Below are positions 1 through 64,000 of a stretch of 64,000 bases of DNA, in pieces (the stretch's first letter is position 1; the number at the start of each line of letters is the position of its first letter). The notes beneath the pieces were generated by a model. The model was not told the origin of the DNA and made no database searches. It saw only the letters and a program-made list of their open reading frames with translations. The DNA comes from an uncultured Chloroflexia bacterium (lineage in GTDB: Bacteria > Chloroflexota > Limnocylindria > Limnocylindrales > CSP1-4). Location of the stretch: positions 3,766,325 to 3,830,324 of the forward strand of contig OY969796.1 in NCBI GenBank assembly GCA_963703155.1. Reading direction: 5' to 3'. The position numbers and the translations under genes are program-made.

Positions 1-235
1 CTCCTCAAGGCGGATCACGTCGGCACCGCGACGGTGGGCCTCTCCTACAGCCGGCCCTGGGCTGGCGGCGAGAAGGACGTGTGGGAGTACACGCTCCACG
101 TGACGATCGACTGATCGTCACGGGCGATCGATGGGGATCGCCGCCCCGAGCCGCGGACCAGCGGGCTCCCGGGGCGGCGATCCCGTGCTGTCGACCGAAT
201 GTCGCCTGGCCAGCGGTCTCGTCGCCGGCCCCCGG

Positions 236-1096
236 TCAGCGGCTGCGGACGAAGACCGCGCCCATCAGGTCCGGGCCGAGGTGCGGACCCGTCGAAGCGC
301 CCAGCAGCCCGACGGACACGCGGGAGGGGTCGACGCCGCCCGGGACCTGCGCCAGCAGCGCGTCGCGGAAGTCGGCCACCTCTTCGGGTGTGGACGTCGG
401 CGTGTGGAGGATGGCCACTCGCTCAAGCGGCCGCTCGGCGATGAGCTCCACCACGCGCCGGCGCGCCTTCGTGCGCGTCCGCGGCTGCTCCGCCACGACG
501 ATGTCGCCGCCGCGCACGGTGATGATGGGCTTGACCGAGAGCACCGTCCCCACCATCGCCCTCGCAGCCGAGAGACGGCCGTTCCGCCGCAGGTACTCGA
601 GCGTGTCGACGGCGACGAAGAGGTCGACGTCGGGCAGTCGGTCGCGGACCGCCGCCGCGATCTCCGCCGCTGGGATCCCGGTCATCGCCATCTCGGCCGC
701 CATCAGGGCGGGGAACCCGGTCGCCATCGATGTCGACCCCGTGTCGATCAGGTGGATCTCGCGCCCCGGCAGCAGCTGCACCGCGACACTCGCGCTCTGG
801 TACGTGGACGAGATCCGCGACCCGATCAGCGGGCAGACCACGGCGTCCGCGCCCTCGGCGAAACACGCCTCGAACACCTGCTTGAACGCGCCCGGAGACG
901 GCGACGCAGTGGATGGCATGGGTGCGTCCGGTGCGAGCAGACGCTGCCAGAACTGCTCCGTGGTCAGGTTGACCCCGACCTGGAACAATTCCTCACCGAA
1001 CTGCACCGACAGCGGCACCACGCGGATCCCAGCCGCAGCGGCGGCGGCTGGCGACAGGTCCGCGGTTGAGTCGGTCACGATCGCGGTGCGGCTCAC
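236..1096 (-). CDS. DegV family (EDD-fold) fatty-acid-binding protein
   Basis: Translation AIVTDSTADLSP...GIRVVPLSV...EYLRRNGRLSAA matches the DegV fold. A GTG start at 1096 sits 6 nt after AGGAGG. The longer ORF running to 1783 has a non-homologous Arg/Pro-rich N-terminus. Confidence 0.8.
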   Translation of the reverse strand: MSRTAIVTDSTADLSPAAAAAAGIRVVPLSVQFGEELFQVGVNLTTEQFWQRLLAPDAPMPSTASPSPGAFKQVFEACFAEGADAVVCPLIGSRISSTYQSASVAVQLLPGREIHLIDTGSTSMATGFPALMAAEMAMTGIPAAEIAAAVRDRLPDVDLFVAVDTLEYLRRNGRLSAARAMVGTVLSVKPIITVRGGDIVVAEQPRTRTKARRRVVELIAERPLERVAILHTPTSTPEEVADFRDALLAQVPGGVDPSRVSVGLLGASTGPHLGPDLMGAVFVRSR

Positions 1097-1265
1097 GGCG
1101 CCTCCTGGCCCGCCATCGGTTCGGCGCCGCTCTCGCCACGCTCGGCGCCAGTGTGCCAGTCCGCGCTCCGGCGCGGGGCCGTGGCGGCGCGACGTCAGCT
1201 CCCGATCGGTGCGCTTTGGCAATGACAGCGGCCAGGGCATCGGGCCATTGCGTCCTTCGGCGGGC

Positions 1266-1299
1266 TTGACAGGGTCTATATACAACCGTATGGTTGTAT
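1266..1299 (+). promoter_or_regulatory. Promoter (-35 TTGACA at 1266-1271) plus a perfect 20-bp palindrome ATACAACCGTATGGTTGTAT (1280-1299) abutting the arsR GTG start; candidate ArsR/SmtB operator and leaderless transcript
   Basis: Seen directly in sequence: the 8-4-8 inverted repeat ends 1 nt before GTG 1301. There is no room for a Shine-Dalgarno. Confidence 0.5.
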
Positions 1300-1300
1300 C

Positions 1301-1648
1301 GTGCAGATCGCTCCTCCGGACTTCGACCGCATGTTCGGCGCCCTCGCGGACGCCACCCGGCGCGACATCGTGCGCCGGGCGATCGACGGCGAGGAGGGCG
1401 TGGCCGAGCTGGCCGGGCACTACCCGATGAGCTTCGCGGCCGTCCAGAAGCATGTCGCGATCCTCGAGCGGGCTGGCCTGGTCACCAAGGTCCGCATCGG
1501 GCGCCGCAAAGTCGTCCGCGCCAACCCCGAGGCCCTCCGCGTTGCCCGACGCCTCCTCGACCAGTACGAGGCGCTGTGGCGAGGGCGAGTGGACCGCATG
1601 ACGGCGCTCATTGCCGACCCGTCCCAGAGCAAGGAGCCAGATCGATGA
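1301..1648 (+). CDS. ArsR/SmtB family HTH transcriptional regulator
   Basis: 115 aa. A winged-HTH pattern (AILERAGLVTKVRIGRRKV) and the metalloregulator-like size support the call. Confidence 0.8.
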   Translation: MQIAPPDFDRMFGALADATRRDIVRRAIDGEEGVAELAGHYPMSFAAVQKHVAILERAGLVTKVRIGRRKVVRANPEALRVARRLLDQYEALWRGRVDRMTALIADPSQSKEPDR

Positions 1649-2157
1649 CCGTGACCGCGATCCGCAAGGACCCCGAGTCCCTGACCATGACCGTTGACGC
1701 GGAGTTCGACGCCGCGCCGGAGCGCGTGTGGCAGCTCTGGGCCGACCCGCGGCAGCTGGAGCGCTGGTGGGGCCCGCCCGCATACCCGGCGACCGTGACC
1801 GCCCACGACCTCCGCACTGGCGGGCGTGTCGAGTACCACATGACGGGGCCCGAGGGAGACCAGCCGCGCGGATACTGGGAGATCGTCGAGGCCGAAGCGC
1901 CGCATCGGCTCGTGTTCCGCGACGGCTTCGCCAACGCCGACGGCCGGCCGAACTCCGACATGCCGATGACCGAGGCGCACGTGACGATCAGCGCCCTCGG
2001 CAACGGCCGAACGCGGATGTCCATCGAGAGCCACTTCCCTGACACGGCAGCCATGGAGCAGCTCCTCGCCATGGGCATGGAGCAGGGCATCCGCGAGGCG
2101 GTCGGCCAGATTGATGCCATCATCGCCGCCGTCATGTCGTCGCCGACTCGCGCCTGA
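1645..2157 (+). CDS. SRPBCC / Aha1-like (activator of Hsp90 ATPase homolog) domain protein
   Basis: The ATG overlaps the arsR stop (ATGA). The ERVWQLWADPRQLERWWGP motif is typical of the AHSA1/SRPBCC family, and ArsR-SRPBCC is a common gene pair. Confidence 0.75.
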   Translation: MTVTAIRKDPESLTMTVDAEFDAAPERVWQLWADPRQLERWWGPPAYPATVTAHDLRTGGRVEYHMTGPEGDQPRGYWEIVEAEAPHRLVFRDGFANADGRPNSDMPMTEAHVTISALGNGRTRMSIESHFPDTAAMEQLLAMGMEQGIREAVGQIDAIIAAVMSSPTRA

Positions 2158-2230
2158 CGGCTTCCGCTGGCAAGCGCGCCGCGCTTCGCCGCTCCACGCG
2201 TCCAACCTCTTCGTCCCCAGGAGGCGTGCC

Positions 2231-3121
2231 ATGAACACCCGCACCATCACCACCCAGACCCTCGACGCTCCCGGCGCAACCCTCGCGTACGACGTGCGGC
2301 CGGCCGAGGCCGACCGCGAGCCGGTCGACCAGCCGGTGCTGCTGTTCGTGGGGTCGCCGATGGCGGCCTCGGGCTTCGCGGCCCTCGCCGACCGGTTCCC
2401 CGAGCGGACCGTCGTCACCTACGACCCGCGGGGCTGCGAGCGCAGCGTCAAGGCTGACCCCGCCAGCACGAGCACTCCCGAGCAGCACGCCGACGACATC
2501 CACCGGCTCATCACGGCGCTCGGCGTCGGGCCGGTCGACCTGTTCGCGAGCAGCGGCGGGGCGGTCAACGCCCTCGCGCTCGTCGCGACGCACCCCGAGG
2601 ACGTTCGGACCCTCGTGGCGCACGAACCGCCGCTGGCCTCGATCCTCCCCGACCGGGAGCAGGCGCAGGTCGCGGTCCTCTCCATCGGGGACGCCTACCA
2701 GCGGCGCGGATTCGGCGCGGGGATGGCGAGGTTCATCGCCGTCACCGGGCACCAGGGGCCGTTCACGGCGGAGGATGCCGCGCAGCCCGGTCCGGACCCG
2801 TCCATGTTCGGCCTGCCCGCGGAGGACGACGGCACCCGCAACGACCCCCTGCTCCACCAGAACCTCGAATCCTGCACCTTGTACGTGCCCGACATCGACG
2901 CCCTGCGGTCCGCAACCACCCGGATCGTCATTGGCGCCGGGGAGGAATTGTCGGGCCAGCTGGCGAACCGGGGGGCTCACGCTGCTGCCGAGCAACTCGG
3001 GACGTCCGTCGTGACGTTCCCGAGCCACCATGGCGGCTTCGTCGGCGGGGACGGGCCCTACGCCGGCAAGCCCGACGCCTTCGCCGCCAAGCTGCACGAG
3101 GTTCTCGCCGCCGGCGCCTGA
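2231..3121 (+). CDS. alpha/beta-fold hydrolase
   Basis: 296 aa, with a nucleophile elbow in GSPMAASGFAAL / FASSGGAVNAL and a C-terminal His region. Confidence 0.7.
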   Translation: MNTRTITTQTLDAPGATLAYDVRPAEADREPVDQPVLLFVGSPMAASGFAALADRFPERTVVTYDPRGCERSVKADPASTSTPEQHADDIHRLITALGVGPVDLFASSGGAVNALALVATHPEDVRTLVAHEPPLASILPDREQAQVAVLSIGDAYQRRGFGAGMARFIAVTGHQGPFTAEDAAQPGPDPSMFGLPAEDDGTRNDPLLHQNLESCTLYVPDIDALRSATTRIVIGAGEELSGQLANRGAHAAAEQLGTSVVTFPSHHGGFVGGDGPYAGKPDAFAAKLHEVLAAGA

Positions 3122-3232
3122 GCTCGCCCACCTCCCGGCCTGCCGGGGCCGCGTCTCCGGTCGGCCGACGGCCGCTCGCGGGCGAAGCGTTGCCGCACGG
3201 GGTCGGTGCAGCCGCCCCGGGGCGCCCGCGCC

Positions 3233-3760
3233 CTACATCCGCTTCGCGGCCGCGGTGCCAACCGCCAGCTCGGCGGCCTCCTGCTGGGCCTGGGTGTAGT
3301 TCGGATCGGTGCTGCCGACCGTGATCGTGATGGCGCGCCCACCCTTGCGGATGTCCAGCTCCGCGGTTGCGCCAGTTGCAGCCGAGGCGAAGAAGGCCGC
3401 ATCGCCGACGCCGCTCACGCTGGTCACGCGCGGGCTGGGCATGCCCTGGAGGCCGTACGGCAGCTGCCCCACCGAGTCCGGGCTGGTGGCGGCGATCGTG
3501 GCGCTGGCGCCAGGGTCCGTGCTGTCCTGCCACGAGCATGAGGGCGCGTTGACGCCCGACGGGACGCCGGCCGCGACCGCATTCCCCACAGCCGCGCTCA
3601 TCTCGGCCTGCGTCACCAGCGCGCACAGGTCGGCCGCGCTGAAGCCGCTGCCGCCTCCCTGGTCGGCGGGCGTCGTGGGGGATGCGGCCGACGCGCCGCA
3701 GGCAGCGACCAGGACGAGCGCCGCGAGCGCCGTGGCGAACCTGCGCGGCGCCCCGGGCAT
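3233..3760 (-). CDS. secreted lipoprotein (lipobox LVAAC)
   Basis: Signal peptide MPGAPRRFATALAALVLVAAC followed by a Ser/Thr/Ala-rich mature region. The start was placed at the ATG at 3760. Confidence 0.6.
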   Translation of the reverse strand: MPGAPRRFATALAALVLVAACGASAASPTTPADQGGGSGFSAADLCALVTQAEMSAAVGNAVAAGVPSGVNAPSCSWQDSTDPGASATIAATSPDSVGQLPYGLQGMPSPRVTSVSGVGDAAFFASAATGATAELDIRKGGRAITITVGSTDPNYTQAQQEAAELAVGTAAAKRM

Positions 3761-3798
3761 TCGAAGTCCCGCAGAGAGTTGATGCGAAGGGCGCGCTC

Positions 3799-4110
3799 TC
3801 ACCGGCCGTGGTCCGCTGCCCGCTCGCTCGCGGTGCCTGGCGTCGGCCGGATCGGGACGTGCCAGCCGACGACCTCGCAGCCGGGATGGTGCGGAACGCC
3901 GGCGCCGGGGGTGCACAGGGTGCAGCCCCAGGGCGTCAGGCCGCCGTCGTCGGCGAGGAAGGCGATGTCGCACACCTCTGCGCCGGGGTCGCACGACGGG
4001 CTGTGGCAGGCGCAGCGGCAGTCGAGCGCGTGCTCGCACGTGCAGCTCGCCTCGGCGGACGGCGCACGGACAACGCCTGCGGAAGTCGGGGTCAGGATGC
4101 GGAGCTGCAT
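3799..4110 (-). CDS. hypothetical small Cys-rich protein
   Basis: 103 aa carrying 11 Cys in CTCEHALDCRCACHSPSCD...CTLCTPG. The RBS is weak and no family was recognised. Confidence 0.3.
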   Translation of the reverse strand: MQLRILTPTSAGVVRAPSAEASCTCEHALDCRCACHSPSCDPGAEVCDIAFLADDGGLTPWGCTLCTPGAGVPHHPGCEVVGWHVPIRPTPGTASERAADHGR

Positions 4111-4228
4111 GGGACGCCTCTGCTCCAACGTCGCGGAGCCCGAGCGCGCCGCGACACCACTGGGTGGCCCCAATTGTCGTCAGGCCGTCAATCGTCGTGA
4201 CGGGCTGCGCCGTGGCGCGCTCAAGCTG

Positions 4229-5407
4229 TCAGCCCGCGGCGGCCACCTGCTTGCGGTACGCCTCCGCCTCCCAGTTCTCGATGAAGAGGCGCTCCTCGTC
4301 ACTGAGATGCCGCACGCCTCCCAGCCGGAACGCCGTCTCGCCCGTCCGCAGCATGTCGAGGTAGACGTCGCGCGCCGTCTCAGCCTGGCGCGCCGTGGCA
4401 GCCGTCGCGAACAGCCCGAGGCCGGGCACCACGGTGACGATGGGCGGCACACCGTGCGCTGCCTCGAACTCGGCCGCACGCGCGGCGGTCAGCTCGGTCA
4501 GCCGCTCCGGAGGAACTCGCTCGGTGTCGAGCACCAGGGGCCACGATCCCGTGTAGACGATCTGGTCGGGGATGAGGGGGCCGTCCATGAAGGCGCGGCC
4601 ATCCGGCGTGCCGGCGAACGCCGCGGCGAGCGGGTGCGGGTCGAAGACGACGGCGCGCCGCCCGAGACCGGCGGCGATCGCACTGACGACGGCCGGGTCG
4701 GGTGACGGGGCCGCAGGTGCCGGTGCGCCGCTGCCCTCGGCAGCCGCGGACGCGCGCAGCTCGGACTCGATCGCCGAGACCAGCCACGCCGTCTCGCCCC
4801 CGATCTCCTCCGCGGTCTCGCCGCCGACGATCAGCCCGTGGTTCCCGAGCAGCGTCACCCGCGGCGCTGCTCTCCCGGTGCGCGCCTCGTGGGCTCGCCG
4901 GGCGCCGAGGATGGCGTGTGCCAGCGGCAGGCCGGGGTCCGTGTACGGCACCCAGACCGCGCGATCGCCGAAGAGGCGCTCGGCGAGGGCGGGCCCGTTG
5001 CTGTTGCACGTGACCGCGTTGACGAGGACCGGGTGCGTGTGCAGGACGAACTGCTCCGGGAGGAGGGCATGGAACAGCAGCTCGACGCTGGGCCGACGAC
5101 CGTGCGCCTCGGCCAGGCGCGCGGCGGCCGCGGTCGTCATCACCGGGTCGCCCTCGCCCGGGATGGCGGCCGGGTCGTGCTCGAGCAGCGCCAGCAGCCG
5201 CGCCCGGTCGAGCGGGACAAGGTCATCAGCCGCGAGCGTGGCCAGCGGCACCCCGGACGGTTTGATCCACAGCACGCCGTCGGCCTTGGCCGACGAGTTG
5301 CCGCCGCCGGCGCGGACGAACATCGGGTCGGCGCCGAAGCGGTTCGACAGGCCGATCAGCTCGCCAATCTCGGGGGGCTGGGCGAGAGGCGGCACGAGCG
5401 CGCTCAC
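4229..5407 (-). CDS. class II aldolase/adducin-domain protein, resembling the N-terminal aldolase domain of actinobacterial bifunctional rhamnulose-1-phosphate aldolase/short-chain dehydrogenase, with no SDR domain
   Basis: Contains the class II aldolase signature GGGNSSAK. The GTG start at 5407 overlaps the rhaD stop (GTGA). 392 aa. Confidence 0.7.
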   Translation of the reverse strand: MSALVPPLAQPPEIGELIGLSNRFGADPMFVRAGGGNSSAKADGVLWIKPSGVPLATLAADDLVPLDRARLLALLEHDPAAIPGEGDPVMTTAAAARLAEAHGRRPSVELLFHALLPEQFVLHTHPVLVNAVTCNSNGPALAERLFGDRAVWVPYTDPGLPLAHAILGARRAHEARTGRAAPRVTLLGNHGLIVGGETAEEIGGETAWLVSAIESELRASAAAEGSGAPAPAAPSPDPAVVSAIAAGLGRRAVVFDPHPLAAAFAGTPDGRAFMDGPLIPDQIVYTGSWPLVLDTERVPPERLTELTAARAAEFEAAHGVPPIVTVVPGLGLFATAATARQAETARDVYLDMLRTGETAFRLGGVRHLSDEERLFIENWEAEAYRKQVAAAG

Positions 5408-6229
5408 ACGAGGTCCGTTTCGACGCCGAATGCCGTGACGATCGAGCGCAGCTCCTCGTCGCCGAGGCGCTCCCCGCGTCCTCCGGCGACGAGATCCATG
5501 TACTCGTACCGGGCGCCCGCCTCTGCGTACTCGATGCGGTCCACCGCGCGGGTGACCGAGATGTCGCTGCGGGCCATGACGCCGTGCTTGCCCCAGACGT
5601 CGATCCGGTGGCTCCGCAGGCTCTCGACGTTGGCGGCCATCAACGCCTCCGAGCCCGGGATCATGAACCGCAGGATCCCTACACCCTGCGGCAGCTGGAC
5701 GATCGTCTCTGGCTCCCAGCGCATCACCCGCGCATTGAAGTAGGCCTCGTCCTGGTAGGCCGGCACGTGCGAGAGGTACGTGATGTGCGGCGGCTGGGCG
5801 TGGACCACGGCGTGGAAGTTGGTGCCAGTGCGGTCGACCGTGTCGTCGTGGACGGCCAGGTGGCTGTTCCACTCGGAGGTGAGCCGCTCGAACAGGCGGG
5901 CGGGCGCGGACCACAGCGTCGCCGTGGCGCCGTCGTCATCGATCGACCACCGCGCCGATGTTGGCGATCGGGTTCGCCCCGATGTCCCGCAGCCGGCGCC
6001 CCGACCCGGTGACGAGCACGGTGTGGCCGGCCAGGTGCGGCGCCGGGACCGGCAGGGCGATCGGCTCGCCCCTCGGGAACCTCCGACGGACCTCGACCTG
6101 CCAGCCGAGGCACACGCTGATGTTGCCGGCCGCGCCCTCGCCCGCGTCGAGAAGGGCGATCCGGCGGCCGCCCTCGCCCATCGAGGCGAGGATCTCGTCG
6201 AGGTCCGGGAGCGGTGAGGTCAGCGGCAT
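5404..6229 (-). pseudogene. rhaD: L-rhamnulose-1-phosphate aldolase (E. coli RhaD type), interrupted by a +1 frameshift near 5938-5947
   Basis: ORF 5936-6229 ends ...VTGSGRRLRDIGANPIANIGAVVDR*, matching E. coli RhaD FIVTGSGKFFRNV...NLGIV. The other frame continues IDDDGATATLW...HAQPPHITYLSH...GVGILRFMIPGSE..., matching DSDGAGYHILW...HFLSH...GVGILPWMVPG. The shift falls in the repeat gatcgatcgatg. Confidence 0.7.
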
Positions 6230-6236
6230 CTGGGGC

Positions 6237-7454
6237 TCACCAGCTCGCGGCGGTCCCGCCGACCCGCGCGGCGTACTTCGCCTCCTCCTCGCCCGAGGCG
6301 AGGTAGGCGCGGTACGGGTCCGCGGGCAGCCCGCGCGCCACGCGCAGCTCGGCGAGCAGCGGCCGGACGTCGGTCTGGAAGGCGTCCCACAGCGCGCCGT
6401 TCGCCTCGAGCACGTCGCCTGCGGCCTGGGCCGCCTGCAGCCGCTCGCGGTCCACGAGCAGGGCCTTGGCGACCGTCTCCTGGAGGTTCATGACGCTCCG
6501 GATCATGGCCGGCACCTTGGGCTCGATGTTGTGGCACTGGTCGAGCATGTACGTGGTTGCGTTGGCGGTCGCCTGGGCGACCGGGTCGTCGCCGTCCCGC
6601 ATCGCGTTCACCAGCTCGTGCGTGATGCGGAAGAGCTGGTACGGGTCGATCGAGCCGACCATCAGGTCGTCATCGCCGTACTTCTTGTCGTTGAGGTCGA
6701 AGGCGAACAGCCTGCCCTCGGCCAGGAGCAGTGCCACGATCTGCTCGATGTTCACGCCCATCGCGTGGTGGCCGGTGTCCACGCAGACCCCGGCGCGGTC
6801 GCCCAGCTGGCGGACCACGTTGAGGCTCTGGCCCCAGTCCTGGACGTCGGTGCTGTAGAGGGCCGGCTCGTAGAGCTTGTACTCGAGGTACATGCGGGCG
6901 TTGGCCGGCAGGTGCGCGTACGCGTCCTGGAGCCCCGCCACCAGCCGCCGGTGCCGACCGCGCAGGTCGTCCTGGCCCGGGTAGTTCGTGCCGTCGCCCA
7001 GCCACACCTTGACGGCCTGCGCGTCGAGCTTCGTCGAGATCTCGCAGCACTCGACGATCGCCGAGACGGCCTTCGCCCGCACTCGAGCGTCCGGGTGGCA
7101 GATGGAGCCCAGCCTGTAGTCGAGGTCCTGGAACGTGTTGCTGTTGATGCCGCCGAAGGTGAGCCCGTTCGCCTTCGTGTGGGCCGCCAGCTCGTCCCAG
7201 TCGTCCACCCTGTCCCACGGGATGTGGAGTGACACCGTCCGGGCGATCCCCGTGAACCGGTTGACGGTCCCGGCGTCGTCGATCTTCTCGAAGACCGTCC
7301 GCGGCACGCCCTGCTGGGGGAACACGCGGAACCGGGTCCCGGTGTTCACGAACCCCCACGAGGGGATCTCGATGTTGAGCCCGTCCACCGCCCACGCCAC
7401 CCGCTCGAGCGCGGGGGTCGAGGCGGGAAGGGCGACGACGGGGTTGGCGGCCAT
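6237..7454 (-). CDS. rhaI: L-rhamnose isomerase (actinobacterial xylose-isomerase-like TIM barrel type)
   Basis: 405 aa. IEIPSWGFVNTGTRFRVF matches the RhaI N-terminal motif. It lies between rhaB and rhaD. Confidence 0.85.
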   Translation of the reverse strand: MAANPVVALPASTPALERVAWAVDGLNIEIPSWGFVNTGTRFRVFPQQGVPRTVFEKIDDAGTVNRFTGIARTVSLHIPWDRVDDWDELAAHTKANGLTFGGINSNTFQDLDYRLGSICHPDARVRAKAVSAIVECCEISTKLDAQAVKVWLGDGTNYPGQDDLRGRHRRLVAGLQDAYAHLPANARMYLEYKLYEPALYSTDVQDWGQSLNVVRQLGDRAGVCVDTGHHAMGVNIEQIVALLLAEGRLFAFDLNDKKYGDDDLMVGSIDPYQLFRITHELVNAMRDGDDPVAQATANATTYMLDQCHNIEPKVPAMIRSVMNLQETVAKALLVDRERLQAAQAAGDVLEANGALWDAFQTDVRPLLAELRVARGLPADPYRAYLASGEEEAKYAARVGGTAASW

Positions 7455-7466
7455 GGCGGTGACTCC

Positions 7467-8942
7467 TCAGCAGCGGGTGATGGCGGCGAACCGGGCACGG
7501 GCCCCGGTCCAGTCGCCCTCGGGATCGACGGTGGTGAAGGGGAAGGAGCGGGCGACGATCTCGCGGCCCTCGGCGAGCGATCCGATGTGGCCGGTGGCGA
7601 GCGCCTGGACGAGCAGGTTGCCGATGGCGGTGGCCTCGACCGGGCCTGCGCGGACCGGGAGGCCCGTCGCGCCGGCCGTCAGGCGGTTCAGGAGGCCGTT
7701 GTTCGCGCCGCCGCCCACGACGTGGACGCTGTCGGGCACGACGCCCGAGGCCGCCGCGAGCTGGTCGAGCACGACGGCATAGCGCAGGGCGAGGCTCTCG
7801 AGCAGGACGCGGAACAGCGTCCCCTCATCGGCGGGCGCGGGCTGGCCGGTCTCGGCGCAGAAGGCGCGCACGTTGGCGGGCAGGTCGCCAGGGTGGAGGA
7901 ACCGCTCGTCGTCGGGGTCGATGAAGGCGGTGAACGGGGGCGCGGCATCGGCAAGCGCGGCGATCGCGGCGTACGTCGGGGCGTCGCCGTCGGGCCACAC
8001 GGACCGGCGCGCCTGCTGGATCAGCCACAGCCCCGCCACGTTCCGCAGGAGCCGGATCGTCCCGCCGACGCCCCCCTCGTTGGTCAGGTTCGCCGCCGCC
8101 GATGCCTCGTTGATGACGGGCCCCGGCACCTCGAGCCCCAGCAGCGACCAGGTGCCCGACGAGAGGAACGCCGTGCGCGGCGAGGCGAGGGGCGTCCCAG
8201 CGACGGCCGATGCCGTGTCGTGGGAGCCGGCGAGCACCACGCGGCTGCTCCCCAGTCCGGCGGCCTCGGCGAGTGCCGGCAGCAGTGGACCGACGTCGGT
8301 CCCCGGGGCGGCGACCTCGGGCAGCAGGCCGGCGGGAATGCCGATGCGCTCGAGCATCGACGTCGCCCAATCGCGCGAATGCGCGTCGAGGCACTGCGTG
8401 GTGGTGGCGTTCGTGTACTCAGCAACCTCGGCGCCCGACAGCCAGTTGGCCATCAAGTCCGGCATGAGCAGCAGCCGACGGGCCTGCGCGAGCAGGGGGT
8501 CCCGCTCCAGCGCCATCGCCGCCAGCTGGTAGAGCGTGTTGATCGGCATCACCTGGATGCCGGTCGTGGCGTAGACCTCGGCGCGCGGGACCAGGCCGAA
8601 CACGCGCTCGGGGACGCCATCGGTCCGGCGGTCGCGATAGTGCACCGGGTTCGCCAGCAGCCGGCCGCGCTCGTCAAGCAGCCCGAAGTCCACGCCCCAC
8701 GTGTCCACCGCGACGGACGCGACATCGCCCGCTGCACCGGCACGCCGGAGCCCCGCCTCGACGTCCGCCCACAGGCGCAGCACGTCCCAGTGGAGGGTCC
8801 CGCGGACGCGCACGGGCGCGTTGGCGAAGCGGTGGATCTCCTCGAGCGCGAGCCGTCCCCCGTCGAGCGTGCCGACGAGGACCCGGCCGCTCTCGGCGCC
8901 CAGGTCCACGGCCGCGTGCCGGGGGCCGCTGCGGTCAGTCAA
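7467..8942 (-). CDS. rhaB: rhamnulokinase (FGGY carbohydrate kinase)
   Basis: 491 aa with FGGY motifs (AVDLGAESGR, VDTWGVDFGLLD, HVVGGGANN). Confidence 0.85.
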   Translation of the reverse strand: MTDRSGPRHAAVDLGAESGRVLVGTLDGGRLALEEIHRFANAPVRVRGTLHWDVLRLWADVEAGLRRAGAAGDVASVAVDTWGVDFGLLDERGRLLANPVHYRDRRTDGVPERVFGLVPRAEVYATTGIQVMPINTLYQLAAMALERDPLLAQARRLLLMPDLMANWLSGAEVAEYTNATTTQCLDAHSRDWATSMLERIGIPAGLLPEVAAPGTDVGPLLPALAEAAGLGSSRVVLAGSHDTASAVAGTPLASPRTAFLSSGTWSLLGLEVPGPVINEASAAANLTNEGGVGGTIRLLRNVAGLWLIQQARRSVWPDGDAPTYAAIAALADAAPPFTAFIDPDDERFLHPGDLPANVRAFCAETGQPAPADEGTLFRVLLESLALRYAVVLDQLAAASGVVPDSVHVVGGGANNGLLNRLTAGATGLPVRAGPVEATAIGNLLVQALATGHIGSLAEGREIVARSFPFTTVDPEGDWTGARARFAAITRC

Positions 8943-9264
8943 GGCGGAACACCTCGTCGAGGCGGCGGTGGAAGCCCGTGGCGGGGTCGGTGCACGGGTC
9001 GATCAGGCGCGCCATGTCGGCCTGCCAGCGGTCGTTGACCTCCTGGGCGGCCATGTTGGCGCGGAAGCGGGCGAAGTCCTCGACGTCGAAGATGCCGATC
9101 AGGCGGTCGTCGAGCTGGTAGATGGAGTAGTTGCTGACGCCGGCATCCTTGAGGGCCCCGAGCATCTCGGGCCACACGTGGGCGTGGCGCTCGCGGTACT
9201 CGGCCTCGGCCCCCGGCAGCAGGCGCATGGTGAAGGCGACGCGTTCCACGGCAGGGTCCATCAA
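8935..9264 (-). CDS. rhaM: L-rhamnose mutarotase
   Basis: 109 aa. ...YRERHAHVWPEM...AGVSNYSIY resembles the RhaM family. Confidence 0.8.
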   Translation of the reverse strand: MMDPAVERVAFTMRLLPGAEAEYRERHAHVWPEMLGALKDAGVSNYSIYQLDDRLIGIFDVEDFARFRANMAAQEVNDRWQADMARLIDPCTDPATGFHRRLDEVFRLD

Positions 9265-9318
9265 GGGTGACCCCGGCGGGCTCGGAGAGCTCGCCGGGGT
9301 CGTTGGAGGAGCTTCGGA

Positions 9319-10464
9319 TCAGAAGCCGAAGGACGTCACGAACTGGTCGATGTTGTCCTTGTTGAACACGAATGGCGGCCCGAGGACGACAACGCTGTCC
9401 TTGCCGATGGTGTACGGCTGACCGTTGTTGAGGGACGGGACCGTGAAGGTCTCGCCCTCGGTGCCCTTGATCGTCCCGGCAGCCAGCTGCGAGGCCACGG
9501 CGTACGCGAGGTAGCCGAGGTCGGTGACGTTCCAGAGCGCGAACTCGGGCGACTCGCCGCCCTTGACGTAGTCGACCATGCCCTTGGGGGTGCCGAGGCC
9601 GGTCACGAAGACGGAGCCCGTCTTCTTGGCGGCGCGGACGACCTGGGCGGCGGCAACGATGCCGACGGTGGTCGGGGCGATGATGACCTTCAGGTTCGGG
9701 TGCGCCTGGAGGAGCGCCTGCGCCTGCTGGGTCGAGACCTGCGGGTCGTCGTTGCCGTAGACAACGCCGTCGAGCACGAGCTTGCTGTACTTGGCGTCCT
9801 TGAGGGTCGTCTTCATGGCGTCGATCCAGGCGTTCTGGTTCGTCGCCGACTGCGCGGCCGACAGGACCGCGATCTCGCCGGTGCACGACGGGGCGATGTC
9901 GCAGGCCATGTCGGCGAGGCCCTTGCCGATGCCGGCCGTGTCGGCCTGGTTCACGAAGACGTTGTAGGCGCCGACGGCCGGGCTGGAGTCGTAGCCGACG
10001 ACCTTGATGCCCGCCTGCATGGCGGCCTTGAGGGCCGGGGCGACGGCGGTGGCGTCGTCAGCGGAGATGATGATCGCGCCCACGCCCTGGGTGGTGGCCG
10101 TCTGGATGAACGGCACCTGCTGGGTGGCGTCGGCGGCGCTGGGGCCAACCTGGGTGACCGTGCCGCCGAGGTCGGCGGCGGCCTTCTGGGCGCCCTTGAA
10201 GGCGACGTCGAAGTACGGGTTGTTGATCTGCTTGGGGATCACGACTGCCGTGACACCCGCGGATCCGGCCTGGGATGCCGGGGCCGAGGCCGGGGCGACC
10301 GACGCCGGGGCGACCGACGCCGGGGCGACCGACGCGGGTGCCTGCGAGGCCGGGGCCGCCTGGGATGCGGGAGCGGAGCTGGGGGTGGACGAGCTGCAGG
10401 CCGACAGCACGATGGCTGCCGTCGTGAGCCCGACCGCGAATCTTCGGACCGAAGTTCCGGTCAT
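9319..10464 (-). CDS. rhaS: rhamnose ABC transporter substrate-binding lipoprotein
   Basis: Lipobox LSAC, a Pro/Ala/Ser linker, and a periplasmic-binding-protein type I sugar-binding fold (KQINNPYFD...VVGYDS). Confidence 0.75.
   Translation of the reverse strand: MTGTSVRRFAVGLTTAAIVLSACSSSTPSSAPASQAAPASQAPASVAPASVAPASVAPASAPASQAGSAGVTAVVIPKQINNPYFDVAFKGAQKAAADLGGTVTQVGPSAADATQQVPFIQTATTQGVGAIIISADDATAVAPALKAAMQAGIKVVGYDSSPAVGAYNVFVNQADTAGIGKGLADMACDIAPSCTGEIAVLSAAQSATNQNAWIDAMKTTLKDAKYSKLVLDGVVYGNDDPQVSTQQAQALLQAHPNLKVIIAPTTVGIVAAAQVVRAAKKTGSVFVTGLGTPKGMVDYVKGGESPEFALWNVTDLGYLAYAVASQLAAGTIKGTEGETFTVPSLNNGQPYTIGKDSVVVLGPPFVFNKDNIDQFVTSFGF
10291..10340. repeat. tandem 15-bp repeat x3 (gcgaccgacgccggg) encoding the PASVA linker of the binding protein
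   Basis: Repeated nucleotide unit and PASVAPASVAPASVAPAS seen in the sequence. Confidence 0.6.
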
Positions 10465-10488
10465 GTGTCTACGTGTCCTCCTCACGGG

Positions 10489-11535
10489 TTAGGGGTTGAC
10501 CTCGCCGGCAGCGATCGAGCCGGCCGGCGGACGCCGACCCCTTCGAGCACGATCGGCAACTGCCTTGGCTTGGCGAGCGAGTTGGGGGACGATGACCGAG
10601 AAGACCAGGAGCAGCCCGACGGCGATGCCCTGGTACTCGCTCGAGACACCGGCGAGCCGCAGGACGTTCTGCAGCACCGCGAGTACGAAGACGGCCAGCA
10701 CGACCCCGGGGATCGAGCCCTTGCCGCCGTTGATGTCGACACCGCCCAGCAGCACGACGGTGACCACGGTCAGGGTCATGCCCGTGCCGTTGTCGTTGCG
10801 TGCCGACGAGAAGCGGGCGGCCAGGATGATCCCGGCCAGGGCGGATACAAGCCCGCTGAGAATGAACAGGCGGGTCCGCATCGCGCTCACCGGGACGCCC
10901 GAGTAGCGCGCGGCGTCCTTGCTCTTGCCGATCGCGAAGACCTGGCGGCCGATCCACGTCCCGTGGGTGACCAGCCAGAACACGACCGCGAGGATCGCGA
11001 ACACGACGAGCGCGTAGGGGATGGGCGACTTGAGGATGGTGCCGAAGCCGAACTCGGTGAACCAGTCCGGCCACACGCTGATGACCTTGGGGCCCAGAAG
11101 CACGTTCGCCAGGCCGCGGAACAGGGCCAGCGTGCCGAGCGTGACCACCAGGGCGGGCAGGCCGGCCCGGGTCACGAGCGCGCCGTTCACCCAGCCGCCG
11201 AGCGCCCCGACCACCAAGACCACCACGATGGCCAGGGGGAGCGGGAGCCCGGCCACCATCAGGGTGCCGAGGATCGCGCCTGCGAGGCCCACCATCGATT
11301 CGACCGAAAGGTCGATGTCGCCCGTGATGATGATCAGCGTCATCGGCAGGGCGATGATCGCCACCTCCATCACGGAGCTGCTGAGGTTCGCGAAGTTGTT
11401 CCCGGTCAGGAACACCTTCGAGAGCTGGGTGCCTGCGAACACGAGGCCCGCGAGCAGGATGACGAGCAGCGTCTCCCAGCGGGCGAACGAGCCCAGGCTG
11501 ACGCGGCGCCGCGCGACGGCGGCCGGAGCCGTCAT
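10489..11535 (-). CDS. rhaQ: sugar ABC transporter permease
   Basis: Multi-pass membrane protein of the branched sugar permease family. The ATG at 11535 overlaps the upstream stop (ATGA). Confidence 0.75.
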   Translation of the reverse strand: MTAPAAVARRRVSLGSFARWETLLVILLAGLVFAGTQLSKVFLTGNNFANLSSSVMEVAIIALPMTLIIITGDIDLSVESMVGLAGAILGTLMVAGLPLPLAIVVVLVVGALGGWVNGALVTRAGLPALVVTLGTLALFRGLANVLLGPKVISVWPDWFTEFGFGTILKSPIPYALVVFAILAVVFWLVTHGTWIGRQVFAIGKSKDAARYSGVPVSAMRTRLFILSGLVSALAGIILAARFSSARNDNGTGMTLTVVTVVLLGGVDINGGKGSIPGVVLAVFVLAVLQNVLRLAGVSSEYQGIAVGLLLVFSVIVPQLARQAKAVADRARRGRRPPAGSIAAGEVNP

Positions 11536-12563
11536 CGGGCTGCCTCCCGGGCGGCTGCCTGACTGAGGTGCCGGCGGCTCAGGACCGCGTCGGCGCTGAC
11601 GGCGACCAGGATCACCGCGCCGTAGATCGCCTGGAGGAGCTCCTGCGGCAGCTGGAGCACCAGCAAGGCGTTGTTGATCAGGGCGAGGAACAGCGCACCC
11701 AGCGCGGCCCCGACCACGGTGCCGGTGCCGCCCGCGATTGAGACCCCGCCAACCACCACGGCGGCCACGATCTGGAGCACGACGCCGCTCGCCGAGGTGG
11801 CGTAGATGGTGCCGAAGTAGATGCCCCACATGATCCCGGCGATGCCGCCGAGCAGGCCCGCCAGGGCGAACACGGAGAAGGTGACCAGGCGTGACCGGAT
11901 GCCCAGGATGGCAGCGGCCTCGGCGTTGCTGCCCACGGCGTAGATCTGGCGCCCGAACCGGGTCTTCCAGAGCATCAGTCCCACGGCCGCCACGATGACC
12001 ACGGCGATCAGCACGAAGACCGGGATCCCCAGAACCGTGTCGGTGGCCAGGTTCGCGTAGCCGGGCGGCAGGTCGACGAGGTTGACCTCCTTGCCGCCGG
12101 CGATGATGAACACGAAGCCGCGGAAGATGCTCAGCGTGCCCAGCGTCACCACGATCGCAGGGATCCGGAACAGCGCGATCACCGCGCCGTTGGCCATGCC
12201 GAGCAGCAGGCCGACGCCCATCCCCAGCAGCCAGGCGGCGGGCACGGAGACCTCGCCCGAGCGCAGCATCACGCCCACCAGGAACGCGACCAGGCCGATC
12301 GTCGATTCGAGCGACATGTCGATGTTCTTGGTCATCACGACCATCGCCTCGCCCGCGGCGACGATCGCGATGATCGCGGCCAGCGCGGTGACCTGGCCGA
12401 GGTTCGAGGCGGACAGGAACTGCGGGGCGCCCGTGCTCACGAGCGCGGCCATCGCCACCATCAGGGCCACGAGGGTCAACTCGCGCGAGCGGCCCAGCGC
12501 CTCGACGACACGGCCGATGACGCTCCGGCCGCCGCGGGCCTCGGGCATTGCGCTAGCGGCCAT
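11532..12563 (-). CDS. rhaP: sugar ABC transporter permease
   Basis: 343 aa hydrophobic permease. Confidence 0.75.
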
Positions 12564-14070
12564 CGCTGGCCCCCATGCCCGCTGCCTCGACCTGCCCCGT
12601 GGCGGCGAACATGACCCGCTCCTCGGAGGCGTCGGCGCGGGCGATCTCGGCGGCGATGCGGCCCTCGTGGAGGACGAGGATCCGGTCGCTCATCGCGAGC
12701 ACTTCGGGCAGATCGGACGAGATCATGATGATCGCGAGGCCGGTCGCGGCGAGCTCGGACACGATCCGGTGCACCTCGACCTTGGCGCCAATGTCCACGC
12801 CTCGGGTCGGCTCGTCGAGGATCAGCACCCGGGGCTGGGTGGCCAGCCACTTGGCGATGACCACCTTCTGCTGGTTGCCGCCCGAGAGCGCCGAAACCGC
12901 CTGGCCGACCCCGGTCGCCCGGACGCGCAGCCGCTCCGAGAAGCGCGTCGCGACCTCGTCCTCCTCCCGCGACCGGAGGAAGAGTCGCGGGAAGAGTCGA
13001 GGCAGGATCGGGAGCGTGATGTTGTTGGCGATCGAGAAGTCGAGGATCAGGCCGTCCTGGTGGCGGTCCTCAGGCACGTAGGCGATCCCGGCGCGGAGCG
13101 CCTCCGCGGGCGACCGGAACGTGACGGGCCGACCCTCGAGGAGCACCTCGCCCGAGGTCCGCGGCTCGATGCCGAACAGCACCCGCGCGATCTCCGTGCG
13201 GCCCGCGCCCACCAGCCCCGCGAGCCCCAGGATCTCGCCAGCCCGCACGGTGAACGAGACGTCCGAGAACCCGGCCGCGTCGGAGAGGTGGCGCACCTCG
13301 AGCAGCGGCTCGCCGGGCGTGCTGGCCTCCTTGGGGAACAGCGACACCTCACGGCCCACCATGTAGCGCACGAGCGAGGCGGTGGTGAGCTCCGTCGTGG
13401 GCGCGGTGACGACGCGGCGCCCATCGCGGAAGACCGTGGCGCGGTCGCACAGCGCGAAGACCTCGTCGAGGCGGTGGCTCACGAACAGGACCGCGACGCC
13501 GCGCTCCTTCGTGCGCCGGACGATCGAGAACAGCCGCTCCACCTCGTGGGTCGAGAGCGACGCCGTCGGCTCGTCGAGGATCAGGACGCGGGCGTCGATC
13601 GAGAGGGCCTTGGCGATCTCGATCAACTGCTGGTCGGCCATCGAGAGGCCGCGCACGGGCGCGGACACGTCGATCTTGACGTCGAGCTGCTCGAACAGGT
13701 CGGCCGCCCGGCGGCGCATCTCCTTCCAAGCGATGGTGTGGAGGCGGTCTGTCGGGGGTGCGATGAGGAAGATGTTCTCGGCGACCGACAGGTCGGGGAA
13801 GAGGCGCGGCTCCTGGTGGACCACCGCGATCCGCATGGCTCGGGCGGCTGCCGGGCTGGGGATCGAGATGAGCTCGCCGTCGAGCCGGATCACGCCAGCG
13901 TCAGGCTGGTGGACACCGGCAATCGTCTTGACCAGCGTGCTCTTGCCGGCGCCGTTCTCTCCCACGAGGGCGTGGATCTCGCCCGGCAACAGCTCCAGCG
14001 ACACGTCCGTGAGGGCGGCGGTCGCCGCGAAGCGCTTCGAGATGCCGGTGAGTTCGAGGCGCGCGGTCAT
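12553..14070 (-). CDS. rhaT: sugar ABC transporter ATP-binding protein (two NBDs)
   Basis: Walker [10 protein letters not shown], signature LSGGNQQK, and a duplicated NBD. 505 aa. Confidence 0.85.
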
Positions 14071-14180
14071 CGCCCGCTCTCGGCAGGGGCGATCTGCCCG
14101 ACCGTCGTGCGACGCGCGCTGACCCGGCTCACGGCGCCAGTAGCCACGTCCACGAAGTCAGCCACCTCCCAGAGCGCAGG

Positions 14181-14194
14181 TTGAAGCGCTTCAA
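14181..14194. promoter_or_regulatory. perfect 14-bp palindrome TTGAAGCGCTTCAA, a LacI-family operator candidate; related half-sites at 14339-14350 and 14403-14416
   Basis: Located in the rhaT/rhaR divergent intergenic region. The motif recurs three times. Confidence 0.5.
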
Positions 14195-14497
14195 TCCATC
14201 ATGAATGGTTGCGGCATCCGACGTCAATAGGCAACTTCTGAAACTGTCTCGCAATGCGGCCTGGGCGACTCGCTTCGGCGCGCCTGAATGACAATTCCAC
14301 GCTTGCGCACCTGGCATCGACCGGTCGTGCCCCGTCCCATTGAAGCGCACTCGGGCGTGGATCGACCGGTCAGCGCCTTCGAGAACTTCCTTGACAGGGC
14401 ATGTGAAGCGGTTCACTTCGCGCGTATGATCACGGCAGGCTCACGCCCATCCACCCCAGAATGGCGAGGTGGGTGCCAGGCTCGGGAGCAGGAGGGG

Positions 14498-15553
14498 ATG
14501 GCTGGCATGACCAGCGAGGCCAGGCCGATGCGGGGACCGCTCCTGCGCGATGTCGCGCAGCGGGCAGGCGTCGCCACGGGCACCGTGTCGAACGTCCTCC
14601 ACAACCCGGCCAAGGTCGCGCCCGAGACGCTCGCCAGGGTTCAGGCGGTCATCGCCGAGCTTGGCTACGTCCCCAACGCGGCGGCGCGACAGCTCAGCCG
14701 GGGACGGAGCGGCTCCGTCGGCCTCCTGGTCCTCGACGCGCGGAACCCGTTCTTCAACGACCTCGCCGCAGGGGTCGAGGAGGCCGCGGGCAGCATGGAC
14801 CTCGCCGTCCTGCTCGCCACGAGCGCCGAGCGGGCCGATCGCGAGCGCCTGTACCTGGACCGCTTCGAACAGAGCCGCGTGGACGGCCTGCTCGTCACGC
14901 CGGTCGGCGGGTCGGTCAAGCAGCTCAAGGCGATCCGCGACCGGGGCACGCCCATCGTCCTGCTCGACCGCCTGACCACCACGCTAGGCTTCAGCTCCGT
15001 CGCTGTCGACGACATCGAGGGCGGCCGCCTCGCCGGCCAGCACCTCGTCGACGTCGGCTGCCGGCGGATCGCCTTCGTGGGCGGGCCGGTCACCCTCGAG
15101 CAGGTCCGGAACCGGCTCGCCGGGGCCGGGCGGGCGGCAGAGGCAGCTGGCGTGGGGCTGTCACACCTCGCCACCACGCGGATGTCTGCCGAGGAGGGCC
15201 GGCGGATCGGGTCCGAGATCGCGGCGATGCCGCGCCACGAGCGGCCCGACGGCGTCTTCGCCGCGAACGACCTGCTCGCGCTCGCGATCCTCCAGGCGCT
15301 GACGCTGGCCGGGATCCGGGTGCCCGACGAGGTCGCCGTGATCGGCTATGACGACATCGCGTTCGCCGCGCTGGCCGGCGTCCCGCTGTCCTCGATCCGC
15401 CAGCCGGCCTACCAGATGGGCCGCCGGGCGATGGAGCTGCTCGCGGGCGCGATGCAGGCTGATGCGGAGAGCTGGGCCACCTCCCAGCAGGTCGTGTTCA
15501 TGCCCGAGCTCGCCGCCCGCGCGTCCACGCTCCGCGATGGAACCCCGGACTAG
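14498..15553 (+). CDS. LacI family transcriptional regulator (rhamnose locus)
   Basis: HTH LRDVAQRAGVATGTVSNVLHNP plus a periplasmic-binding-like effector domain. GGAGGGG sits upstream of the ATG at 14498. Confidence 0.8.
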   Translation: MAGMTSEARPMRGPLLRDVAQRAGVATGTVSNVLHNPAKVAPETLARVQAVIAELGYVPNAAARQLSRGRSGSVGLLVLDARNPFFNDLAAGVEEAAGSMDLAVLLATSAERADRERLYLDRFEQSRVDGLLVTPVGGSVKQLKAIRDRGTPIVLLDRLTTTLGFSSVAVDDIEGGRLAGQHLVDVGCRRIAFVGGPVTLEQVRNRLAGAGRAAEAAGVGLSHLATTRMSAEEGRRIGSEIAAMPRHERPDGVFAANDLLALAILQALTLAGIRVPDEVAVIGYDDIAFAALAGVPLSSIRQPAYQMGRRAMELLAGAMQADAESWATSQQVVFMPELAARASTLRDGTPD

Positions 15554-15576
15554 CGGGGAACGGCGCTCGCGATCTG

Positions 15577-15990
15577 TCAGGCGGGCCGAGGAACCGCATC
15601 GGATCCGCGCCGGGCTGGCGCGTGCTGCGGTGCCCGCGCCGCGAGGTAGACGAGGGCGCCCAGCAGCGGGACCTGGATGATCCGCAGGGTGACGCCCCAG
15701 ACCTCGAACGGCGGCGTGCGCTGCTTCGACACGTCGATGTAGGCCCAGTAGACGAAGACCTGGAAGACCACGCCCAGGATCCACACCCAGCGTCGGTCGG
15801 ACCGGACGAGCAGGATCGCGCCCAGCAGGAACGCACCGCCGGCCATCGCGCCGAAGGCGAGCAGGAAGGTCCTGTCCGACCCCGACCCGCCGAGGTCCAG
15901 CACTCCGAGGCCGATGCCGAAGTAGATCAACGCCATCACGGATGCGACGGCGGCCCCGGCCAGCCGGATTGCGCGCCGGGCGGTTCGCAT
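15577..15990 (-). CDS. hypothetical membrane protein
   Basis: 137 aa with 4 predicted TM helices. Confidence 0.5.
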   Translation of the reverse strand: MRTARRAIRLAGAAVASVMALIYFGIGLGVLDLGGSGSDRTFLLAFGAMAGGAFLLGAILLVRSDRRWVWILGVVFQVFVYWAYIDVSKQRTPPFEVWGVTLRIIQVPLLGALVYLAARAPQHAPARRGSDAVPRPA

Positions 15991-16022
15991 CGTCAGTCGT
16001 CCTTCCTGGGACGCACAGCGCT

Positions 16023-16271
16023 CTAGCCGTTCAGGTGCTGGAAGACTTTGTACACCAGCAGGGCCGGCCAGACGATCGCCTTGGGTGCCGCCAGCGCCTT
16101 GTCCCGTCCGGTCTGGGCCGACGTGACGAAGTACACGAGCGCGCCGATCATGCCGATCCCGTAGACGGCGCCCCCTCCCCCGCCTGTTGAGCCGTCCGGT
16201 CGCGGCCGGGTGGCCTTCCACGGCGCCTGCCGATCCACCGGGAGGACGGGGGCTTCAACTGCGGCGTTCAT
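16023..16271 (-). CDS. hypothetical small membrane protein
   Basis: 82 aa with two hydrophobic helices. Confidence 0.4.
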   Translation of the reverse strand: MNAAVEAPVLPVDRQAPWKATRPRPDGSTGGGGGAVYGIGMIGALVYFVTSAQTGRDKALAAPKAIVWPALLVYKVFQHLNG

Positions 16272-16544
16272 CGCTCTTGACTCCTACGTGCTGCGGTCGC
16301 GGCGTGATTCCCGACAGCACGACGGTAGGCCCCGCGCGATCCGCCGCCCAGCCCGCCTCCCGGCATCTTCAGGGTGGGGATTGCCCCATGCCGGACCAGC
16401 CTGGTGGGACGCTTCGGTCGGCGGAGGCCCCAGCGCCCGTCGTCGCGGCCCACGAGGCGGGGCAGCGGGCCCGTCCGGGGCGGATCGCGGCGCGACCCGG
16501 CGGTAGGCCGTTCGGCGGGACCCAGCCGCAACGCGGCGGCGGAC

Positions 16545-17180
16545 TCACTCGACGCGTTGACGACCCTCGGCGTACAGCCCGCGGATCGCGAGGTCGAGGA
16601 GGCGTGCCGAGGTCTCGGCGCCCTCCGGTGAGCCCTCGCCCGACCGTGCGATCGCGGTCGCGAGCTTGAAGACGTCGTCGAGCTCAAGCTGGGGATCGAT
16701 CCTGCCGGCGGCCTTTGCCGCGTCGAGCAGCTTCCCGCCGGTGACGAAGACATTGGCTCGACACTGGGCGAAGACGGCCCGCTGCTCGGGCGCATCGCTC
16801 GAGAGCGCCCCCGCCAGACCCCGCTTCTCCCCGACATAGCTGACGAAGCGCCGAAGCCATGCAGCGAACGCCTCATCCGGCGGCAAGGTCACGAGCAGCC
16901 GCTCACCCTCGGCGCACAACTCGTCCACGACCTCGCGATAGACGGCCTCGAGCAGCGCGTGACGCGTTGGGAAGTGCCGGTAGAGGGTGCCGGGGCCGAC
17001 GCCTGCGGTGCGGGCGATCTCGTCGAGCGATGCGCTCGGTCCCTTGGCAGCAAAGGCGGTTCGAGCGGCGGCCACGAGGAGCGCGACATTGCGGACGGCG
17101 TCAGCGCGCTTGGCCCGCGGGCCAGTGCCCTCCGCGGCTCGAGGCTCTTGTGTCGCCGACCCCCTCGCAAGGGAATCCAT
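16545..17180 (-). CDS. TetR/AcrR family transcriptional regulator
   Basis: N-terminal HTH (LDEIARTAGVGPGTLYRHFPTRHAL) and divergent pairing with the MFS pump gene. Confidence 0.8.
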   Translation of the reverse strand: MDSLARGSATQEPRAAEGTGPRAKRADAVRNVALLVAAARTAFAAKGPSASLDEIARTAGVGPGTLYRHFPTRHALLEAVYREVVDELCAEGERLLVTLPPDEAFAAWLRRFVSYVGEKRGLAGALSSDAPEQRAVFAQCRANVFVTGGKLLDAAKAAGRIDPQLELDDVFKLATAIARSGEGSPEGAETSARLLDLAIRGLYAEGRQRVE

Positions 17181-17193
17181 CACTGCTCCTGCC

Positions 17194-17258
17194 TTGACAA
17201 CCGGAGACTGTCTCCGTATAGTTCCCGCCACGTAACCGGAGTCGCTCTCCGACTACGA
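17194..17258 (+). promoter_or_regulatory. sigma70-like promoter TTGACA-N17-TATAGT with the 15-bp palindrome CGGAGACTGTCTCCG in the spacer; second IR CGGAGtcgctCTCCG; candidate TetR operators for the MFS gene
   Basis: Seen in sequence at 17194-17222 and 17243-17258. Confidence 0.5.
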
Positions 17259-17402
17259 CGCCCATACTAGCAGGTGGCCGCCAGGGATCCACGCAGCCAC
17301 CGCGCGCAAGAATGCAAGGAGTCCTGCGTCCCCGTGTCCCTGTTCACTCGCGCCCCTGAGCGGCAGCGCCCTGACGCGCCCGCTCCCGGCGACCGACCGG
17401 CG

Positions 17403-18833
17403 ATGACCCTCGCTGCCATCGCCCTCGGCTACCTGATGATCGTGCTCGACGCGACGATCGTGAATGTCGCCCTGCCGAGCATCCAGACGGACCTCCACTT
17501 CGACCGGGCGACCCTCGCCTGGGTCTTCAACGCCTACCTGCTTGCCTTCGGCGGCCTGCTGCTGCTCGGCGGACGGATCGGCGACATCTACGGCCGACGA
17601 CGCGCCTTCACGGTCGGCGTCGCAGTGTTCACGCTGGCGTCGCTGCTCGGCGGGCTGGCGACATCTGCCGCCTGGCTGGTCTCCACCCGCGTGGTCCAGG
17701 GCGTCGGGGCGGCGATGATCGCCCCCAACACGCTGGCCCTTCTGGCGGCCAATTTCCCGGAGGGCCCGAGGCGGACCCGCGCGCTCAGCGTCTACGCCAC
17801 GGTCGCGCTGACGGGCGGCTCGATCGGCCTCTTCCTCGGCGGCCTGATCACGACCTGGGCGTCGTGGCGCTGGGTGATGCTTGTCGTCGTCCCCGTCGGG
17901 GCTGTCGTCGTGCTCATCGTGCCGCGGGTCCTGGCCGAGACCCAGCGTCGTCCCGGGCGATTCGACCTCCCGGGCGCCCTCACCTCGACGCTCGGCATGG
18001 CAAGCCTCGTCTACGGCCTGATCACGGCCGGGGCGGACGGCTGGACGTCGGGCGTCTGGGCGATGCTCGTCTTCGGCGGCGTCCTGCTCACGGCCTTCGC
18101 GGCCATCGAGCAGCGGGCGGGCCAGCCCATCGTGCCGCTGCGGCTGTTCGCTGAGCGGCACCGGGCAGGCTCGTACCTCAACCTGATGCTGCTCACGGGC
18201 GCCATGTTCGGCACCTTCTTCCTCCTGACCCAGTACCTGCAGGACGTGCGCGGGTTCGGCCCGTTCATGGCCGGCCTCGCCTTCCTGCCGCAGACCTTCT
18301 CGGCGATCGTCGCCGTCCGGCTGGTGCCGCGCGCCATCTCCCGGTTCGGGACGCGGGTGCCGATGCTGGCGGGCGGCGCCCTGGCCGCGATTGCGATGGT
18401 CGGGTTCAGCCGCCTCTCCCCGAGCAGCACCTACCTGCCTGACCTCGTCGTGCCGATGATGCTGCTCGGGCTCGGGATCGGCTCAAGTGTCCTGCCCCTC
18501 AACCTCACGATCCTGGCCGGGATCACGAACGAGGACGCCGGCGCTGCCTCGAGCGTCGCCTCGGCGATGCAGTGGGTTGGCGGGTCCCTCGGGATCAGCG
18601 TGCTCGTGAGCGCCTTCGGGGCGGCCACGCGAGGAGCCGCTTCGGCTGGCGCCTCAAGCGTGGCCGTGTTCAGCCTCGGGGCGTCGAGCGCGTTCTCGGT
18701 CGCGGTCGGGTTCATCGTCGCGGCTCTGGTCGTCGTGGCCCTCGTCATCCGCGTGCCGGGCTCCGCTCGGCGCGTCGCCCCCGCAACCGGCGATCCTGCT
18801 CGGCGCGACGCGCCGCACGTCGAGCTCGCCTGA
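17403..18833 (+). CDS. MFS transporter, DHA2 (EmrB/QacA-like) drug-efflux family
   Basis: 476 aa with 14 TM-like segments. Major facilitator signature motif GGRIGDIYGRRR (MFS motif A). Confidence 0.8.
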   Translation: MTLAAIALGYLMIVLDATIVNVALPSIQTDLHFDRATLAWVFNAYLLAFGGLLLLGGRIGDIYGRRRAFTVGVAVFTLASLLGGLATSAAWLVSTRVVQGVGAAMIAPNTLALLAANFPEGPRRTRALSVYATVALTGGSIGLFLGGLITTWASWRWVMLVVVPVGAVVVLIVPRVLAETQRRPGRFDLPGALTSTLGMASLVYGLITAGADGWTSGVWAMLVFGGVLLTAFAAIEQRAGQPIVPLRLFAERHRAGSYLNLMLLTGAMFGTFFLLTQYLQDVRGFGPFMAGLAFLPQTFSAIVAVRLVPRAISRFGTRVPMLAGGALAAIAMVGFSRLSPSSTYLPDLVVPMMLLGLGIGSSVLPLNLTILAGITNEDAGAASSVASAMQWVGGSLGISVLVSAFGAATRGAASAGASSVAVFSLGASSAFSVAVGFIVAALVVVALVIRVPGSARRVAPATGDPARRDAPHVELA

Positions 18834-18872
18834 CCACCCGGGCCTCAGGGCTCGGATCACGGTCGGTCGCGG

Positions 18873-18914
18873 CCGGCGAGAGTCGGGGCCCACCCGCTCT
18901 CGCCGGTCTTTCTG
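18873..18914. terminator. GC-rich hairpin (CCGGCGAGAG...CTCTCGCCGG) followed by TCTTTCTG, between convergent genes
   Basis: 10-bp perfect stem with a 14-nt loop. The T-tract is weak. Confidence 0.35.
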
Positions 18915-18950
18915 CGCCCGCGGCAGGCGAGCCGGGTCCTGAACGCGTGG

Positions 18951-19994
18951 TCAGCCGGCGCTCGGGGCCGGCAGCGGGGCGGGCAGTGGGCCAGTCTGGG
19001 CCTCGGCCAGAGGGGACCGCGCCTCCCCTCGCTGCTCGACCGGTCCGCGGCGATAGGCGCCGGCGATCGTCGCCTCGACGGATGCGGCGTCGGGCCTGGG
19101 CTCGAAGGCAGGAACGAGGAGCGCCGCATGGCGGCCGGGTGCCGGCATGTTCGCGGCGCGGACGACGTGAACGCGCACCGATCCACCCTCGGGCCTTGCG
19201 ATCAGGGTGGTTCCGTCATGCAGGTCCCGCGGCAGGTCATCGAAGCGAAGCTGGAAGAGATCCCAGATGGAGCGGCCCAGCACGCCCACCGCGGCCGGCG
19301 TCGCGTCCACGATCACGCCGCGATCGTCGGTGATGACCACCGCGGGACCCCTCGGGGTGAGGCGGAGCAGGCCGCTCGGGCGAAGCGCGAAGGTCTCGTG
19401 CGTGACGCCCCGGAGTTCGTGCTCGTCGGCGAGCCTGTCCCACCAGGCTGTCACCTGGTCCAGCCTCCCGGCGAGCGCCGTGGCGTCGCGCCAGGCCGTC
19501 AAGACCAGCAGCTCCGCGTCGTCACCGGCCCGTCGACTGGCAACCTGCGAGACGACGACGTCCGTCTGCGCCGGAACAAACTCCCGGGCTGCGCCGAGCT
19601 GGGCGATGACCGCATCCAGTCGGCCCACGGACACTCGGGTCCGCAGGAGCCGGAGGACCGTGGCGTCACCCGGCTCGAACGTGCTGACGACTTGGTCGAC
19701 CAGCTCCCATCGCTCAGTCCTCCCCAGCGCGACGATTGCCGCGATGGGGCCCGTCCGGCGAGGCAGGCGGTTGGCGCGCGCGAACTCGGCGATCGCGTCG
19801 TCTGACTCCCATCCGGACACGAGGGCGATCCGCGCCACCGTGCCCTGGGTTGAGACGCCGAACCAGTGAGCGAAGAGCCCCTCCACGCGCACAACGGAGG
19901 GGCCCTCGTAGAAGGCCTGGAGGTCCGGGTCGGCGGTCTGGAGGAGATCCAGGGGCACGGATGCCTCGAAGACCTGAACCAGACCTGCAGCCAC
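18951..19994 (-). CDS. hypothetical protein (possible duplicated ABM-like alpha+beta domain plus a PAS-like C-terminal region)
   Basis: 347 aa with no confident family. Pattern-based only. Confidence 0.45.
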   Translation of the reverse strand: MAAGLVQVFEASVPLDLLQTADPDLQAFYEGPSVVRVEGLFAHWFGVSTQGTVARIALVSGWESDDAIAEFARANRLPRRTGPIAAIVALGRTERWELVDQVVSTFEPGDATVLRLLRTRVSVGRLDAVIAQLGAAREFVPAQTDVVVSQVASRRAGDDAELLVLTAWRDATALAGRLDQVTAWWDRLADEHELRGVTHETFALRPSGLLRLTPRGPAVVITDDRGVIVDATPAAVGVLGRSIWDLFQLRFDDLPRDLHDGTTLIARPEGGSVRVHVVRAANMPAPGRHAALLVPAFEPRPDAASVEATIAGAYRRGPVEQRGEARSPLAEAQTGPLPAPLPAPSAG

Positions 19995-20184
19995 GGTTGC
20001 TCCTCATCAGGAGGGGTGTCGGGATTCCGCGGATTCTCCGCCCTCGACCGGCGTCCTCGTGCCAACGGGTCCGTTGCAAGACGGGCGAGGACCATTGCGG
20101 GCGCCTGACAATCGCACAGCCCGCGCGGGCCACCCTCAGCAGGACGGTGCCTCCGGCGCCGGGTCACCGACGGCATCTTCGGAT

Positions 20185-20214
20185 CACAATAGTTGCCTTA
20201 GGCTTGTAATTGTG
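20185..20214. promoter_or_regulatory. inverted repeat CACAAT-N18-ATTGTG in the AT-richest stretch upstream of marR-like gene
   Basis: Seen in sequence. Candidate autoregulatory site. Confidence 0.3.
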
Positions 20215-20229
20215 CTAGGTTCCTGCCCG

Positions 20230-20715
20230 ATGAAGCGGACGCTGGCCCCCGTCCCCAAGCCTCGGGCGGACTCCGCCGTGGCCCAGGCGCTGGCCGACGA
20301 CCTCGAGCGCATCGCGATTGGCGCCGTCGGCCTGACCACCCGCGCCTTCACGCTCGCGGCGCGCGAGCTCGACCTCACGTTTCCCCAGTGGCGCGCCCTG
20401 CTCGTGACTGGCGAGGATCCGTCGGGGATGCGAATCAGCGCCGTCGCCACCCGCCTGGGTGTGACCGTGCCGACCACGAGCCGTCTCGTGCGCCGCCTTG
20501 AGCGCCGGGGCCTGTTCTCCCTCACGGTGGACGAACAGGATCGGCGCGCGACCCGCGTCGCGCTCACGGCCCGCGGTCTTGCTGCCCGAACCGCCATCCT
20601 GGCGAACCGTCGTGCCGCACTTCGCGACATCGCCGCCGACCTGCCCGACGCGGCGCACGTCGATCTCGCGACAGGGCTCCGCGCGATCGCGCGCGCACTC
20701 GAGCCGTTCACGTGA
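20230..20715 (+). CDS. MarR family transcriptional regulator
   Basis: 161 aa winged HTH (MRISAVATRLGVTVPTTSRLVRRLERRGL). Confidence 0.8.
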   Translation: MKRTLAPVPKPRADSAVAQALADDLERIAIGAVGLTTRAFTLAARELDLTFPQWRALLVTGEDPSGMRISAVATRLGVTVPTTSRLVRRLERRGLFSLTVDEQDRRATRVALTARGLAARTAILANRRAALRDIAADLPDAAHVDLATGLRAIARALEPFT

Positions 20716-21125
20716 TTGCGTTCATCGAGGCGCACGCGAGCGGGCGATTCACCGTCGCCCCCTGGGCCTGACCGGCCCCATGCCCCTGAGCCGACTGGTG
20801 CGCGAGCGGGCGGCGTAGCGGGCCGATTGCTGAGGGAGGGTGCCGCTGCCAGCGGAGGCTGACGCGTGGCACGGGCGCCCTCCGCACGATGGACACCCGG
20901 GCGACGGCGCCACCACGGAAACTCATCCCAAACGGCCCAGCCCACCCCTTGACCGACGCGGTAGACTGGCGCAGCGGTAATGATACCGGCAATGATTTCG
21001 CCCACGACGAGATAGCGGTCCGAGGGCATTCGAGGAGGTGGACCTATCGAGCAGCTGAGTCTGTGGTCGGCCAGACCGGCCCGCCTGCAGGTCACCTCAC
21101 CCTCGTTCGAAAGGCGGCAGTTTCA

Positions 21126-22529
21126 TTGGGCAAATTGCACAGGTCAGCTCTCTCCACGCTGATGGTCGGCGCGCTCGTCGCAGGATGCTCCTCTCCGGCG
21201 GCGAGCGTGCCGGCATCAGTCTCGGCGCCCTCCACTCCCCCCTCGGCCGCGGCGGCGACCGTCGCTCCCACGGCGGCTCCCTCGGCATCGCCGAGCGCCG
21301 CCCCGAGCAAGTCGAACGTCACCATCGAGGTGCTGGCCAGCCAGGACTGGATCAAGTCCTCTGAGCAGGTCCTCGCAGGCAGGTTCGAGGAGCAGACCGG
21401 CATCCACCTCGACTTCCAGATCATCCCGTCCGCCCAGTACTTCGACGTCCTCAAGACCAAGCTCAACTCCGGGCAGGGCATCGACCTCTTCCTCGGCCAG
21501 GCCGGGAAGTCGGACATGAAGCTCCAGTACGACGCGGCCAACAACGCCGTTGACCTCACCAACGAGTCGTGGGTCAGCCGGCTTGATCCGATCGTTGCCG
21601 ACCAGTCGACGCTCGACGGCAAGCTCTACGGCGCCGAGGTCTGGGACGTCGTGGCGGCCAACTACTGGGTCATGGTCTACAACAAGGACCTCTTCACCAA
21701 GTACAACATCGCCGTCCCCAAGACCTTCGCGGACTTCGAGACGGCGGCCGAGACGCTCAAGTCCAACGGCATCACGCCGATCTACGAGCCCGTCTCCGAC
21801 GGCTGGCACCACGTGCTCTGGTTCCCCGAGGTCGGGGCGCAGGTCGAGGCGCTGGAGCCCGGCCTGAACGACAAGCTCAACGCGAACCAGGCCACCTTCG
21901 CCGGCGACGCCACGATGGAGAAGGCCCTCACCCAGATCAACGACCTCTACCAGAAGGGCTACTTCGGCAAGGACGCGCTGTCCGCCAAGGAAGCCGACAC
22001 GTCCAAGGCGATGGCGAGCGGCACCTTCGGGATGACCCTGTCCGAGCTGTCGCGCGGCTCGCAGATCGCCGCTGCCTACCCGAACCTCCAGGCAACCAGC
22101 TTCGGCTACTTCCCCATCCCGATCCTGGACAACCAGCTGCAGCCCACCCACCCCGCCGGCCCGACGTGGATGGTCTCGAGCAAGAGCCAGCATGTCGCTG
22201 AGGCGAAGCAGTGGCTCGACTTCATGATGCAGCCGGACAACCTCCAGTGGCTGATCAACAACACGCCTGACTTCGAGACGCTCCCGTTCACGGGCGTGAC
22301 CGCGAAGTGGGACGCCAGCCAGTCCGACTTCTTCACCACCTACACCCAGGCAAAGACCCTCGTCCTCCAGGACGCGGTCAACTACGTCAATCCGCAGTGG
22401 ATGGACCTGGGCAAGTGGATGGTCAACATGTTCACCGGCCAGAAGACGGCCGCGGACATGCTGAAGAACATCGATGCGGGACGGACGACGCTGGCCAAGG
22501 CGGCCGGCGACCCGGCCTGGTCCAACTAG
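21126..22529 (+). CDS. ABC transporter extracellular solute-binding lipoprotein (family 1, carbohydrate)
   Basis: Probable TTG start. Signal peptide/lipobox LVAGCSS, a Ser/Pro/Ala linker, and the SBP_bac_1 fold. Confidence 0.75.
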   Translation: MGKLHRSALSTLMVGALVAGCSSPAASVPASVSAPSTPPSAAAATVAPTAAPSASPSAAPSKSNVTIEVLASQDWIKSSEQVLAGRFEEQTGIHLDFQIIPSAQYFDVLKTKLNSGQGIDLFLGQAGKSDMKLQYDAANNAVDLTNESWVSRLDPIVADQSTLDGKLYGAEVWDVVAANYWVMVYNKDLFTKYNIAVPKTFADFETAAETLKSNGITPIYEPVSDGWHHVLWFPEVGAQVEALEPGLNDKLNANQATFAGDATMEKALTQINDLYQKGYFGKDALSAKEADTSKAMASGTFGMTLSELSRGSQIAAAYPNLQATSFGYFPIPILDNQLQPTHPAGPTWMVSSKSQHVAEAKQWLDFMMQPDNLQWLINNTPDFETLPFTGVTAKWDASQSDFFTTYTQAKTLVLQDAVNYVNPQWMDLGKWMVNMFTGQKTAADMLKNIDAGRTTLAKAAGDPAWSN

Positions 22530-22545
22530 CCCAGCACAGCGGTCC

Positions 22546-22572
22546 TCGGGGGCGAGTTGGCTGCTCGCCCCC
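22546..22572 (+). terminator. stem-loop CGGGGGCGAG-ttggctg-CTCGCCCCCG downstream of the binding-protein gene (intra-operon attenuator candidate)
   Basis: Perfect 10-bp stem. No T-tract. Confidence 0.3.
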
Positions 22573-22755
22573 GATCCGCCTCAGCGACCGTCCAGCAACT
22601 GGGATCATGCACACCATGGGGTCTGACGTGTCTGGCCGGCGTTTCCAGCTCCTGGCGCACGGCCGCCGCGAACGCCGCGCTGCCCGCTCCTGCAGCCAGC
22701 CGACCGGGCTCCAGAACCGGCTCCCGTCCGTGCGGGCATTCGGGCTGGGCCTGCC

Positions 22756-23619
22756 GTGAAGAACGCCTACCCCACGTGGTTCACCGGTTTCGCGCTCCTG
22801 CTCACAGGAGTGTTCGTCCTGCTCCCGAGCGTGCTCGGGTTCGGGTTCGCCTTCACTGACTGGAGCGCCTACTCGAAGAACCTCCACTGGGTGGGCGTGG
22901 ACAACTTCGCCACCATCTTCGACCCCAGCAACGACTACATCGGCGCCATCGAGCACACGGCCCTGTTCACCGTTGCGACGACCATCCTCAAGACGGCCAT
23001 CGCGCTCGGCCTGGCGATTCTGCTCACGTCGGGCATCCGGCGGCTCGCGTACCTGCATCGCGGCCTCATCTACCTGCCGGCGGTCCTGCCCGTCCTCGTG
23101 GTGGGCATCGTGTTCCGGTCCATCCTGGACCCCACCACCGGCCTGCTGAACACCTCGCTGCAGTCCGTCGGCCTTGGCGCGCTCGCCCAGCACTGGCTCA
23201 CGGACGTCGCGCTGACCATCTGGGCCGTGATCGGCGTGGACACGTGGCGCGGCGTGGGCTACATCATGGTCATCCTCATCGCCGGCGTCCTCGCGATCCC
23301 CCGCGAGTACTACGAGGCGGCCTCGATCGACGGCGCCTCGGGGCCCCAGGCGTTCCGCCACATCACGCTGCCCCTGCTGATGCCGGTCCTGGCGGTGACG
23401 ACCGTGCTCAACCTGCTCTACGGCCTGCGGGTCTTCGACATGGTGTTCGTCCTCACCAACGGCCAGTACGGGACCTCGACCGTCTACACGATCGTCTTCG
23501 ACAACTTCTCGCGCGGCCTGTACGGCGTGGCGACCGCGCTGTCCAGCCTGTTCTTCGTCGTGATGCTCGTGCTCAGCTACTTCGTCATTCGCGTCATGTC
23601 GCGCAGCGAGGTGGCCTGA
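22756..23619 (+). CDS. carbohydrate ABC transporter permease (MalF/UgpA-like)
   Basis: 287 aa with the EAA-loop region IPREYYEAASIDGAS. Confidence 0.8.
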   Translation: MKNAYPTWFTGFALLLTGVFVLLPSVLGFGFAFTDWSAYSKNLHWVGVDNFATIFDPSNDYIGAIEHTALFTVATTILKTAIALGLAILLTSGIRRLAYLHRGLIYLPAVLPVLVVGIVFRSILDPTTGLLNTSLQSVGLGALAQHWLTDVALTIWAVIGVDTWRGVGYIMVILIAGVLAIPREYYEAASIDGASGPQAFRHITLPLLMPVLAVTTVLNLLYGLRVFDMVFVLTNGQYGTSTVYTIVFDNFSRGLYGVATALSSLFFVVMLVLSYFVIRVMSRSEVA

Positions 23620-23621
23620 CG

Positions 23622-24446
23622 GTGCAATCCACTCGGATCCTGCGCACCGGCCTCCTCAACCTGGGCGCCGGTGGTGCCAGCCTCGTGGCCCTCACGCCCA
23701 TCTACCTCATCTTCGTCAACGCCCTCAAGACGCAGCCGGAAGCCAGCTCCATGGGCGTGGACCTCCCGGCGATCCCGCAGTGGGCCAACTTCGGCACCGT
23801 CATCGACCAGGGCAAGCTGGTGACGGCGTTCTTCAACAGCACGCTCTACTCGGTCGGCGGGACGGTGCTCGCCGTGCTCGTCTCGGCGTTCGCCGCCTAC
23901 GTGCTTGCGCGGAACCGGCGCCGACGGCACCAGGTCATCTACCTGCTGCTGATCATGGGGATCGCGATCCCCACCAACTTCGTCACCCTGATGAAGGTCA
24001 TGCAGGTCACCCACCTGATCGACTCCCAGATCGGGATGATCCTGCTGTACGCGGCGACGCAGATCCCGTTCAGCGTCTTCCTCATCTACGCGTTCGTCGA
24101 TTCGCTGCCCAGGGAGCTGGACGAGGCGGCGTTCATCGACGGCTGCTCGCCGGTGCGGACCTTCTTCGCGGTGGTGCTGCCCATCCTGCGCCCGGTCCTG
24201 GTGACCACCGGGATCCTCAGCCTGCTCAACATCTGGAACGAGTTCCTGATGCCGCTGTACTTCCTGAACAGCACGAGCCGCTGGCCGATGACCCTCGCGG
24301 TCTACAACTTCTTCGGACGGTTCGCGTCGGACTGGAGCCTGGTGTCGGCGGACATCGTGCTGACCATCCTGCCGGTGATCCTGGTCTACATCGTCGCGCA
24401 GCGCTGGATCCTGTCCGGCGTCTCCGCGGGCGCGGTCAAGGGGTAG
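23622..24446 (+). CDS. carbohydrate ABC transporter permease (MalG/UgpE-like)
   Basis: GTG start 3 nt after the upstream stop. EAA motif LDEAAFIDGCS. Confidence 0.8.
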   Translation: MQSTRILRTGLLNLGAGGASLVALTPIYLIFVNALKTQPEASSMGVDLPAIPQWANFGTVIDQGKLVTAFFNSTLYSVGGTVLAVLVSAFAAYVLARNRRRRHQVIYLLLIMGIAIPTNFVTLMKVMQVTHLIDSQIGMILLYAATQIPFSVFLIYAFVDSLPRELDEAAFIDGCSPVRTFFAVVLPILRPVLVTTGILSLLNIWNEFLMPLYFLNSTSRWPMTLAVYNFFGRFASDWSLVSADIVLTILPVILVYIVAQRWILSGVSAGAVKG

Positions 24447-24500
24447 CGGCGTGACGACTGCTGCACGCGCCGCCCAGAATCCCCGTTCCGAGACGGGGAC

Positions 24501-27002
24501 GTGCCGACGATGAGGATCCTGTCGCACGAGGTGGGTCCCGACGGGCTGACGATCCGCACCGACCGCGGGCTGCTCGCCCTCACGCCGCGGACCAGCCGGA
24601 CCGTGCGCGTCCGGTACACGCTCGCGGATTCGTTCAGTCAGAAGCCAAGCCTGGCGGTGTTGGCCGTCCCGTCCGGCGCGCCAGCCGTCGCGTTCTCCGT
24701 CAGCGATGGCCCGGATGGCATTGTGGTCGCGACGGACGCCCTCACGATCGAGGTGGCGCGTGACACCGCGGCACTGACCTACCGGACGGCCGGCGGCGCC
24801 CTGCTGACCCGGGAGCCCGCTCGCGGCGGCAAGACCCTGACGCCGGTGCAGGTCCTCCGCTCGGAGTTCGACGGGGCAACGCCCCACGAGAGCCGCGAGA
24901 ACGTGGACGGCGTGCGGATCGATGTGGACGGGGTCCGCCAGGTGGTGGATCGCACGGCGTTCCACACGAAGCTCGAGTTCTCCTGGGCGGACGGCGAGGC
25001 GCTCTACGGGCTGGGATCGCATGAGGAGGGCATGTTCAACCTCCGCGGCCAGCACCAGTACCTCTACCAGCAGAACCTCAAGGTGGCGGTGCCCGTCATC
25101 GTGTCCAGCCTCGGCTACGGCGTCTTCCTGGACTGTGCGTCGCTGGTCACCTTCCACGACGACGCGTCCGGGTCGTACCTGTGGGGCGACGTCGACGAGG
25201 AGCTGGACTACTACGTCATGCTCGGCCCGGACTTCGACCAGATCGTGGCCGAGTTCCGCGCGCTGACCGGGCCGGCGCCGATGCTTCCCCGCTGGGCCTT
25301 CGGGTACGTCCAGTCGAAGGAGCGCTACGAGAGCCAGGCGGAGCTGCTCGCCGTCGCGCACGAGCACCGGCGCCGGGGGCTGCCGCTGGACTGCATCGTC
25401 CTCGACTGGAAGTCGTGGACGGGCGCCGCGTGGGGCCAGAAGTCCCTCGACCCGACGCGCTTCCCGGATCCGGTCGCCATGACCCGCGAGCTGCACGCGC
25501 TCGGCGTGCACATGATGGTCTCGATCTGGCCCACCATGCGGCCCGGCGGCGATGACTGGCGCGAGCTCCAGGAGCGAGGTGAGCTCCTGGGCAACCAGGC
25601 CACCTACAACGCCTTCGACCCGGGAGCGAGGGAGACGTACTGGAGCCAGGCGGACCGCGGCCTCTTCTCGCATGGGATCGACGCCTGGTGGTCGGACTGC
25701 ACCGAGCCCTTCGAGGCGGACTGGACGGGCCCCGTCAAGCCTGAGCCCGAGGAGCGCCTCAGGATCAACACCGAGGAGGCGAAGCGGTACATCGACCCGG
25801 AGCTGATCAACGCCTATTCGCTCTTCCACGCGCAGGGACTGTACGAGGGCCAGCGCACCGACGGCTGCGGGAAGCGCGTCCTGAACCTCACCCGCTCCGC
25901 GTTCCCGGGCCAGCAGCGCTACGGCGCCGTGACGTGGTCGGGCGACGTCAGCGCAACCTGGGAGACGCTCCGGCGCCAGATCGCGGACGGCCTCAACTTC
26001 AGCGCGACCGGTATGCCGTACTGGACGACGGACGTGGGTGCGTACTTCGTGGCGCGACGCCCGGACCTGTGGTTCTGGGCTGGCGACTTCGACGACGGCG
26101 TGGACGACCTGGGCTACCGCGAGCTCTACCTGCGCTGGTTCCAGTACGCGGCATGGCTCCCGATGCTGCGCTCGCACGGCACTGACACGCCCCGCGAGAT
26201 CTGGCGCTTCGGCGAGCCGGGGGACACCGTCCACGACGCGCTCGTGAACGCGCTGCAGCTCCGGTACCGCCTGCTGCCGTACTTCTACTCGATGGCGGGC
26301 TGGACGACGCAGTGCGCCTACACGATGCTCCGATCGCTGCTGTTCGACTTCCGGGACGACCCCGAGGTCCTCGACGTGGCCGACGAGTTCATGTGCGGCC
26401 CGGCGTTCCTGGTCTGCCCGGTCCACGCGCCGATGGCGTATGGCCCAGAGTCGCTGCCGCTCGAGGACCAGCCCAAGACGCGCTCCGTCTACCTGCCGGC
26501 CGGGTGCGACTGGTTCGACCTCTGGTCCGACCGACGATTCGCGGGCGGGCAGCGCATGGAGGCCGAGGCGCCGCTCGAGCGGATCCCGGTCTTCGTCCGA
26601 GCAGGCTCGATCGTGCCCATGGGGCCGGTGCGCCTGCATGTCGACGACCACCCCGACGACCCGGTCGAGCTGCACGTCTTCCCGGGCCGGGACGCTGAGT
26701 TCACCCTCTACGAGGACGATGGCGACGGCTACGAGTACGAGGACGGCGCCTTCTCGCTGATTGCCATCGCCTGGGATGACACCGGGGAATGCCTGACGCT
26801 GGGACAGCGCAGGGGCGCGTTCCCGGGGATGCAGCTCGAGCGCGACTTCGTGGTGACCTTCCATGCCGCCCTCGACGCGGCGGGCGACGATCGGCCCGCA
26901 GGACGCACCCGCACCCTGCGCCTTCGCTACGCTGGTGAGCGGGTGGCCGTGCGCTGGGGCGACCCGGCGAACGCCACCCCCGGCGTCGCGGTCAGCGGCT
27001 GA
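24501..27002 (+). CDS. glycoside hydrolase family 31 (alpha-glucosidase/alpha-xylosidase-like)
   Basis: 833 aa with the GH31 architecture: an N-terminal beta-sandwich, KVAVPVIVSSLGYGVFLD, and the catalytic-region WSDCTEP motif. Confidence 0.7.
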   Translation: MPTMRILSHEVGPDGLTIRTDRGLLALTPRTSRTVRVRYTLADSFSQKPSLAVLAVPSGAPAVAFSVSDGPDGIVVATDALTIEVARDTAALTYRTAGGALLTREPARGGKTLTPVQVLRSEFDGATPHESRENVDGVRIDVDGVRQVVDRTAFHTKLEFSWADGEALYGLGSHEEGMFNLRGQHQYLYQQNLKVAVPVIVSSLGYGVFLDCASLVTFHDDASGSYLWGDVDEELDYYVMLGPDFDQIVAEFRALTGPAPMLPRWAFGYVQSKERYESQAELLAVAHEHRRRGLPLDCIVLDWKSWTGAAWGQKSLDPTRFPDPVAMTRELHALGVHMMVSIWPTMRPGGDDWRELQERGELLGNQATYNAFDPGARETYWSQADRGLFSHGIDAWWSDCTEPFEADWTGPVKPEPEERLRINTEEAKRYIDPELINAYSLFHAQGLYEGQRTDGCGKRVLNLTRSAFPGQQRYGAVTWSGDVSATWETLRRQIADGLNFSATGMPYWTTDVGAYFVARRPDLWFWAGDFDDGVDDLGYRELYLRWFQYAAWLPMLRSHGTDTPREIWRFGEPGDTVHDALVNALQLRYRLLPYFYSMAGWTTQCAYTMLRSLLFDFRDDPEVLDVADEFMCGPAFLVCPVHAPMAYGPESLPLEDQPKTRSVYLPAGCDWFDLWSDRRFAGGQRMEAEAPLERIPVFVRAGSIVPMGPVRLHVDDHPDDPVELHVFPGRDAEFTLYEDDGDGYEYEDGAFSLIAIAWDDTGECLTLGQRRGAFPGMQLERDFVVTFHAALDAAGDDRPAGRTRTLRLRYAGERVAVRWGDPANATPGVAVSG

Positions 27003-27016
27003 GAAAGGAGCGCGCG

Positions 27017-28048
27017 GTGGCTACCCGGCCGAAGTTGCCGTCGACGACGATCGTCGACATCGCCGCGGCCAGCGGAGTCTCGGTCGCGACGGTTTCGCGG
27101 ATCCTCAACAACAAGCCGGACGTTGCCGAGGAAACGCGTGAGCGGGTGCTCCGCGTCATGGACGAGATCGGGTTCGCGCCCCAGAGCGCGTGGCGCCAGA
27201 TCCGGTCCGGGCGGACGGGCCTGATCGCCATGCACGTCCCGCAGGAGTTCAACCCGCCCGCACACCGCCTGATCATGGCGGCAGCCCTGGGCGTCGAGGA
27301 CGCGGGCTACTCGATCAACATCATCACGCGGCCCCTCACGGACCCCGAGCTGCTGGGCATCTTCCGCGGCCGCCAGGCGGATGGGGCGATCCTCCTGGAG
27401 ATCCTCACAGACGACCGCCGAGCCGCGCTCCTGAGCGAGCACGGCTATCCGTTCGTGATGATCGGGCGTCGGGCCGACAACGCGGGCCTGAGCTTCGTCG
27501 ATGTGGACATTGCGCAGGGCATCGACCTCGCGGTCGAGCACCTGCTGGGGCTGGGACACAGCCGGATCGCCTTCCTCTCGGTGGACCCGGTGGTCCACCA
27601 GCAGACCTACGGCTTCGCGACATGGGCGCTGCGGGCCTACGAGCTCGCCTGCGAGCGGAGTGCGCTGCCCGTTCTCGCGGGTCTCGGCGGGCCGAGCGCA
27701 GACGAGCTGTCGTTCGCCGCCCGGAGACTGCTCGACGCGCACCCCGAGATCACGGCGCTGGTGGCACCGCAGGAGCAGTCGGTGATCGGTGCGCTCAAGG
27801 CGGCGCAGGATCGGGGCCTGCGCGTGCCGGAGGCGCTGTCCGTGGTGGGCATGGTCAGCGAGCCGATGGCCGAGATTGCGACGCCGGCGCTGACGACGAT
27901 CGACTTCCCGGCTGATGAGATGGGCGAGGTGGCCGCGCGGATCCTGCTGCGCAGGGTCGTGGGCGGCCAGACCGCGCCCGAGCAGGTCCTCGTCCGGCCG
28001 AGGCTCACGGTCCGCGACAGCACAGGGGCGCCGCGACCGCGCTCCTGA
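27017..28048 (+). CDS. LacI family transcriptional regulator
   Basis: HTH IVDIAAASGVSVATVSRILNNKP plus a sugar-binding effector domain. Confidence 0.8.
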   Translation: MATRPKLPSTTIVDIAAASGVSVATVSRILNNKPDVAEETRERVLRVMDEIGFAPQSAWRQIRSGRTGLIAMHVPQEFNPPAHRLIMAAALGVEDAGYSINIITRPLTDPELLGIFRGRQADGAILLEILTDDRRAALLSEHGYPFVMIGRRADNAGLSFVDVDIAQGIDLAVEHLLGLGHSRIAFLSVDPVVHQQTYGFATWALRAYELACERSALPVLAGLGGPSADELSFAARRLLDAHPEITALVAPQEQSVIGALKAAQDRGLRVPEALSVVGMVSEPMAEIATPALTTIDFPADEMGEVAARILLRRVVGGQTAPEQVLVRPRLTVRDSTGAPRPRS

Positions 28049-28247
28049 TGGCGCGGCGGCGGAGCGGGTGACCGTGCCGAAAGCCCCATTGGAGGCGGCC
28101 GGGGCGTTCGACAGATCGCGGGCACCGCGGTATCGTTGGTCCAGCGGCACCGAATGGGTGCCACAGAACGCGGCACACGATCACTCCCTCTCATCGGTTC
28201 TTCGGCGAGACAGGTTCGCTGGGGTCCGCACGAGAAGGAGTTTTTCT

Positions 28248-28631
28248 TTGTTCACACAGACAGCGGACAAGACGCTGACCTGCGCCGATTGCGGCCAGGA
28301 GTTCACCTTCACCGCGAGCGAGCAGCAGTTCTTCGCGGACCGCCAGTTCAGCGAGCCCCGTCGATGCCCGTCGTGTCGCGCCAGCCGGAAGGCGGCGCGC
28401 GGGTCCTCCGACGGCGGCGGGTACTCGGGCGGCGGCTACTCGGGCGGTGGCGCAACGAGCGGCTACTCGGGCGGCGGCTACTCCAGCGGCGGCTACGACC
28501 GGCCCCAGCGTGAGATGTTCAGCGCCACGTGCTCAAGCTGTGGTCGCGAGGCCCAGGTGCCGTTCCGCCCGAACGGCAGCAAGCCCGTCTACTGCAGCGA
28601 CTGCTTCAAGACGCAGCGCCGTTCGTTCTAG
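28248..28631 (+). CDS. double zinc-ribbon protein with a Gly/Tyr-rich linker (CxxC-x20-CPxC ... GGGYSGGGYSGGG ... CxxC-x17-CxxC)
   Basis: TTG start 8 nt after AAGGAG. 127 aa with two CxxC...CxxC modules and a low-complexity GY linker. Confidence 0.6.
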   Translation: MFTQTADKTLTCADCGQEFTFTASEQQFFADRQFSEPRRCPSCRASRKAARGSSDGGGYSGGGYSGGGATSGYSGGGYSSGGYDRPQREMFSATCSSCGREAQVPFRPNGSKPVYCSDCFKTQRRSF

Positions 28632-28645
28632 CACTTCGCCACACA

Positions 28646-28675
28646 GAAGGGCCCGAGGGAGACCTCGGGCCCTTC
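28646..28675 (+). terminator. perfect 13-bp GC-rich hairpin GAAGGGCCCGAGG-gaga-CCTCGGGCCCTTC immediately after the zinc-ribbon gene
   Basis: Seen in sequence. Followed by a weak T-tract (TTCTGGCGTCT). Confidence 0.5.
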
Positions 28676-28765
28676 TGGCGTCTAGCGTTTCGGAGGCCTG
28701 ACGGCGCATCGTCACATTGGCCGCCCGCGCTGCCAGCCACGCAATCCCGCCGTACTATCGGCGCC

Positions 28766-29290
28766 ATGTCAGCCAGCGCAGTCCTGGCGCCCTTCTACGC
28801 GGGATGGGCGACGCATCAGCAATTCCTTCTTGCCGCCATCGGCGATCTCGGTCCGGACCAGCTCGCGCTCCGGGCTGCCCCGGGTGAATGGACGATCTGG
28901 CAGCTCGCCAGCCACATGGCCGGGGCTCGGGCGTATTGGCTTCACGATGTGCTCGGCGAGGGCGACCCAGCCATCCGTGACATGTTCCGGGTTGCGAGCA
29001 CGACGGTCCCGGGCCTGCCCATCGAACAGGCGGGGTGGGAGGATGACGAGAGCCATCCTCGGACGGCAGCCGAGATCGCCGCAGCATTCCACCTGACCTG
29101 GGGCATGGTCGCGGAATGCCTCGAGCGCTGGACGGCGGACGACATCACGGTTGAGATTCCCCAGCGTGGAAGCGACAGGCACACCACGCGCGGATGGGTG
29201 GTCTGGCACCTGATGGAGCACGAGGCGCATCACGGCGGCGCGATCTCAGCCGTTCTCGGGACCCACGGATTGCCCGGGCTCGACATCTGA
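28766..29290 (+). CDS. DinB/YfiT-like (DinB_2) metal-dependent protein
   Basis: 174 aa with His-rich motifs WHLMEHEAHHGG. Confidence 0.65.
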   Translation: MSASAVLAPFYAGWATHQQFLLAAIGDLGPDQLALRAAPGEWTIWQLASHMAGARAYWLHDVLGEGDPAIRDMFRVASTTVPGLPIEQAGWEDDESHPRTAAEIAAAFHLTWGMVAECLERWTADDITVEIPQRGSDRHTTRGWVVWHLMEHEAHHGGAISAVLGTHGLPGLDI

Positions 29291-29425
29291 GGCGACTTGG
29301 CGGGCGGCCCGCCGGGTCGACGCCCTGGACCACTGAGCCACCCCGCCGTCCTGGAGGACCGTTCGACGCCGCGAGTTCGGCGGCGAGGCTCCAGCGACGA
29401 CATGGAGTGACACGGGGGATGGCAC

Positions 29426-30124
29426 ATGATGAGTGAGCCCATTGACCCGCGACGGCGCATCGTCCGCTTCCTTGACGAGCGCGACTTGCTGATGGCGGCG
29501 CACGCCCGATCGGCCGATCGGCGGTTGTGCCTGGCCGTGAACCCCGCCTCGGCATTCCGCGAGACGAGCCCGGCGAATGTGACCGCGTTCGACGGCGGCC
29601 GAATCCTCTGGGCACTGCCGCTGGACTTCGGTCGCCTCGCCCTCATCCCGACCACCCGCCCGGCGGCCCAGGTGTTCGACGCCTTCTGGACGCTGGTGGA
29701 ACGATCGCTCGGGGGCCCGCCGGAGGGCCCGGCCACGGTCTGGTTCAGCCCGACAGGCGTCGGCGGCCAACCGGAGCGTGACGCTCTGGGGGACGTTGCC
29801 TCCGGCCCGTGGGTCGAGTATCGCGGGGCGCGGCCCTGGGTCGAGCTCGGGACCGTCGGAGGCCTGCGCCTGCTGGTCCCGAGCAACAAGCCCAATGACA
29901 GCGCGGGCACTGAACCCGACCGGCCCTACCGCGTGCGGGTCCTCGCCGCCGCCGTGCAGCCGGCAGCCGACACGCGCGCGCTGCAACGGCGCGACTCGAT
30001 GATCGAGCTGAGCCACTTCGCAATCCTCGACCCGGCCGTCGAAGGCTGGACGAGAGAGGGGCTCATCGAGGCAGGCACGCTGGCCGACCTGCGCCTCCAG
30101 TTCCTTCGTTGGGCGGCCGGCTGA
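29426..30124 (+). CDS. hypothetical protein
   Basis: 232 aa with no recognised family. Confidence 0.45.
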   Translation: MMSEPIDPRRRIVRFLDERDLLMAAHARSADRRLCLAVNPASAFRETSPANVTAFDGGRILWALPLDFGRLALIPTTRPAAQVFDAFWTLVERSLGGPPEGPATVWFSPTGVGGQPERDALGDVASGPWVEYRGARPWVELGTVGGLRLLVPSNKPNDSAGTEPDRPYRVRVLAAAVQPAADTRALQRRDSMIELSHFAILDPAVEGWTREGLIEAGTLADLRLQFLRWAAG

Positions 30125-30133
30125 TCAGCGCCG

Positions 30134-31081
30134 TCAGGAACCGACGATGTGCGTCCCGGCTCGGCCGTGGAGCGCCAGCTCGAGGTTCCCGGGGCTGGAG
30201 ATGACCGCCTCGCCGCCGCCCCGCTCCAGGAACCCGATGCAGGCCTCGATCTTCGGGGCCATGCTGCCGGGCGCAAAGTGCGTCCCGTCGGCGAGATAGG
30301 CGCGCGCCTCATCGAGGGTCAAGCGGTCAACGAAGCGCTGCGTCGGCTTGCCCCAGTCGAGCGCGACCCGCTCAATCGAGGTGCTGATGACGAACAGGTC
30401 GGCACTGATGACGGTCGCCAGCAAGGCTGACGCATAGTCCTTGTCGATGACGGCAGCGATCCCGTGGAGCAGGCCGTGCTCGTCGGCCACGACGGGGATG
30501 CCGCCTCCGCCGACGGTGATGACCACGAACCCGTCGTGGAGCAGCGCCCGGACGGCCCGCTCCTCCACGATCCGGATCGGCTTCGGCGATGGCACCACCC
30601 GTCGCCACCCGCGGCCGGCGTCCTCCCGCACCGACCAGCCGTCGACATCGCGGCGCCGGAGCGCCGTCGCCTCGTCCATGAACGAGCCGATCGGCTTGCT
30701 GGGGTTCGCGAACGCGGGATCGTGGGCGTCGACCTCCACCTGGGTCACGACCGTGACAGCCTGACGCCGCATCCCCATCTGGCGGAAGTCGTTCGCCAGG
30801 TTCTGCTGCAGCTCGTACCCGATCGCGCCCTGAGAGTCCGCGCCGCACACGTCGAGCGGGACTTCGTGGAGTTCGTGCGCCGAGAGCTCGGATCGGCGCA
30901 GGATGAACCCCACCTGCGGGCCGTTCCCGTGGCCGATCGCGACGTGCCACCCTTCCTTGATGATCGCGGCGATGTGGCCGCTCGTCTCGCCGAGCGCCGC
31001 GTACTGGTCCGGGACCGTCATGTGCTGCGGGTCCCGGATGAGCGAGTTGCCGCCGATCGCGACGACGAGGGTCTTGGTCAC
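30134..31081 (-). CDS. arcC: carbamate kinase
   Basis: 315 aa. LVVAIGGNSL, HGNGPQVG and the amino-acid kinase fold support the call. Confidence 0.85.
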   Translation of the reverse strand: MTKTLVVAIGGNSLIRDPQHMTVPDQYAALGETSGHIAAIIKEGWHVAIGHGNGPQVGFILRRSELSAHELHEVPLDVCGADSQGAIGYELQQNLANDFRQMGMRRQAVTVVTQVEVDAHDPAFANPSKPIGSFMDEATALRRRDVDGWSVREDAGRGWRRVVPSPKPIRIVEERAVRALLHDGFVVITVGGGGIPVVADEHGLLHGIAAVIDKDYASALLATVISADLFVISTSIERVALDWGKPTQRFVDRLTLDEARAYLADGTHFAPGSMAPKIEACIGFLERGGGEAVISSPGNLELALHGRAGTHIVGS

Positions 31082-31151
31082 GCCGTCTCCTCCTGATTCG
31101 CCGCCAGCCGGCCAGGCGGCCGGGACGATGACCGCCTGCCCTGACTCGGCA

Positions 31152-32129
31152 TCACCGCATCGTCAGCGCCATGACGGCCTTCTGGGCGTGGAGCCGGTTC
31201 TCGGCCTGGTCGTAGACGACCGAATGCGGGCCGTCGATGACCCCGTCGGCCACCTCGACGTTCCGGTCCGCGGGGAGCGGATGCATGTAGATCGCATCCT
31301 CTCGGGCCAGCCCGATCCGGCGCTCGTCGGTGATCCAGTCCGTGTACCGCCGCGCGGTTGCGGCTCCCTCCTCCTCGGAGGTGGCCGTGAGCAGCGCGCC
31401 CCAGCTCTTCGCATACACGATGTCGGCGCCGCGCATGCCCGCGTCGAAGTCGTCCATCAGCTCGAAGCTGCCGCCGCTGCGGCGGGCGTTCTCGGCCGCC
31501 TGGTCCACGTACTCCTGTGGCAGCCGGAACTCCGGCGGGTGGACCAGCCGGACGTGCATCCCGTAGCGGGTGGTGAGGAGCGAGAGGTCCACGGGCACGC
31601 TGATCGGCTTCTGGTAGCTGGCGGCGTACGCCCAGCTGATGTCGATCGTCCGCCCGCGCGGATCGCCCTTCTGCTCGATGATCGTCAGCAGGTCGGCCAG
31701 CGACTGGTGGGGGTGGAACAGGTCGCACTGCATGTTGAGCACCGGGACGCGCGACGCCGCGGCCACCTCCCGGAGGTACGCGTTGCCGACGCCCCAGTCG
31801 CAGTGCCGGATCGCGATCCCGTCGTTGTAGCGGCCGAGGATCTCGCCGATCTCCTTGGGCGTGTCGCCGTGGGCGATCTGCGTGGTCCGGCTCTCGATGA
31901 ACTGGGCGTGGCCGCCCAGCTGCGCCATCCCGGCCTCGAAGGAGGCACGGGTCCGCGTCGACGAGAAGAAGAACAGCATCGCGAGGACGCGGTCCCGGAG
32001 CAGCGGGTGCGGGATCCCGAGGGCCCGCTCCCGCTTGAGCTGCATGGCCACGTCGAGGACGGTGTCGACCTCGTCCTTGGTCCACTCCTGGAGCGTGATC
32101 AGGTCGCGGCCCTTGAGCCCGGTCTGCAT
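31152..32129 (-). CDS. YgeW-type (knotted) carbamoyltransferase
   Basis: Block-by-block match to E. coli YgeW. TQIAHGDTPKEIGEIL...GVGNAYLREV, NMQCDLFHPHQSLADL, ISWAYAASYQKPISVP, SGGSFEL...ADIVYAKSW, AIYMHPLPAD and STRTR are all present. Confidence 0.8.
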   Translation of the reverse strand: MQTGLKGRDLITLQEWTKDEVDTVLDVAMQLKRERALGIPHPLLRDRVLAMLFFFSSTRTRASFEAGMAQLGGHAQFIESRTTQIAHGDTPKEIGEILGRYNDGIAIRHCDWGVGNAYLREVAAASRVPVLNMQCDLFHPHQSLADLLTIIEQKGDPRGRTIDISWAYAASYQKPISVPVDLSLLTTRYGMHVRLVHPPEFRLPQEYVDQAAENARRSGGSFELMDDFDAGMRGADIVYAKSWGALLTATSEEEGAATARRYTDWITDERRIGLAREDAIYMHPLPADRNVEVADGVIDGPHSVVYDQAENRLHAQKAVMALTMR

Positions 32130-32142
32130 CGTGGGCCCCCGG

Positions 32143-33096
32143 TCACTCGGCCGCGCCGAGGATGAGCGCGAGCATGCCCATCTTCAGTGCGACGCCGTTG
32201 AACGCCTCGGACCAGTACCGCTGGTGGCGCGTGGCGTCCACGTCTTCGGGCAGCTCGTCCATGCGCGGCAGCGAGTGGAGGATGATCGAGGAGCGCTTCG
32301 CCTTGTCGTGCAGCAGCTGCCGCGTGACGACGTACTCCGGCGGGGTAAGCCCCACCTTGTCGCCCCGCTCGACGCGCGACGCGGTGTAGTCGGCCTGGAC
32401 GACCGGCTCCATGTAGATGATGTCCGCCTCGCCGATGACGTCGCGGACGTCCCCGGCCTCCTGGTAGTCCACGTTGAGCGCGTCGATCTCCGCCTTGAAC
32501 TCGGGCAGCAGGCTCATGTCGGGCGGGCCGACCACGATCGCCTTGGCGTCGAACTGCGACAGGGCGTACAGGATCGAGTGCATCGTCCGCATCCGCATGT
32601 CGCCGACGAGCAGGTATGTCAGCCCGTCGAGGGTGCCCTTCTCGTGGAGGATCGTGTAGAGGTCGGTCAGGATCTGGGTGGGATGCTCGCCCCATCCGTC
32701 GCCGCAGTTGATGACGGGGACCGACGCCCACTTCGCGGCCTCCGCCGGCGCGCCCTGCTGGAAGTGGCGGATCGCGATGACGTCCGCGTAGTACTCCAGC
32801 ATGTGGAACGTGTCCTTGATCGACTCCTGGTAGAAGTCGCCGGCGCGGGTCATCTTCGAATCGGAGAACCCGAGCACCTGCCCTCCGAGGCGGTGCATCG
32901 CGGCCTCATGGGAGAGCCGCGTGCGCGTGCTGGGCTGGTAGAACGCGGTGAGCAGGGTCTTGTCCTTCAGCAGGTCCGTGTTCCGGCGGTCCCGGGCGAA
33001 CGGGCGCAGGTCGTCGGCGACCTGGAAGACGCGGAAGAACTCGTCGCGGCTGAAGTCCTTGAGCGACAGGATGTCCCGGCCGAGGAAGCTTCTCAT
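32143..33096 (-). CDS. aspartate/ornithine carbamoyltransferase family protein (ATCase-like)
   Basis: STRTRLS, HPTQ and HSLPR motifs. 317 aa. The ATG overlaps the upstream stop (ATGA). Confidence 0.75.
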   Translation of the reverse strand: MRSFLGRDILSLKDFSRDEFFRVFQVADDLRPFARDRRNTDLLKDKTLLTAFYQPSTRTRLSHEAAMHRLGGQVLGFSDSKMTRAGDFYQESIKDTFHMLEYYADVIAIRHFQQGAPAEAAKWASVPVINCGDGWGEHPTQILTDLYTILHEKGTLDGLTYLLVGDMRMRTMHSILYALSQFDAKAIVVGPPDMSLLPEFKAEIDALNVDYQEAGDVRDVIGEADIIYMEPVVQADYTASRVERGDKVGLTPPEYVVTRQLLHDKAKRSSIILHSLPRMDELPEDVDATRHQRYWSEAFNGVALKMGMLALILGAAE

Positions 33097-34552
33097 CGTG
33101 CGATCTGCTCCTGTGGACGCGAGGTGGCGGCCGCGACGATGGGCGGTGGCACCCGCCCGTCGTCCCTCCGGACGCCGGTGAACAGGACGGCCACGGTCTC
33201 GCCCTCCCGGACGAGGCCGCTCCGTGTCAGTGAGAGGAGGCCGGCGAGGCCGGCCGTACCGGTGTGGTCGACATCGATCCCAGTCGACGTGCGCCCGAGC
33301 TCGTTCGCCGCACGGACGGTGGCCTCGTCAACGGCGACCGCGCCGCCGCCGGTCCGCTCCATCGCCTCGACGACGGCTGCCCAGTCGTACGTCTCGTCGT
33401 CGAGGATGCCGTGCGCGACGCTCGATGGCTCGGTTTCCCAGGGCCGCATGTACGCGGAGCGGTGCGTCCGGGCATGCGCGAGGGCCGGTCCGGGGCCTGT
33501 GAGGGCGACACGCTCTCGGAACCGCTGCCACGCGCGAACGAGCGGCGCGCACCCCTCGGTCTGGACGGCGTAGAGCCTCGGCTCGCGCTCGATGGTCCCG
33601 AGCACGTGCGCCTCGGCGAAGGCTGCCGCGACTGCGGAGGCGAGTGCGCCGCCACCGACCTGGATCACGACCGCATCCAGACGCGCCCGAGCCTCCGTGC
33701 GGCTGGCGCGCGCCTGGCGGACCAACTGCGCGACCATCTCGTAGCCGATGGTCTGGCCGCCCTCGATGGCGAGGCCGTTCTCGTTGCCCTGGCAGGTGAA
33801 CGGGACGGCCCCATGGGCAATCGCTTCGCGCAGGCGGCGGTAGGTCGGGTCGCCCGTCTCGCCGGCCTCTCGCCGACAGGCGACGACGTCGGCACCGAGC
33901 TCACGCAGCCTCGCGACCACGACCGGGTCCGCCCAGGTGGGGACGTAGACGTCGAGGGGCCGGGCTGCGGCGCGCGCGACGACGGCGGCCGCCAGCGCCG
34001 CGTTCCCGCAGCTGGCGATCGCGAGGCGGCCCGTCACGATGCCGGGCGCGAGCTCGTCGGCGACCAACAGGTCGATCATGACCCCCATCAGGTGGCGCGC
34101 CTTGTGCGAGCCCGTGACGTTCGTCGTCTCGTCCTTGACGAGGAGGCGTCCTGCTGCCAACCCGGCCCGGGCGGCGAGCACCGGGGCCGGCTCGAATGGC
34201 GTCTCGCGGAACCCGTGCCCGTCGACCGCCGCGACGCTCGCGTCCAGGCGCCCGACGAGGGCGACGTAGCGCTCGTCCGACCACCCCTCGGCACGGGCGA
34301 TGTGGTAGGCGCGCGAGAGGGTGCGGTAGCGCGCGAACGTCCCGGCATCGAGCCCCGCGTCCGGTCCGGCGTCGGGGAACGCGAGGCGGGCCGGGTCGAT
34401 GGAGCGGCGGAGGACGTGGTCGATGTCATCCCCGTCCCGCGCGGCCGGGCAGCGGGCGATGAAGGCGATCTCATCGGGCACCACGTGCCCGCACCCAGCG
34501 CAGGCGAGCCGGATCGGAAGCGGCCGCCTGGCGGCTGACCCGCGCGGAGCCG

Positions 34553-34556
<4 letters not shown>
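33093..34556 (-). CDS. PLP-dependent enzyme (fold type II, threonine synthase-like) with an N-terminal Cys4 zinc ribbon
   Basis: TGSHKAR PLP-lysine motif and CAGCGH...C. The GTG start overlaps the upstream stop (GTGA). Confidence 0.6.
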
Positions 34557-36052
<1,496 letters not shown>

Positions 36053-36219
36053 CTGCTCCTCCAGGGCCTCCGCCTCGTCACGGACGCCTTCGGGTCTGAA
36101 CGGGCCGCCGTCCTCGGGACGAACAGCAGGGTCTCGCTCGCGACTACCTCCGTACGATTGGGGATGGCAGCATGCCGCCGATAGGGCCGGATGGCGCCTG
36201 CGGCGGAGAAGGACGGTCC

Positions 36220-38961
36220 GTGGAGTTCACCCTCAACGGCCGACCGGTCTCGATCGAGGCCGCGCCGGATGACAGCCTCCTCGATCTCCTGCGAGGCAGC
36301 CTGGGTCTCCGGTCCATGAAGGACGGGTGCGCGCCCGAAGGTTCCTGTGGGGCGTGCACCGTGATCGTGGACGGTCACGCCGTGGTCTCCTGCGCGCAGC
36401 CCGCGACCCGGGTCGCCGGCCGGACGGTCGAGACGCTCGAGGGTCTGTCCGAGGCGACGCGCACCTCGTGGGCCGACGCCTTCGCGCGCACCGGGGCCTC
36501 ACAGTGCGGGTTCTGCTCGCCGGGCATCGTGATGAAGGCCGAGGCGCTCCTGCGCCGCCAGCCCGACGCGACCGCCAGCGACATCGCGCATGCCCTCGCC
36601 GGGAACCTCTGCCGGTGCACCGGGTACGCGCGCATCGTCGAGGCGGTGCTCGCTGTGGCGAAGGCCCGGCGCGGGGAAGCGACCGACGCCCGGCGCCGGA
36701 GCAGCAGGGCGTCTCGCAGCCCGGCGTCGATGGCTCCTGGCCGATCGGGACGCCAGCGGAGCGGTACCACGCACGCGAACTGGCCCTGGGGGAACAGGCC
36801 TTCGTCGCTGACATGCGGGCGCCCGGGATGCTCCACGGTGCCCTCCGCTTCTCGGACCACCCCCGGGCGGTCGTCCGCCGCATCGACATCTCGCGGGCGC
36901 TCGCCGAGCCCGGCGTCGTCGACGTCATCACGGCTCGAGACGTGCCGGGCAAACGCCAACAGGGGCTGATCGTGGACGACTGGCCGCTGCTCGTGGCCGA
37001 GGGCGAGACGACGCGCTATGTCGGTGACGTGCTCGCCGCCGTCGCCGCGACGACGCGGGCCGCCGCTCGTCGGGCGGCCTCCCTGATCGAGGTGGACTAC
37101 GACGTCCTCGAGCCCCTCACCGACCCGTTCGCCGCGCTCGCTGACGGCGCCCCGGCCCTCCACCCGGGCGGCAATGTGGTGTCGCGGTCCGTCGTCCGCC
37201 GGGGCGACGCGGCCTCGGCGATCGGCGCAGCTGCACACGTCGTGACCGACTCGTTCCGGACCCAGGCGATCGAGCACGCGTTCCTCGAGCCGGAATCGTG
37301 CCTCGCGGTGCCGGGTCGGGCCGCCGACAGCGGATCGGCCGCGGCGGGGACGCCCGCGGACGCCGAGGCGGTGCGCGTCTTCTCGCAGGGGCAGGGCGCC
37401 TGGGAGGACCGCCGCCAGATCGCCTCGTTCCTCGGCCTCCCAGAGCGCGCGGTGCGCGTGACACAGGTCGCCACCGGCGGCGCGTTCGGCGGCAAGGAGG
37501 ACCTCAACGTCCAGGGCCAGGCCGCGCTGCTCGCGATCCGCACGGGACGACCGGTGCTGATCGCCCTCAGCCGGCGCGAGAGCCTGCGGTTCCACGTGAA
37601 GCGCCACCCGTTCTGGATGACGTACACCGTCGCCTGCGACGCGGACGGTCGGCTGACGGCGGTGCGCGCGCAGATGGTCGGCGACAACGGCGCGTACGCG
37701 AGCGTCGGCGGCAAGGTCCTCGAGCGTGCCGCCGGTCATGCCTGCGGGGCGTATCGCGTGCCCAACGTCGACGTGGAGGCGACCGCCGTCTATACGAACA
37801 ACCCGCCGTCGGGGGCGATGCGCGGCTTCGGCGCCAGCCAGGCGAACTTCGCGCTCGAGTCGCTGATCGACGCTCTTGGCCGAGCGGGTCGGGATCGACG
37901 GCTGGGAGATGCGCTGGCGGAACGCGCTCGACGTCGGCGACCGGTTCGGCACGGGTCAGTTGCTCGGGCCGGGCGTTGGCGTGAAGAAGACGCTCCTCGC
38001 CGTCCGCGACGCCTACCGGTCGGCCCGCTTCGCCGGCATCGCCTGCGCCGCGAAGAACACCGGGATCGGCAACGGGCTGCGCGAGTTCGGACGCGCCGTC
38101 ATCCGCGCGGAGGCAGACGGGACGCTGACGCTGTACCACTCCTGGACCGAGATGGGGCAGGGCTGCCACACCGTGTTCCGCCAGATCGCCGCCGCCGAGC
38201 TCGACGTCGACCCCGGCCGGATCCGCGTGGTCGTGGACACCGACCACGAGCTCGACACCGGCGAGACGACGGCCTCGCGGGCGACGATGCTCGGCGGGCG
38301 GGCGGTGGTCGAGGCGGCGCGACGCCTCCTCGCTGCCCTGGGAGGACGCCCACCCGATCCGGCAGCCATCGCCGCCCTGGCCGGCCAGGAGTTCGCAGAC
38401 GAGGTGGTCATCGACTGGACGACGCCGCTCGGGGCCGAGGGCGAGCCCGTCACCCACTTCGCCTACGGCTGGGCGACCCAGGTCGTCATCCTCGATGACG
38501 ATGGCGTCATCGAGCGGGTCATCGCGGCGCACGACGTCGGGCGCGTCCTGAACCCCACGCTGCTCGCGGGGCAGGTCGAGGGCGGGGTGCACATGGGTCT
38601 CGGCCAGGCGCTGACCGAGGAGTTCGTCGTCGAGGGTGGCGTTCCGCGGACGGACACGCTCAAGTCACTGGGGATCATCCCGGCCACGGCCATGCCGCCG
38701 GTCGAGTGCATCTTCGTCGAGGAGCCCCAGCCCGAGGGTCCGTACGGCGCCAAGGGCATGGGCGAGGCCGTCCTCGTGCCGACCGCGGCCGCTGTCGCAG
38801 GCGCCCTCCACAGCTTCGACGGCATCCGCCGGACGAGCCTCCCGATGCACGATTCGGCCGCCGCGAGAGCGGTGCTGCCGCGGCTGGCCGCGAAGGCTCA
38901 CCCCCATGCCGACGCCCGGCCCGTCACGGTTGCCCGCGTCGTCGAAGACGCCCCGGCATGA
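36220..38961 (+). pseudogene. XdhD/MOP-like fused [2Fe-2S] plus molybdopterin-binding oxidoreductase, with two apparent frameshifts (about 36650-36730, and a +1 at 37875-37879)
   Basis: The N-terminal 2Fe-2S domain (CGACTV..., CGFCSPG, CRCTGY) starts at GTG 36220 after GGAGAAGGA. The Mo domain (GTPAERYH...PGMLHG...) is in another frame with no start codon near its conserved N-terminus. The C-terminal part (AERVGIDGWEMRWRNAL...) is in a third frame after cttggcc. Confidence 0.65.
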
Positions 38962-39993
38962 CGCCGCTCGGCCCCGCCGTCACGCCGGGTCTTGTCGACG
39001 CCCACCACCACCTCTACTCGGCCCTCGCCCGCGGGATGCCCGCGCCCCGGACCACGCCGACAACGTTCCGCGGCATCCTCGAGCAGGTCTGGTGGCGCCT
39101 CGACCGCGCGCTCGACCTCGAGATGATCGCCGCGTCGGCCCGGCTGGGAGCCCTCGAGGCCCTCGAATCCGGGACCACCGCGATTGTGGACCATCACGAG
39201 TCGCCGAACGCGATTGAGGGGTCCCTCTCGATCATCGCCGACGCCTGTGCCGAGGTAGGCGTCCGGGTCGTCTGCGCCTACGGCGTCTCGGACCGGAACG
39301 GTGAGGACGGCGCGAAACGTGGATTGGCGGAGAATCGCCGGTTCCTGGCAGCGGGCGGCCGTGGCCTCGTCGGGATCCATGCCGCGTTCACCTGCTCGGA
39401 TGCGACGCTCGAGGCGGCGGCGGATCTTGCCCGCGAACACGGGGTGGGGTGCCACGTCCACGTGTGCGAGGGGCGGGAGGACTGGGACGCGCCGGCACGG
39501 CTCACGTCGCTGGCGACCGATCGGTGGCTGCTTGCCCACGCGGTCCATCTGCCGGCCCCCCACCAGCTCGCTGGCACGATCGTGCACAACCCGTTCTCCA
39601 ACCTGAACAACGCCGTCGGGTACGCACGCCCCGCGCGCTTCAGCGGGCCGGTGGCGCTGGGGACCGATGGCATCGGCGCGCAGATGCTCGAGACGTTCCG
39701 CCTCGCGTACGCGCTGCATCGGTCGGTCGACGTGACCGCGGAGCCGACCACCGCCTGGCGCTGGCTCGAGGCGGGGTGGGACCTGGTGCCCGCAGTGCGC
39801 GAGGACCGGGTGACGTGGTCGTACGAGCCGATCGAGCCATGGCACGTGGCCTTCACGCCCGGGATCCGCCCGCTGCGCGTGGAGATCGGCGGGGAGCTGG
39901 CCCTCGACGACGGCGTGCCGACCCGGGTCGACGCGCGCGGAGATCAGGGCGCACGCCCGCGAGCAGGCCGCGCGACTCCATGCGCGGCTCTGA
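38958..39993 (+). pseudogene. SsnA/chlorohydrolase-like amidohydrolase with a +1 frameshift in gcgcgcgg (39933-39940)
   Basis: Metal-binding HHH (VDAHHHLY), HxH and D motifs. The native C-terminus ...VDAREIRAHAREQAARLHARL* is only read after a 1-nt shift. Confidence 0.65.
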
Positions 39994-41911
39994 GGTGGTG
40001 GGGCCCGCCGCCGATCGTGGCCCAGTCGCCGCATTCTCGCCGCTCCCCCTCAGCGTCCTGCTCCGACGCATCGCCCACGAATGGCGGACGAGACACGCCA
40101 TCTTCGACCTGGCGCCAGGCCACTTCTTCAACGCGTCGGCCGGCCCGGACCTCTCGGTCCGCTTCCTCGGCCGCCCGGCCGCGACCCCGCTCGGCCCTGC
40201 TGCCGGCCCGCACACGCAGCTCGCGCAGAACATCGTGCTCGGCTGGCTCGGCGGCGCGCGGATCGTCGAGCTCAAGACCGTCCAGGCGCTCGACCGGCTC
40301 GAGATCCCGCGGCCGTGCATCGACATGGAGACCGTGGGCTACAACGTCGAGTGGAGCCAGGAGCTCCGCCTCGAGCAGTCGCTCGAGGAGTACGTCAAGG
40401 CCGCGATGATCGTCGAGATCCTCGGCGGCTGGGACGAGCTGGGCCCGTTCCTGGGCCCCGACCCGGGCCCGCGCATCTTCGACCTGTCAGTGGGCTACGA
40501 CCTCGCCGGCATCGCATCGCCCCGGGTCGCGGCGTTCATCGACGGGATGGTCGACGCGCGACCGACCATCGACCGCCTCCGGGCCGAGATCCCCGAGCCG
40601 TTCGCCGCCTGGCGCGATCACCCCTTCGCGAGCGCCGTCTCGGGCTCCGCCACGGTCTCGACGTTCCACGGCTGTCCGCCCGGCGAGATCGCGGCCATCG
40701 CCCGCCACCTCATGACACGCCACGGCCTCGATGTCGTCGTCAAGCTCAACCCGACGCTCCTCGGGCGCGAGCGCGTGTCGGCCATCCTGCACGACCGACT
40801 CGGGTACGAGGAGATCCAGCTGCGGCCGGAGGCCTTCGACGCCGACCTGTCGCTCGAGGGGGCGGTGGACCTCATCGGGGAGCTCGACGCCTTCGCGCGC
40901 GGGCACGGGCGGCGCTTCGGCATCAAGCTGACCAACACGCTGGTGGTCGCGAACCATCGTGGCGTGCTGCCCGCCGACCCGATGTACCTCTCCGGGCCGC
41001 CGCTGCACGTCCTCGCGGTCACGCTCCTCGACGAGCTTCACCAGGCCCTGCCCGGGACGCTGGCCATCGGGGAGGGGAGCGGCTCCGTGGAGGTGAGCTT
41101 CTCGGCCGGGGTCACGAAGCACAACATCGCCGATGTCGCGGGGCTTGGCGTCGCGCCGATCTCGGTCTGCTCGGACCTCCTCCGACCCGGGGGCTACGGA
41201 CGGCTCAAGCCGATGCTGGTGGCGCTCGGCGAGCGGATGGCGGCAGCGGGGTGCCCCGACATCGCCGCCTGGCGGGGGCACCAGGCTGAAGAGGCGGTCG
41301 GCGCTGGGGCGACCGATGCCGTCGCGGGATACGCCGGGCACCTGAACACCGTGGAGGGCGCGCTGCCCTACACCAGATCGACGACGGGGCACCCGCTCCG
41401 CCACGTCGACCGGGTGCTGGCGCGGTGGGACTGCGTGGCCTGCAACGAGTGCGTGACCGTCTGCCCGAATGACGCCTTCTTCCGCGTGGAAGCCGGACCG
41501 GACGTCGCCCTGTCGTCAGCGCACCAGTACGTCTACCTCGCCGAGCTCTGCAACCGCTGCGGCAACTGCGCGGTCTTCTGCCCCGAGGAGGGCGACCCCG
41601 CCGCCGTCAAGCCGGCCCTGTTCCTCGACCCTGGCTGTTTCGCCGCCAACGACCGTCTGGGGTTCCTCCTGGCGCGGGAGGGCGACAGGCTGCTGGTGGT
41701 CCCCGCGCCCGGCATCGACCAGGCCGACGCGGAACGGCTCGGGCGGCTCCTCGACGCCCCGAGGGGCCTCCCCCTCGACCCGCGGGATCTCGCCGTCACC
41801 CGCGGCGCCGGGCCGCCGGCAGGGCACGAGCGACGGATTGTCCCCGTCGAGCCGCGCGCATCCTCCGAGACGCACCGGTGCGATCGATCGCCGAGCGGGA
41901 GTGGCCGATGA
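39980..41911 (+). CDS. Fe-S flavoprotein: DHOD/DPD-like TIM-barrel oxidoreductase with a C-terminal 2x[4Fe-4S] ferredoxin domain (PreA/YgfK-like)
   Basis: Two CxxCxxCxxxCP motifs (CVACNECVTVCPNDA, CNRCGNCAVFCPEEG). The barrel assignment is by pattern only. Confidence 0.55.
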   Translation: MRGSEVVGPAADRGPVAAFSPLPLSVLLRRIAHEWRTRHAIFDLAPGHFFNASAGPDLSVRFLGRPAATPLGPAAGPHTQLAQNIVLGWLGGARIVELKTVQALDRLEIPRPCIDMETVGYNVEWSQELRLEQSLEEYVKAAMIVEILGGWDELGPFLGPDPGPRIFDLSVGYDLAGIASPRVAAFIDGMVDARPTIDRLRAEIPEPFAAWRDHPFASAVSGSATVSTFHGCPPGEIAAIARHLMTRHGLDVVVKLNPTLLGRERVSAILHDRLGYEEIQLRPEAFDADLSLEGAVDLIGELDAFARGHGRRFGIKLTNTLVVANHRGVLPADPMYLSGPPLHVLAVTLLDELHQALPGTLAIGEGSGSVEVSFSAGVTKHNIADVAGLGVAPISVCSDLLRPGGYGRLKPMLVALGERMAAAGCPDIAAWRGHQAEEAVGAGATDAVAGYAGHLNTVEGALPYTRSTTGHPLRHVDRVLARWDCVACNECVTVCPNDAFFRVEAGPDVALSSAHQYVYLAELCNRCGNCAVFCPEEGDPAAVKPALFLDPGCFAANDRLGFLLAREGDRLLVVPAPGIDQADAERLGRLLDAPRGLPLDPRDLAVTRGAGPPAGHERRIVPVEPRASSETHRCDRSPSGSGR

Positions 41912-42195
41912 TTGAGCATTGGTTCGCCGGGCAAGGCTGGACCGCGGTCGGCGTCGCCCTCCCGTTGTTCGCCTTGTCAGGGGGGATCCTCCTGTGGCTT
42001 CGCGGTCCCGGCGCCCGCCCGCACAACCCGCCCGTCAACCGCGCGGGCGTCCGCTGGGCGGCGGTCACATCTGCCCTGATGGGCGCGTTGTGGCTCGTCG
42101 ATGCAGTCGCGGGGACCGGGGGCGTCGTCGTGGTCGGGGCCATCGTGGTGGCCGTGGCGATCGGCGCTTCGGTGCGGTCGCGGTCTCGCTCGTAG
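41908..42195 (+). CDS. hypothetical small membrane protein
   Basis: The ATG overlaps the upstream stop (ATGA). 95 aa with 3 hydrophobic helices. Confidence 0.4.
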   Translation: MIEHWFAGQGWTAVGVALPLFALSGGILLWLRGPGARPHNPPVNRAGVRWAAVTSALMGALWLVDAVAGTGGVVVVGAIVVAVAIGASVRSRSRS

Positions 42196-42248
42196 CGCGC
42201 CGCCCCACAGCTGGCGACGCGGGAGATCAGCGGCGCAGCGTCGCCGGT

Positions 42249-43640
42249 TCAGCCAGGCGACTCGGCGAGGACCACCCGTCGCAGGATCCTGCCGCTGACG
42301 GCCCGCCGGTACTCGGCGGTGGAGCGCACATCGTCGATCGGCCGGACGTCGACCTGCGCGGCGAGGGCGGCCCGCTCAGCGACCTCGCGAGAGGGGATCG
42401 CGCCCTCGAGGACGTCCTCGGCGCGCTCAGCCCGAATCGGGACCTCGGCGACCGACCCGAAGGCGACGCGCACGTCGGACCACACCGCGCGACCGTCCGG
42501 GCGGCGCCACGACACCGCCAGCACGACCTTCGAGACCGCCTGCGCCCGCCGCGTCCCGACCTTGCGGAAACGGACCTGGCGGTCGGCGACGAGCGGGATG
42601 CGGATCGCCGTCAGCAGCTCGTCGTCGAGGCGGGCGGTGCGACGGTAGCCGGTGAAGAAGTCGGCGGCATTCACCGCGCGTTCCCCCGCGTGACCGCGGA
42701 GCACGAGCCGCGCATCGGTTGCGAGGAGGAGCGGCAGCGTGTCCCCAGCGGGCGATGCGGTCATGACGTTGCCGCCCACCGTCCCGCGGTTCTGGATCTG
42801 CCGGGCGCCGACGCACGCAGCGACCTCGGCGAACACGGGCAGCACCCCGGCGATCTGCGTGGACCGGCGCAGGTCGGTGTACGTCGTCAAGGCGCCGATG
42901 ACGAGCTCGGCGCCCTCGCGGCGCACGCCTCGCAGCCCCTCGATCGCGGTGAGGTCGACGAATCGCGCGTCGGGCGGGATCGACCCCGCCGCCAGGCCGG
43001 CCATCAGGTCGGTGCCGCCGGCGAGTGGACGCCAGCCGTCGGCGACGAGCTCGAGGGCCTCATCGAGCGAGCTGGCGCGCATGACGGTGGGCCCGCCGCC
43101 CAGGCTCGAGACCGGGCGGGCCGCCACGCGGGATCCGGGACTGCTTCGGAACGCACGTGGGGTCGATGCAGCCGCCGCGATCGCCTCGATGATCTTCGTG
43201 TAGCCCGTGCACCGGCAGAGGTTCCCGGCAATCGCCTCGCGGATGGACGCGTCCGTGGGCGCGGCATCCGATGCGAGGAGGGCATGAGCCCCGATGAGCA
43301 TGCCGGGTGCGCACATCCCGCACTGCACCGCGCCCGCATCGAGGAAGGCCGCCTGCACGGCGTCGAGCGGTCCGCCCTCCGCGGCGAGTCCCTCGACCGT
43401 CACCACGTCGCGGCCGTCCACCTGGCAGACCGGCAGCAGGCAGCTGTTGACGACCTCGCCATCGACGAGGACGGAGCACGCCCCGCACTCCCCCTCCCCG
43501 CAGCCCTCCTTCGTCCCGGTGAGGCCGAGGTCAAGGCGGAGGACATCGAGCAGGCGCCGCCCACCCGGGGCCTGGACCTCGACGGCCTCGCCGTTGATCG
43601 TGAAGGTGACCGTCGACGACGACGGGCGGACGAGCGTCAT
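42249..43640 (-). CDS. xdhA: xanthine dehydrogenase small subunit, fused [2Fe-2S] and FAD-binding (Rhodobacter XdhA-like)
   Basis: Two 2Fe-2S clusters (CGEGECGACSV, CGMCAPG, CRCTGY), then a CO-dehydrogenase-flavoprotein-like FAD domain. 463 aa. Confidence 0.8.
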   Translation of the reverse strand: MTLVRPSSSTVTFTINGEAVEVQAPGGRRLLDVLRLDLGLTGTKEGCGEGECGACSVLVDGEVVNSCLLPVCQVDGRDVVTVEGLAAEGGPLDAVQAAFLDAGAVQCGMCAPGMLIGAHALLASDAAPTDASIREAIAGNLCRCTGYTKIIEAIAAAASTPRAFRSSPGSRVAARPVSSLGGGPTVMRASSLDEALELVADGWRPLAGGTDLMAGLAAGSIPPDARFVDLTAIEGLRGVRREGAELVIGALTTYTDLRRSTQIAGVLPVFAEVAACVGARQIQNRGTVGGNVMTASPAGDTLPLLLATDARLVLRGHAGERAVNAADFFTGYRRTARLDDELLTAIRIPLVADRQVRFRKVGTRRAQAVSKVVLAVSWRRPDGRAVWSDVRVAFGSVAEVPIRAERAEDVLEGAIPSREVAERAALAAQVDVRPIDDVRSTAEYRRAVSGRILRRVVLAESPG

Positions 43641-45907
43641 CACGCCACCCCCGGTCCGACGACGCCATCGGGACCCGCCGCGAGCGCGGCGAGCACGCGC
43701 TCCGGGGTCGCCGGCAGCTCCGTGATCCACACGCCCACCGCGTCCTGGATCGCGGCGATCACGGCTGGCGCGCCCACGTCCATCGGCAGCTCGCCGAGGC
43801 CCTTCGCCCCGTGCGGGACACCCGAGAACGGTCGCTCGACGAAGAGCGCGGTGATCCGCGGCGCATCGACGGCGGTCGGGATGAGGTAAGTCGTCAGGCG
43901 GTCGTTCCGGTAGCGGCCCTCCTCGACCTTGAGCTCCTCGAGCGTCGCGTAGCCGACCGCCTGGAGCGTTCCCCCCTCGACCTGGCCCGTGGCGAGCCGG
44001 CGGTTCACCACGCGGCCGACCTCGTCCACCTGGACCACCGACCGCACGACGACTTCGCCGGTGTCGGTGTCCACGTCAACCTCGGCCACGGCCGCAGCCC
44101 AGCTGTAGGCCGGGTAGGCATCGCCATGGTGCGCCGCCTCGTCCCACTCAACCCCCGGGAAGCCGGCGAACTGCTCGTCGATCCGAACGGGCCCGTGCGC
44201 TGCGGCCCACGGGCGGTACGCGTCGGCGAACGGCTGGCCCGTCTGCGCCTCGACCTCGTCACGCAGCCGGCCGGCGGCACCGACGAGGAGACCGCCCACC
44301 ACCATCGTGGAGCGCGAGGCGACCGTGGGGCCGCTGTTCGGCACAACGGACGTGTTGACGCTCGCGACCGTGACCGCATCAGCCGGGATCCCCAGGCGCT
44401 CGGCGACCAGCTGGGCCAGGACGGTGCGCGATCCCTGGCCGATCTCAGCGGTGGACGCGAGGATCCGAACCTGCGCGTCGGCTGTCAGCTCGATCGCGGC
44501 GATGCTCGCGAGGCGGGTCTCGCCGCTCCCGGTGAAGCCGGCGCCGTGCCATCCGGTGGCGAGCCCGACCCCGGACGCGATGGGGCTGTCGAGGTCGCCT
44601 GCCGCGCGGGCCAGGCGTGCGTCGGCCGTGCACTTGCGCTTGTGCTCGAACTCAGACGCCTCGACCGCCCGGCTGAGCACGTCGAGCGCCCCGACGCTCT
44701 CGCGGAGCCGCTGGCCGGTCGCGGTCGTGTCGCCCTCCATGTACGCCCACCGCCAGCGCAGGGTGTCGGGCGAGACGCCGAGCCGCTCGGCGATGCGATT
44801 GACGTGCGTCTCCACCGCGAACTCGACCTGCGGGGCGCCGAAGCCGCGGAACGCCCCGTTCGGCGGCGTGTTCGTCGCCATGGCCCGAGCCCGGATCCGG
44901 ACGTTCGGGCAGGCGTACGGCCCGGCGGCGTGGATCGCCCCGCGGGAGAGGACCACCGGCGAGATCGTTGCGTACGCGCCCGCATCCAGGACGATGTCGA
45001 TCTCCTGGGCCAGCAGCCGCCCGTCAGCCGACACCGCCGTGCGGTGGGTGACGATCGAGGGGTGCCGCTTCGTCGTGGCGATCAGGTCCTCGTGGCGGTC
45101 GTAGGCCATGCGCACGGGGCGGCCAGCCGCGCGGGCGAGCAGCGCCGCGTGGATGGCGATCATCGAGGGGTACTCCTCCTTGCCCCCGAACCCGCCGCCG
45201 GTCTCGGCCTGGATGACAACCGTCCGTTCGTCATCGAGCCCCATCGCCCGCTTGACCGCGGCGTGGACGTAGTAGGGGCACTGGAGGGACCCAATGATGG
45301 TGACCCCGCCGTCGTCACGGGGTACGGCGATGATCGCCTGGTTCTCGAGGTAGAGCTGCTCCTGGTGGCCGGTCCGGTAGGTGCCCTCGAGGACGATGGC
45401 GTCGGCGGGGAGCGCCGCGAACGCCGCCTCCACGTCCCCCTTCACGATCTCGTACCGCGCGAACGCCCGCGTCGATGCCAGCGCATCGATGACGGCCTCG
45501 AGCGGCTCGGTGCGCAGGACGATGTGGTCGCGCGCGGCCCGCGCGGTCTGCGGGTCGGCGGCAGCAACGAGCGCGACAGGCTCCGCCACGTGGCGGATCT
45601 CGCCGTCGGCGAGCGCGGGCTGATCGTCGGAAATGAGGCTGACGACGTTCTGGCCGGGGATGTCCGCCGCGGTCACGAGCACGACGGACGACCAGTCGAA
45701 CGCGGGGTCACGCTCAACGGCCAGGAGGCGGGCGCGCGCATGGGTCGAGCGCACGGTCGCGCCGTACCAGGCGCCGGGCACGACGAGGTCGTCGGTGAAG
45801 AGGGCTTTCCCCGTTACCTTCTGCGGGCCGTCGGACCGCTGGACGTCACGCTGGCCATTCGGCGACTCAAGCGGTGGGCGGGCGACACGCTCGAGCAAGT
45901 CAGCCAT
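43640..45907 (-). CDS. xdhB: xanthine dehydrogenase molybdopterin-binding large subunit
   Basis: 755 aa. KVTGKALFTDD N-terminus and GGGFGGKE motif. Stop/start overlap with xdhA. Confidence 0.85.
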   Translation of the reverse strand: MADLLERVARPPLESPNGQRDVQRSDGPQKVTGKALFTDDLVVPGAWYGATVRSTHARARLLAVERDPAFDWSSVVLVTAADIPGQNVVSLISDDQPALADGEIRHVAEPVALVAAADPQTARAARDHIVLRTEPLEAVIDALASTRAFARYEIVKGDVEAAFAALPADAIVLEGTYRTGHQEQLYLENQAIIAVPRDDGGVTIIGSLQCPYYVHAAVKRAMGLDDERTVVIQAETGGGFGGKEEYPSMIAIHAALLARAAGRPVRMAYDRHEDLIATTKRHPSIVTHRTAVSADGRLLAQEIDIVLDAGAYATISPVVLSRGAIHAAGPYACPNVRIRARAMATNTPPNGAFRGFGAPQVEFAVETHVNRIAERLGVSPDTLRWRWAYMEGDTTATGQRLRESVGALDVLSRAVEASEFEHKRKCTADARLARAAGDLDSPIASGVGLATGWHGAGFTGSGETRLASIAAIELTADAQVRILASTAEIGQGSRTVLAQLVAERLGIPADAVTVASVNTSVVPNSGPTVASRSTMVVGGLLVGAAGRLRDEVEAQTGQPFADAYRPWAAAHGPVRIDEQFAGFPGVEWDEAAHHGDAYPAYSWAAAVAEVDVDTDTGEVVVRSVVQVDEVGRVVNRRLATGQVEGGTLQAVGYATLEELKVEEGRYRNDRLTTYLIPTAVDAPRITALFVERPFSGVPHGAKGLGELPMDVGAPAVIAAIQDAVGVWITELPATPERVLAALAAGPDGVVGPGVA

Positions 45908-47372
45908 GGCTCGCCGCCGCGCCCACCAGCGTCCGTCCGATCGCCTCGGGGACCTCTGCCGCCGATGGCCCGTGCGGCCGGCCGTCCTCCAGCCGTCGCC
46001 CGCGGACCCACGCCGCGCGGACCATGTCCGGATGCTGCCGGAAGATCAGCCGGCCGATCAGCTCCTCGGGCTCGTCGGCCTCGGCTCCGGGCACGGGCAT
46101 CGTGAACTGCGGGTCAACGGCGACCATGTCGGCCTCCTTGCCGGGTTCCAGCGAGCCCACCCGTTCGTCGATCCCGAGCGCCCGGGCGCCTTCGATCGTC
46201 CCGAGCGCCAGCCAGTCCAGCGGTGACATCGGCGAGATCCGCGAGATCGGCGCCAGGGCCGTCGTCGAGTCGGCGTCGGCCGTCGCGCGCAGCAGCCCGT
46301 GCGTGTACGCACCCGCGCGCATGACCGAGAAGAGCGAGAGCGTGGGGCCTCCCGCAACGTCCGAGCCGAGCCCGACGACCAGACCCGCGGCCCGATACCG
46401 CGACAGCGGCATCGCCCCGCTCCCGAGGAAGAGGTTCGACTCCGGGCAGTGCGCGATGACCGTCCCCGTCTCGGCCAACCTGCCGATCTCGCGCGCGGAG
46501 AGGTGGATGGCGTGGGCCATGATCGTCCGCGCCCCGAGACCACCGGCCCGGTCGTAGACGTCAACGTAGTCGCGCGCGGCGGGGAACAGCCTCGCCACCT
46601 CGGCGAGCTCGTCCCGGTCCTCGGAGAGGTGCGTCTGCCAGTAGGCGCCCGTCGCCCGGGCCAGCACGGCAGACTCCCGGAGCAGCTCGGCGGTGCAGCT
46701 CACCGCGAAGCGCGGCGTGAAGGCGTACGAGAGCCGCCCGTCGTCACGCCCGTGCCACCGCTCGCACAGCTCGGCCGACTCGCGGAGCTCCACCTCGAGA
46801 CGCTGTTCCGGGGGTGTGTCACGGTAGGAGATCCGATCCATCATCACCCGACCCGCGACGAGCCGGATGCCATGCGCCTCCGCCGCCCGGAACGTCTCGT
46901 GCAGGCTCGGGGCCCACGCCGCGCCGTAGAGCACGACGGTGGTGGTCCCGAGCGCGGCCATGCGCTGGAAGGCGAGCGGCGCGAGGCTCGCCGCCGCCGG
47001 CCCGTCGAAGGTGCGCTCGAGCGGATAGATGTACCGCCCGAGCCACTCGAGCAGGTGGAGGCCCGCCCCGAGGCCCGCGTTGGGCAGCTGCGGCAGATGG
47101 GCGTGCAGGTCGATGAGTCCGGGGAGCAGGGCGAGCGGCCGGATGTCGACCACGCTCAGCCTCGGCTCCGGGCCCTGCTCGCGGGCCGCCTCCCAAGCCT
47201 CGTGGTCGGTGACCTCGGCGATCCGTCCGGCCGCGTCCACAGCGATGACGCCATCCGGGAGGAAGCGCGTGCCTCCCTCCCCGAGAGGAGTCACGATCCG
47301 TGCCCGGACCACGAATGGCCCGCGCCGCGGCAGGGCATCGAGTGCCCCGACCGCCTGTCGGTCGTCGGTCAC
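45900..47372 (-). CDS. guaD: guanine deaminase (amidohydrolase family)
   Basis: PGLIDLHAHLPQ motif plus the HxxE (HLSE), HA/HCP and D motifs. The start is uncertain; GTG 47372 was chosen. Confidence 0.7.
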   Translation of the reverse strand: MTDDRQAVGALDALPRRGPFVVRARIVTPLGEGGTRFLPDGVIAVDAAGRIAEVTDHEAWEAAREQGPEPRLSVVDIRPLALLPGLIDLHAHLPQLPNAGLGAGLHLLEWLGRYIYPLERTFDGPAAASLAPLAFQRMAALGTTTVVLYGAAWAPSLHETFRAAEAHGIRLVAGRVMMDRISYRDTPPEQRLEVELRESAELCERWHGRDDGRLSYAFTPRFAVSCTAELLRESAVLARATGAYWQTHLSEDRDELAEVARLFPAARDYVDVYDRAGGLGARTIMAHAIHLSAREIGRLAETGTVIAHCPESNLFLGSGAMPLSRYRAAGLVVGLGSDVAGGPTLSLFSVMRAGAYTHGLLRATADADSTTALAPISRISPMSPLDWLALGTIEGARALGIDERVGSLEPGKEADMVAVDPQFTMPVPGAEADEPEELIGRLIFRQHPDMVRAAWVRGRRLEDGRPHGPSAAEVPEAIGRTLVGAAASHG

Positions 47373-47500
47373 GCCGCGATGATGCGACGAGCGCCCCGGG
47401 GGCGGCGAGGGCCGAACCTCCCGCAGGCGGAGGCCCGGGTTGACGCCCCGACGAACACTCCGTGCCGTCATGATGGGGATCGAGCCGGTGCGAGCAAGGA

Positions 47501-47986
47501 GTGGTCGTGAAGACAATGGCGGGCATCCTCCCGTGGGCCGTCGTCCTGGCGGCGGCGGGGGGCGCGATCTGGTGGATGCTGTCGATGGACATGGCCGCGG
47601 GGCGGTGGCTGTTGGCCGCCGTGCTCATCGGTCACGGCGTGGTGCACCTCATGTTCGCGGTGCCTGCGCCGACGGCGACCGCGAACGGTCCCGCCTGGCC
47701 GTTCGACATGGCACGCTCGCGGGTCGTCCGGGTCGGCGTGAACCTCACCTTCGTCCGCGCCGTCGGGGTGGCCCTGATCGCCGTGGTCGTCGGCGGCTTC
47801 GCGATTGCCGCCCTGTCGACGGTCGGCATCCTGGTGCCAGCCGGCTGGTGGCAGGCGAGCGTTGCGCTCTCGGCCGTCGCATCCGCGATCCTGCTGCTCC
47901 TGTTCTTCGAGCCGCAGCTCGTGCTCGGCCCCGGGATCGACGCCGTCCTCGTCGCGGCCGTTGCCACCGGGGCGTGGGCTCCCTGA
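47501..47986 (+). CDS. hypothetical membrane protein
   Basis: 161 aa with 4-5 TM helices. Confidence 0.5.
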   Translation: MVVKTMAGILPWAVVLAAAGGAIWWMLSMDMAAGRWLLAAVLIGHGVVHLMFAVPAPTATANGPAWPFDMARSRVVRVGVNLTFVRAVGVALIAVVVGGFAIAALSTVGILVPAGWWQASVALSAVASAILLLLFFEPQLVLGPGIDAVLVAAVATGAWAP

Positions 47987-48153
47987 GGATCGCTCGCACG
48001 CGATCGCGCCCGACCTCAAGGGCGAGCACAGAGGCCTCGTAGTCCGGCTGGGCGTGCTGACGCGGGCGGGCCGAACGGTCCTCCACGGCGGCGGCTTGGA
48101 TCCGTACTGTCGCAAGCAGGACTGCGTGTCCGCATCATCTGGAGGAGCCCGCG

Positions 48154-48948
48154 ACGTCCATCACCGGCGAGCCGCTCGCCATCCCATCGATCCCCAACCT
48201 GCGCGATGTCGGCGGGTGCCCTACCCGCTCCGACCGGCGCGTCCGCTCCGGTCTCCTCTACCGGTCGTCTGGTCTCGCCGACATCGACGATTCAGACATC
48301 GCCGCGCTCGCTGGGCTGGGCATCCGGACGGTGTACGACCTGCGCATGGCCCAAGAGCAGGCATCGGCGCCCGATCGGCTCCCGCCAAGGACGCGGCACC
48401 TGCCCGTGGACGTCCTGGCCGGCTGGATGGAAGGTGGCCCGAGGCGGCTGTTCGTGTGGATGGAGGACGCGGCGGCCGCCCGCGCTGGCCTGGGCGACGG
48501 GGGTGCGGAGGCCCTCTGGACTGAGCAGTACCGCGCCTTCGTTCGACTTCCGAGCGCCCAGGCCGGGTATGGCGCGTTGTTCCGGGACCTTGCGATCGGG
48601 GGGCATCGGCCGGCGCTCGTGCACTGCGCCACCGGCAAGGACCGCACAGGCTGGGCCGCGGCCGCGCTGCAGCTCCTGCTGCACGTGCCTGAGGCCGCCG
48701 TGATGGCCCATTTCCTCGAGAGCCGACAGCACCTCGGGCCCCTGGTGGCGTCGATGCTCAACGCCATCAGCGCGCGGGGCGGCGACCCCGAGTTGTTCGC
48801 TCCCATCATGGACGTCCGCCCTGACTACCTCGAGGCCGCGCTCGATGAGGTACGGCACGGGTACGGGACGATCGAGCGCTACTTCAGCCATGGCCTGCAT
48901 GTCGATGGGGCCACGCAGGAGGCCCTGCGCATCGCCTTCACGGAGTGA
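48154..48948 (+). CDS. tyrosine-protein phosphatase family (PF13350-like) protein with an atypical start: ACG at 48154, 6 nt after GGAGGAG
   Basis: HCATGKDRTG is a CX5R P-loop. The conserved N-terminal IPNLRDVGG...YRSS lies in frame upstream of the first canonical start (GTG 48331), and no ATG/GTG/TTG is found back to the in-frame stop at 48058. Confidence 0.6.
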   Translation, partial: TSITGEPLAIPSIPNLRDVGGCPTRSDRRVRSGLLYRSSGLADIDDSDIAALAGLGIRTVYDLRMAQEQASAPDRLPPRTRHLPVDVLAGWMEGGPRRLFVWMEDAAAARAGLGDGGAEALWTEQYRAFVRLPSAQAGYGALFRDLAIGGHRPALVHCATGKDRTGWAAAALQLLLHVPEAAVMAHFLESRQHLGPLVASMLNAISARGGDPELFAPIMDVRPDYLEAALDEVRHGYGTIERYFSHGLHVDGATQEALRIAFTE

Positions 48949-49111
48949 TCTTGGCCGCGCGATGAGGCAGCCGCGATGGCCCCGACCGCGCGACCGGGCA
49001 ATGCCCATGACCCTGCTGGCCGGCGCCGACCCAGGGCGCTCGTCCCCGTTGACCAATTCCGCCGCTCTGTATACTCTATCCTCGATAATCGATGATTACT
49101 GGAGGACGACG

Positions 49112-49897
49112 ATGGCGGAGCTCGACAGGTTCAGGCTCGACGGCCGCGTCGCCCTCATCTCAGGTGGTGGCGGGGCCATCGGTTCGGCGATCGGGGCGGC
49201 GCTTGCGTGCGTCGGTGCCACGGTCGTGGTCGTGGATCGGACGAGCGAGCGTGCCGAGGAAGCAGCCGCTCGCGCGTGTGCCCTCGGCGGCGTGTGCATG
49301 GGCGTGACCGCGGACGTGACGATCGAGGCGGACGCCGAGCGGATCGTGCAGGAGACGCTCGACGCCCACGGCCGTCTGGACATCGTCGTCAACGCGGTTG
49401 GCGGCGGCGCTGGCCGCGTCCTGTTCGACGCCGAGGTGTACCCGCGCGACGCCTGGGACTGGATCTACGAGTTGAACGTCCGCAGCACCCTCGTGGCGAC
49501 CCAGCCGGCCGTGCGCGCGATGATCGCCGGCGGCCGCGGCGGCCGCGTCGTGAACATCTCGTCGGTGCGCGCCGCGCTGGGCATCAATGCGGGGTATTCG
49601 GCGTATGTCGCCGCGAAGGGCGCGATCAGCTCGCTGACCCGCCAGTGGGCGACCGAGTGGGCGAAACACGGCATCACCGTCAACGCCATCGCGCCCACGT
49701 TCGTGGACACCCCCCAGGTCGCGATGCTGCTGGACGACCCCGCGTTCAAGGCCAGCATCGTGAACAGGATCCCGATCGGCCGCGTGGGCGGGACCGATGA
49801 CCTCACCGGGGCCGTGCTGTTCTTCTGCTCGGACGCGGCATCGTTCGTGACGGGCCAGATCCTCGGCATCGACGGCGGCCTCACCGCGACCCAGTGA
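49112..49897 (+). CDS. SDR family oxidoreductase
   Basis: GGGGAIG Rossmann motif and the YxxxK catalytic pair (YVAAK). RBS GGAGGA. Confidence 0.8.
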   Translation: MAELDRFRLDGRVALISGGGGAIGSAIGAALACVGATVVVVDRTSERAEEAAARACALGGVCMGVTADVTIEADAERIVQETLDAHGRLDIVVNAVGGGAGRVLFDAEVYPRDAWDWIYELNVRSTLVATQPAVRAMIAGGRGGRVVNISSVRAALGINAGYSAYVAAKGAISSLTRQWATEWAKHGITVNAIAPTFVDTPQVAMLLDDPAFKASIVNRIPIGRVGGTDDLTGAVLFFCSDAASFVTGQILGIDGGLTATQ

Positions 49898-49919
49898 CAG
49901 GATCGGAGACGCGAAGGCG

Positions 49920-50879
49920 ATGAACCAGGCGACCGCGTTCAGGATGGAATCAGTCACGCCCAACGTGTTCACCCACACGAGGCTGCGCGGCTGCAACCCC
50001 AGCTTCGTGGTGACCTCGGACGGCGTCGTCGTCATCGACACGCCGCAGCTGCCGACGAAGGCCGTGGCCATGCGCAGGCTCGCCGAGTCGCACGGCCCAA
50101 TTCGGTACCTGATCAACACCGAGCACCACGTCGACCACATCTTTGGCAATTACTACTTCCGGGGCGCCGGCGCGGTGGTCAACCACCAGGAGCTGTACGA
50201 CCGGTTCATGGTGGTCTTCCCGGAGCTCGACCCCTTCGCCTACGCCTATAAATCGCTGCCCGGGACCAATCCCAAGGGCACCGACCTCGATGACCCGGAG
50301 GCCCTTGCCCTGTGGCCGGACCGGGATGCGTACTACTGCGACCCGAACAAGGGCACGATCGTGTTCACCGGCGACCTGACGCTGCACGTCGGCGACCACA
50401 CATTCAACCTGCTCCACACGCCCGGCCACACCCCCGGTCAGCTCGCCGTCCATGTCCCCGAGGAGCGGGTGGTGTTCACCGGCGACACGATCTTCTCGGG
50501 CTGCCAGACCTGGCTCATGACCTCCGACGTGGACCAGTGGCTCGTTGCGCTGGAGCGCATCGGGACCCTGGACGTGGACTGGATCTGCCCGGGCCACGGG
50601 CCGGTCGTGTCCAAGTCGTACCTCGATGTCCAGCGCGCCCACCTCCTGGACTGGAAGGCGGCCGTTGCGGACGCGATCGCCAAGGGCTGGTCACGGGAGG
50701 AGACGATCGCCCGCGTCAACTTCGTGGGCGTGTTCGGTCCCGTCGACATCGGCCAGGGGTACATGCTGGACTACATCCAGTCCCGCAACGCGGCAGCGCT
50801 CTACGACAAGCTGACGGGGAGCACGCCGCAGCTGACGGCCCCTGACGACACCGCGGCGCAGGCGGTCGCCGCCCGCTGA
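49920..50879 (+). CDS. MBL-fold metallo-hydrolase
   Basis: HHVDH (HxHxDH) motif plus downstream His residues. 319 aa. Confidence 0.75.
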   Translation: MNQATAFRMESVTPNVFTHTRLRGCNPSFVVTSDGVVVIDTPQLPTKAVAMRRLAESHGPIRYLINTEHHVDHIFGNYYFRGAGAVVNHQELYDRFMVVFPELDPFAYAYKSLPGTNPKGTDLDDPEALALWPDRDAYYCDPNKGTIVFTGDLTLHVGDHTFNLLHTPGHTPGQLAVHVPEERVVFTGDTIFSGCQTWLMTSDVDQWLVALERIGTLDVDWICPGHGPVVSKSYLDVQRAHLLDWKAAVADAIAKGWSREETIARVNFVGVFGPVDIGQGYMLDYIQSRNAAALYDKLTGSTPQLTAPDDTAAQAVAAR

Positions 50880-50905
50880 ACGTCTCGTCAGGCCGAACGC
50901 AGTCA

Positions 50906-51534
50906 GGAGTCCGCCCCGTGCCCGAGACCATGCAGGCGCTCGTCGTGGTCGAGCCCAACCGCCTCGAGGTCCGCGAGGTGCCCGTGCCCGTGCCCGGGCC
51001 CAACGAGGTCCTCGCCCGCGTGCGCGCGGTGTCCATCTGCGGCACCGACGCCCACCTCGTCCGGGGCGACTACCCGGGCTTCTGGCCGCCCTCGTTCCCG
51101 TTCACCCCGGGCCACGAGTGGGCGGGCGAGGTGGCCGCCCTGGGCCCCGGCGCCGAGCGCTTCGGCTGGCGGGTGGGGGACCGGGTCGCGGGCACCAGCC
51201 ACGACGCCTGCGGCGTGTGCCAGAAGTGCGTCGAGGGCCGCTACAACCTGTGCGAGAACTACGGCCGGGCGGGGCTCCACCGGCAGTACGGCCACAGCGT
51301 CCAGGGCGCGGACGCCGAGTACGTCGTCCACGGGGTGAAGTCCGTGTTCCCGCTGCCCGACGCGCTCTCGTTCGACGACGGCGCGCTCGTCGACCCGGCC
51401 TCGATCGCGCTCCACGTCGCCAACCGCGGCGGCGTCGCCCCGGGCGACGCGGTGGCCGTCACCGGCGCCGGGGCCATCGGCCTGCTCGGCGGCGACGCCG
51501 CGCGGGTCCGGGGGGCGGCGCGCGTGATCGTCGT
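50906..51534. repeat. inverted repeat arm A (about 629 bp, apparently identical to 55548-56177 on the opposite strand), beginning at the RBS of the ADH gene
   Basis: All three reading-frame translations are identical between the two copies. Identity decays to roughly 85% protein identity beyond 51534. Confidence 0.75.
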
Positions 51535-51973
51535 GGGGAGAGGATCCCGGCTGGCGAAGGCGGCGGCCCTCGGGTTCGAGGTGGTGGACACCGCCGCCGG
51601 CGACCCGGTGGGGGCCGTCCGGGCCATGACCGGCGGCTTCGGCGTGGACGTCGTGCTCGAGTGCGCGGGGGTGCCCGCCACCGTTGAGTGGGGGCTCGAG
51701 ATGCTCCGGCGCGGCGGGCGCTGCGCGGCCGTGGGCATCCCCACCGTGGGCGTCGAGATCGCGATGCAGCGGCTCGTGCTCGACGAGATCGAGCTCGTCG
51801 GCTCGCGCGCCTCGGCGGGCGAGATGCGGCGCGTCATGCCCCTCGTGGAGCAGGGCCGGATGCGCGTGCGGGAGATGATCACGCATCGGTTCCCGCTCGC
51901 CGACTATGCGGAGGCGCTCGCCACGTTCAACGACCGCTCGAGCGGGGCCATCAAGATCATCATCGAGCCGTAG
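50918..51973 (+). CDS. zinc-dependent alcohol dehydrogenase (MDR family), copy 1
   Basis: GHEWAGEV, structural zinc Cys cluster CGVCQKC, and GAGAIG Rossmann motif. Confidence 0.8.
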   Translation: MPETMQALVVVEPNRLEVREVPVPVPGPNEVLARVRAVSICGTDAHLVRGDYPGFWPPSFPFTPGHEWAGEVAALGPGAERFGWRVGDRVAGTSHDACGVCQKCVEGRYNLCENYGRAGLHRQYGHSVQGADAEYVVHGVKSVFPLPDALSFDDGALVDPASIALHVANRGGVAPGDAVAVTGAGAIGLLGGDAARVRGAARVIVVGRGSRLAKAAALGFEVVDTAAGDPVGAVRAMTGGFGVDVVLECAGVPATVEWGLEMLRRGGRCAAVGIPTVGVEIAMQRLVLDEIELVGSRASAGEMRRVMPLVEQGRMRVREMITHRFPLADYAEALATFNDRSSGAIKIIIEP

Positions 51974-52021
51974 CGCAGAGTCGCGCGCGCCCATCCGCGG
52001 CGTGCTCGCCCGCGACGGTGC

Positions 52022-52867
52022 CTAGCCAGTCAGGTCCGCGAGGCCGAGGGTGAAGCCGCCGTCGACATCGATCGCCGCCCCGGTCACGAAGCGGCCGCCC
52101 GGCCCGCAGAGCCACGCGATCGCCTCCGCGACGTCGCGGCCGTCGCCAACCGTCGAGAGCGCCTGCCGCCCGAAGTTGGCCCCGGTCTCGAACCGCGCCC
52201 GCTCGTCGCCCTCGGCCAGGCCACGCAGCTCGCTCGGGATGATCCCCGGCCGGATCACGTTGACGCGGATGCCATCGCGCCCAAGGTCCACCGCCAGCGC
52301 CCGGGTCATCGCCTCCACCGCGCCCTTCGCGGACACGTAGCCGAACCGACCGCGCGGCGGCCGCGTCACCGCGGTCGAACCCAGGTTGATGACGACGCCG
52401 CGGTTCCGGCGGAGCTCCTCGAGGGCGGCGCGGGTGCACAGGAACACGCTGAGGACGTTGGCCCGCCACATGCCCTCGAGATCGGCCTCCGACAGCCGCT
52501 CGATCGGTCCCTGGACCTCGCTGCCCGCGTTGTTCACGAGGACGTCGATCCCGCCGAGGGCATCGACCGCGGTGGCGGCCATCGCCCGCACCCCGGCATC
52601 GTCGGTGACGTCGGCCACGACCGGGACGACGCGGCCGGGGAGGTCCGCCAGTTCGCTGGCGAGCCGATCGAGACGGTCGCCTCGGCGGGCGACGGCGACG
52701 ACATGCGCGCCCATCGCGGCCAGGTGCCGCACCATGTGCGCCCCGAGGCCGCTCGAGGCACCCGTCACGATGACCCGGCGCCCGGCGAGCGAGTGCGCCG
52801 GCGCGCCGGCGGGTGTGACGAAGTCGGCGGCCACGACCTTTCCCCCCGGTCCGGGTGCGCCCATCAC
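52022..52867 (-). CDS. SDR family oxidoreductase
   Basis: TGASSGLG Rossmann motif, NNAG, and YxxxK (YVSAK). Confidence 0.8.
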   Translation of the reverse strand: MMGAPGPGGKVVAADFVTPAGAPAHSLAGRRVIVTGASSGLGAHMVRHLAAMGAHVVAVARRGDRLDRLASELADLPGRVVPVVADVTDDAGVRAMAATAVDALGGIDVLVNNAGSEVQGPIERLSEADLEGMWRANVLSVFLCTRAALEELRRNRGVVINLGSTAVTRPPRGRFGYVSAKGAVEAMTRALAVDLGRDGIRVNVIRPGIIPSELRGLAEGDERARFETGANFGRQALSTVGDGRDVAEAIAWLCGPGGRFVTGAAIDVDGGFTLGLADLTG

Positions 52868-55041
52868 GCCCGCCCGGCAGCGGTCTCCGCAGCACGGCTG
52901 CGGCCGGCCAGCTGGATCAGGTCCTCGTGCAACTCGAACCAGATGCCGTGGTAGCTGTCCACGCGCGGCGAGGCGACATAGCGCTGGTCGCCCGCCTGGG
53001 CGGCAGCATTCGCCCGATCAAGGCGCTCCCGATACGCGGTGAGACGCGCGGGGGCCGACACCAGCGCGTCGAGCCAGGCCAGCGCGTCGAGGTGCAGCGC
53101 GGCGAGGTCGGCCAGGACCGCCGTGTCGTAGGCGGCATCCGAGTGGTCGTTGAACGCCTGGGCGCCCTCGACCTCCCGCATCTGCCAGGCCGTGACGGTT
53201 GACTTCATGCGGTGGTCCAGCGCGAGGAACGCGTCAAGCGCCCCCTCGGCGTTGGCGAGCCCCCACAGCTCCGTCTCCTCGGCGATCCGCTCCTTCGCGA
53301 TCGCCTTGCCGTCCGCGGTGAGCCGAAAGGATCCTGCGGCCATCTCCGCGAGCCCGTTCGCGACGAGCCCGTCGAGCACCGCGCTCGCCTCCTCGGACGA
53401 CACGAGGAGGGCTGTCCCCAGTCCTTCAGGGGTGGCGTAGCCCTTGACCGCGAGGACGCGGAGCCCGTCGTCGGCAGAGATGGCGCGCGGGCCCGCAGCG
53501 AACGGGCCCGCAGCGAACGGGACCGCCGGTGCGGCCGGGGCGCCAGATGCAGCCGAGGGGACCGTCTCCGGTCCTGGGGCGATCGGGATCCCGAGCCCCG
53601 CTGCCCAGGCTGCAAGCGTCGCCGCCTCCGGGACCACCGCGGCCGTGCCGGTCGCGGCTCCCGCGAAGACCTCGCCCGTGGTGCCGTCGATCGTGATGGT
53701 GTCCCCTGCCGACAAGAGACGGTCGCCAATCACCACCGATCCATCGCCAACCACGATGCTTGCGGCGCCGACCACCGCCGGGATGCCCCACCCACGGGCG
53801 ACCACGGCCGCGTGGCTTGCGAGCCCGCCCGTGGACGTCAGGACCCCGGCGGCACGGGCCATGCCGTGGACGTCATCCGGGGACGTCTCCGCACGGACCA
53901 GGATCACCGTCCGGCCGGCCTCCGCCGCCGCGACCGCGGCCTCCGGGGACGTCACGATCTCGCCGCACGCCACGCCGGGCGACGCCGCCAGGCCGGTCGC
54001 GATCGCGGGACCGACGTCGCCGCGCTCGGTGACCTCCGTCGGCGGATCGGCCAGGATCGACTGGACGCGCCGCACGGCCTCGGCCCTGGTCACCGGGAAG
54101 TCGGGATCCTCGGCCATGTCGCGCGCGATCCGGAGGGCGGCGTGGGGGCTGCGCTTGCCGACGCGGCACTGGAGCATCCACAGGCGCCCATGCTCGATCG
54201 TGAACTCGATGTCGCAGAGGTCGGCGTGATGGTGTTCCAGGCGTGCGGCGTAGTCGCGCAACTGCCGCCCCACCTCGGGAATCCGCTCGTCCAGCACCGA
54301 GATGGGCTCCGTCCGGTGCGTGCCGGCGACCACGTCCTCGCCCTGGGCGTTGAACATCACGTCGCCGTAGAGGACCGGCTCGCCGGTGGCCGGGTTGCGC
54401 GTGAACAGCACGCCCGTCCCCGAATCCACGCTTCGGTTCCCGAAGACCATCGCTTGAACCGTCACGGCCGTGCCCAGATCGTCGGGGATCCCCTCCCGCT
54501 CGCGATACGCCCGCGCCCGGTCGCCGTTCCAGGACCGGAACACGGCCTCGGTGGCGGCACGCAGCTGCTGCCACGGGTCCGCCGGCACGACCTCCGAGCC
54601 GACGATATCGCGGTACATCGTCTCGAAGCGGGACCTGCAGTTGGCCGCGAACTTGGGGCTCGAGGTGCGGGCGGCGAGGCCCGCCATGGTCGCGTCGTTG
54701 AGCCCGAGGTTGAGGATCGTGTCCATCATGCCGGGCATGGACACGGGGGCCCCGGACCGGACGCTCACGAGGAGCGGGTTGTCCGGATCGGCGAACCGCT
54801 GCCCCACTCCCTCCTCGATGTGCCCCATGTGGGCGCGCATCTCCGCATCGAGGCCCTCGGGCCAGCCGTGGGCGAGGTACTCGTTGCAGGCTTCCGTGGA
54901 CACGGTGAAGGCTGGCGGAACTGGGAGGTTCAGTTCAGCCGCCATCACGGTGAGGTTCGCAGCCTTGCCACCAACCAGGCGCTTGACCTCTTCGAATGTC
55001 AGGCCGTCGAACGGGTGGTCGCAGTCGAAGACGTAGGTCAC
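52864..55041 (-). CDS. PPDK/PEP-synthase-like phosphotransferase: N-terminal nucleotide-binding (ATP-grasp) domain plus phosphohistidine swivel domain, with a non-canonical ~230-aa helical C-terminal domain instead of a PEP/pyruvate TIM barrel
   Basis: PPDK_N-like N-terminus (GGKAANL...). His domain GGLASHAAVVARGWGIPAVVG. The linker has a tandem repeat VPFAAGPFAAGP. The C-terminus shows no PEP-utilisers signature. Confidence 0.65.
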   Translation of the reverse strand: MTYVFDCDHPFDGLTFEEVKRLVGGKAANLTVMAAELNLPVPPAFTVSTEACNEYLAHGWPEGLDAEMRAHMGHIEEGVGQRFADPDNPLLVSVRSGAPVSMPGMMDTILNLGLNDATMAGLAARTSSPKFAANCRSRFETMYRDIVGSEVVPADPWQQLRAATEAVFRSWNGDRARAYREREGIPDDLGTAVTVQAMVFGNRSVDSGTGVLFTRNPATGEPVLYGDVMFNAQGEDVVAGTHRTEPISVLDERIPEVGRQLRDYAARLEHHHADLCDIEFTIEHGRLWMLQCRVGKRSPHAALRIARDMAEDPDFPVTRAEAVRRVQSILADPPTEVTERGDVGPAIATGLAASPGVACGEIVTSPEAAVAAAEAGRTVILVRAETSPDDVHGMARAAGVLTSTGGLASHAAVVARGWGIPAVVGAASIVVGDGSVVIGDRLLSAGDTITIDGTTGEVFAGAATGTAAVVPEAATLAAWAAGLGIPIAPGPETVPSAASGAPAAPAVPFAAGPFAAGPRAISADDGLRVLAVKGYATPEGLGTALLVSSEEASAVLDGLVANGLAEMAAGSFRLTADGKAIAKERIAEETELWGLANAEGALDAFLALDHRMKSTVTAWQMREVEGAQAFNDHSDAAYDTAVLADLAALHLDALAWLDALVSAPARLTAYRERLDRANAAAQAGDQRYVASPRVDSYHGIWFELHEDLIQLAGRSRAAETAAGRA

Positions 55042-55106
55042 GGGTTCAGGCTCCAGGGATCCGAGGCGCGGTCACGAACCTGCGGACGAGCATCAGCGGC
55101 CACGCC

Positions 55107-56165
55107 TCACGGCCGGACGATGATCTTGATGGCCCCGCTCTTGGGGTCGTTGAAGGTGTCGAGGGCCTGCTGGTACTCGGCCAGCGGGAACTCGTGGGTC
55201 ATGACATCCCGCACGCGCATCCGGCCCTGCTCCACGAGGGGCATGACGCGCCGCATCTCGCCCGCCGAGGCGCGCGAGCCGACGAGCTCGATCTCGTCGA
55301 GCACGAGCCGCTGCATCGCGATCTCGACGCCCACGGTGGGGATGCCCACGGCCGCGCAGCGCCCGCCGCGCCGGAGCATGGCCAGTGCCCACTGCACGGT
55401 CACCGGCACCCCCGCGCACTCGAGCACGACGTCAACGCCGAAGCCGCCGGTCATCTCGCGCACGGTCGCGGCGGGATCTCCGACGCTCGAGTCAACCGTC
55501 TCAAACCCCATCTCGGCGGCCTTGGCGAGCCGCAGCGGGTTGCGCTCGACGACGATCACGCGCGCCGCCCCCCGGACCCGCGCGGCGTCGCCGCCGAGCA
55601 GGCCGATGGCCCCGGCGCCGGTGACGGCCACCGCGTCGCCCGGGGCGACGCCGCCGCGGTTGGCGACGTGGAGCGCGATCGAGGCCGGGTCGACGAGCGC
55701 GCCGTCGTCGAACGAGAGCGCGTCGGGCAGCGGGAACACGGACTTCACCCCGTGGACGACGTACTCGGCGTCCGCGCCCTGGACGCTGTGGCCGTACTGC
55801 CGGTGGAGCCCCGCCCGGCCGTAGTTCTCGCACAGGTTGTAGCGGCCCTCGACGCACTTCTGGCACACGCCGCAGGCGTCGTGGCTGGTGCCCGCGACCC
55901 GGTCCCCCACCCGCCAGCCGAAGCGCTCGGCGCCGGGGCCCAGGGCGGCCACCTCGCCCGCCCACTCGTGGCCCGGGGTGAACGGGAACGAGGGCGGCCA
56001 GAAGCCCGGGTAGTCGCCCCGGACGAGGTGGGCGTCGGTGCCGCAGATGGACACCGCGCGCACGCGGGCGAGGACCTCGTTGGGCCCGGGCACGGGCACG
56101 GGCACCTCGCGGACCTCGAGGCGGTTGGGCTCGACCACGACGAGCGCCTGCATGGTCTCGGGCAC
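55107..56165 (-). CDS. zinc-dependent alcohol dehydrogenase (MDR family), copy 2; paralog of 50918-51973
   Basis: The first ~214 aa are identical to copy 1. The remainder is about 85% identical. Confidence 0.8.
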   Translation of the reverse strand: MPETMQALVVVEPNRLEVREVPVPVPGPNEVLARVRAVSICGTDAHLVRGDYPGFWPPSFPFTPGHEWAGEVAALGPGAERFGWRVGDRVAGTSHDACGVCQKCVEGRYNLCENYGRAGLHRQYGHSVQGADAEYVVHGVKSVFPLPDALSFDDGALVDPASIALHVANRGGVAPGDAVAVTGAGAIGLLGGDAARVRGAARVIVVERNPLRLAKAAEMGFETVDSSVGDPAATVREMTGGFGVDVVLECAGVPVTVQWALAMLRRGGRCAAVGIPTVGVEIAMQRLVLDEIELVGSRASAGEMRRVMPLVEQGRMRVRDVMTHEFPLAEYQQALDTFNDPKSGAIKIIVRP

Positions 56166-56177
56166 GGGGCGGACTCC
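55548..56177. repeat. inverted repeat arm B (partner of 50906-51534)
   Basis: See arm A. Confidence 0.75.
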
Positions 56178-56187
56178 CTGGGACGCG

Positions 56188-57075
56188 TCAGATGACGGCG
56201 ACGGGATCGACCATCGATCCAGTGGCGCCGCGGATCTTCACTGGGAGGGCCACGAACAGGAACTCGTACACCCGCTGGCGGGCGAGCTCCTCCAGATCGA
56301 GGCTCTCCATGAGGTAGATGCCGTTGTCGATCAACAGCAGCGTGTGCACGGGCTGAGGGTTGCCGGTCGGCCCGGGATCGGGAGCCGGCTGGACCTCGTA
56401 GGTCTCGGTGTCGGTTCCCGTGGCGACCACTCCCCGATCGAGGAGCCAGCGGGCCGCCGAGATGTCCGGCCCGGGCGTCTTGTGCGCCGCCATCCGCTCG
56501 GCGTCGGGCCACAGGGACATGTACCCGGTCCGGATCACGACCACGTCCCAGGGGCGCACCTCGACGGCCTGGGCTGCGCAGATGGCATCCATCTCCGCGG
56601 CATCGATCGGCGAGCCGTGCGGCAGGCACTCGACCCCGCGGTGGCCGGCCGCGTCGAGCAGCACGCCGCGCGTGAAGAACGGGGGCAGGGCGGAGGCATC
56701 GAGATGCGTCGGGCCGAAATCGCTCAAGTGGTCGTCGGCCCGCCCGCCGCCATGCCAGCGCATGTCCTCGCCGATGGTCATGTGCGCCAGCGCGTCGATG
56801 TGGGCGCCGGAGTGCGAGGTGGCCATGACGTACTCGGCCATGTAGCCGAGGCCAACGTCGTTGACCGGACCCCAGGGCTTGGCGCCGACAACCCGGATGC
56901 CCCGCGGCGTGCGGTAGTTCAGCACCTGGAACGGCGGGTGCCCCGGGAACAGCGGCATCCCAGGGAACCGCGCCGCCGCGAGCGAGATCGTCCTGCCTTC
57001 GCGGACCAGGCCCGCGGCGCGGACGATCTGCTCCGGGGGCAGCGATGCAATCGGACCGATGTCGAAAGCGGTCAT
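56188..57075 (-). CDS. cyclase family protein (kynurenine formamidase-like)
   Basis: HSGAHIDALAH motif. The ATG overlaps the upstream stop (ATGA). Confidence 0.75.
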   Translation of the reverse strand: MTAFDIGPIASLPPEQIVRAAGLVREGRTISLAAARFPGMPLFPGHPPFQVLNYRTPRGIRVVGAKPWGPVNDVGLGYMAEYVMATSHSGAHIDALAHMTIGEDMRWHGGGRADDHLSDFGPTHLDASALPPFFTRGVLLDAAGHRGVECLPHGSPIDAAEMDAICAAQAVEVRPWDVVVIRTGYMSLWPDAERMAAHKTPGPDISAARWLLDRGVVATGTDTETYEVQPAPDPGPTGNPQPVHTLLLIDNGIYLMESLDLEELARQRVYEFLFVALPVKIRGATGSMVDPVAVI

Positions 57076-59336
57076 GACCCGTGCTCCTCGCGCTCGTTGG
57101 CTGGCCGGTCGCGCAGCGCCCGCCAGACGCGCTCTGGCGTCAGCGGCAGGTCTCGGACGACCACGCCGGTCGCCTCCCGGACGGCGGCCGCGACGGCCGG
57201 CGCCACGCACAGGAGCGCCCCCTCGCTCATGCCCTTGGCACCGTAGGGGCCCGGGCCGTCGCCGTTCTCCACCATGTCGCTGATCAACTCGAGCGGCAGG
57301 TCCATGCTGGTGGGGATCCGGTAGTCGATGGCGCCGAGGTTCCGGATTCGCCCGGCGTCGTCAAAGATGTACTGCTCCATCAGGGTGTGGCCGAGGCCCT
57401 GGATGGCGGCCCCCTCGTCCTGCGTCCGGACCTGGAGCGGGTTGATCGCCTTCCCCACATCGGACACGGTCACGTGGCGCACCACCGTCACGTCGCCGGT
57501 GCCCTCGTCGACCGCCGCCTCGATCGCGGTGCAGTTGAACTCGAAGAACGCGGGTGCGCCGCCGAGCGGGTGGTCCGGATCCGCGTCCTTGCGCATCTCG
57601 CCGTTGCCAACCAGCTCGCCGCCCAGCCGGCCCAGCCCGGGTCCGAGCAGGTCCCGGATCGAGAGGTCGCGGTCGGGCAGCGAGACGACGCCCCGGTCCA
57701 CGCGGATCAAGGCCTCGTCGAGGCCGTGGACGCGAGCCGCCATCGCCCGCAGCTTGCCTTGGATCTCGCGGCACGCCGCCAACACGGAGTTGCCCATCAG
57801 GACGGTGGACCGGCTCGCCGAGGTCTGCTGGTCGTACGGCACCACGGCCGTGTCGCCCATGATCACCGTGACCCAGTCCAGCGGGGCCCCGAGCTCCTGA
57901 CCGGCGATCTGGGCCAGCACGGTCCGCGCTCCCTGGCCCATGTCGGACGTGCCGGCGTAGACGACAACGCTGCCGTCGGCGAGCAGCCGGACGGTCGAGT
58001 AGGACAGCCCGGTCGTCGGCCCCGACTTGATCCCAACGGCGATGCCGCGCCCGTGTCCGGGCGGCCTGGGCGTGTCCCAGCCGATGAGCGCGGCAGCCCG
58101 CCGAACCACCTCTGCCCAGTCCCCGTCGGCGGGCGTGTCCCAAGGGATGAACGCCTCGCCCGGCCGGGCCAGGTTCCGCAGCCGGATCTCCAGGCGGTCC
58201 AGGCCCAGGATCAACGCGGCCTCGTCCAGGTTGGACTCCACCGCCCAGTTCACCTGCGGGTTGCCGAAGCCGCGCATCGCCGTCGACGGCACGGTATGGG
58301 ACAGGATCGGGCGGGCGACGATCCGGGCAGCCGGCATCCGGTACGGGCCAGCGCCCAGGTAGCTCCCCTTGCCCACCACCCGGTCGGCGATGTCGACGTA
58401 GGCGCCGATGAGATAGTCCGCCTCGATGTCCTGGAAGCAGATCGTCCCGTCGGCTCGGAGGCCGGTCCGGACGTGCACGTCGGACGCGGCGCGGCGGACC
58501 GCCTGGAACGTCTCCTCGAGCGTCAGCACCAGGCGGACCGGCCGCCCCGCCCGCAGCGCCATGAGCGCAACCAGCGGCTCGTACTTCGCGTGCTGCTTGC
58601 CACCGAAACCGCCGCCCGGGTCCGGGGCGACGACGCGGACCTTCGCGAGGGGCAGGCCGGTGATCTCGGCCAGAATCCGCTGCAGCCAGTTGGGGTGCTG
58701 GACCGTGCTCCACATCACCAGGCCGTCCCCGTCGGGGGCGGCGATGTAAGCGTGCGGCTCGATGGCGAACTGGGTGATGATCGGGAACGTGTAGCGGTGG
58801 TCCACGACCAGGTCGGCGGGCGTCGCGTCGACATCCCCCCAGCCCACCCGGTGCTCGCGCAGGATGTTGGATCCCGAGAGGGGATCCTTCGGCCGCCGCG
58901 ACGGGTCCTGGACCAGCGGTGCGGCGGGGGCGAGGGCACCGGCGATCGTCGTGACCGCGGGCAGCTCCTCGAAGGTCACGCGGACGAGCGCCGCAGCCTC
59001 CTGCGCCGCGTCCTTCGTCTCGGCTGCCACGATGGCCACCGGCTCGCCGTGGTACTTGACCTCGTCGACGGCCAGCACCGGGCGATCCCGGTACTGCGGT
59101 CCGAAGCGGGGGACGGGCTGCGGGAGGTCCGCGGCTGTCAGCACCAGCCGGACGCCAGGAACGCGCAGCGCCTCGCTCGTGTCGATCGCGACGATCCGGG
59201 CGTGGGCGCAGTCGATGGTCACCAGCTTCGCGTGCAGCTCGCCCGCGAGGTGGACGTCCGCGACGTACTCCTGGGCGCCCGTGACGCGATCGATCCCGCC
59301 TACCCGGTTGGGAGATGCCCCCACGCGCGCGGTCAT
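57072..59336 (-). CDS. xanthine dehydrogenase/CoxL-family molybdopterin-binding large subunit
   Basis: About 754 aa. N-terminus VGGIDRVTGAQEYVADV and GGGFGGKQ. Stop/start overlaps with the neighbouring genes. Confidence 0.8.
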   Translation of the reverse strand: MTARVGASPNRVGGIDRVTGAQEYVADVHLAGELHAKLVTIDCAHARIVAIDTSEALRVPGVRLVLTAADLPQPVPRFGPQYRDRPVLAVDEVKYHGEPVAIVAAETKDAAQEAAALVRVTFEELPAVTTIAGALAPAAPLVQDPSRRPKDPLSGSNILREHRVGWGDVDATPADLVVDHRYTFPIITQFAIEPHAYIAAPDGDGLVMWSTVQHPNWLQRILAEITGLPLAKVRVVAPDPGGGFGGKQHAKYEPLVALMALRAGRPVRLVLTLEETFQAVRRAASDVHVRTGLRADGTICFQDIEADYLIGAYVDIADRVVGKGSYLGAGPYRMPAARIVARPILSHTVPSTAMRGFGNPQVNWAVESNLDEAALILGLDRLEIRLRNLARPGEAFIPWDTPADGDWAEVVRRAAALIGWDTPRPPGHGRGIAVGIKSGPTTGLSYSTVRLLADGSVVVYAGTSDMGQGARTVLAQIAGQELGAPLDWVTVIMGDTAVVPYDQQTSASRSTVLMGNSVLAACREIQGKLRAMAARVHGLDEALIRVDRGVVSLPDRDLSIRDLLGPGLGRLGGELVGNGEMRKDADPDHPLGGAPAFFEFNCTAIEAAVDEGTGDVTVVRHVTVSDVGKAINPLQVRTQDEGAAIQGLGHTLMEQYIFDDAGRIRNLGAIDYRIPTSMDLPLELISDMVENGDGPGPYGAKGMSEGALLCVAPAVAAAVREATGVVVRDLPLTPERVWRALRDRPANEREEHGS

Positions 59337-59809
59337 CGGCCGGTCTCCTCGGCCGTCGCGAGGACGGCCTCGCTGATCTGCGCGTACCCGGCGCAGCGGC
59401 ACAGGTTCCCGGCCAGGCCCTCCTGGACCTCGGCGAGCGTCGGGTGCGGCGTGCGGGCCAGCAGGTCGTGGGCCGCCATCAGCTGGCCGGGGATGCAGAA
59501 GCCGCACTGCGCGGCGCCATGGTCGAGGAATGCCTGCTGGAGGCGCGTCAGCGGCCCATTCTCCGCAAGTCCCTCCACCGTGGTGACGCTGCTGCCGTCG
59601 GCCTCGACGGCGAGCACGAGGCACGAATCCACGATGCGCCCGTCCAGGCTGACGGTGCAGGCACCGCACTCGCCGACCAGGCAGCACTCCTTGGTGCCGG
59701 TGAGGGCCAAATCGTCGCGCAGCACGTCCAGCAACGTGTGATGGGGCGCCACCCGGAGCGACCGCGGTCGGCCGTTGACGGTGATCGTGATGGACACGAG
59801 GTTCGGCAT
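59333..59809 (-). CDS. (2Fe-2S)-binding small subunit (CoxS-like)
   Basis: CLVGECGACTV, CGFCIPG and CRCAGY motifs. Confidence 0.8.
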   Translation of the reverse strand: MPNLVSITITVNGRPRSLRVAPHHTLLDVLRDDLALTGTKECCLVGECGACTVSLDGRIVDSCLVLAVEADGSSVTTVEGLAENGPLTRLQQAFLDHGAAQCGFCIPGQLMAAHDLLARTPHPTLAEVQEGLAGNLCRCAGYAQISEAVLATAEETGR

Positions 59810-59813
59810 CACG

Positions 59814-60677
59814 TCACTCCCCAGCCGCCAGGCGACCAATCGCCGTGCGGATCGCGCGCTCACCCAGCACCCGGAGCATCGCGAGCCGGTACTCGGGACT
59901 CGCCCGCATGGAGCGCGGCGACGGGCTGGCATCGGCGAACATCCGCTCCAGGACGGCAGCCATCGCCTCCCGCGGCGCTGCCGGGTTCGCGAGGACGCCG
60001 CTGTCGTCCACGCCGAGCACGGGCCGGGGGCCGACGCTCCCATAGGCCAGGCGGGTCACGCCGGCCCGATCCACCGTGCAGGCGAGCGTCACCGAGGCCA
60101 GATCGTGGCCCCGCCGGCGGGTGCGGCGCACGTGGGTTGCGCCGAGGGGTCCGGCGCGCAGCGGGATCTCGACGGCGGTCACGAGTTCGCCCCGCCGGAG
60201 CGTGGTGACGCCCGACCGGACGAAGAAGCGGTCGATCGGGATCCGGCGCACGCCGTCGGGGCCCACCGCGATCACCTCGGCCCCGTACACGAGGAGCGAG
60301 GGCGCGGTGTCGGCCGCCGGCGATGCATTGCAGATGTTGCCCACCAGCGTCGCCCGGTTCCGAACCTGCACCGAGCCGACGACCTCGGCTGCCTCGGCAA
60401 GCGCGGTCAGGTGCGTGCGCACCCGCGAGTCGGCGGCGACGTCGGTCATGACCACCGTCGCGGGGATCACGAGACGGCCATCGGCCTCCCGGATCACTGG
60501 CTCCAATGCTGCGATCCGCTTGACGTCGACGACGACGCTCGGCGTGGCTGACCCGTCACGCAGCCGGATCACGAGGTCCGTGCCACCGGCGAGGACGCGG
60601 GCGTCAGGCCCGCGTTCCGCCAGGATGGCGACGGCCTCGGCGATCGTCGTCGGCCGGGCGTAGGAGAACGTGCGCAT
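59814..60677 (-). CDS. FAD-binding subunit (CoxM/XdhB-like molybdopterin dehydrogenase FAD domain)
   Basis: LAGGTDL and TLVGNICNASPAAD motifs. 287 aa. Confidence 0.8.
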   Translation of the reverse strand: MRTFSYARPTTIAEAVAILAERGPDARVLAGGTDLVIRLRDGSATPSVVVDVKRIAALEPVIREADGRLVIPATVVMTDVAADSRVRTHLTALAEAAEVVGSVQVRNRATLVGNICNASPAADTAPSLLVYGAEVIAVGPDGVRRIPIDRFFVRSGVTTLRRGELVTAVEIPLRAGPLGATHVRRTRRRGHDLASVTLACTVDRAGVTRLAYGSVGPRPVLGVDDSGVLANPAAPREAMAAVLERMFADASPSPRSMRASPEYRLAMLRVLGERAIRTAIGRLAAGE

Positions 60678-60692
60678 GGTCGGGAACCGCCC

Positions 60693-61511
60693 CTAGAGGA
60701 TCCGGTCGACCTCGTCCAGGAGCACCTGGGGAGTCGCCGCACGGATGAAGTAGAAGGGCCGCTCGCAGAAGCGGGCGACGAAGTCGGCGCGCCTGGCGCG
60801 CAGGCCGTCGTTGTCCACCAACGGCATGACGTGCCCCGGGGCGAGCAGCTCGTTGGTGAGGAAGTAGTTCTGCAGTGAGTGGAGGAACTGGAACTGGCGC
60901 TCGAACGGGATCAACTCGTTCGTCGCAGGGTCGAAGTTGCCATCGATTGCCGGGACGATGACGAGATCGATGTTCGGGGTGCCGTTGAACATGCCCCAGG
61001 TCGGCATGCTGCCCCAGAACTTCTCGACGCCCTTGTTGGGCGCTGCCTTGTCGGACCGCTCCGTGCCCTCGGTCCGCTTGCGCAGGAACGTGTCGACCGA
61101 GCCCATGGCCGCGCGGCCTTCCTCGTCGATGACCGTGGTCTCGGAAGCGACCTGGAGTGCGCCGCGGACGCCGGCCTCGATCAGCCCCATGCTCTTGCCG
61201 TGGTTGGACTCGCCGCCCAGGAACAGCATCGTCCTGCCGCGGTAGTGCACGGCGGCACTGTGGGACGGGTGGAGGCCAACGGCCTCCATGCGGAGGGCGA
61301 GCACCGCGACGATCACCTTCTGGATGGGCCCAGCGGGCCAGTCGCCGCGGAACGTCACCGTCCGGCCGTCGTACGAGACCTCCTTCGCGCCCTCCTGGAG
61401 GACCAGGATGTCGGGCTCGGGCAAGGTGACCTCGGGCGAGATGCGGACGTCGGCCAGGCGGTAGTTCGAGGAAGGTGAGGTCGTCGAGGACATGGTCGCG
61501 CGGTCCGCCAC
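60693..61511 (-). CDS. hypothetical P-loop protein with an HPr-kinase-C-like motif (LFLGGESNHGKS)
   Basis: 272 aa. A Walker-A-like GxxxxGKS sits in a context resembling HprK-related kinases. No other signature was found. Confidence 0.4.
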   Translation of the reverse strand: MADRATMSSTTSPSSNYRLADVRISPEVTLPEPDILVLQEGAKEVSYDGRTVTFRGDWPAGPIQKVIVAVLALRMEAVGLHPSHSAAVHYRGRTMLFLGGESNHGKSMGLIEAGVRGALQVASETTVIDEEGRAAMGSVDTFLRKRTEGTERSDKAAPNKGVEKFWGSMPTWGMFNGTPNIDLVIVPAIDGNFDPATNELIPFERQFQFLHSLQNYFLTNELLAPGHVMPLVDNDGLRARRADFVARFCERPFYFIRAATPQVLLDEVDRIL

Positions 61512-61613
61512 CCAGCACGTCCACGCGGAGTCGCGCGGCGCCCGCCGAGAACTCTTCGGTCAGCTGCAGCTTGTCGTTCATCGCGTCCTTTCGCGGGGAT
61601 GGGCCAGGCCGCG

Positions 61614-62321
61614 TCAGCTGGCCGGGAGGGCCTCTTCAAGATCGGTTGGGGCGCCGGGTGATCGAGTCTCCGCCCAGTGGCTGGCGAGCCCTGCGGCGGC
61701 ATCCTCGAAGTGCGAATGCATGACGGCGACGGCCTGGGCCGCGTCCCGGGCCCGCAACGCCCGGAGGATCGGAATGTGCTGGTCGGCGATCCACCGGCGG
61801 TCAGCGCCGGGCGCCACGATGGTGATGTACGTGCGCGAGAACGGCTCGAGGGTGCGCCAGACTCGCGCGAGCGTCGCGTTGCCGGCGGCCTCGACGATGC
61901 GTCCGTGGAACGCGGCATCTGCCGTCGCCTCGGCATAGGTGTCACCCGATTCGGCTGCCGCGCGCATCTGGTCGACATAGGTGGCGAGCTCGTCGAGGTC
62001 CTCGTCGCTGAGACTCGGGATGGCGAGCTGCGCGGCGAGCGACTCGAGCGTGGACCGGACGGCAAATCCCTCGAGGAGCTCGTCCGCCGACGGGCGACGG
62101 ACGCGAGCTCCCCGAAATGCGGTTGTCTCCACGACCCCCAGGCCCTCGAGGTCGCGCAGCGCCTCCCGGACGGGCGCCTGGCTCGTGCCGAGTTCCCGGG
62201 CAACCCGGGTCTCGACGATCCGGGCGCCCGGCGGATAGCGACCGTCGAGGATCCCCTGGAGCAGGCGATCCTTGACCTGTGCGCTCAGGACGCTGCGCGC
62301 GATCGCGGCCTGGGGAATCAT
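61614..62321 (-). CDS. GntR family transcriptional regulator (FCD effector domain)
   Basis: HTH ...IVETRVARELGTSQAPVREAL plus a helical FCD-like C-terminus. Confidence 0.75.
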   Translation of the reverse strand: MIPQAAIARSVLSAQVKDRLLQGILDGRYPPGARIVETRVARELGTSQAPVREALRDLEGLGVVETTAFRGARVRRPSADELLEGFAVRSTLESLAAQLAIPSLSDEDLDELATYVDQMRAAAESGDTYAEATADAAFHGRIVEAAGNATLARVWRTLEPFSRTYITIVAPGADRRWIADQHIPILRALRARDAAQAVAVMHSHFEDAAAGLASHWAETRSPGAPTDLEEALPAS

Positions 62322-62329
62322 GGCGCGGG

Positions 62330-64000
62330 TCAGTCCTTCATCCCGACGGCCGTGAGCGTCGGCATCGCAGCGAGGATCTCGACCTCGCCGGTCGTGCCGT
62401 TGATGCGGATCCGGTCGCCGTTCTTGATCTGCTCGGTCGCCACGGAGGTGCCGACGACGGCCGGGATCCCGAACTCCCGGGACAGGACGGCCGGATGCGA
62501 CACCGTGCCGCCTGCGTCCGTCACGAGCCCCACGATCTTGGTGAACAGCACGACCCACGCGGGGTTCGTCATCTGGCAGACCAGGATGTCCCCGGCGCGC
62601 ACATCGTCGAACTGGTCCTCGCGGAGGACCACCCGGGCGATGCCCTCGACGACGCCCGGCGAGGCGCCGAGACCGGCGATCTGCCCGGCGACCAGCGACT
62701 GCTTCCGGTAGAACTTGTCGGGGAAGCCCCACAGGTTCAGGTACGGGAAGGCAAGCTGGGTGGCGGTCACGGTCCCGACCCACTCCTTGGGGCGGAACGT
62801 GTACGCCTTCTCCCGAGCAGCCTTGGCCGTGGCGACGATCGCCCGCCCGTCCATGGCCGCCGGGTTGCCCATGAACACCCGGAGCTCGTTGTACCGGAAG
62901 TACACGACGTCGTCCGGGGCGTCGAGGTGGCCCGCGGCCACGAGCTTGCGCCCGATCGCGAGGAGGACCTGGCGGACGTGGGCGTTCGCGCCCTGGTCAA
63001 TGTAGAAGTGGTGGTCCGGCGTGAGCGGGGCCATCCGCAGGTTGATCTCGTTCGCTGCCCGCATCTCCTCGAGCGCCTCGCCCTCGAGACCCGCGAGGAT
63101 CTCCTTGGCGGCGGCGGCGATGTCTGCGGCGAGCACGCCGATGGTCTTGGGATAGTCGTAGTCGTTCTCGATGTAGCCGCGGACGAGCTCGATGACGGGC
63201 TCCATCACCTCGACCACGTTGGGGAAGATGAACTCGTGGCTCCAGACCGCGTGCCAGCCGTATTCCTTCTGGTACGGCGCGACGCGGTCGGCGATGAAGC
63301 GCCTGCCGCGCTCGCTGGCCTTCAGGCTCAGGATGATCTCGCCGGCGGTGTCGGCCTTGAAGATCGAGGCGAGCTCCGGATCGGCCTTCGCCTCCTCCTT
63401 CATCCGCCACAGGGCGTGGATCGAGTCCCAGTTGCGGTCCTTGGCCGAGTTCTGGAGCCGGCCGAGGAGCACCTCGTCGATCTTGCCGTGGGTCTTCTCC
63501 ATGACGGCCCGGAGGTTGAGCGTCGCGCTGAGCTGCGCGAAGTTCAGCATCCAGTGGATCTTCCAGTGGCGGTCGTGGACGTCGATCGCGTCCTCGAGCA
63601 GGCAGGCCAGCTCCATCAGGCTGAGCGCATCCTGCTTGTCCAGCATCGACTCGAGGTACGCGAAGTTGCGATCCATCTCGGGGACGAGGCGGTCGCGCCA
63701 CCAGTTCACGAACTCGAGCCCGTAGGTCGGGAGGACGGCGCCCAGGTACGTGCCGATCTTGGCCGCGTAGTCGGGGTCCTCGGGGACGATCGGGCTCGTC
63801 CGGTAGTTGTACTCCTGCGTCTCAACCGCCAGCCCGGCCTCGGCCGGAACCGCCGCTGTGTACAGGTAGCCGTTGATGTTCTTGTAGATCCAGTCCGTCG
63901 CGAACGGCGTGCCAAACCGACGGAACATGTGATCGCAGGACAGCCACCAGCCGCCGATGTCCTCGTACATCGGGCTCAGCGGGTGCGGGCAGTGCAGGTC
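62330..64000 (-). CDS. PEP-utilising-enzyme family protein with a C-terminal phosphohistidine swivel domain (PEP synthase / rifampin-phosphotransferase-like); N-terminus beyond the window edge
   Basis: C-terminal GGTVSHPAVLSREFGIPAVVG. The frame is open through the ATG at 63970 to the window end (…DLHCPHPLSPM…), so the true start is probably upstream of 64000. Confidence 0.65.
   Translation of the reverse strand, partial: DLHCPHPLSPMYEDIGGWWLSCDHMFRRFGTPFATDWIYKNINGYLYTAAVPAEAGLAVETQEYNYRTSPIVPEDPDYAAKIGTYLGAVLPTYGLEFVNWWRDRLVPEMDRNFAYLESMLDKQDALSLMELACLLEDAIDVHDRHWKIHWMLNFAQLSATLNLRAVMEKTHGKIDEVLLGRLQNSAKDRNWDSIHALWRMKEEAKADPELASIFKADTAGEIILSLKASERGRRFIADRVAPYQKEYGWHAVWSHEFIFPNVVEVMEPVIELVRGYIENDYDYPKTIGVLAADIAAAAKEILAGLEGEALEEMRAANEINLRMAPLTPDHHFYIDQGANAHVRQVLLAIGRKLVAAGHLDAPDDVVYFRYNELRVFMGNPAAMDGRAIVATAKAAREKAYTFRPKEWVGTVTATQLAFPYLNLWGFPDKFYRKQSLVAGQIAGLGASPGVVEGIARVVLREDQFDDVRAGDILVCQMTNPAWVVLFTKIVGLVTDAGGTVSHPAVLSREFGIPAVVGTSVATEQIKNGDRIRINGTTGEVEILAAMPTLTAVGMKD

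Follow-up and report, generated by a model that had tools for sequence, protein, structure and literature searches.

A probable Limnocylindria-type variant of the reductive urate pathway encoded by a 17-kb purine-catabolic gene block from Chloroflexota

Positions 30134-47372 of the window, which is the whole 64-kb stretch of DNA analysed here, form a 17-kb purine-catabolic block with homologues of E. coli ygeW, yqeA, xdhD, ssnA and ygfK. An earlier note on this DNA had named carbamate kinase, a YgeW-type and a second ATCase-like carbamoyltransferase, two fold-II PLP enzymes, an XdhD-like fused hydroxylase, an SsnA-like amidohydrolase, a DHOD/DPD-like Fe-S flavoprotein, and an adjoining xanthine dehydrogenase (XDH) pair with guanine deaminase. 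Every type on that list was recovered by profile searches and BLASTP at about the positions it gave, and its comparison of the block with the E. coli region was also confirmed, as were the neighbouring genes for an XDH-type enzyme with FAD and a guanine-deaminase-like protein. The block is flanked by unrelated genes, GH31, LacI and DinB at one end and Tyr phosphatase, SDR, MBL and ADH at the other. The features are as follows:

30134..31081, minus strand: carbamate kinase, the YqeA equivalent (TIGR00746, NF009007, identity to YqeA)
31152..32129, minus strand: CT1, compact YgeW-type carbamoyltransferase of 325 aa (YgeW motifs, 36% identity)
32143..33096, minus strand: CT2, ATCase-like "pseudo-ATCase" carbamoyltransferase of 317 aa (TIGR00670, residue analysis)
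33093..34556, minus strand: PLP1, fold-type-II PLP enzyme of 487 aa, like threonine synthase and serine racemase/dehydratase (PF00291, AF2 model)
34553..36052, minus strand: PLP2, fold-type-II PLP enzyme of 499 aa, CysK/CBS-like with N- and C-terminal extensions (PF00291, AF2 model)
36053..36219, no strand: control region between the divergent PLP2 and hydroxylase operons, with four conserved sequence blocks
36220..38961, plus strand: fused 2Fe-2S/molybdopterin hydroxylase lacking an FAD domain, presumed urate/2,8-dioxopurine oxidoreductase (TIGR03311)
38958..39992, plus strand: short-form SsnA-like amidohydrolase of 344 aa, presumed ring-opening enzyme (NF005540, identity to SsnA)
39980..41911, plus strand: truncated YgfK-type reductase (YgfKN), YgfK N-terminal domain plus a 2x[4Fe-4S] domain (TIGR03315, Fer4 Pfam)
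42249..43640, minus strand: 2Fe-2S and FAD subunit of a second, XDH-type molybdenum hydroxylase (Pfam Fer2, Fer2_2, FAD_binding_5, CO_deh_flav_C)
43640..45907, minus strand: molybdopterin subunit of the second hydroxylase, presumed xanthine/hypoxanthine dehydrogenase (Pfam Ald_Xan_dh_C, MoCoBD_1, MoCoBD_2)
45900..about 47372, minus strand: guanine-deaminase-like amidohydrolase, start uncertain, ORF open to 47516 (TIGR02967, NF006679)

For the evaluation of gene neighbourhoods, one hydroxylase fragment served as the query and retrieved 80 related loci, which belong to Chloroflexota, Actinomycetota and further phyla. SsnA was found in 61 of them, CT1 in 57, CT2 in 56, PLP2 in 55, PLP1 in 49 and carbamate kinase in 42, and because these partners recur across loci recovered by the hydroxylase, their clustering is not due to chance. 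All seven core genes were co-conserved in loci of several phyla; neighbourhood conservation, proposed earlier as a check, proved strong for the block. Additional purine genes join the cluster in relatives, namely adenine deaminase, 8-oxoguanine deaminase and nucleoside-type ABC permeases.

The E. coli route, which the earlier note had called enigmatic and not firmly established, is now solved as the reductive urate (2,8-dioxopurine) pathway, by which gut bacteria degrade uric acid without oxygen (PMC12507026; bioRxiv 10.1101/2025.04.24.650524; commentary PMC12990295), and with it the suggested substrates allantoin and oxamate have become obsolete. Two 2025 papers describe the conversion of urate to 2,8-dioxopurine, followed by ring reduction and opening to 2,3-diureidopropionate, then diaminopropionate and finally pyruvate, and the role of each E. 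coli or Clostridium homologue was demonstrated (PMC12507026; bioRxiv 10.1101/2025.04.24.650524).

The adjoining XDH-type pair and guanine-deaminase-like gene scored under the curated cutoffs. The FeS/FAD subunit, whose likely start is the ATG at 43640 (463 aa, as in the relative L081), gave 307.8 against a cutoff of 467 for TIGR02963, while the molybdopterin subunit gave 496 bits against 784 for the pucD model and 360 against 850 for TIGR02965. The molybdopterin subunit keeps the equivalents of E802, R880 and E1261. The guanine-deaminase-like protein shared 33% identity with E. coli GuaD and scored 335.6 against 375.4 (TIGR02967) and 334.5 against 351 (NF006679).

The fused hydroxylase is split in the sequence as given, where its reading frame runs from 0 to 2 and back to 0. 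Compared with L081 (87% nucleotide identity), which carries an intact hydroxylase of 894 aa and an intact SsnA of 344 aa, there are 20 extra nucleotides at 36678-36710 and one at 37873. The separate pieces scored 166, 426 and 299 bits on TIGR03311, and the frame-corrected join reached 920.8 against a cutoff of 830. The protein also retains the equivalents of bovine XOR E802, R880 and E1261, and its FeS-Mo architecture without FAD is as described for XdhAC of C. sporogenes (bioRxiv 10.1101/2025.04.24.650524). The fused FeS-Mo part of the earlier XdhD/MOP-like assignment stood, but the likeness to XdhD did not hold in detail, as identity to E. coli XdhD was only 26% (26-29% across XdhD and XdhA) and the insertion carrying XdhD Glu606 is missing. 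Regiospecificity is not readable from the sequence of the fused hydroxylase, and its role on urate is presumed.

The start codon of ssnA overlaps the hydroxylase stop codon (ATGA), and a one-nucleotide insertion at 39939 puts its final 18 codons out of frame. SsnA was by far the top family of the encoded protein, with 247 bits on NF005540 (cutoff 444; profile positions 56-340) against 82 for the second-best family, and 33% identity to E. coli SsnA. With its frame corrected, ssnA ends in an overlap with the YgfKN start codon (ATG at 39980). YgfKN scored 408 bits on TIGR03315, confined to profile positions 4-397, and shared 41% identity with residues 7-405 and 38% with residues 898-978 of YgfK, with no match to residues 406-897. 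It therefore keeps the substrate domain and a ferredoxin-like domain (Fer4 Pfam matches) and lacks the GltD-like FAD/NAD(P)H module. Across the loci, the reductase slot next to SsnA was occupied by a YgfK-type protein in 13, a DHO_dh+Fer4 (UacX-like) protein in 10 and an F420-type LLM protein in 28, showing that the three types are interchangeable there. Alternative reductases in SsnA neighbourhoods have been reported likewise (PMC12507026). According to that study, YgfK and UacX are missing from Chloroflexota, which rely on an F420-type enzyme; contrary to this, the truncated YgfK occurs in the window and 12 related loci, and the UacX-like protein in 10 loci.

On the opposite strand, carbamate kinase was identified by 47% full-length identity to E. 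coli YqeA and by scores above both cutoffs (NF009007, 375.2 bits against 266; TIGR00746, 360.1 against 358.25). CT1 fell under all NCBIfam cutoffs (YgeW model, 176.6 against 453), though it shares with E. coli YgeW 36% identity and the motifs WAYxxSYxKPxSVP (proline-rich loop), GxGNAYxREV (extended 120s loop), Y-A/P-K-S-W and MHxLPAD. The OTC motifs DxxxSMG and HCLP were not found in CT1. It resembles the YgeW-encoded transcarbamylase (YTCase; PDB 3Q98, 2YFK; PMC4581275) in both loops, in the Lys-Ser-Trp that opens the 240s loop and in MHxLPAD. CT1 is the shorter protein (325 rather than 396 aa), without the additional helices at the N- and C-termini, the two further helices of the 240s loop and the 11-residue insertion that follows the 120s loop.

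CT2 passed the PyrB model TIGR00670 (246.9 against 236.95) and had P. abyssi ATCase as its top PDB match, consistent with the ATCase-like assignment made earlier. We compared its residues in 49 sequences, the window's and 48 orthologues. The carbamoyl-phosphate site was kept throughout (S52 with one exception, T53, R54, T55, R105, H134 and Q137), as was R167. By contrast, R229 was replaced by Pro in 49/49, Q231 by Thr or Glu, K84 by Tyr and HPLP by HSLP. On these residues, CT2 has retained the carbamoyl-phosphate site and lost the ligands of the aspartate β-carboxylate. The earlier note would have been contradicted by carbamoyltransferases of the canonical ArgF/PyrB clades; CT2 nominally belongs there by its TIGR00670 score, but the loss at Arg229 and Gln231 in all 49 sequences rescues the claim.

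The CT1 and CT2 genes lay side by side in 50 loci (median gap 23 nt). Three loci (L014, L041 and L047) lack both but have YgeY and a true YgeW (44-46% identity) instead, with PLP1 and PLP2 retained, and YgeY was found in 0/50 loci with CT1 and CT2 (Fisher p = 0.017). This replacement suggests a phosphorolytic release of both ureido groups, with a possible yield of two ATP. Phosphorolysis of allantoate, a diureido acid, has been demonstrated experimentally for a related pseudo-ATCase (PMC4016543).

PLP1, which has a Cys-rich segment at its N-terminus and an invariant Schiff-base lysine motif GSHK, scored 142 bits on PF00291 and 101 on NCBIfam ThrC (cutoff 303). Its AF2 model (pLDDT 86) was closest to ThrC, serine racemase and TdcB. 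PLP2 scored 51.9 bits on PF00291 and 73 against 351 on a biosynthetic model; its AF2 model (pLDDT 84) was closest to cysteine synthase, CBS and beta-cyanoalanine synthase (TM-scores, normalised to the target, about 0.78), and the gene was strongly conserved (dN/dS 0.10; 88% identity to L001). BLASTP gave no match of either protein to YgeX, and hhalign against E. coli YgeX gave 81% probability for PLP1 (E = 1.2e-5) and 1.6% for PLP2. Neither is a YgeX orthologue, so the block does not mirror ygeX as had been proposed. Their roles are tentatively assigned by elimination and fold class.

No homologue of HyuA, YgeY or YgeX was found anywhere in the 64-kb window. Among the 80 loci, a HyuA-type cyclic amidohydrolase was present in just 9 and YgeX in none. 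The earlier note had overlooked these absences, the distance of the PLP proteins from YgeX and the frameshifts in the hydroxylase gene and ssnA.

In our view, the block probably specifies the reductive urate / 2,8-dioxopurine pathway in a variant form of Limnocylindria type (Chloroflexota), and the frameshifts are more likely assembly indels; each step below is predicted from homology and synteny. The guanine-deaminase-like enzyme and the FAD-containing XDH-type enzyme would funnel guanine, hypoxanthine and xanthine to urate, which the fused hydroxylase (TIGR03311, XdhAC-like architecture) would reduce to 2,8-dioxopurine. YgfKN may then dearomatise 2,8-dioxopurine, and since it lacks the NAD(P)H/FAD module it would need an external low-potential donor. 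The short SsnA presumably opens the first ring. The second ring opening, catalysed by HyuA in E. coli, has no candidate encoded in the window, a gap that counts against this explanation, as do the scores of SsnA, YgfKN, CT1, the XDH subunits and GuaD under their family cutoffs and the lack of YqeB, YqeC and SelD genes nearby. CT1 would carry out the YgeW reaction on 2,3-diureidopropionate, and the ATCase-derived CT2 may remove the N-alpha-carbamoyl group by phosphorolysis in place of the hydrolase YgeY. From up to two carbamoyl phosphates and ADP, carbamate kinase could form up to two ATP; the carbamoyl-phosphate and carbamate-kinase logic, which had seemed unexpected, is the logic to be expected here. 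PLP1 and/or PLP2 would finally convert 2,3-diaminopropionate to pyruvate and ammonia in place of YgeX. If true, the replaced steps may double the ATP gain compared with the gut-bacterial pathway.

With the E. coli / Clostridium sporogenes cluster (xdhD-ygfM or xdhAC, ygfK, ssnA, hyuA, ygeW, yqeA, ygeY, ygeX; PMC12507026; bioRxiv 10.1101/2025.04.24.650524) as the reference, the block shares a Mo hydroxylase, a YgfK-type reductase, SsnA, a YgeW-type carbamoyltransferase, carbamate kinase, XDH and guanine deaminase beside them, and ureido cleavage tied to ATP through carbamoyl phosphate. It differs in having a second, ATCase-like carbamoyltransferase and two unrelated fold-II PLP enzymes with no HyuA, YgeY or YgeX, a YgfK lacking the GltD-like module, an SsnA about 50 N-terminal residues shorter, and a TIGR03311 hydroxylase distant from XdhD. 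The host, a high-GC member of Chloroflexota, is not a gut anaerobe. Selenium is required by the gut enzymes of the reductive urate pathway, and unlike in the reference no genes for YqeB, YqeC or SelD were found nearby. What is known is the pathway solved in E. coli and gut bacteria; what is new is the proposed Chloroflexota variant with several enzymes exchanged.

In Clostridioides difficile, UacX replaces YgfK and UacY replaces YgeW and YqeA (PMC12507026). The block has in common with it a reductase lacking the FAD/NAD(P)H domain (implying an external donor), a hydroxylase lacking YgfM, and modular replacement of steps. The direction would be opposite, as C. difficile exchanged phosphorolysis for hydrolysis with no ATP, whereas in the block a hydrolytic step would have become a second phosphorolysis. 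The pseudo-ATCases of Barba et al. 2013 (PMC4016543) include the ureidoglycine carbamoyltransferase Rxyl_2847 and a subgroup-2 protein of Nocardioides sp. JS614 adjoining a ygeW homologue, xdhABC and hyuA. CT2 is likewise ATCase II-like, with STRT and HPTQ motifs, H[ST]LP for HPLP, a lost RxQ aspartate motif, and a YgeW-type gene, XDH and carbamate kinase adjacent. It differs in that Pro-Val, with an insertion of 5 residues after it, takes the place of RxQ, and compared by motif it fits none of the three published subgroups (AIA/AIS/SIA, GX[SC] and VXP). The arginine deiminase pathway (catabolic OTC and carbamate kinase) similarly couples phosphorolytic ureido cleavage to substrate-level ATP formation, with another substrate and context, whereas in the block two non-OTC carbamoyltransferases are proposed to act in series.

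A full-length hydroxylase cannot be made from the sequence as given. Because the relative is intact and dN/dS is low, the frameshifts would be either assembly errors or a very recent inactivation. Under the latter, the pathway would be the same with the hydroxylase gene and ssnA as recent pseudogenes, so that its upper part no longer runs; we regard this as possible but rather doubtful. In its favour, the three frame-disrupting indels fall within 3.3 kb (36.7-39.94 kb), which is odd for random assembly error, their sites are not long homopolymers, and the lesions are concentrated in one operon, with no frameshift elsewhere in the 64-kb window, where other apparent phase changes are ordinary gene borders. 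However, the hydroxylase pieces had a dN/dS of 0.12-0.19 and ssnA one of 0.15, no higher than the values of intact neighbours, so any inactivation would be very recent. The operons downstream are intact, the source contig of 4.15 Mb is typical of long-read assembly, and related long-read MAGs carry similar isolated indels, with a split CT2 in L002 and a truncated CT1 match in L001. Assembly indels are more likely than real lesions for the three frameshifts.

Three other readings concern function. The block might act on a different N-heterocycle or begin with a different step, the hydroxylase oxidising another purine or a pteridine, with urate and 2,8-dioxopurine not intermediates and the SsnA, reductase and carbamoyltransferase chemistry analogous. 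The low identity of the hydroxylase to XdhD and XdhA, the missing Glu606 insertion, the absence of HyuA, YgeY and YgeX, the uncharacterised families of the PLP enzymes and the scores of SsnA and YgfKN under family cutoffs fit this idea. We find it unlikely nonetheless, as the hydroxylase passes the TIGR03311 equivalog cutoff with purine-type residues kept, relatives combine block genes with true YgeW, YgeY, HyuA and full-length YgfK, and guanine, adenine and 8-oxoguanine deaminases and XDH accompany the cluster. An oxidative allantoate-type route, with CT2 as a ureidoglycine carbamoyltransferase feeding carbamate kinase and the reductive enzymes as unrelated neighbours, has a precedent in Rubrobacter xylanophilus, where pseudo-ATCases lie beside carbamate kinase and XDH and allantoate phosphorolysis was shown experimentally (PMC4016543), and CT2 bears pseudo-ATCase hallmarks. 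This is very improbable here: uricase, HIU hydrolase, OHCU decarboxylase and allantoinase were missing from the neighbours scanned, most loci keep CT2 together with SsnA, reductase and fused hydroxylase, and the CT2 motifs (HSLP, Pro at 229) are unlike those of subgroup 1 (HPLA, AIA/AIS/SIA). Ordinary biosynthesis by the minus-strand operon (CT2 as PyrB, CT1 as ArgF, PLP1 as threonine synthase, PLP2 as cysteine synthase), beside purine genes by chance, would agree with the TIGR00670 pass and with the JGI labels "threonine synthase" and "cysteine synthase" of PLP homologues. It is hardly credible given that Arg229, Gln231 and Lys84 are absent from all CT2 sequences, CT1 lacks OTC motifs, the biosynthetic models scored low for both PLP proteins, and CT1, CT2, PLP1 and PLP2 are translationally coupled or adjacent to carbamate kinase and syntenic with the hydroxylase across phyla.

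The conserved blocks of the control region lie at 36093-36106, 36116-36130, 36151-36159 and 36180-36195, and the third (TACGAT) is like a -10 element. An Rfam search of the region gave no match, and RNA structure was unsupported. A strict regular expression matched upstream of the hydroxylase gene in 22/80 loci, with 1 match elsewhere in 2.6 Mb.

Genes in the window (G+C ~72%) were called by third-position GC, and the calls were compared with NCBIfam and Pfam. Family searches of the called ORFs confirmed the gene inventory and coordinates of the earlier note, and the cluster proved to consist of three transcription units.

Genes of the cluster, with position, strand and place in the transcription unit
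34553-36052, minus strand, PLP2, a fold-II PLP protein; unit 1, first in transcription order
33093-34556, minus strand, PLP1, a second fold-II PLP protein; unit 1, second
32143-33096, minus strand, CT2, an ATCase-like carbamoyltransferase; unit 1, third
31152-32129, minus strand, CT1, a YgeW-like carbamoyltransferase; unit 1, fourth
30134-31081, minus strand, carbamate kinase; unit 1, fifth
36220-38961, plus strand, fused 2Fe-2S/molybdopterin hydroxylase; unit 2, divergent from unit 1
38958-39992, plus strand, SsnA-like amidohydrolase; unit 2, its start overlapping the hydroxylase stop (ATGA)
39980-41911, plus strand, YgfK-like Fe-S protein; unit 2
45900-~47372, minus strand, guanine-deaminase-like gene; unit 3, convergent with unit 2
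43640-45907, minus strand, molybdopterin subunit; unit 3
42249-43640, minus strand, 2Fe-2S+FAD subunit; unit 3

The initial three junctions of unit 1 are 4-nt overlaps or short gaps, and a scan of two intergenic regions for inverted repeats or terminators gave nothing notable. A 525-aa ORF at 36375-37952 (minus strand) was rejected as a real gene: it matched no family and runs antisense to the middle of the hydroxylase gene. Two ORFs with coding-like GC3, at 29426-30124 and 47501-47986 (both plus strand), border the cluster; one has 232 aa, the other encodes a 161-aa predicted membrane protein, and family searches matched neither. The flanks lie outside purine metabolism, with GH31, LacI and DinB genes on one side and Tyr phosphatase, SDR, MBL and ADH genes on the other.

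With the C-terminal piece of the hydroxylase as query, genomes were scanned at one per species; this gave 352 relatives, and the best 80 loci were analysed. They belong mainly to Chloroflexota (Limnocylindria and 'Chloroflexia' MAGs, identity <=84%) and also take in Actinomycetota, Armatimonadota and Dormibacterota. SsnA was found in 61 of these 80 loci, CT1 in 57, CT2 in 56, PLP2 in 55, PLP1 in 49 and the carbamate kinase in 42; CT1 and CT2 occur together in 50/80, with a median gap of 23 nt. Gene order differs between loci, and the clusters of relatives hold further purine genes (adenine deaminase, an 8-oxoguanine deaminase equivalog, nucleoside-type ABC permeases) as well as GntR/UTRA regulators. 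Co-conservation of the block is borne out by these counts in the best 80 of 352 loci; it is a genuine unit of purine catabolism that is under selection. One sub-type of the cluster (L017, L019, L021 and L023; e.g. L017:11652-13094 and L021:11857-17923) has the order GntR-CT2-CT1-CK-hydroxylase in one direction, CK being the carbamate kinase. It carries the 8-oxoguanine deaminase equivalog (644 bits, cutoff 532), adenine deaminase and ABC permeases, with no SsnA within 10 kb.

The earlier note had compared the block with the E. coli ygeW/ygeX/yqeA/xdhD/ssnA/ygfK region and called that gene set enigmatic. This premise no longer holds, as the pathway of the region (ygeW-ygeX-ygeY-hyuA-yqeA...ygfK-ssnA-ygfM-xdhD) has been solved by Li et al. 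(PMC12507026) and Liu et al. (bioRxiv 10.1101/2025.04.24.650524). According to these two papers, urate is reduced to 2,8-dioxopurine by XdhD-YgfM or XdhAC, 2,8-dioxopurine is reductively dearomatised by YgfK or UacX, SsnA performs the first ring opening, and HyuA opens the hydantoin ring to give 2,3-diureidopropionate. One ureido group is then phosphorolysed by YgeW, with YqeA turning carbamoyl phosphate into ATP, the second is hydrolysed by YgeY, and YgeX converts diaminopropionate to pyruvate (PMC12507026; bioRxiv 10.1101/2025.04.24.650524). Which of the two ureido groups leaves first is still disputed, and in a recent commentary the pathway is said to be restricted to obligate or facultative anaerobes (PMC12990295).

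Compared with this reductive urate pathway, the window holds the hydroxylase, a dearomatising-type reductase beside the SsnA-like gene, and the carbamoyltransferase and kinase pair, whereas HyuA, YgeY and YgeX are absent; tblastn found no homologue of these three, nor of YqeB or YqeC, in the 64 kb. Among the 80 loci, HyuA occurs in 9, YgeY in 4 and YgeX in 0. YqeB and YqeC, which with SelD are accessory to the selenium-dependent molybdenum hydroxylase trait, had no match in the 80 loci either, and no selenium-cofactor accessory genes were found near the cluster. A search of the window yielded no candidate for the second ring opening, and since HyuA homologues are present in only 9 loci, the gene for this step may be unlinked to the cluster. 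Most cluster members score below curated family cutoffs. The earlier interpretation is upheld in part: the co-conserved purine-catabolic unit stands, while the 'enigmatic' premise and the YgeX counterpart do not. The block is a variant of a known pathway, whose core chemistry was published in 2025, and no new kind of biology; its main interest lies in CT2, the PLP pair and the short YgfK.

On TIGR03311 (cutoff 830) the joined hydroxylase ORF reaches 920.8 bits, and its FeS-Mo architecture without FAD is that described for C. sporogenes XdhAC. It is 26% identical to E. coli XdhD and 29% to XdhA, lacks the XdhD insertion bearing Glu606, and keeps the equivalents of bovine XOR E802, R880 and E1261; these three residues also have equivalents in the separate Mo subunit of unit 3. 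By score and architecture the joined ORF classifies as an XdhD- or XdhAC-type molybdenum hydroxylase with putative urate regiospecificity.

For the amidohydrolase, SsnA was by far the best family (247 bits, cutoff 444, with only profile positions 56-340 matched), and it is 33% identical to E. coli SsnA. The SsnA that accompanies a YgfK-type reductase, in the window and in the 13 YgfK-type loci, is short (344 aa); it begins just 13 residues ahead of the HxH metal motif, so that ~50 residues present at the N-terminus of E. coli SsnA are missing. In the other loci SsnA is of a type (~50% identical) that has room for this segment.

The short YgfK-type Fe-S protein (YgfKN) is translationally coupled to ssnA. 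It shares 41% identity with YgfK residues 7-405 and 38% with residues 898-978 (Fer4 region), and nothing in it matches residues 406-897, the GltD-like FAD/NAD(P)H module; its score on TIGR03315 (408 bits) is below the cutoff of 835, and the full-length YgfK architecture is lacking. In a PDB sequence search the ferredoxin part alone was matched. Full-length YgfK with the GltD-like part is present in some loci (L010, L014, L028, L052 and L064). Across the 80 loci, the gene beside SsnA is one of three types, YgfK-type (13 loci), DHO_dh+Fer4 UacX-like (10) or an F420-type luciferase-like oxidoreductase (28), which are unrelated to one another (examples at L001:12120-13607 and L023:11049-12062). 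That three types alternate at one position is consistent with a shared role in reducing 2,8-dioxopurine. Chloroflexota have been said to lack YgfK and UacX (PMC12507026), a statement that is refined by the YgfK-type and UacX-like proteins beside SsnA in the related loci.

CT1, CT2 and the carbamate kinase are adjacent; the kinase passes TIGR00746 and is 47% identical to E. coli YqeA. CT1 is 36% identical to E. coli YgeW and lies under every curated cutoff, the OTC, AOTC and YgeW models scoring about equally (176.6 against 453 on NF005538 and 163.2 against 500 on TIGR03316, the YgeW models). [quoted passage not shown] In an alignment with E. coli ArgI and YgeW, CT1 and 48 orthologues had the proline-rich loop, the extended 120s loop, the Lys-Ser-Trp start of the 240s loop and MHxLPAD in common with YgeW, and the OTC motifs DxxxSMG and HCLP were absent from all of them. 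CT1 differs from YgeW by gaps at the two extra helices of the extended 240s loop and at the extra terminal helices. The YgeW-type assignment of the earlier note thus agrees with the motifs and not with the models, whose cutoffs are not reached, and CT1 is predicted to be a compact YgeW-type enzyme, compact because the extra helices of YgeW are missing.

CT2 passes TIGR00670 (PyrB) narrowly (246.9, cutoff 236.95) and fails to reach NF002032 (216, cutoff 263), and its best solved relatives are ATCases. We surveyed its residues in 49 sequences, the window and 48 orthologues. Conservation is nearly complete at the carbamoyl-phosphate ligands, with Arg167 invariant, and the aspartate ligands are gone: Arg229 is replaced by Pro in 49/49, Gln231 by Thr or Glu, and Lys84 by Tyr, so that the RxQ motif is lost. 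STRTR and HPTQ are kept, HPLP is changed to HSLP, and the YgeW-type gene and the carbamate kinase adjoin. The same pattern marks the 'pseudo-ATCases' described by Barba et al. 2013 (PMC4016543), though CT2 does not match the subgroup motif. One pseudo-ATCase subgroup phosphorolyses allantoate, a diureido acid, and another, from Nocardioides, adjoins a ygeW homologue, xdhABC and hyuA (PMC4016543). A canonical identity as OTC or ATCase, the alternative for these two enzymes, draws on the passing PyrB score of CT2; motif analysis rejects it for both CT1 and CT2.

Three related loci (L014, L041 and L047) have a true YgeW (44-46% identical to E. coli YgeW) and a YgeY homologue, no CT2, and retain PLP1 and PLP2; L030 is also listed with them for YgeW and YgeY in place of CT1 and CT2. 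YgeY occurs in 0 of the 50 loci having CT1 and CT2 (Fisher p = 0.017, small numbers). Read most simply, this is a natural swap between hydrolytic and phosphorolytic removal of the second ureido group, in which CT1 would be the YgeW counterpart and CT2 would take the place of the hydrolase YgeY. Both ureido groups would then leave as carbamoyl phosphate, from which the kinase could make two ATP. A fitting substrate for CT2 would be 3-amino-2-ureidopropionate, which Liu et al. (bioRxiv 10.1101/2025.04.24.650524) put forward as the intermediate, because CT2 stems from an enzyme of N-alpha-carbamoyl amino acids and is short of nothing but the positively charged ligands of the beta-carboxylate.

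PLP1 and PLP2 keep the GSHK Schiff-base motif and are far from any solved or curated family; members of one PLP family are named 'cysteine synthase' or 'threonine synthase' at JGI and 'pyridoxal-phosphate dependent enzyme' at NCBI. Their AF2 models are confident (pLDDT 86 for PLP1 and 84 for PLP2). The structures nearest to the PLP2 model are cysteine synthase, CBS and beta-cyanoalanine synthase, which are aminoacrylate-forming beta-replacement or beta-elimination enzymes, and those nearest to the PLP1 model are threonine synthase, serine racemase and threonine deaminase. BLASTP of PLP1 and PLP2 against E. coli YgeX gave no match, so neither is the YgeX homologue at the sequence level that the earlier note had implied; hhalign against YgeX returned 81% probability for PLP1, a weak hit (E = 1.2e-5, 199 columns), and 1.6% for PLP2. 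The pair is assigned as the candidate for the conversion of diaminopropionate to pyruvate, since it is retained in loci that without exception lack YgeX, and it may be made up of a racemase and a lyase, of two lyases, or of a heteromer.

The farthest-reaching interpretation, to which we give a little less than an even chance, is that soil and freshwater Chloroflexota, Actinomycetota and allied phyla have a higher-yield reductive urate pathway, in which CT2 would replace YgeY and both ureido groups would end as carbamoyl phosphate, the PLP pair would replace YgeX, and the reductase would be fed by a separate donor. If this is true, two ATP per urate could result from both ureido groups of 2,3-diureidopropionate. 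CT2 would also favour the order of Liu et al., with YgeW taking the 3-ureido group first, because it derives from an enzyme of N-alpha-carbamoyl amino acids and has lost only beta-carboxylate ligands; this regiochemistry is still disputed, and the exchange of YgeW and YgeY for CT1 and CT2 offers a handle on the order of cleavage. Until now, gut anaerobes have been the only organisms in which the reductive urate pathway was characterised; the window with its 80 relatives presents a modular, strongly conserved version from lineages that are uncultured and for the most part Chloroflexota and Actinomycetota. An enzyme such as CT2, which passes the PyrB model without the aspartate ligands, is open to mis-annotation and would define a new activity and a two-ATP variant, and two large PLP families would gain a candidate role in diaminopropionate catabolism.

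Two genes of unit 2 are interrupted by frameshifts. The hydroxylase is read in frame 0 to ~36690, in frame 2 to 37871 and then in frame 0 again, its three pieces being consecutive parts of TIGR03311, and ssnA loses its frame 18 codons ahead of the stop. In the closest retrievable relative (L081, GCA_027325005.1; 87% nucleotide identity, identical gene order) both are intact, with a hydroxylase of 894 aa and an SsnA of 344 aa. Aligned to L081, the window carries an extra 20 nt in the variable FeS-Mo linker (within 36650-36720) and one extra nt each at 37873 and 39939. All three frame-disrupting indels sit in the hydroxylase-ssnA operon only, and a TCGACGC motif precedes each of the two +1 insertions by a few bases.

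In dN/dS against the same relative, the hydroxylase pieces give 0.12-0.19 and ssnA gives 0.15, a constraint equal to that of intact neighbours; the genes are therefore under strong purifying selection and free of long-term decay. Assembly indels are common in the related long-read MAG set, as shown by comparable isolated cases: CT2 is split into two frames in L002 (4268-5219), and the CT1 match ends at residue 276 in L001 (3397-4224). The source contig is 4.15 Mb long. An indel problem throughout the window was considered with a GC3-phase HMM, the flagged places being examined by Pfam, and was dropped, because the flagged phase changes (ArsR, AHSA1 and a hydrolase; CoxM, CoxS and CoxL) are normal borders of adjacent or overlapping genes. 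Assembly error is the probable source of the hydroxylase and ssnA indels, and recent pseudogenisation, the other explanation, we regard as about half as likely.

The 167-nt divergent intergenic region between units 1 and 2 (36053-36219) contains four blocks whose nucleotide sequence is conserved, GGTCTGAACGGGCC, GGGACGAACAGCAGG, CGTACGATT and GATAGGGCCGGATGGC, which are found upstream of the hydroxylase gene in 22/80 loci and once elsewhere in 2.6 Mb. A riboswitch at this position was rejected: an Rfam search of the region gave no match, RNAalifold gave one 5-bp helix with no compensatory change, and MFE z-scores were ~0 to -0.65. Because no RNA family or structure is supported, the blocks are probably promoter or operator DNA. 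By implication, the hydroxylase really starts with the GTG at 36220 and not with the ATG at 36172.

In unit 3, the FeS+FAD small subunit and the Mo large subunit fit the architecture of a Rhodobacter-type XdhA/XdhB, with scores of 307.8 on TIGR02963 (cutoff 467) and 360 on TIGR02965 (cutoff 849.5). The guanine-deaminase-like protein reaches 335.6 on TIGR02967 (cutoff 375.4) and is 33% identical to E. coli GuaD.

A third molybdenum-hydroxylase set, of CoxM/CoxS/CoxL layout, was seen at 56188-60692 (minus strand).

Genes of the CoxM/CoxS/CoxL-like set and nearby regulator
59814-60692, minus strand, FAD subunit
~59345-59838, minus strand, 2Fe-2S subunit
57072-~59344, minus strand, Mo subunit
56188-~57079, minus strand, putative cyclase after the set
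~61614-62332, GntR/FCD regulator

This set is probably not a purine hydroxylase, because the position of XOR E802 is Gln in its CoxL-like Mo subunit. Also downstream of the cluster are two paralogous Zn-dependent alcohol dehydrogenases, two SDRs and two PEP-utilising proteins (PPDK_N / mobile domain), with genes at 50918-51973 (plus strand) and at 55107-56165, 52864-55041 and 62330-63970 (minus strand); they have no evident link to purine catabolism. At 4229-6219 (minus strand), a class II aldolase domain is matched by two overlapping ORFs (profile positions 12-169 and 66-181), which are either tandem paralogues or another frameshifted gene.

Follow-up and report, generated by a model that had tools for sequence, protein, structure and literature searches.

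The gene under study occupies positions 36220-38961 on the forward strand of the window, by which we mean the whole 64,000-nucleotide stretch of Chloroflexota DNA that was analysed. All five expected domains are present in the order Fer2-Fer2_2-hammerhead-MoCoBD_1-MoCoBD_2, spread over three reading frames as the DNA is written, and a third change of frame lies in the gene that follows:

36220..36690 (+), codon phase 1: piece 1 of the xdh gene, two [2Fe-2S] domains (Pfam Fer2 and Fer2_2, frame-plot)
36679..36716: break 1, a net change of -1 base (phase 1 to phase 0) in a length-variable inter-domain linker
36691..37872 (+), phase 0: piece 2 of the xdh gene, a/b hammerhead and first Mo-cofactor-binding domain (Pfam Ald_Xan_dh_C and MoCoBD_1)
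37869..37877: break 2, +1 base (phase 0 to phase 1), best placed at C 37873
37874..38961 (+), phase 1: piece 3 of the xdh gene, second Mo-cofactor-binding domain (Pfam MoCoBD_2, 37876..38961)
38958..39938 (+), phase 0: main body of an SsnA-like amidohydrolase (Pfam Amidohydro_1)
39933..39940: break 3 in the SsnA-like amidohydrolase gene, which moves from phase 0 into phase 1 by one extra base (+1), GACGCGCGC[G]GAG
39940..39993 (+), phase 1: true last 17 codons of the amidohydrolase with its stop TGA, 39991-39993

Piece 1 carries the motifs CAPEGSCGACTV, CGFCSPG and CRCTGY and probably starts at GTG 36220, which has GGAGAAGGA just upstream and agrees with the starts of homologues; ATG 36172 is an alternative further upstream. 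In the phase-1 ORF 36172..36969, Fer2 and Fer2_2 are confined to the first ~159 residues, after which the frame runs on, out of register, to the stop at 36967-36969, exactly as far as a sequence-only reading of this DNA had seen it stay open. Piece 2, with the motifs IGTPAERYH (36744), GGAFGGKE and AMRGFGASQ, has its hammerhead and MoCoBD_1 domains within the phase-0 ORF 36327..38498. The same reading had noted at least 35 codons free of any start before the N-terminus of the Mo domain, and the full count is 43 codons devoid of ATG, GTG or TTG between the upstream candidate GTG and IGTPAERYH; that GTG does lie inside the CRCTGY codons (36610-36627), at 36615 rather than at the 36612 given. Piece 3 contains GAKGMGE, which we take to be the motif bearing the catalytic Glu, and ends at the stop TGA 38959-38961, which overlaps the ATG of the following gene; its ORF from TTG 37876 is stored in a public collection as a separate, identical protein of 361 aa (P0195). 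None of the pieces contains an in-frame stop. A junction-spanning peptide would contain ...ESLIDVLAERVG..., and joining the three xdh pieces with the frame corrected gives a protein of 913 aa.

This corrected translation scores 917.5 bits against TIGR03311 (cutoff 830.45), with a single continuous match from residue 2 to residue 880 (profile positions 2-845 of 848). The gene is thus predicted to encode a fused [2Fe-2S]-hammerhead-Mo-cofactor enzyme of ~913 aa, without an FAD domain, belonging to the TIGR03311 xanthine dehydrogenase family. The family, named 'selenium-dependent xanthine dehydrogenase' (Haft & Self 2008, PMC2276186), is also annotated in Candidatus Limnocylindrales MAGs. Selenium dependence of the window enzyme would follow from this family annotation; homologues of selD, yqeB and yqeC were absent among the scanned window proteins. 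The comparison with Desulfovibrio MOP and E. coli XdhD drawn earlier from the sequence holds for the architecture and fails for the family. MOP (PDB 1dgj, 1sij/1vlb), one chain of ~907 aa, has its FeS and Mo parts fused in the same layout and aligns end to end with the corrected protein (residues 5-881 versus 8-901); however, the score against the MOP model NF045668 is 436.7 bits (cutoff 1100), which places the window enzyme in a different subfamily, presumably with a different substrate. The XdhD model TIGR03313 gives 233.6 bits (cutoff 1101.9), and since both scores fall below their cutoffs, MOP and XdhD serve as comparators of architecture only, TIGR03311 being the actual family.

The relatives of the window gene are fused in one frame, whereas the gene as written lies in three. 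The best 120 database proteins are all single fused chains of 852-950 aa, every one of the fetched genome loci (83/83 in a frame-by-frame check) holds the gene as one uninterrupted frame, and 80 of 80 metagenome loci match over nearly the full length, in line with the single polypeptide of about 915 aa proposed beforehand. The corrected protein aligns end to end with its homologues, the best of them (P0001) at 88-90% identity, and taken singly, the three pieces share 80-90% identity each with the corresponding stretch of intact proteins. In a tblastn comparison, ~90 ORFs of relatives' loci switch frame in the window at break 1 and ~180 at break 2, shadow ORFs counted. Judged on these alignments, the frame changes in the xdh gene are not a product of chance. 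They are frame changes and not in-frame TGAs, and selenocysteine insertion or other stop-codon recoding was rejected for that reason. An intact allele from the same species was not found in the loci or proteins compared, the closest being ~80% identical in loci and 88-90% in proteins; a protein-based scan reached at best 80% in metagenome contigs and likewise 80% in genome contigs, and the exact DNA pattern across break 2 had no match in metagenome contigs.

The breaks were placed by DNA alignment with two close intact homologue loci, L001 and L002 (86-89% nucleotide identity). For break 1, which the sequence-only reading had put at about 36650-36730, the one-base shift stands, as a net -1, and L002 narrows it to 36679-36716: phase-1 homology extends to RGE (36670-36678) and phase-0 homology resumes from CAGCCC at 36717. 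The linker itself is 20 nt longer than in L001 and 19 nt shorter than in L002, and the single base cannot be pinned down; the Viterbi path of the frame-plot switches at 36690, and a contraction of CCCC to CCC at 36689-36691 is our guess. Break 2, anticipated as a +1 shift at cttggcc, must fall between 37864 and 37878 because phase 1 is closed by TGA 37861-37863, and both L001 and L002 show a one-base gap at 37873. Dropping C 37873 from GAC G[C]T CTT GGC C leaves GAC GTC TTG GCC, which reads DVLAE as in the three closest homologues, within the protein alignment column LESLxDVLAERVGIDGWE. The third break, at ~39939, is additional to those of the sequence-only reading and extends the frame damage beyond xdh into the adjacent SsnA-like gene. 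Here too both loci show a one-base gap, at 39939; as written, the amidohydrolase ORF overshoots its stop and continues to 40409, and removal of the base gives a 344-aa product with the C-terminus ...AARLHARL*.

Two ways of keeping the enzyme despite the breaks were weighed. The breaks could be real and the enzyme assembled from three separately translated chains (FeS, Mo-N and Mo-C). Split as well as fused FeS/Mo arrangements occur in this enzyme family: the nicotinate dehydrogenase of Eubacterium barkeri is a selenium-containing enzyme of four subunits in which the Mo subunit is naturally divided into L and M chains. It has the same domains as the window enzyme and shows that the fold can work as separate chains; in its structure (PDB 3hrd), chains A, B and D each match a different region of the corrected protein. 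Also, TTG 37876 falls exactly at the start of piece 3. The natural NdhL/NdhM boundary, however, maps near residue ~609, some 57 residues downstream of break 2 (at ~552), and the E. barkeri genes have proper starts and stops. In the window, by contrast, break 2 cuts through the invariant stretch LESLxDxLAERVGIDGW, pieces 1 and 2 would drag out-of-frame tails of 93 and 208 aa, and neither GTG 36615, the sole candidate start for piece 2, nor TTG 37876 has a Shine-Dalgarno-like sequence or a nearby upstream stop that could couple translation. None of the 83 frame-checked genome loci is split at these points, nor is any of the other full-length homologue matches, and we regard functional fission as very unlikely.

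Alternatively, programmed recoding could restore full-length proteins through ribosomal frameshifts, one of -1 within the linker and two of +1, at CUU-G (37873-37876) and at ~39939. Reading GCU CUU and then skipping G would give ...DALAERVG..., superficially like prfB, whose +1 frameshift site is CUU-U. Yet the region 36630-36745 contains no X XXY YYZ heptamer, no break has a long homopolymer, the A site at 37876 presents neither a stop nor a rare codon, and three independent events would be needed across two genes. A programmed frameshift ought to recur in homologues, and the frame changes in none of the best 120 proteins and in none of the 83 genome loci; this lack of conservation effectively refutes recoding, the probability of which we consider close to negligible. 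With no slippery site, no conserved break and no usable restart signal, recoding and functional fission are both unsupported, and that the indels are real while the enzyme is still produced, be it as three chains or by recoding at three sites in two genes, is highly improbable overall.

The surroundings of the gene give some indication of the context in which the enzyme may act:

39980..41911 (+): YgfK-N-terminal-like Fe-S protein of 643 aa, intact, with Fer4 domains and a 4Fe-4S dicluster
42249-45907 (-): second xanthine dehydrogenase (XdhA/XdhB-like)
30134-31081 (-): carbamate kinase, intact, divergent (Pfam/NCBIfam)
31152-32129 and 32143-33096 (-): two carbamoyltransferases, intact, divergent (Pfam/NCBIfam)
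33093-34556 and 34553-36052 (-): two PLP-dependent enzymes, intact, divergent (Pfam/NCBIfam)

The xdh gene is the first of an operon in which it is followed by the SsnA-like amidohydrolase, a ring-opening enzyme, and by the YgfK-N-terminal-like Fe-S reductase, the ATG of the latter (39980) overlapping the true end of the amidohydrolase. The divergent block 30134..36052 has the same gene order in a relative's contig (L003), with four of five gene lengths equal; the second PLP enzyme is 487 aa long (longest ORF) in the window versus 499 aa in the relative. In E. coli, XdhD reduces urate to 2,8-dioxopurine and belongs to an SsnA/YgfK cluster (bioRxiv 10.1101/2025.05.19.654654; 10.1101/2025.04.24.650524). 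The window shares with that cluster a fused FeS-Mo protein beside an SsnA-type amidohydrolase and a YgfK-type reductase, and carbamate kinase, carbamoyltransferase and PLP-enzyme genes close by. Taken together, these genes look like a variant form of the cluster for reductive (2,8-dioxopurine) degradation of purines and urate. There are also differences. The amidohydrolase has 344 aa rather than ~442, a length given by the gene calls in all close relatives, and it scores below both SsnA models (NF005540, 242.6 bits, cutoff 444; TIGR03314, 229.4 bits, cutoff 455.5), for which reason we would call it SsnA-like only. Of the 1012 positions in the TIGR03315 Se_ygfK profile, the 643-aa protein matches no more than the N-terminal ~400 (positions 4-397; 409.8 bits, below the cutoff of 835), and homologues of YgfM, HyuA and YgeY were not found among the scanned window proteins.

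Outside 36-40 kb, the frame-plot, which recovered 57 of 60 simulated indels, detected no further genuine frame break across ~38.6 kb of coding sequence with good coverage, and all other scanned window genes have Pfam matches end to end. Three further signals were rejected: a frame-switch call at 4127 is noise from the intergenic interval that separates an aldolase-like from a lipoprotein gene, another at 48133 is a start-codon problem and no frameshift, and an apparent in-frame stop at 9319 reflects two neighbouring genes that share one phase. Rfam, tRNA and promoter/terminator scans returned nothing relevant. The three breaks fall within 3.3 kb, which has p~0.008 under uniformly spread errors in a scan-statistic calculation. 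A mosaic or recombinant origin of the middle segment was also rejected; L001 is closer than L002 in most 300-nt windows, and identity to the two loci changes smoothly, with no step at the breaks. The hexamer CGACGC adjoins all three breaks; it occurs in 215 copies in the window, not above shuffles, and at break 2 it arises through the inserted base itself. Comparable CG-rich contexts are found at indels in two related contigs, L164 and L165, where the alignments are too noisy for counts, and we take the hexamer to be there by chance or, at best, to hint weakly at context-specific error.

Another explanation is a genuine and very recent inactivation, according to which the indels are real mutations, both the hydroxylase gene and its SsnA-like neighbour have lately become pseudogenes in this lineage, and the operon stands at the onset of loss. 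The breaks are confined to two neighbouring genes with linked functions, whereas ~55 others in the window look intact, and relaxed selection on one operon suits such a pattern better than uniformly scattered error would. Loss might possibly be tolerated thanks to the second xanthine dehydrogenase next door, and a third, CoxLSM-like enzyme is likewise encoded within the window. Yet the sequence bears none of the marks of decay. At 327 columns conserved in at least 97% of sequences the corrected protein has 2 deviations, which equals the median of 120 intact homologues (range 0-8). In the window lineage, nonsynonymous and synonymous substitutions (N/S) number 39/85 in xdh, a ratio of 0.46, and 22/53 in the amidohydrolase; neither ratio exceeds those of the intact lineages L001 (0.64) and L002 (0.53). 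An established, old pseudogene was rejected on these grounds, given that N/S is not raised, conserved sites are kept and in-frame stops are lacking. The same absence of a nonsynonymous or conserved-site excess and of in-frame stops also speaks against the recent event: assuming 0.1-0.2 indels per substitution, an assumption taken from published mutation-accumulation work, the two xdh indels should be accompanied by ~2.6-5.2 additional deviations among the 327 conserved codons, and 0 are seen (p~0.07-0.005). Moreover, the remainder of the pathway is untouched, and breaks without decay also occur in related contigs that are clearly error-rich. Very recent inactivation is a possible but less likely account of the locus.

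The explanation we favour is that the three breaks are probably uncorrected consensus indel errors of a long-read metagenome assembly and not features of the DNA; the enzyme is most likely made as a single polypeptide in the organism. P0195 and five other window proteins, including the 643-aa YgfK-like one, are recorded on one contig of 4,153,430 bp (NCBI and ENA). A contig of 4.15 Mb from an uncultured Limnocylindria-like lineage implies long reads; we infer the sequencing technology from this, and with it the error origin of the breaks. Truncation affects about 20 further homologues from ENA contigs of more than 50 kb, and the four sequences that were read all finish with an out-of-frame tail. 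In L165, the xdh homologue is broken into 5 frame pieces with only 1 deviation at 318 conserved sites, and 16 frame-switch events occur in 21 kb; in L164, 4/4 such events are packed into 3.7 kb of this operon. Many breaks, no substitutions and local clustering thus form a signature that is seen in such assemblies, and the related long ENA contigs that display it are probably Nanopore-only. Were the window's contig a PacBio HiFi or hybrid-polished one, such errors would be rare, which would speak against this reading. Residual indel errors are documented for Nanopore-only, Medaka-polished metagenome assemblies such as the Microflora Danica long-read MAGs (PMC12313526). The window shares with such errors the single-base indels that split conserved genes, the lack of substitutions and the local clustering seen in L164 and L165. 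It is important to add that the window, its platform being presumed, is far cleaner than these two contigs (3 breaks in 64 kb versus 4-16 in 21 kb), and that the clustering of its breaks obliges the error reading to assume that something local, for instance low coverage or strain variants assembled together, was responsible. The longest homopolymer run in the break contexts is 4, and this lack of long homopolymers is an observation on the side opposed to error.

Overall, the finding is an ordinary one: the enzyme family is already named and well populated, and the breaks are most likely assembly errors or, at most, the outcome of a very recent inactivation. Its practical consequence concerns annotation, in that the three ORF fragments (P0195 being one of them) and the amidohydrolase ORF that overruns its stop ought to be either merged or given a frameshift flag, and the fragments should not be taken for new subunit architectures. 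For the biology the weight is minor: the gene neighbourhood is similar to that of the reductive urate/2,8-dioxopurine pathway described recently, and the breaks, if real, would signify only that one soil Chloroflexota lineage has very recently lost one purine-catabolic operon.

The fused [2Fe-2S]/Mo-cofactor gene (xdh, 36220-38961) lies in three consecutive pieces, and ORF and Pfam analysis finds the domains of one protein in alternating frames, as the sequence-only reading had observed:

36172..36969, + strand: piece-1 ORF, phase 1; Pfam Fer2 and Fer2_2 confined to the first ~159 residues, then out of frame
36327..38498, + strand: piece-2 ORF, phase 0; a/b hammerhead and MoCoBD_1 in mid-ORF
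37876..38961, + strand: piece-3 ORF, phase 1; MoCoBD_2

Phase 0 has no ATG, GTG or TTG from GTG 36615 to the conserved IGTPAERYH (36744); the single upstream candidate start noted earlier for the Mo domain thus stands, with its coordinate moved from 36612 to 36615. TGA 37861-37863 closes phase 1 immediately upstream of AERVGIDGWE. Joined, the pieces form a protein of 913 aa, in line with the fused polypeptide of about 915 aa that had been predicted, and each of its 120 top-ranking database relatives is one polypeptide, 852-950 aa long, in which these five domains occur. Full-length identity reaches 88-90% for the best of them, and several, from Candidatus Limnocylindrales, are named 'selenium-dependent xanthine dehydrogenase'. 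The joined protein aligns end to end with NCBIfam TIGR03311 at 917.5 bits (cutoff 830.45), and xdh is by this comparison an ordinary member of that family. The likeness to XdhD and MOP suggested previously extends to the fused architecture of Desulfovibrio MOP, the nearest solved structure, but not to the family models, since the scores fall below the cutoffs both for E. coli XdhD (TIGR03313, 234 bits vs 1102) and for Desulfovibrio MOP (NF045668, 437 bits vs 1100). In Eubacterium barkeri nicotinate dehydrogenase the matches are to separate chains.

The breaks were positioned by aligning the DNA with that of two closely related intact loci, 86-89% identical in nucleotides: L001 (GCA_021779175.1) and L002, from a Logan assembly. 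The alignment shows six differences in length across 6.6 kb; three are in-frame relative to L001, each within a length-variable segment, and three break the frame:

36679-36716: break 1, net -1, within a length-variable linker; frame-plot switch at 36690
37873: break 2, one base extra; without it GAC GTC TTG GCC is read (DVLAE)
~39939: break 3, one base extra, in the next gene, an SsnA-like amidohydrolase

DVLAE is also found in the three nearest homologues. The alignment located the linker and cttggcc shifts expected from the sequence-only reading, which had missed break 3. The amidohydrolase has 344 aa in every close relative; in the window its ORF overshoots the stop TGA 39991-39993 and continues to 40409, and removal of one base at break 3 regains the 344-aa protein. 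A CGACGC hexamer sits at or just before each break (36684-36689, 37868-37873 and 39929-39934). It has 215 copies in the window, is not enriched, and at break 2 is made by the inserted base itself; its position is probably coincidental, while a context-specific basecalling error is conceivable.

Programmed frameshifting or transcriptional slippage is unsupported because the copies at 83 genome loci show no frame change, the break-1 interval holds no X XXY YYZ heptamer, and no homopolymer exceeds 4 bases at any of the three breaks. By tblastn, the protein aligns in one frame over nearly its entire length at these 83 loci, and 80 metagenome loci each give a near-full-length match; the frame change is not a property of the family. 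At five loci (L021, L023, L031, L079 and L112) the hydroxylase match covers ~4 kb vs ~2.6 kb, which may reflect an adjacent paralogue or insertion; the first four copies each have one full-length in-frame HSP. A functional split into three chains is improbable as well: the cut at break 2 falls in an invariant stretch ~57 residues ahead of the natural NdhL/NdhM boundary, the candidate restarts GTG 36615 and TTG 37876 have neither a ribosome-binding sequence nor a nearby coupling stop, and piece 1 would end in an out-of-frame tail of 93 aa, piece 2 in one of 208 aa. Taken jointly, fission and recoding are very unlikely.

The neighbourhood of xdh encodes the SsnA-like amidohydrolase, a YgfK-N-like reductase, carbamate kinase, two carbamoyltransferases and two PLP enzymes, and in gene content it is similar to a variant form of the reductive urate/2,8-dioxopurine pathway. 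Two further xanthine-dehydrogenase-family systems, both apparently intact, lie within the same 64 kb and are listed here with two other genes:

39980-41911, + strand: YgfK-N-like gene, next after the amidohydrolase, matching the N-terminal ~400 YgfK positions only, plus a 4Fe-4S dicluster (UacX/PydA-like)
42249-45907, - strand: second XDH system; fused Fer2-Fer2_2-FAD small subunit 42249-43730, Mo subunit 43640-45907
57072-60677, - strand: CoxL/S/M-like trio (57072-59399, 59333-59896, 59814-60677)
48061-48948, + strand: complete Y_phosphatase3 tyrosine-phosphatase gene; start region 48141-48160

Chloroflexota SsnA clusters have been described as lacking YgfK/UacX and carrying an F420-type enzyme instead (Li et al., bioRxiv 10.1101/2025.05.19.654654); the Limnocylindria-type clusters seen here seem to depart from this.

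A seven-state Viterbi frame-plot, trained on the codon-position composition of the window (71% G+C), recovered all three breaks; when 60 single-base indels were simulated inside long coding segments, it detected 57. Beyond the three breaks it flagged only position 4127, an artefact between genes, and position 48133, where the start codon of the phosphatase gene is odd: no ATG, GTG or TTG precedes the domain and the first canonical start (48331) falls 51 codons inside the Pfam match. A Shine-Dalgarno-like GGAGGAG (48141-48147) is followed by ACG 48154, from which translation would yield MSITGEPLAIPSIPNLRDVGG; this codon may be a rare ACG start, or it may have arisen from ATG by base error or mutation. 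Relatives' ORFs compared with the window by tblastn change frame at the three breaks only, other well-supported junctions being shadow ORFs across ordinary gene boundaries, and the remaining scanned genes all have full-length Pfam matches. Three breaks in 3.3 kb and none elsewhere make uniform error unlikely (p~0.008, range statistic for three points in 64 kb).

Signs of gene decay are not apparent in the corrected sequences. Among 327 columns with at least 97% conservation in 120 intact homologues, the corrected protein departs from the conserved residue at 2, which is the homologues' own median; substitutions unique to the window lineage (N/S 39/85 in xdh, 22/53 in the amidohydrolase) give ratios not above those of the intact L001 and L002 lineages; and the corrected genes contain no in-frame stops, nor is there a mosaic pattern around the breaks. 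Mutation-accumulation studies suggest 0.1-0.2 indels per substitution, the rate assumed here, at which two real xdh indels predict ~3-5 extra conserved-codon changes. None is seen, so the breaks are either artefacts or evolutionarily instantaneous.

As deposited, the sequence does contain the three frame breaks. When the 282 residues surrounding break 2 were used as a protein query, the matches included P0195 (361 aa), identical to ORF 37876..38961; it and five further proteins of the window each have a record on a 4,153,430-bp contig (for P0195, in NCBI and ENA). For an uncultured organism resembling Limnocylindria, a contig of this length implies assembly from long reads. P0006 and L005, relatives with this provenance pattern, come from Microflora Danica MAGs, which are Nanopore-only Flye assemblies with one Medaka polishing round (PMC12313526). 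The same search found ~20 other truncated homologues on contigs >50 kb, and all four whose sequences were read end in out-of-frame tails. Two such contigs, both long ENA records, are broken more extensively: L165 (ERZ25039527 contig_14172) has 16 frame-switch events within 21 kb, with its xdh homologue in five frame pieces and only 1 of 318 conserved sites deviant, and L164 (ERZ25039449 contig_3169) has four, all inside 3.7 kb of the same operon. Their purine-catabolic operons are frame-broken throughout (L164 7000-11400, L165 200-10800), with split PLP-enzyme genes, two fused carbamoyltransferases and xdh in five pieces, and conserved residues are unharmed despite the breaks. The cause seems to be long-read indel error left uncorrected; several breaks, no substitutional decay and local clustering do occur together in this type of assembly, which weakens the argument from clustering against error. 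We regard a genuine inactivation, very recent and affecting both xdh and the SsnA-like gene, as possible but less probable, and prefer the view that the breaks are consensus indel errors, which on balance is likely. Given the pattern at L164 and L165, many public fragment 'proteins' of TIGR03311-type xdh would be artefacts.

Follow-up and report, generated by a model that had tools for sequence, protein, structure and literature searches.

Gene content of the locus

The window, a stretch of 64,000 nt from an uncultured Chloroflexia bacterium to which all positions refer, contained two zinc MDR dehydrogenase genes facing each other on opposite strands. ADH_G (50918-51973, plus strand) encoded 351 aa with the motif VIVVGRGSRLAKA (Gly207-Arg208) and was the last gene of an SDR_L-MBL-ADH unit. 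In this unit, the short-chain dehydrogenase gene SDR_L was listed as an ORF at 48845-49897 (plus strand), and its true start is probably near 49.1 kb because relatives are called at 261 aa. The metallo-beta-lactamase-fold (MBL) gene (49920-50879, plus strand) lay directly 5' of ADH_G and formed the left outer flank. ADH_E (55107-56165, minus strand) encoded 352 aa with the motif VIVVERNPLRLAKA (Glu207) and was located between the cyclase and PPDK-like genes. The putative cyclase gene (PF04199; 56188-57210, minus strand) lay directly 5' of ADH_E as the right outer flank; relatives are called at ~296 aa, which probably places its real start after that of the listed ORF. Upstream in the same minus-strand unit was the gene for the molybdopterin subunit of a xanthine-dehydrogenase-family (XDH) enzyme (57072-59687, minus strand), followed by CoxS-like and CoxM-like subunit genes (59333-60677).

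Two further genes lay between the dehydrogenases, inside the segment that could potentially be inverted. One encoded a PPDK-like protein of 725 aa (52864-55041, minus strand) with PPDK_N ATP-grasp and PEP-utilizers swivel-His domains; Pfam gave no match to its ~190-aa C-terminal domain. The other, the short-chain dehydrogenase gene SDR_R (52022-52867, minus strand), was the last of the minus-strand unit, overlapped the PPDK-like gene by 4 nt and converged with ADH_G, its end lying 48 nt from the stop codon of that gene. Pfam thus confirmed the identities that a sequence-only reading of this DNA had assigned to the two zinc-ADH genes, the SDR gene and the PPDK-like gene.

Predicted cofactor loop of the two dehydrogenases

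Both dehydrogenases scored above the Pfam cut-offs for ADH_N (GroES-like) and ADH_zinc_N, and they shared the catalytic zinc ligands Cys41 and His66-Glu67 (GHE), the four structural-zinc cysteines Cys98/101/104/112 and the GxGxxG motif GAGAIG at 183-188. Among solved structures, the best matches were threonine, sorbitol and alcohol dehydrogenases (E-values 1e-44 to 1e-48). Neither protein reached an NCBIfam equivalog cut-off; the best scores were 215-221 bits for IolM (cut-off 450) and 196-210 for Tdh (cut-off 380). The loop after strand beta-B read Gly207-Arg-Gly in ADH_G and Glu207-Arg-Asn-Pro in ADH_E, a difference that included a one-residue indel. Residue 207 aligned with the beta-B-terminal, NAD-ribose-binding Asp of the NAD-dependent solved relatives 2dq4, 4cpd and 1pl6. 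When Asp-Ile-Phe was changed to Ala-Arg-Ser in Pichia stipitis xylitol dehydrogenase (D207A/I208R/F209S), cofactor preference was reversed to NADP (PMC3334502). That enzyme belongs to the same superfamily and was altered at the same structural position, an acidic beta-B end going with NAD and a small residue followed by Arg going with NADP. By homology, ADH_G is predicted to prefer NADP(H) and ADH_E NAD(H). However, the Pichia variant was a laboratory construct, whereas both versions have apparently been kept naturally here on an otherwise shared gene body.

Structure of the inverted repeat

The repeat search and a direct string comparison both showed that the left arm (50906-51534, plus strand) and the right arm (55549-56177, minus strand) were 629 nt long, 100% complementary and 4014 nt apart; the string comparison further showed that the bases flanking both arm ends were different. 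The left arm comprised a 12-nt ribosome-binding-site spacer, codons 1-205 and 2 nt more of the Gly207-type gene, and these 629 nt recurred as the right arm where the Glu207-type gene has its 5' end. The arm began 12 nt before both GTG start codons and contained the GGAG ribosome-binding site, so the ~630-bp perfect inverted repeat and the 12 identical upstream nucleotides that the sequence-only reading had described were indeed present. The coding part was 617 nt, and that of the left arm specified the catalytic domain together with the GxGxxG portion of the Rossmann fold. The self-comparison which that reading had proposed (blastn of the arm against the window) returned two copies only, with no third copy within the window. 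Three of its figures needed correction: protein identity stopped at residue 206 instead of extending over ~214 codons, the segment between the arms was 4.0 kb and not 3.5 kb, with both 3' gene parts included, and the 3' thirds were a mosaic and not evenly ~85% identical.

Moving 3' from the arm, the blocks were an island with a 3-nt indel and ~56% identity, two tracts measuring 20 and 29 nt, another perfect tract of 173 nt and a tail of ~70-75% identity. The first island (51535-51700, plus strand, in ADH_G; counterpart 55380-55548, minus strand, in ADH_E) ran from codon 207 to ~262 and covered the loop that follows strand beta-B of the Rossmann fold, with the next helix. Its identity to the partner was about 56-73%, with the 3-nt indel, and it was type-specific across genomes. 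The 173-nt tract in ADH_G (51701-51873, plus strand) was the reverse complement of its ADH_E counterpart (55207-55379, minus strand). The second island was the C-terminal tail, at 51874-51973 (plus strand) in ADH_G, where it encoded residues ~320-351 with the type-diagnostic Arg341, and at 55107-55206 (minus strand) in ADH_E, with the type-diagnostic Pro341. The identity tracts were therefore discrete and sharp-ended, 629 nt (12 of them non-coding) and 173 nt, between blocks of 56-75% identity. Since paralog pairs that lack recent conversion are 79-85% identical, 629 straight matches would have p ~0.82^629 ~1e-54, excluding a chance origin.

Age of the gene pair

The common gene order in relatives was XDH > cyclase > ADH_E > PPDK-like > SDR_R, then on the opposite strand < ADH_G < MBL < SDR_L. 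It was present in L081, L083-L087, L105, L111, L115, L124, L145, L168 and L169, and canonical loci with conserved flanks (cyclase versus MBL) numbered 14. The type motif VI.IERNP.RLAKA (352 aa) was kept in 35 sequences and VIVVGRG.RLAKA (351 aa) in 37. Type-specific islands and the one-codon length difference were shared down to genomes with 62% identity of the PPDK-like protein. ADH_G and ADH_E are ancient paralogs in a conserved catabolic gene cluster.

The sequence-only reading had also offered recent duplication. On this view, either an entire dehydrogenase gene or its 5' two-thirds would have been duplicated in inverted orientation not long ago, the 3' parts differing through partial duplication or fusion, and perfect identity that includes the 12-nt upstream spacer does resemble a fresh copy. 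However, each of 17 genomes had the two copies in the same two places, and distant genomes had the islands and the one-codon difference in common. Several lineages held copies at 79-85% identity without a long tract, and the interleaved blocks (629 nt, island, 173 nt, tail) are impossible from a single duplication. With both types at conserved positions in distant relatives, a recent duplication is excluded as the origin of the pair, and we consider this explanation of the repeat barely credible.

Recurrent homogenisation within genomes

Identity between genes of the same type and of different type was compared over 105 genome pairs. For nt 1-600, same-type identity exceeded cross-type identity by 1.0 points and the difference was positive in 46% of the pairs; for nt 787-959 it was 0.9 points (40% of pairs positive). 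By contrast, the difference was 7.4 points for nt 602-786, positive in 100% of pairs, and 6.3 points for nt 960-1056, positive in 95%. In the 17 genomes with both copies, the orthology signal was absent from the 5' ~600 nt and from nt 787-959. Perfect 5' tracts of 395-619 nt occurred in six genomes including the window, and the tract sequences were 9-23% different between genomes. Over nt 1-500 the copies were 100% identical inside the window genome, L086, L083, L082, L002 and L003 but only 77-91% identical between genomes, indicating that each genome had its own recent conversion event. The perfect 5' tracts ended at nt 617 (window), 619, 601, 574, 536 and 503, none of them past codon 207. 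In L083 the island was only 48 nt long (602-649) and was flanked by identical sequence. In lineages that lack recent conversion the paralogs were 79-85% identical. These comparative data bore out directly the suggestion that the mosaic reflects gene conversion, and the proposed comparison of the locus in related genomes revealed recurrent within-genome homogenisation with the types at fixed positions. Gene conversion at this locus is recurrent and independent, with a fixed boundary.

Purifying selection alone would explain the 5' identity by extreme constraint on the catalytic domain, with no recombination, and this domain is generally the better conserved part of MDR enzymes. However, the nucleotide check for scattered synonymous differences found all synonymous sites identical over 617 coding nt, with the 12 non-coding nt identical as well, and protein constraint cannot erase synonymous differences. 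The same segment also showed differences of 9-23% when related genomes were compared, and of 12-18% when the comparison was between the paralogs within other lineages. Purifying selection is therefore insufficient, and as the sole cause it has practically no chance of being right.

An assembly or polishing artefact, in which a collapsed and re-used repeat made the arms only seem identical or left the inner orientation arbitrary, must be taken seriously for the short-read contig L082 (14x, 573-nt repeat). For the window, the assembly collapse raised by the sequence-only reading is unlikely. The window PPDK-like protein is on a contig of 4,153,430 bp (4.15 Mb), which suggests long reads or a finished genome in which a 0.6-kb repeat is easily spanned. 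A perfect tract with the same codon-207 boundary recurred, with a sequence particular to each contig, in the independent long-read contigs L083 and L086 (274-280 kb) and in the MAG contigs L002 and L003 (0.18-0.77 Mb). Further, the tract ended at a functionally meaningful codon and not at an arbitrary point. We regard an artefact as very improbable.

The repeat is best explained as a very recent interlocus gene-conversion tract between ancient convergent zinc MDR paralogs, with islands that stay apart, probably under selection; we put the probability of this model at about 85%. Homologous recombination, presumably RecA-dependent, would repeatedly copy the 5' ~600 nt, which encode the catalytic domain, the loop of the structural zinc and the first part of the Rossmann fold, between the genes, and the middle block at nt 787-959 would be copied likewise between ADH_G and ADH_E, so that both enzymes would share a co-evolving substrate-binding part. 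Two islands escape homogenisation in every lineage, one being the post-beta-B loop with residue 207 and the other the last ~33 residues, where Arg341 contrasts with Pro341. They probably persist because selection holds the NADP(H) and NAD(H) preferences apart. They could also persist partly for mechanical reasons, with divergence and the indel blocking strand exchange or triggering mismatch-repair rejection, in which case selection would not be needed.

Possible inversion of the 4-kb segment

Homologous recombination requires a minimal repeat of tens of bp and is efficient above about 200 bp. With 629 nt of perfect identity and arms 4014 nt apart, the repeat was well above the minimum for efficient recombination, and the view that it is a valid substrate for homologous inversion stands. 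A reciprocal crossover in the repeat would invert the 4-kb segment between the arms, so that the Glu-type 3' half, the PPDK-like gene and the SDR gene would leave the XDH-cyclase operon and join the SDR-MBL operon. The sequence-only reading had expected inversion to exchange one ADH for the other in co-transcription with the PPDK-like/SDR pair. This would not happen, because the crossover falls in the identical 5' part and the Glu207-type 3' part travels with the segment, staying directly upstream of the PPDK-like gene as in L082. What inversion changes is the upstream operon, XDH-cyclase versus SDR-MBL.

The predicted arrangement was seen in one relative. In L082 (82% PPDK-like identity) the order was SDR_L > MBL > ADH_E > PPDK-like > SDR_R > < ADH_G < cyclase, the exact reciprocal product of a crossover in the 5' tract. 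However, this was a short-read contig with a 573-nt perfect repeat, a SPAdes-style NODE name and 14x coverage, and the path through a short-read graph is ambiguous at such a repeat. A second MBL > ADH_E junction was found in L107, on a contig ending in an odd SDR-cardiolipin-synthase fusion; the nearest relatives of L107 (L168, L169) had the canonical order. Fourteen of 15 convergent two-copy loci, including all six long-read loci, were oriented like the window. The inversion idea is thus partly supported, by one complete flipped contig, and active inversion is at most a possibility.

In a stronger version, the repeat would be a functional recombinational switch, maintained because, at the population level, inversion serves to connect the PPDK-like/SDR genes and the cofactor-specific dehydrogenase halves to one or the other of two operons under different regulation. 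Both linkages exist, XDH-cyclase-ADH_E-PPDK-like commonly and MBL-ADH_E-PPDK-like in L082 and L107. MBL was followed by the PPDK-like gene without an intervening dehydrogenase in L126, L127 and L162, and SDR_L by the PPDK-like gene in L167; these junctions are not repeat-induced misassemblies. Both recombinant genes would also stay translatable, as the repeat includes the ribosome-binding site. However, neither the window nor the gene tables of relatives showed a site-specific recombinase gene at a distance of up to about 7-10 kb. The Pfam scan, which covered the larger ORFs between 43.6 and 64 kb of the window, gave metabolic and regulatory domains only, and the gene tables of nine related loci (+/-10 kb) held no recombinase family. 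The predominance of one orientation (14/15 loci) also argues against a switch, most lineages had no long perfect tract, showing that the repeat is not maintained as such, and a scan limited to sigma-70 consensus sites detected no promoter-like sites in the segment. We consider a functional switch improbable. A programmed site-specific switch of the Hin/Gin, FimB/E or shufflon kind is not supported, with no recombinase gene among the larger window ORFs scanned or in the nine gene tables, and with a repeat of 629 coding nt shared by two functional paralogs in place of sites of ~10-40 bp.

Implications

The conversion model could be extended to a modular enzyme system. Selection would favour conversion that keeps the substrate-binding halves of the NAD- and NADP-type enzymes in lockstep while holding apart a cofactor module of 16-60 codons and a C-terminal module, and the repeat would occasionally flip the PPDK-like/SDR genes between the two operons. 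We offer this extension tentatively, rating its chances at somewhat below even. If true, an accessory pathway of uncultured bacteria from soil and freshwater would have undergone long-lasting, segment-restricted concerted evolution, and the case would give a direct measure of how narrow a selected island stays against conversion.

The data predict an NAD/NADP enzyme pair sharing one catalytic domain. Homogenisation of part of a gene that ends at one functionally interpretable codon is a natural experiment in conversion versus selection. Short-read assemblies can be broken or wrongly oriented where a gene cluster contains a perfect 0.6-kb inverted repeat. The L082 arrangement needs to be read with caution.

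Comparison with known systems

In the primate red and green opsins, conversion homogenises most of the sequence and a few specificity-determining residues stay different; gene conversion has reportedly been documented in primate class I ADH genes as well (PMC3409193). The present pair resembles these eukaryotic cases in that most of the sequence is homogenised and few specificity residues are kept apart between the copies. However, the eukaryotic genes are in tandem and contain introns, whereas ADH_G and ADH_E are bacterial and convergent, and the sites kept apart there tune substrate or spectrum, whereas the protected site here is the cofactor-discriminating loop.

A chromosomal inversion mediated by tuf repeats is said to have been described by Hughes in 2000. 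The ADH pair is a clean, fresh example of the known process of concerted evolution seen in tufA/tufB. In Salmonella and other bacteria, these inverted duplicates of the EF-Tu gene evolve in concert by RecA-dependent gene conversion, with an occasional inversion between them. Concerted evolution of this type depends on homologous recombination (RecA, RecBCD/RecFOR), with mismatch repair as a modulator. Experiments on the Salmonella pair showed tracts that reach ~500 nt on average either way from the break, and a large stretch of differing sequence stops them (PMC5485169). The tuf repeats can also mediate chromosomal inversion (PMC6735719). Like the ADH pair, tufA and tufB are ancient inverted duplicates whose paralogs are closer within a genome than orthologs are between genomes, with conversion tracts of a few hundred nt that end at heterology (PMC5485169, PMC6053082). 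Unlike it, they are essential translation genes, homogenised over their full length with uniform function selected; the ADH genes are accessory catabolic genes homogenised in parts only, with two islands remaining type-specific. The tuf copies are also hundreds of kb apart, whereas the ADH copies are 4 kb apart in one gene cluster, so that an inversion here touches only three genes' worth of DNA.

The survey of PMC6053082 found 26 genes, mostly encoding subunits of stable protein complexes, and its text has no occurrence of the word dehydrogenase. The same criteria apply to the ADH pair, with synteny indicating an old duplication and phylogeny grouping paralogs by genome in several lineages. 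However, the survey treated whole genes, whereas the ADH signal is confined to segments and would be missed or blurred in whole-gene trees. Such trees of these dehydrogenases would be misleading, which matters for annotation, and the pair adds an accessory catabolic enzyme pair to the cases of concerted evolution beside those of the survey.

Repeat structure and gene order

A repeat search of 49.0-58.5 kb returned an inverted pair at 50906-51534 and 55549-56177, 629 nt long and 100% complementary, with 4014 nt between the arms. The identity of the arms was reproduced by direct string comparison, the bases immediately flanking both ends did not match, and blastn found only these two copies in the whole window, confirming the perfect repeat of ~630 bp, ribosome-binding site included, that had been read from the sequence alone. 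The arms were the 5' ends of two convergent dehydrogenase genes with ADH_N and ADH_zinc_N domains, the left encoding 351 aa on the plus strand (50918-51973) and the right 352 aa on the minus strand (55107-56165). The repeat started 12 nt 5' of both GTG start codons, contained a GGAG ribosome-binding site and covered 617 coding nt. An identity over the first ~214 codons followed by 3' thirds diverged to ~85% had been described; however, the proteins were identical only up to residue 206 and diverged from residue 207, and the 3' parts formed a mosaic. It ran from a block of ~56% identity containing a 3-nt indel, through two short runs of identity (20 and 29 nt) and another perfect tract, 173 nt long (51701-51873, the reverse complement of 55207-55379), to a tail of ~70-75% identity. 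Related paralog pairs lacking recent homogenisation were 79-85% identical, so chance matching over 629 consecutive nt was excluded (~1e-54). Protein-level constraint was rejected as the source of the 5' identity.

A short-chain dehydrogenase gene (SDR_L) and then a metallo-beta-lactamase-fold gene (MBL) preceded the left dehydrogenase on the plus strand. The minus-strand order began with a PEP-utilizer/Rph-like protein (Rph_4th), a GntR/FCD regulator and a 295-aa protein of no named family, continued with the CoxM-like, CoxS-like and molybdopterin subunits of a xanthine-dehydrogenase-family enzyme (XDH) and a putative cyclase, and ended with the right dehydrogenase, a 725-aa PPDK-like protein and a second short-chain dehydrogenase (SDR_R). 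The stop codons of the two convergent units were 48 nt apart. An inverted match (38 nt, 74% identity) linked SDR_L (49604-49641) with SDR_R (52302-52339) and was due to the distant paralogy of these genes (~35% protein identity), showing that each unit has one SDR and one zinc-dependent MDR dehydrogenase.

Related loci and two ancient dehydrogenase types

A PPDK-like protein identical to that of the window was present on a 4,153,430-bp contig. We assembled 98 related loci from species-representative genomes, contigs with the closest homologs and JGI metagenomes; the metagenome query was an alignment confined to the C-terminal domain of the PPDK-like protein, which is specific to the family. 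Scanning the species-representative genomes with the full protein also matched generic PPDK motifs, with at most 63% identity among the matches listed; the closest homologs were gathered by a separate homologous-protein search. The eight cluster genes were placed on 96 of the 98 loci by tblastn, and the other two (L168 and L169) were read from called-gene tables. The arrangement of the window with two complete dehydrogenase genes (hereafter canonical) was found at 14 loci: the window, L081, L083-L087, L105, L111, L115, L124, L145, L168 and L169. In two loci from more distant Chloroflexia MAGs, L002 and L003, the two genes followed each other in tandem, flanked by the cyclase and PPDK-like genes, and many of the surveyed loci had one dehydrogenase gene only, or none. 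The named MAGs matching best were Chloroflexota, among the matches listed. Apparent frameshifts split genes in long contigs of relatives (L084 12962-14146, L087 5710-7958, L009 10001-12144 and L083 1220-2532); these are typical of uncorrected long-read consensus, so gene calls on those contigs require careful handling.

All dehydrogenase copies belonged to one of two types according to the loop after Rossmann strand beta-B. The Glu type (VI.IERNP.RLAKA, 352 aa; the right gene of the window) usually lay 3' of the cyclase gene and 5' of the PPDK-like gene, and the Gly type (VIVVGRG.RLAKA, 351 aa; the left gene) 3' of the MBL gene. When 37 Gly-type copies were compared with 35 Glu-type copies, the types were separated by position 207 (Gly/Glu), a loop indel at 209-210 and position 341 (Arg/Pro). 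L002 and L003 also had both types, with a PPDK-like protein only 62% identical to that of the window, indicating that the duplication is old; a recent duplication, offered as an alternative in the sequence-only reading, was thereby excluded. The Gly-type gene occupied the usual Glu-type slot at some single-copy loci (L103 3428-4480, L159 and L005 14591-15643), with the order cyclase > Gly type > PPDK-like in L103 and cyclase > Gly type > MBL in L005. Deletion between tandem copies, or full-length conversion followed by loss, could possibly have produced this placement. One locus (L098) had a hybrid loop (VILVGRTPRRLAKA).

Gene conversion between the paralogs

Identity profiles of both copies were computed within each of 17 genomes. 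Perfect 5' tracts were found in six: 617 coding nt in the window, 619 nt in L086, 601 nt in L083 (plus 310 nt at 650-959), 573 nt in L082, 501 nt in L002 and 140 + 395 nt in L003. The copies in the remaining eleven genomes were 79-86% identical, and all of their identical runs were 100 nt or shorter. In the six genomes, homogenised segments were 100% identical within a genome and 77-91% identical between genomes, showing that each genome underwent its own recent conversion, in at least six independent events. We then compared same-type with cross-type identity over 105 genome pairs. The same-type excess was 1.0 points at nt 1-600 (positive in 46% of pairs) and 0.9 points at nt 787-959 (40%), versus 7.4 points at nt 602-786 (100%) and 6.3 points at nt 960-1056 (95%), indicating that the 5' part and the middle block were repeatedly homogenised in all lineages and that the orthology of the two type-specific islands was preserved. 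The within-genome identity and the lack of a type signal at nt 1-600 and 787-959 bear out the gene conversion proposed earlier; recurrent conversion between ancient paralogs is our main reading, with a probability of about 0.85.

None of the perfect 5' tracts in the six genomes extended past nt 619 (codon 207). The first island was narrowed to 48 nt in L083, with identical sequence on both sides, and the middle tract ended at nt 959 in the window, L083 and L086 alike. In L081, the nearest unconverted relative, both copies were 89% identical to the tract of the window, so neither copy was singled out as the donor. The tandem pairs of L002 (7813-9967) and L003 (677-2850), ordered cyclase > Glu type > Gly type > PPDK-like, retained perfect 5' tracts, showing that conversion is independent of the inverted arrangement. 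Direct repeats of this kind would mediate deletion.

Probable cofactor loop at the first island

Residue 207 was placed by phmmer sequence alignment to solved structures, where it aligned with Asp in Thermus thermophilus threonine dehydrogenase (2dq4, ILVSD), Thermus alcohol dehydrogenase (4cpd, ILAID) and human sorbitol dehydrogenase (1pl6, VVVTD). The loop at this position was Gly207-Arg-Gly in the Gly type and Glu207-Arg-Asn in the Glu type. In this superfamily, an acidic side chain at this position holds the adenine-ribose hydroxyls of NAD and keeps out the 2'-phosphate of NADP; NADP-dependent enzymes carry a small residue here with a basic one right after it. From the loop sequences we infer that the Gly type would prefer NADP(H) and the Glu type NAD(H). 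In Pichia xylitol dehydrogenase, replacement of Asp207-Ile-Phe by Ala-Arg-Ser brought the Km for NADP down from 170 mM to 0.9 mM and reversed cofactor preference (PMC3334502, Table 2). A mechanical barrier may contribute to the persistence of the island, the divergence and indel blocking strand exchange or provoking mismatch-repair rejection, by analogy with tuf, in which large heterology had this effect (PMC5485169). Selection for the cofactor difference, on balance, seems to protect the first island from erasure.

Possible inversion between the arms

A crossover in the perfect tract would invert all DNA between the arms. Because this DNA includes the 3' parts that tell the two types apart, the Glu-type 3' half would move along with it and remain immediately 5' of the PPDK-like gene. 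Inversion would thus alter only the upstream operon, from XDH-cyclase to SDR_L-MBL, and would not swap the ADH co-transcribed with the PPDK-like/SDR pair, as had been claimed. The gene order in L082 was SDR_L > MBL > Glu type > PPDK-like > SDR_R >, then < Gly type < cyclase. This was the exact predicted inversion product, with flank-specific spacers joined as predicted; its PPDK-like protein was 82% identical to that of the window and 88% to that of canonical L081. The arrangement may nevertheless be an assembly choice: the contig had a SPAdes-style name, 14x coverage and a 573-nt perfect repeat, and in a de Bruijn graph its inner segment has a valid path in either orientation. We regard a real inversion in L082 as tentative, at somewhat less than even odds. 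All six long contigs (the 4.15-Mb source contig of the window and L083-L087) were canonical, and three had tracts of at least 600 nt; we take these six to be long-read assemblies, L083-L087 having Flye-style 'contig_' names. The arrangement expected from the proposed RecA-mediated inversion was seen at one locus, against 14 canonical loci that included all six long contigs.

A second MBL > Glu-type junction occurred in L107 (MBL > Glu type > PPDK-like). One ORF of this locus (4880-6487) joined a truncated SDR_R homolog (its first ~205 residues) to an in-frame cardiolipin-synthase/phospholipase-D-like C-terminus, indicating that the contig is a metagenome chimera or that a real rearrangement took place, and the two nearest relatives of L107 (L168 and L169) were canonical. 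In view of the fused SDR and these canonical relatives, L107 was judged unreliable and left out as a second, assembly-independent case of inversion. In three loci from more distant lineages (L126, L127 and L162), the MBL and PPDK-like genes were co-directional (MBL > PPDK-like) with no dehydrogenase gene between them, showing that the PPDK-like gene was linked to either unit in evolution, independently of any assembly problem caused by the repeat. On our reading, homologous recombination must at times invert the segment, though at a low rate, and one such event may have gone to fixation in a close relative; we saw no sign of a regulated or frequently used switch. A site-specific invertase switch was rejected; the larger ORFs scanned from 43.6 to 64 kb of the window contained no recombinase domain. 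The scan of 48.5-57.5 kb found no promoters or terminators and was uninformative, since the genome, at 72% G+C, is unlikely to rely on signals of the E. coli type. Overall, the earlier interpretation held for gene conversion and failed for duplication; inversion is no more than possible, and the consequence ascribed to it was wrong.

Features of the gene cluster

The PPDK-like protein (52864-55041, minus strand) passed the NCBIfam model PRK05878 (short PPDK-type proteins), and neither dehydrogenase reached any NCBIfam equivalog cut-off. The PPDK-like protein was without the PEP/pyruvate-binding TIM-barrel domain of true PPDK. Its C-terminus (residues ~540-725) formed a ~190-aa domain with no Pfam match, in which the invariant motifs K.TVTAWQ and ASPRVDSYH..WFELHEDL were kept in more than 400 metagenome loci. 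The cluster was conserved between the window (56188-63970, minus strand) and L081 and L083-L087, and relatives added UPF0261 and PEP-hydrolase-like genes. With its two dikinase-like proteins, it looks like a catabolic pathway, possibly for an N-heterocyclic or phenolic substrate. Immediately to the left of the cluster, also on the minus strand, lay a second XDH-family molybdopterin subunit (43640-45907) and an amidohydrolase (45900-47516), which may be part of this pathway. In L168, a 6.5-kb insert (8837-15275) separated the PPDK-like gene from SDR_R and carried a pair of isochorismatase-family genes together with a branched-chain amino-acid-type ABC transporter of five genes, a possible hint to the substrate or its uptake.

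Comparison with known systems

The closest known system is tufA/tufB, which, like the window pair, are ancient inverted duplicates kept alike through recombination-dependent gene conversion. On average, a tuf conversion tract reaches ~500 nt to either side of the break; large heterology stops such tracts, and mismatch repair reduces them (PMC5485169). The tuf copies are also described as inversion endpoints (PMC6735719). Dehydrogenases are unmentioned in the survey PMC6053082. At the sequence level, the window pair had the characters of the tufA/tufB class of concerted evolution. However, it differed from that class in that homogenisation was limited to parts of the gene, in its conversion-resistant island at the probable cofactor-specificity loop, and in belonging to a catabolic cluster that is accessory and comes from uncultured bacteria of high G+C.
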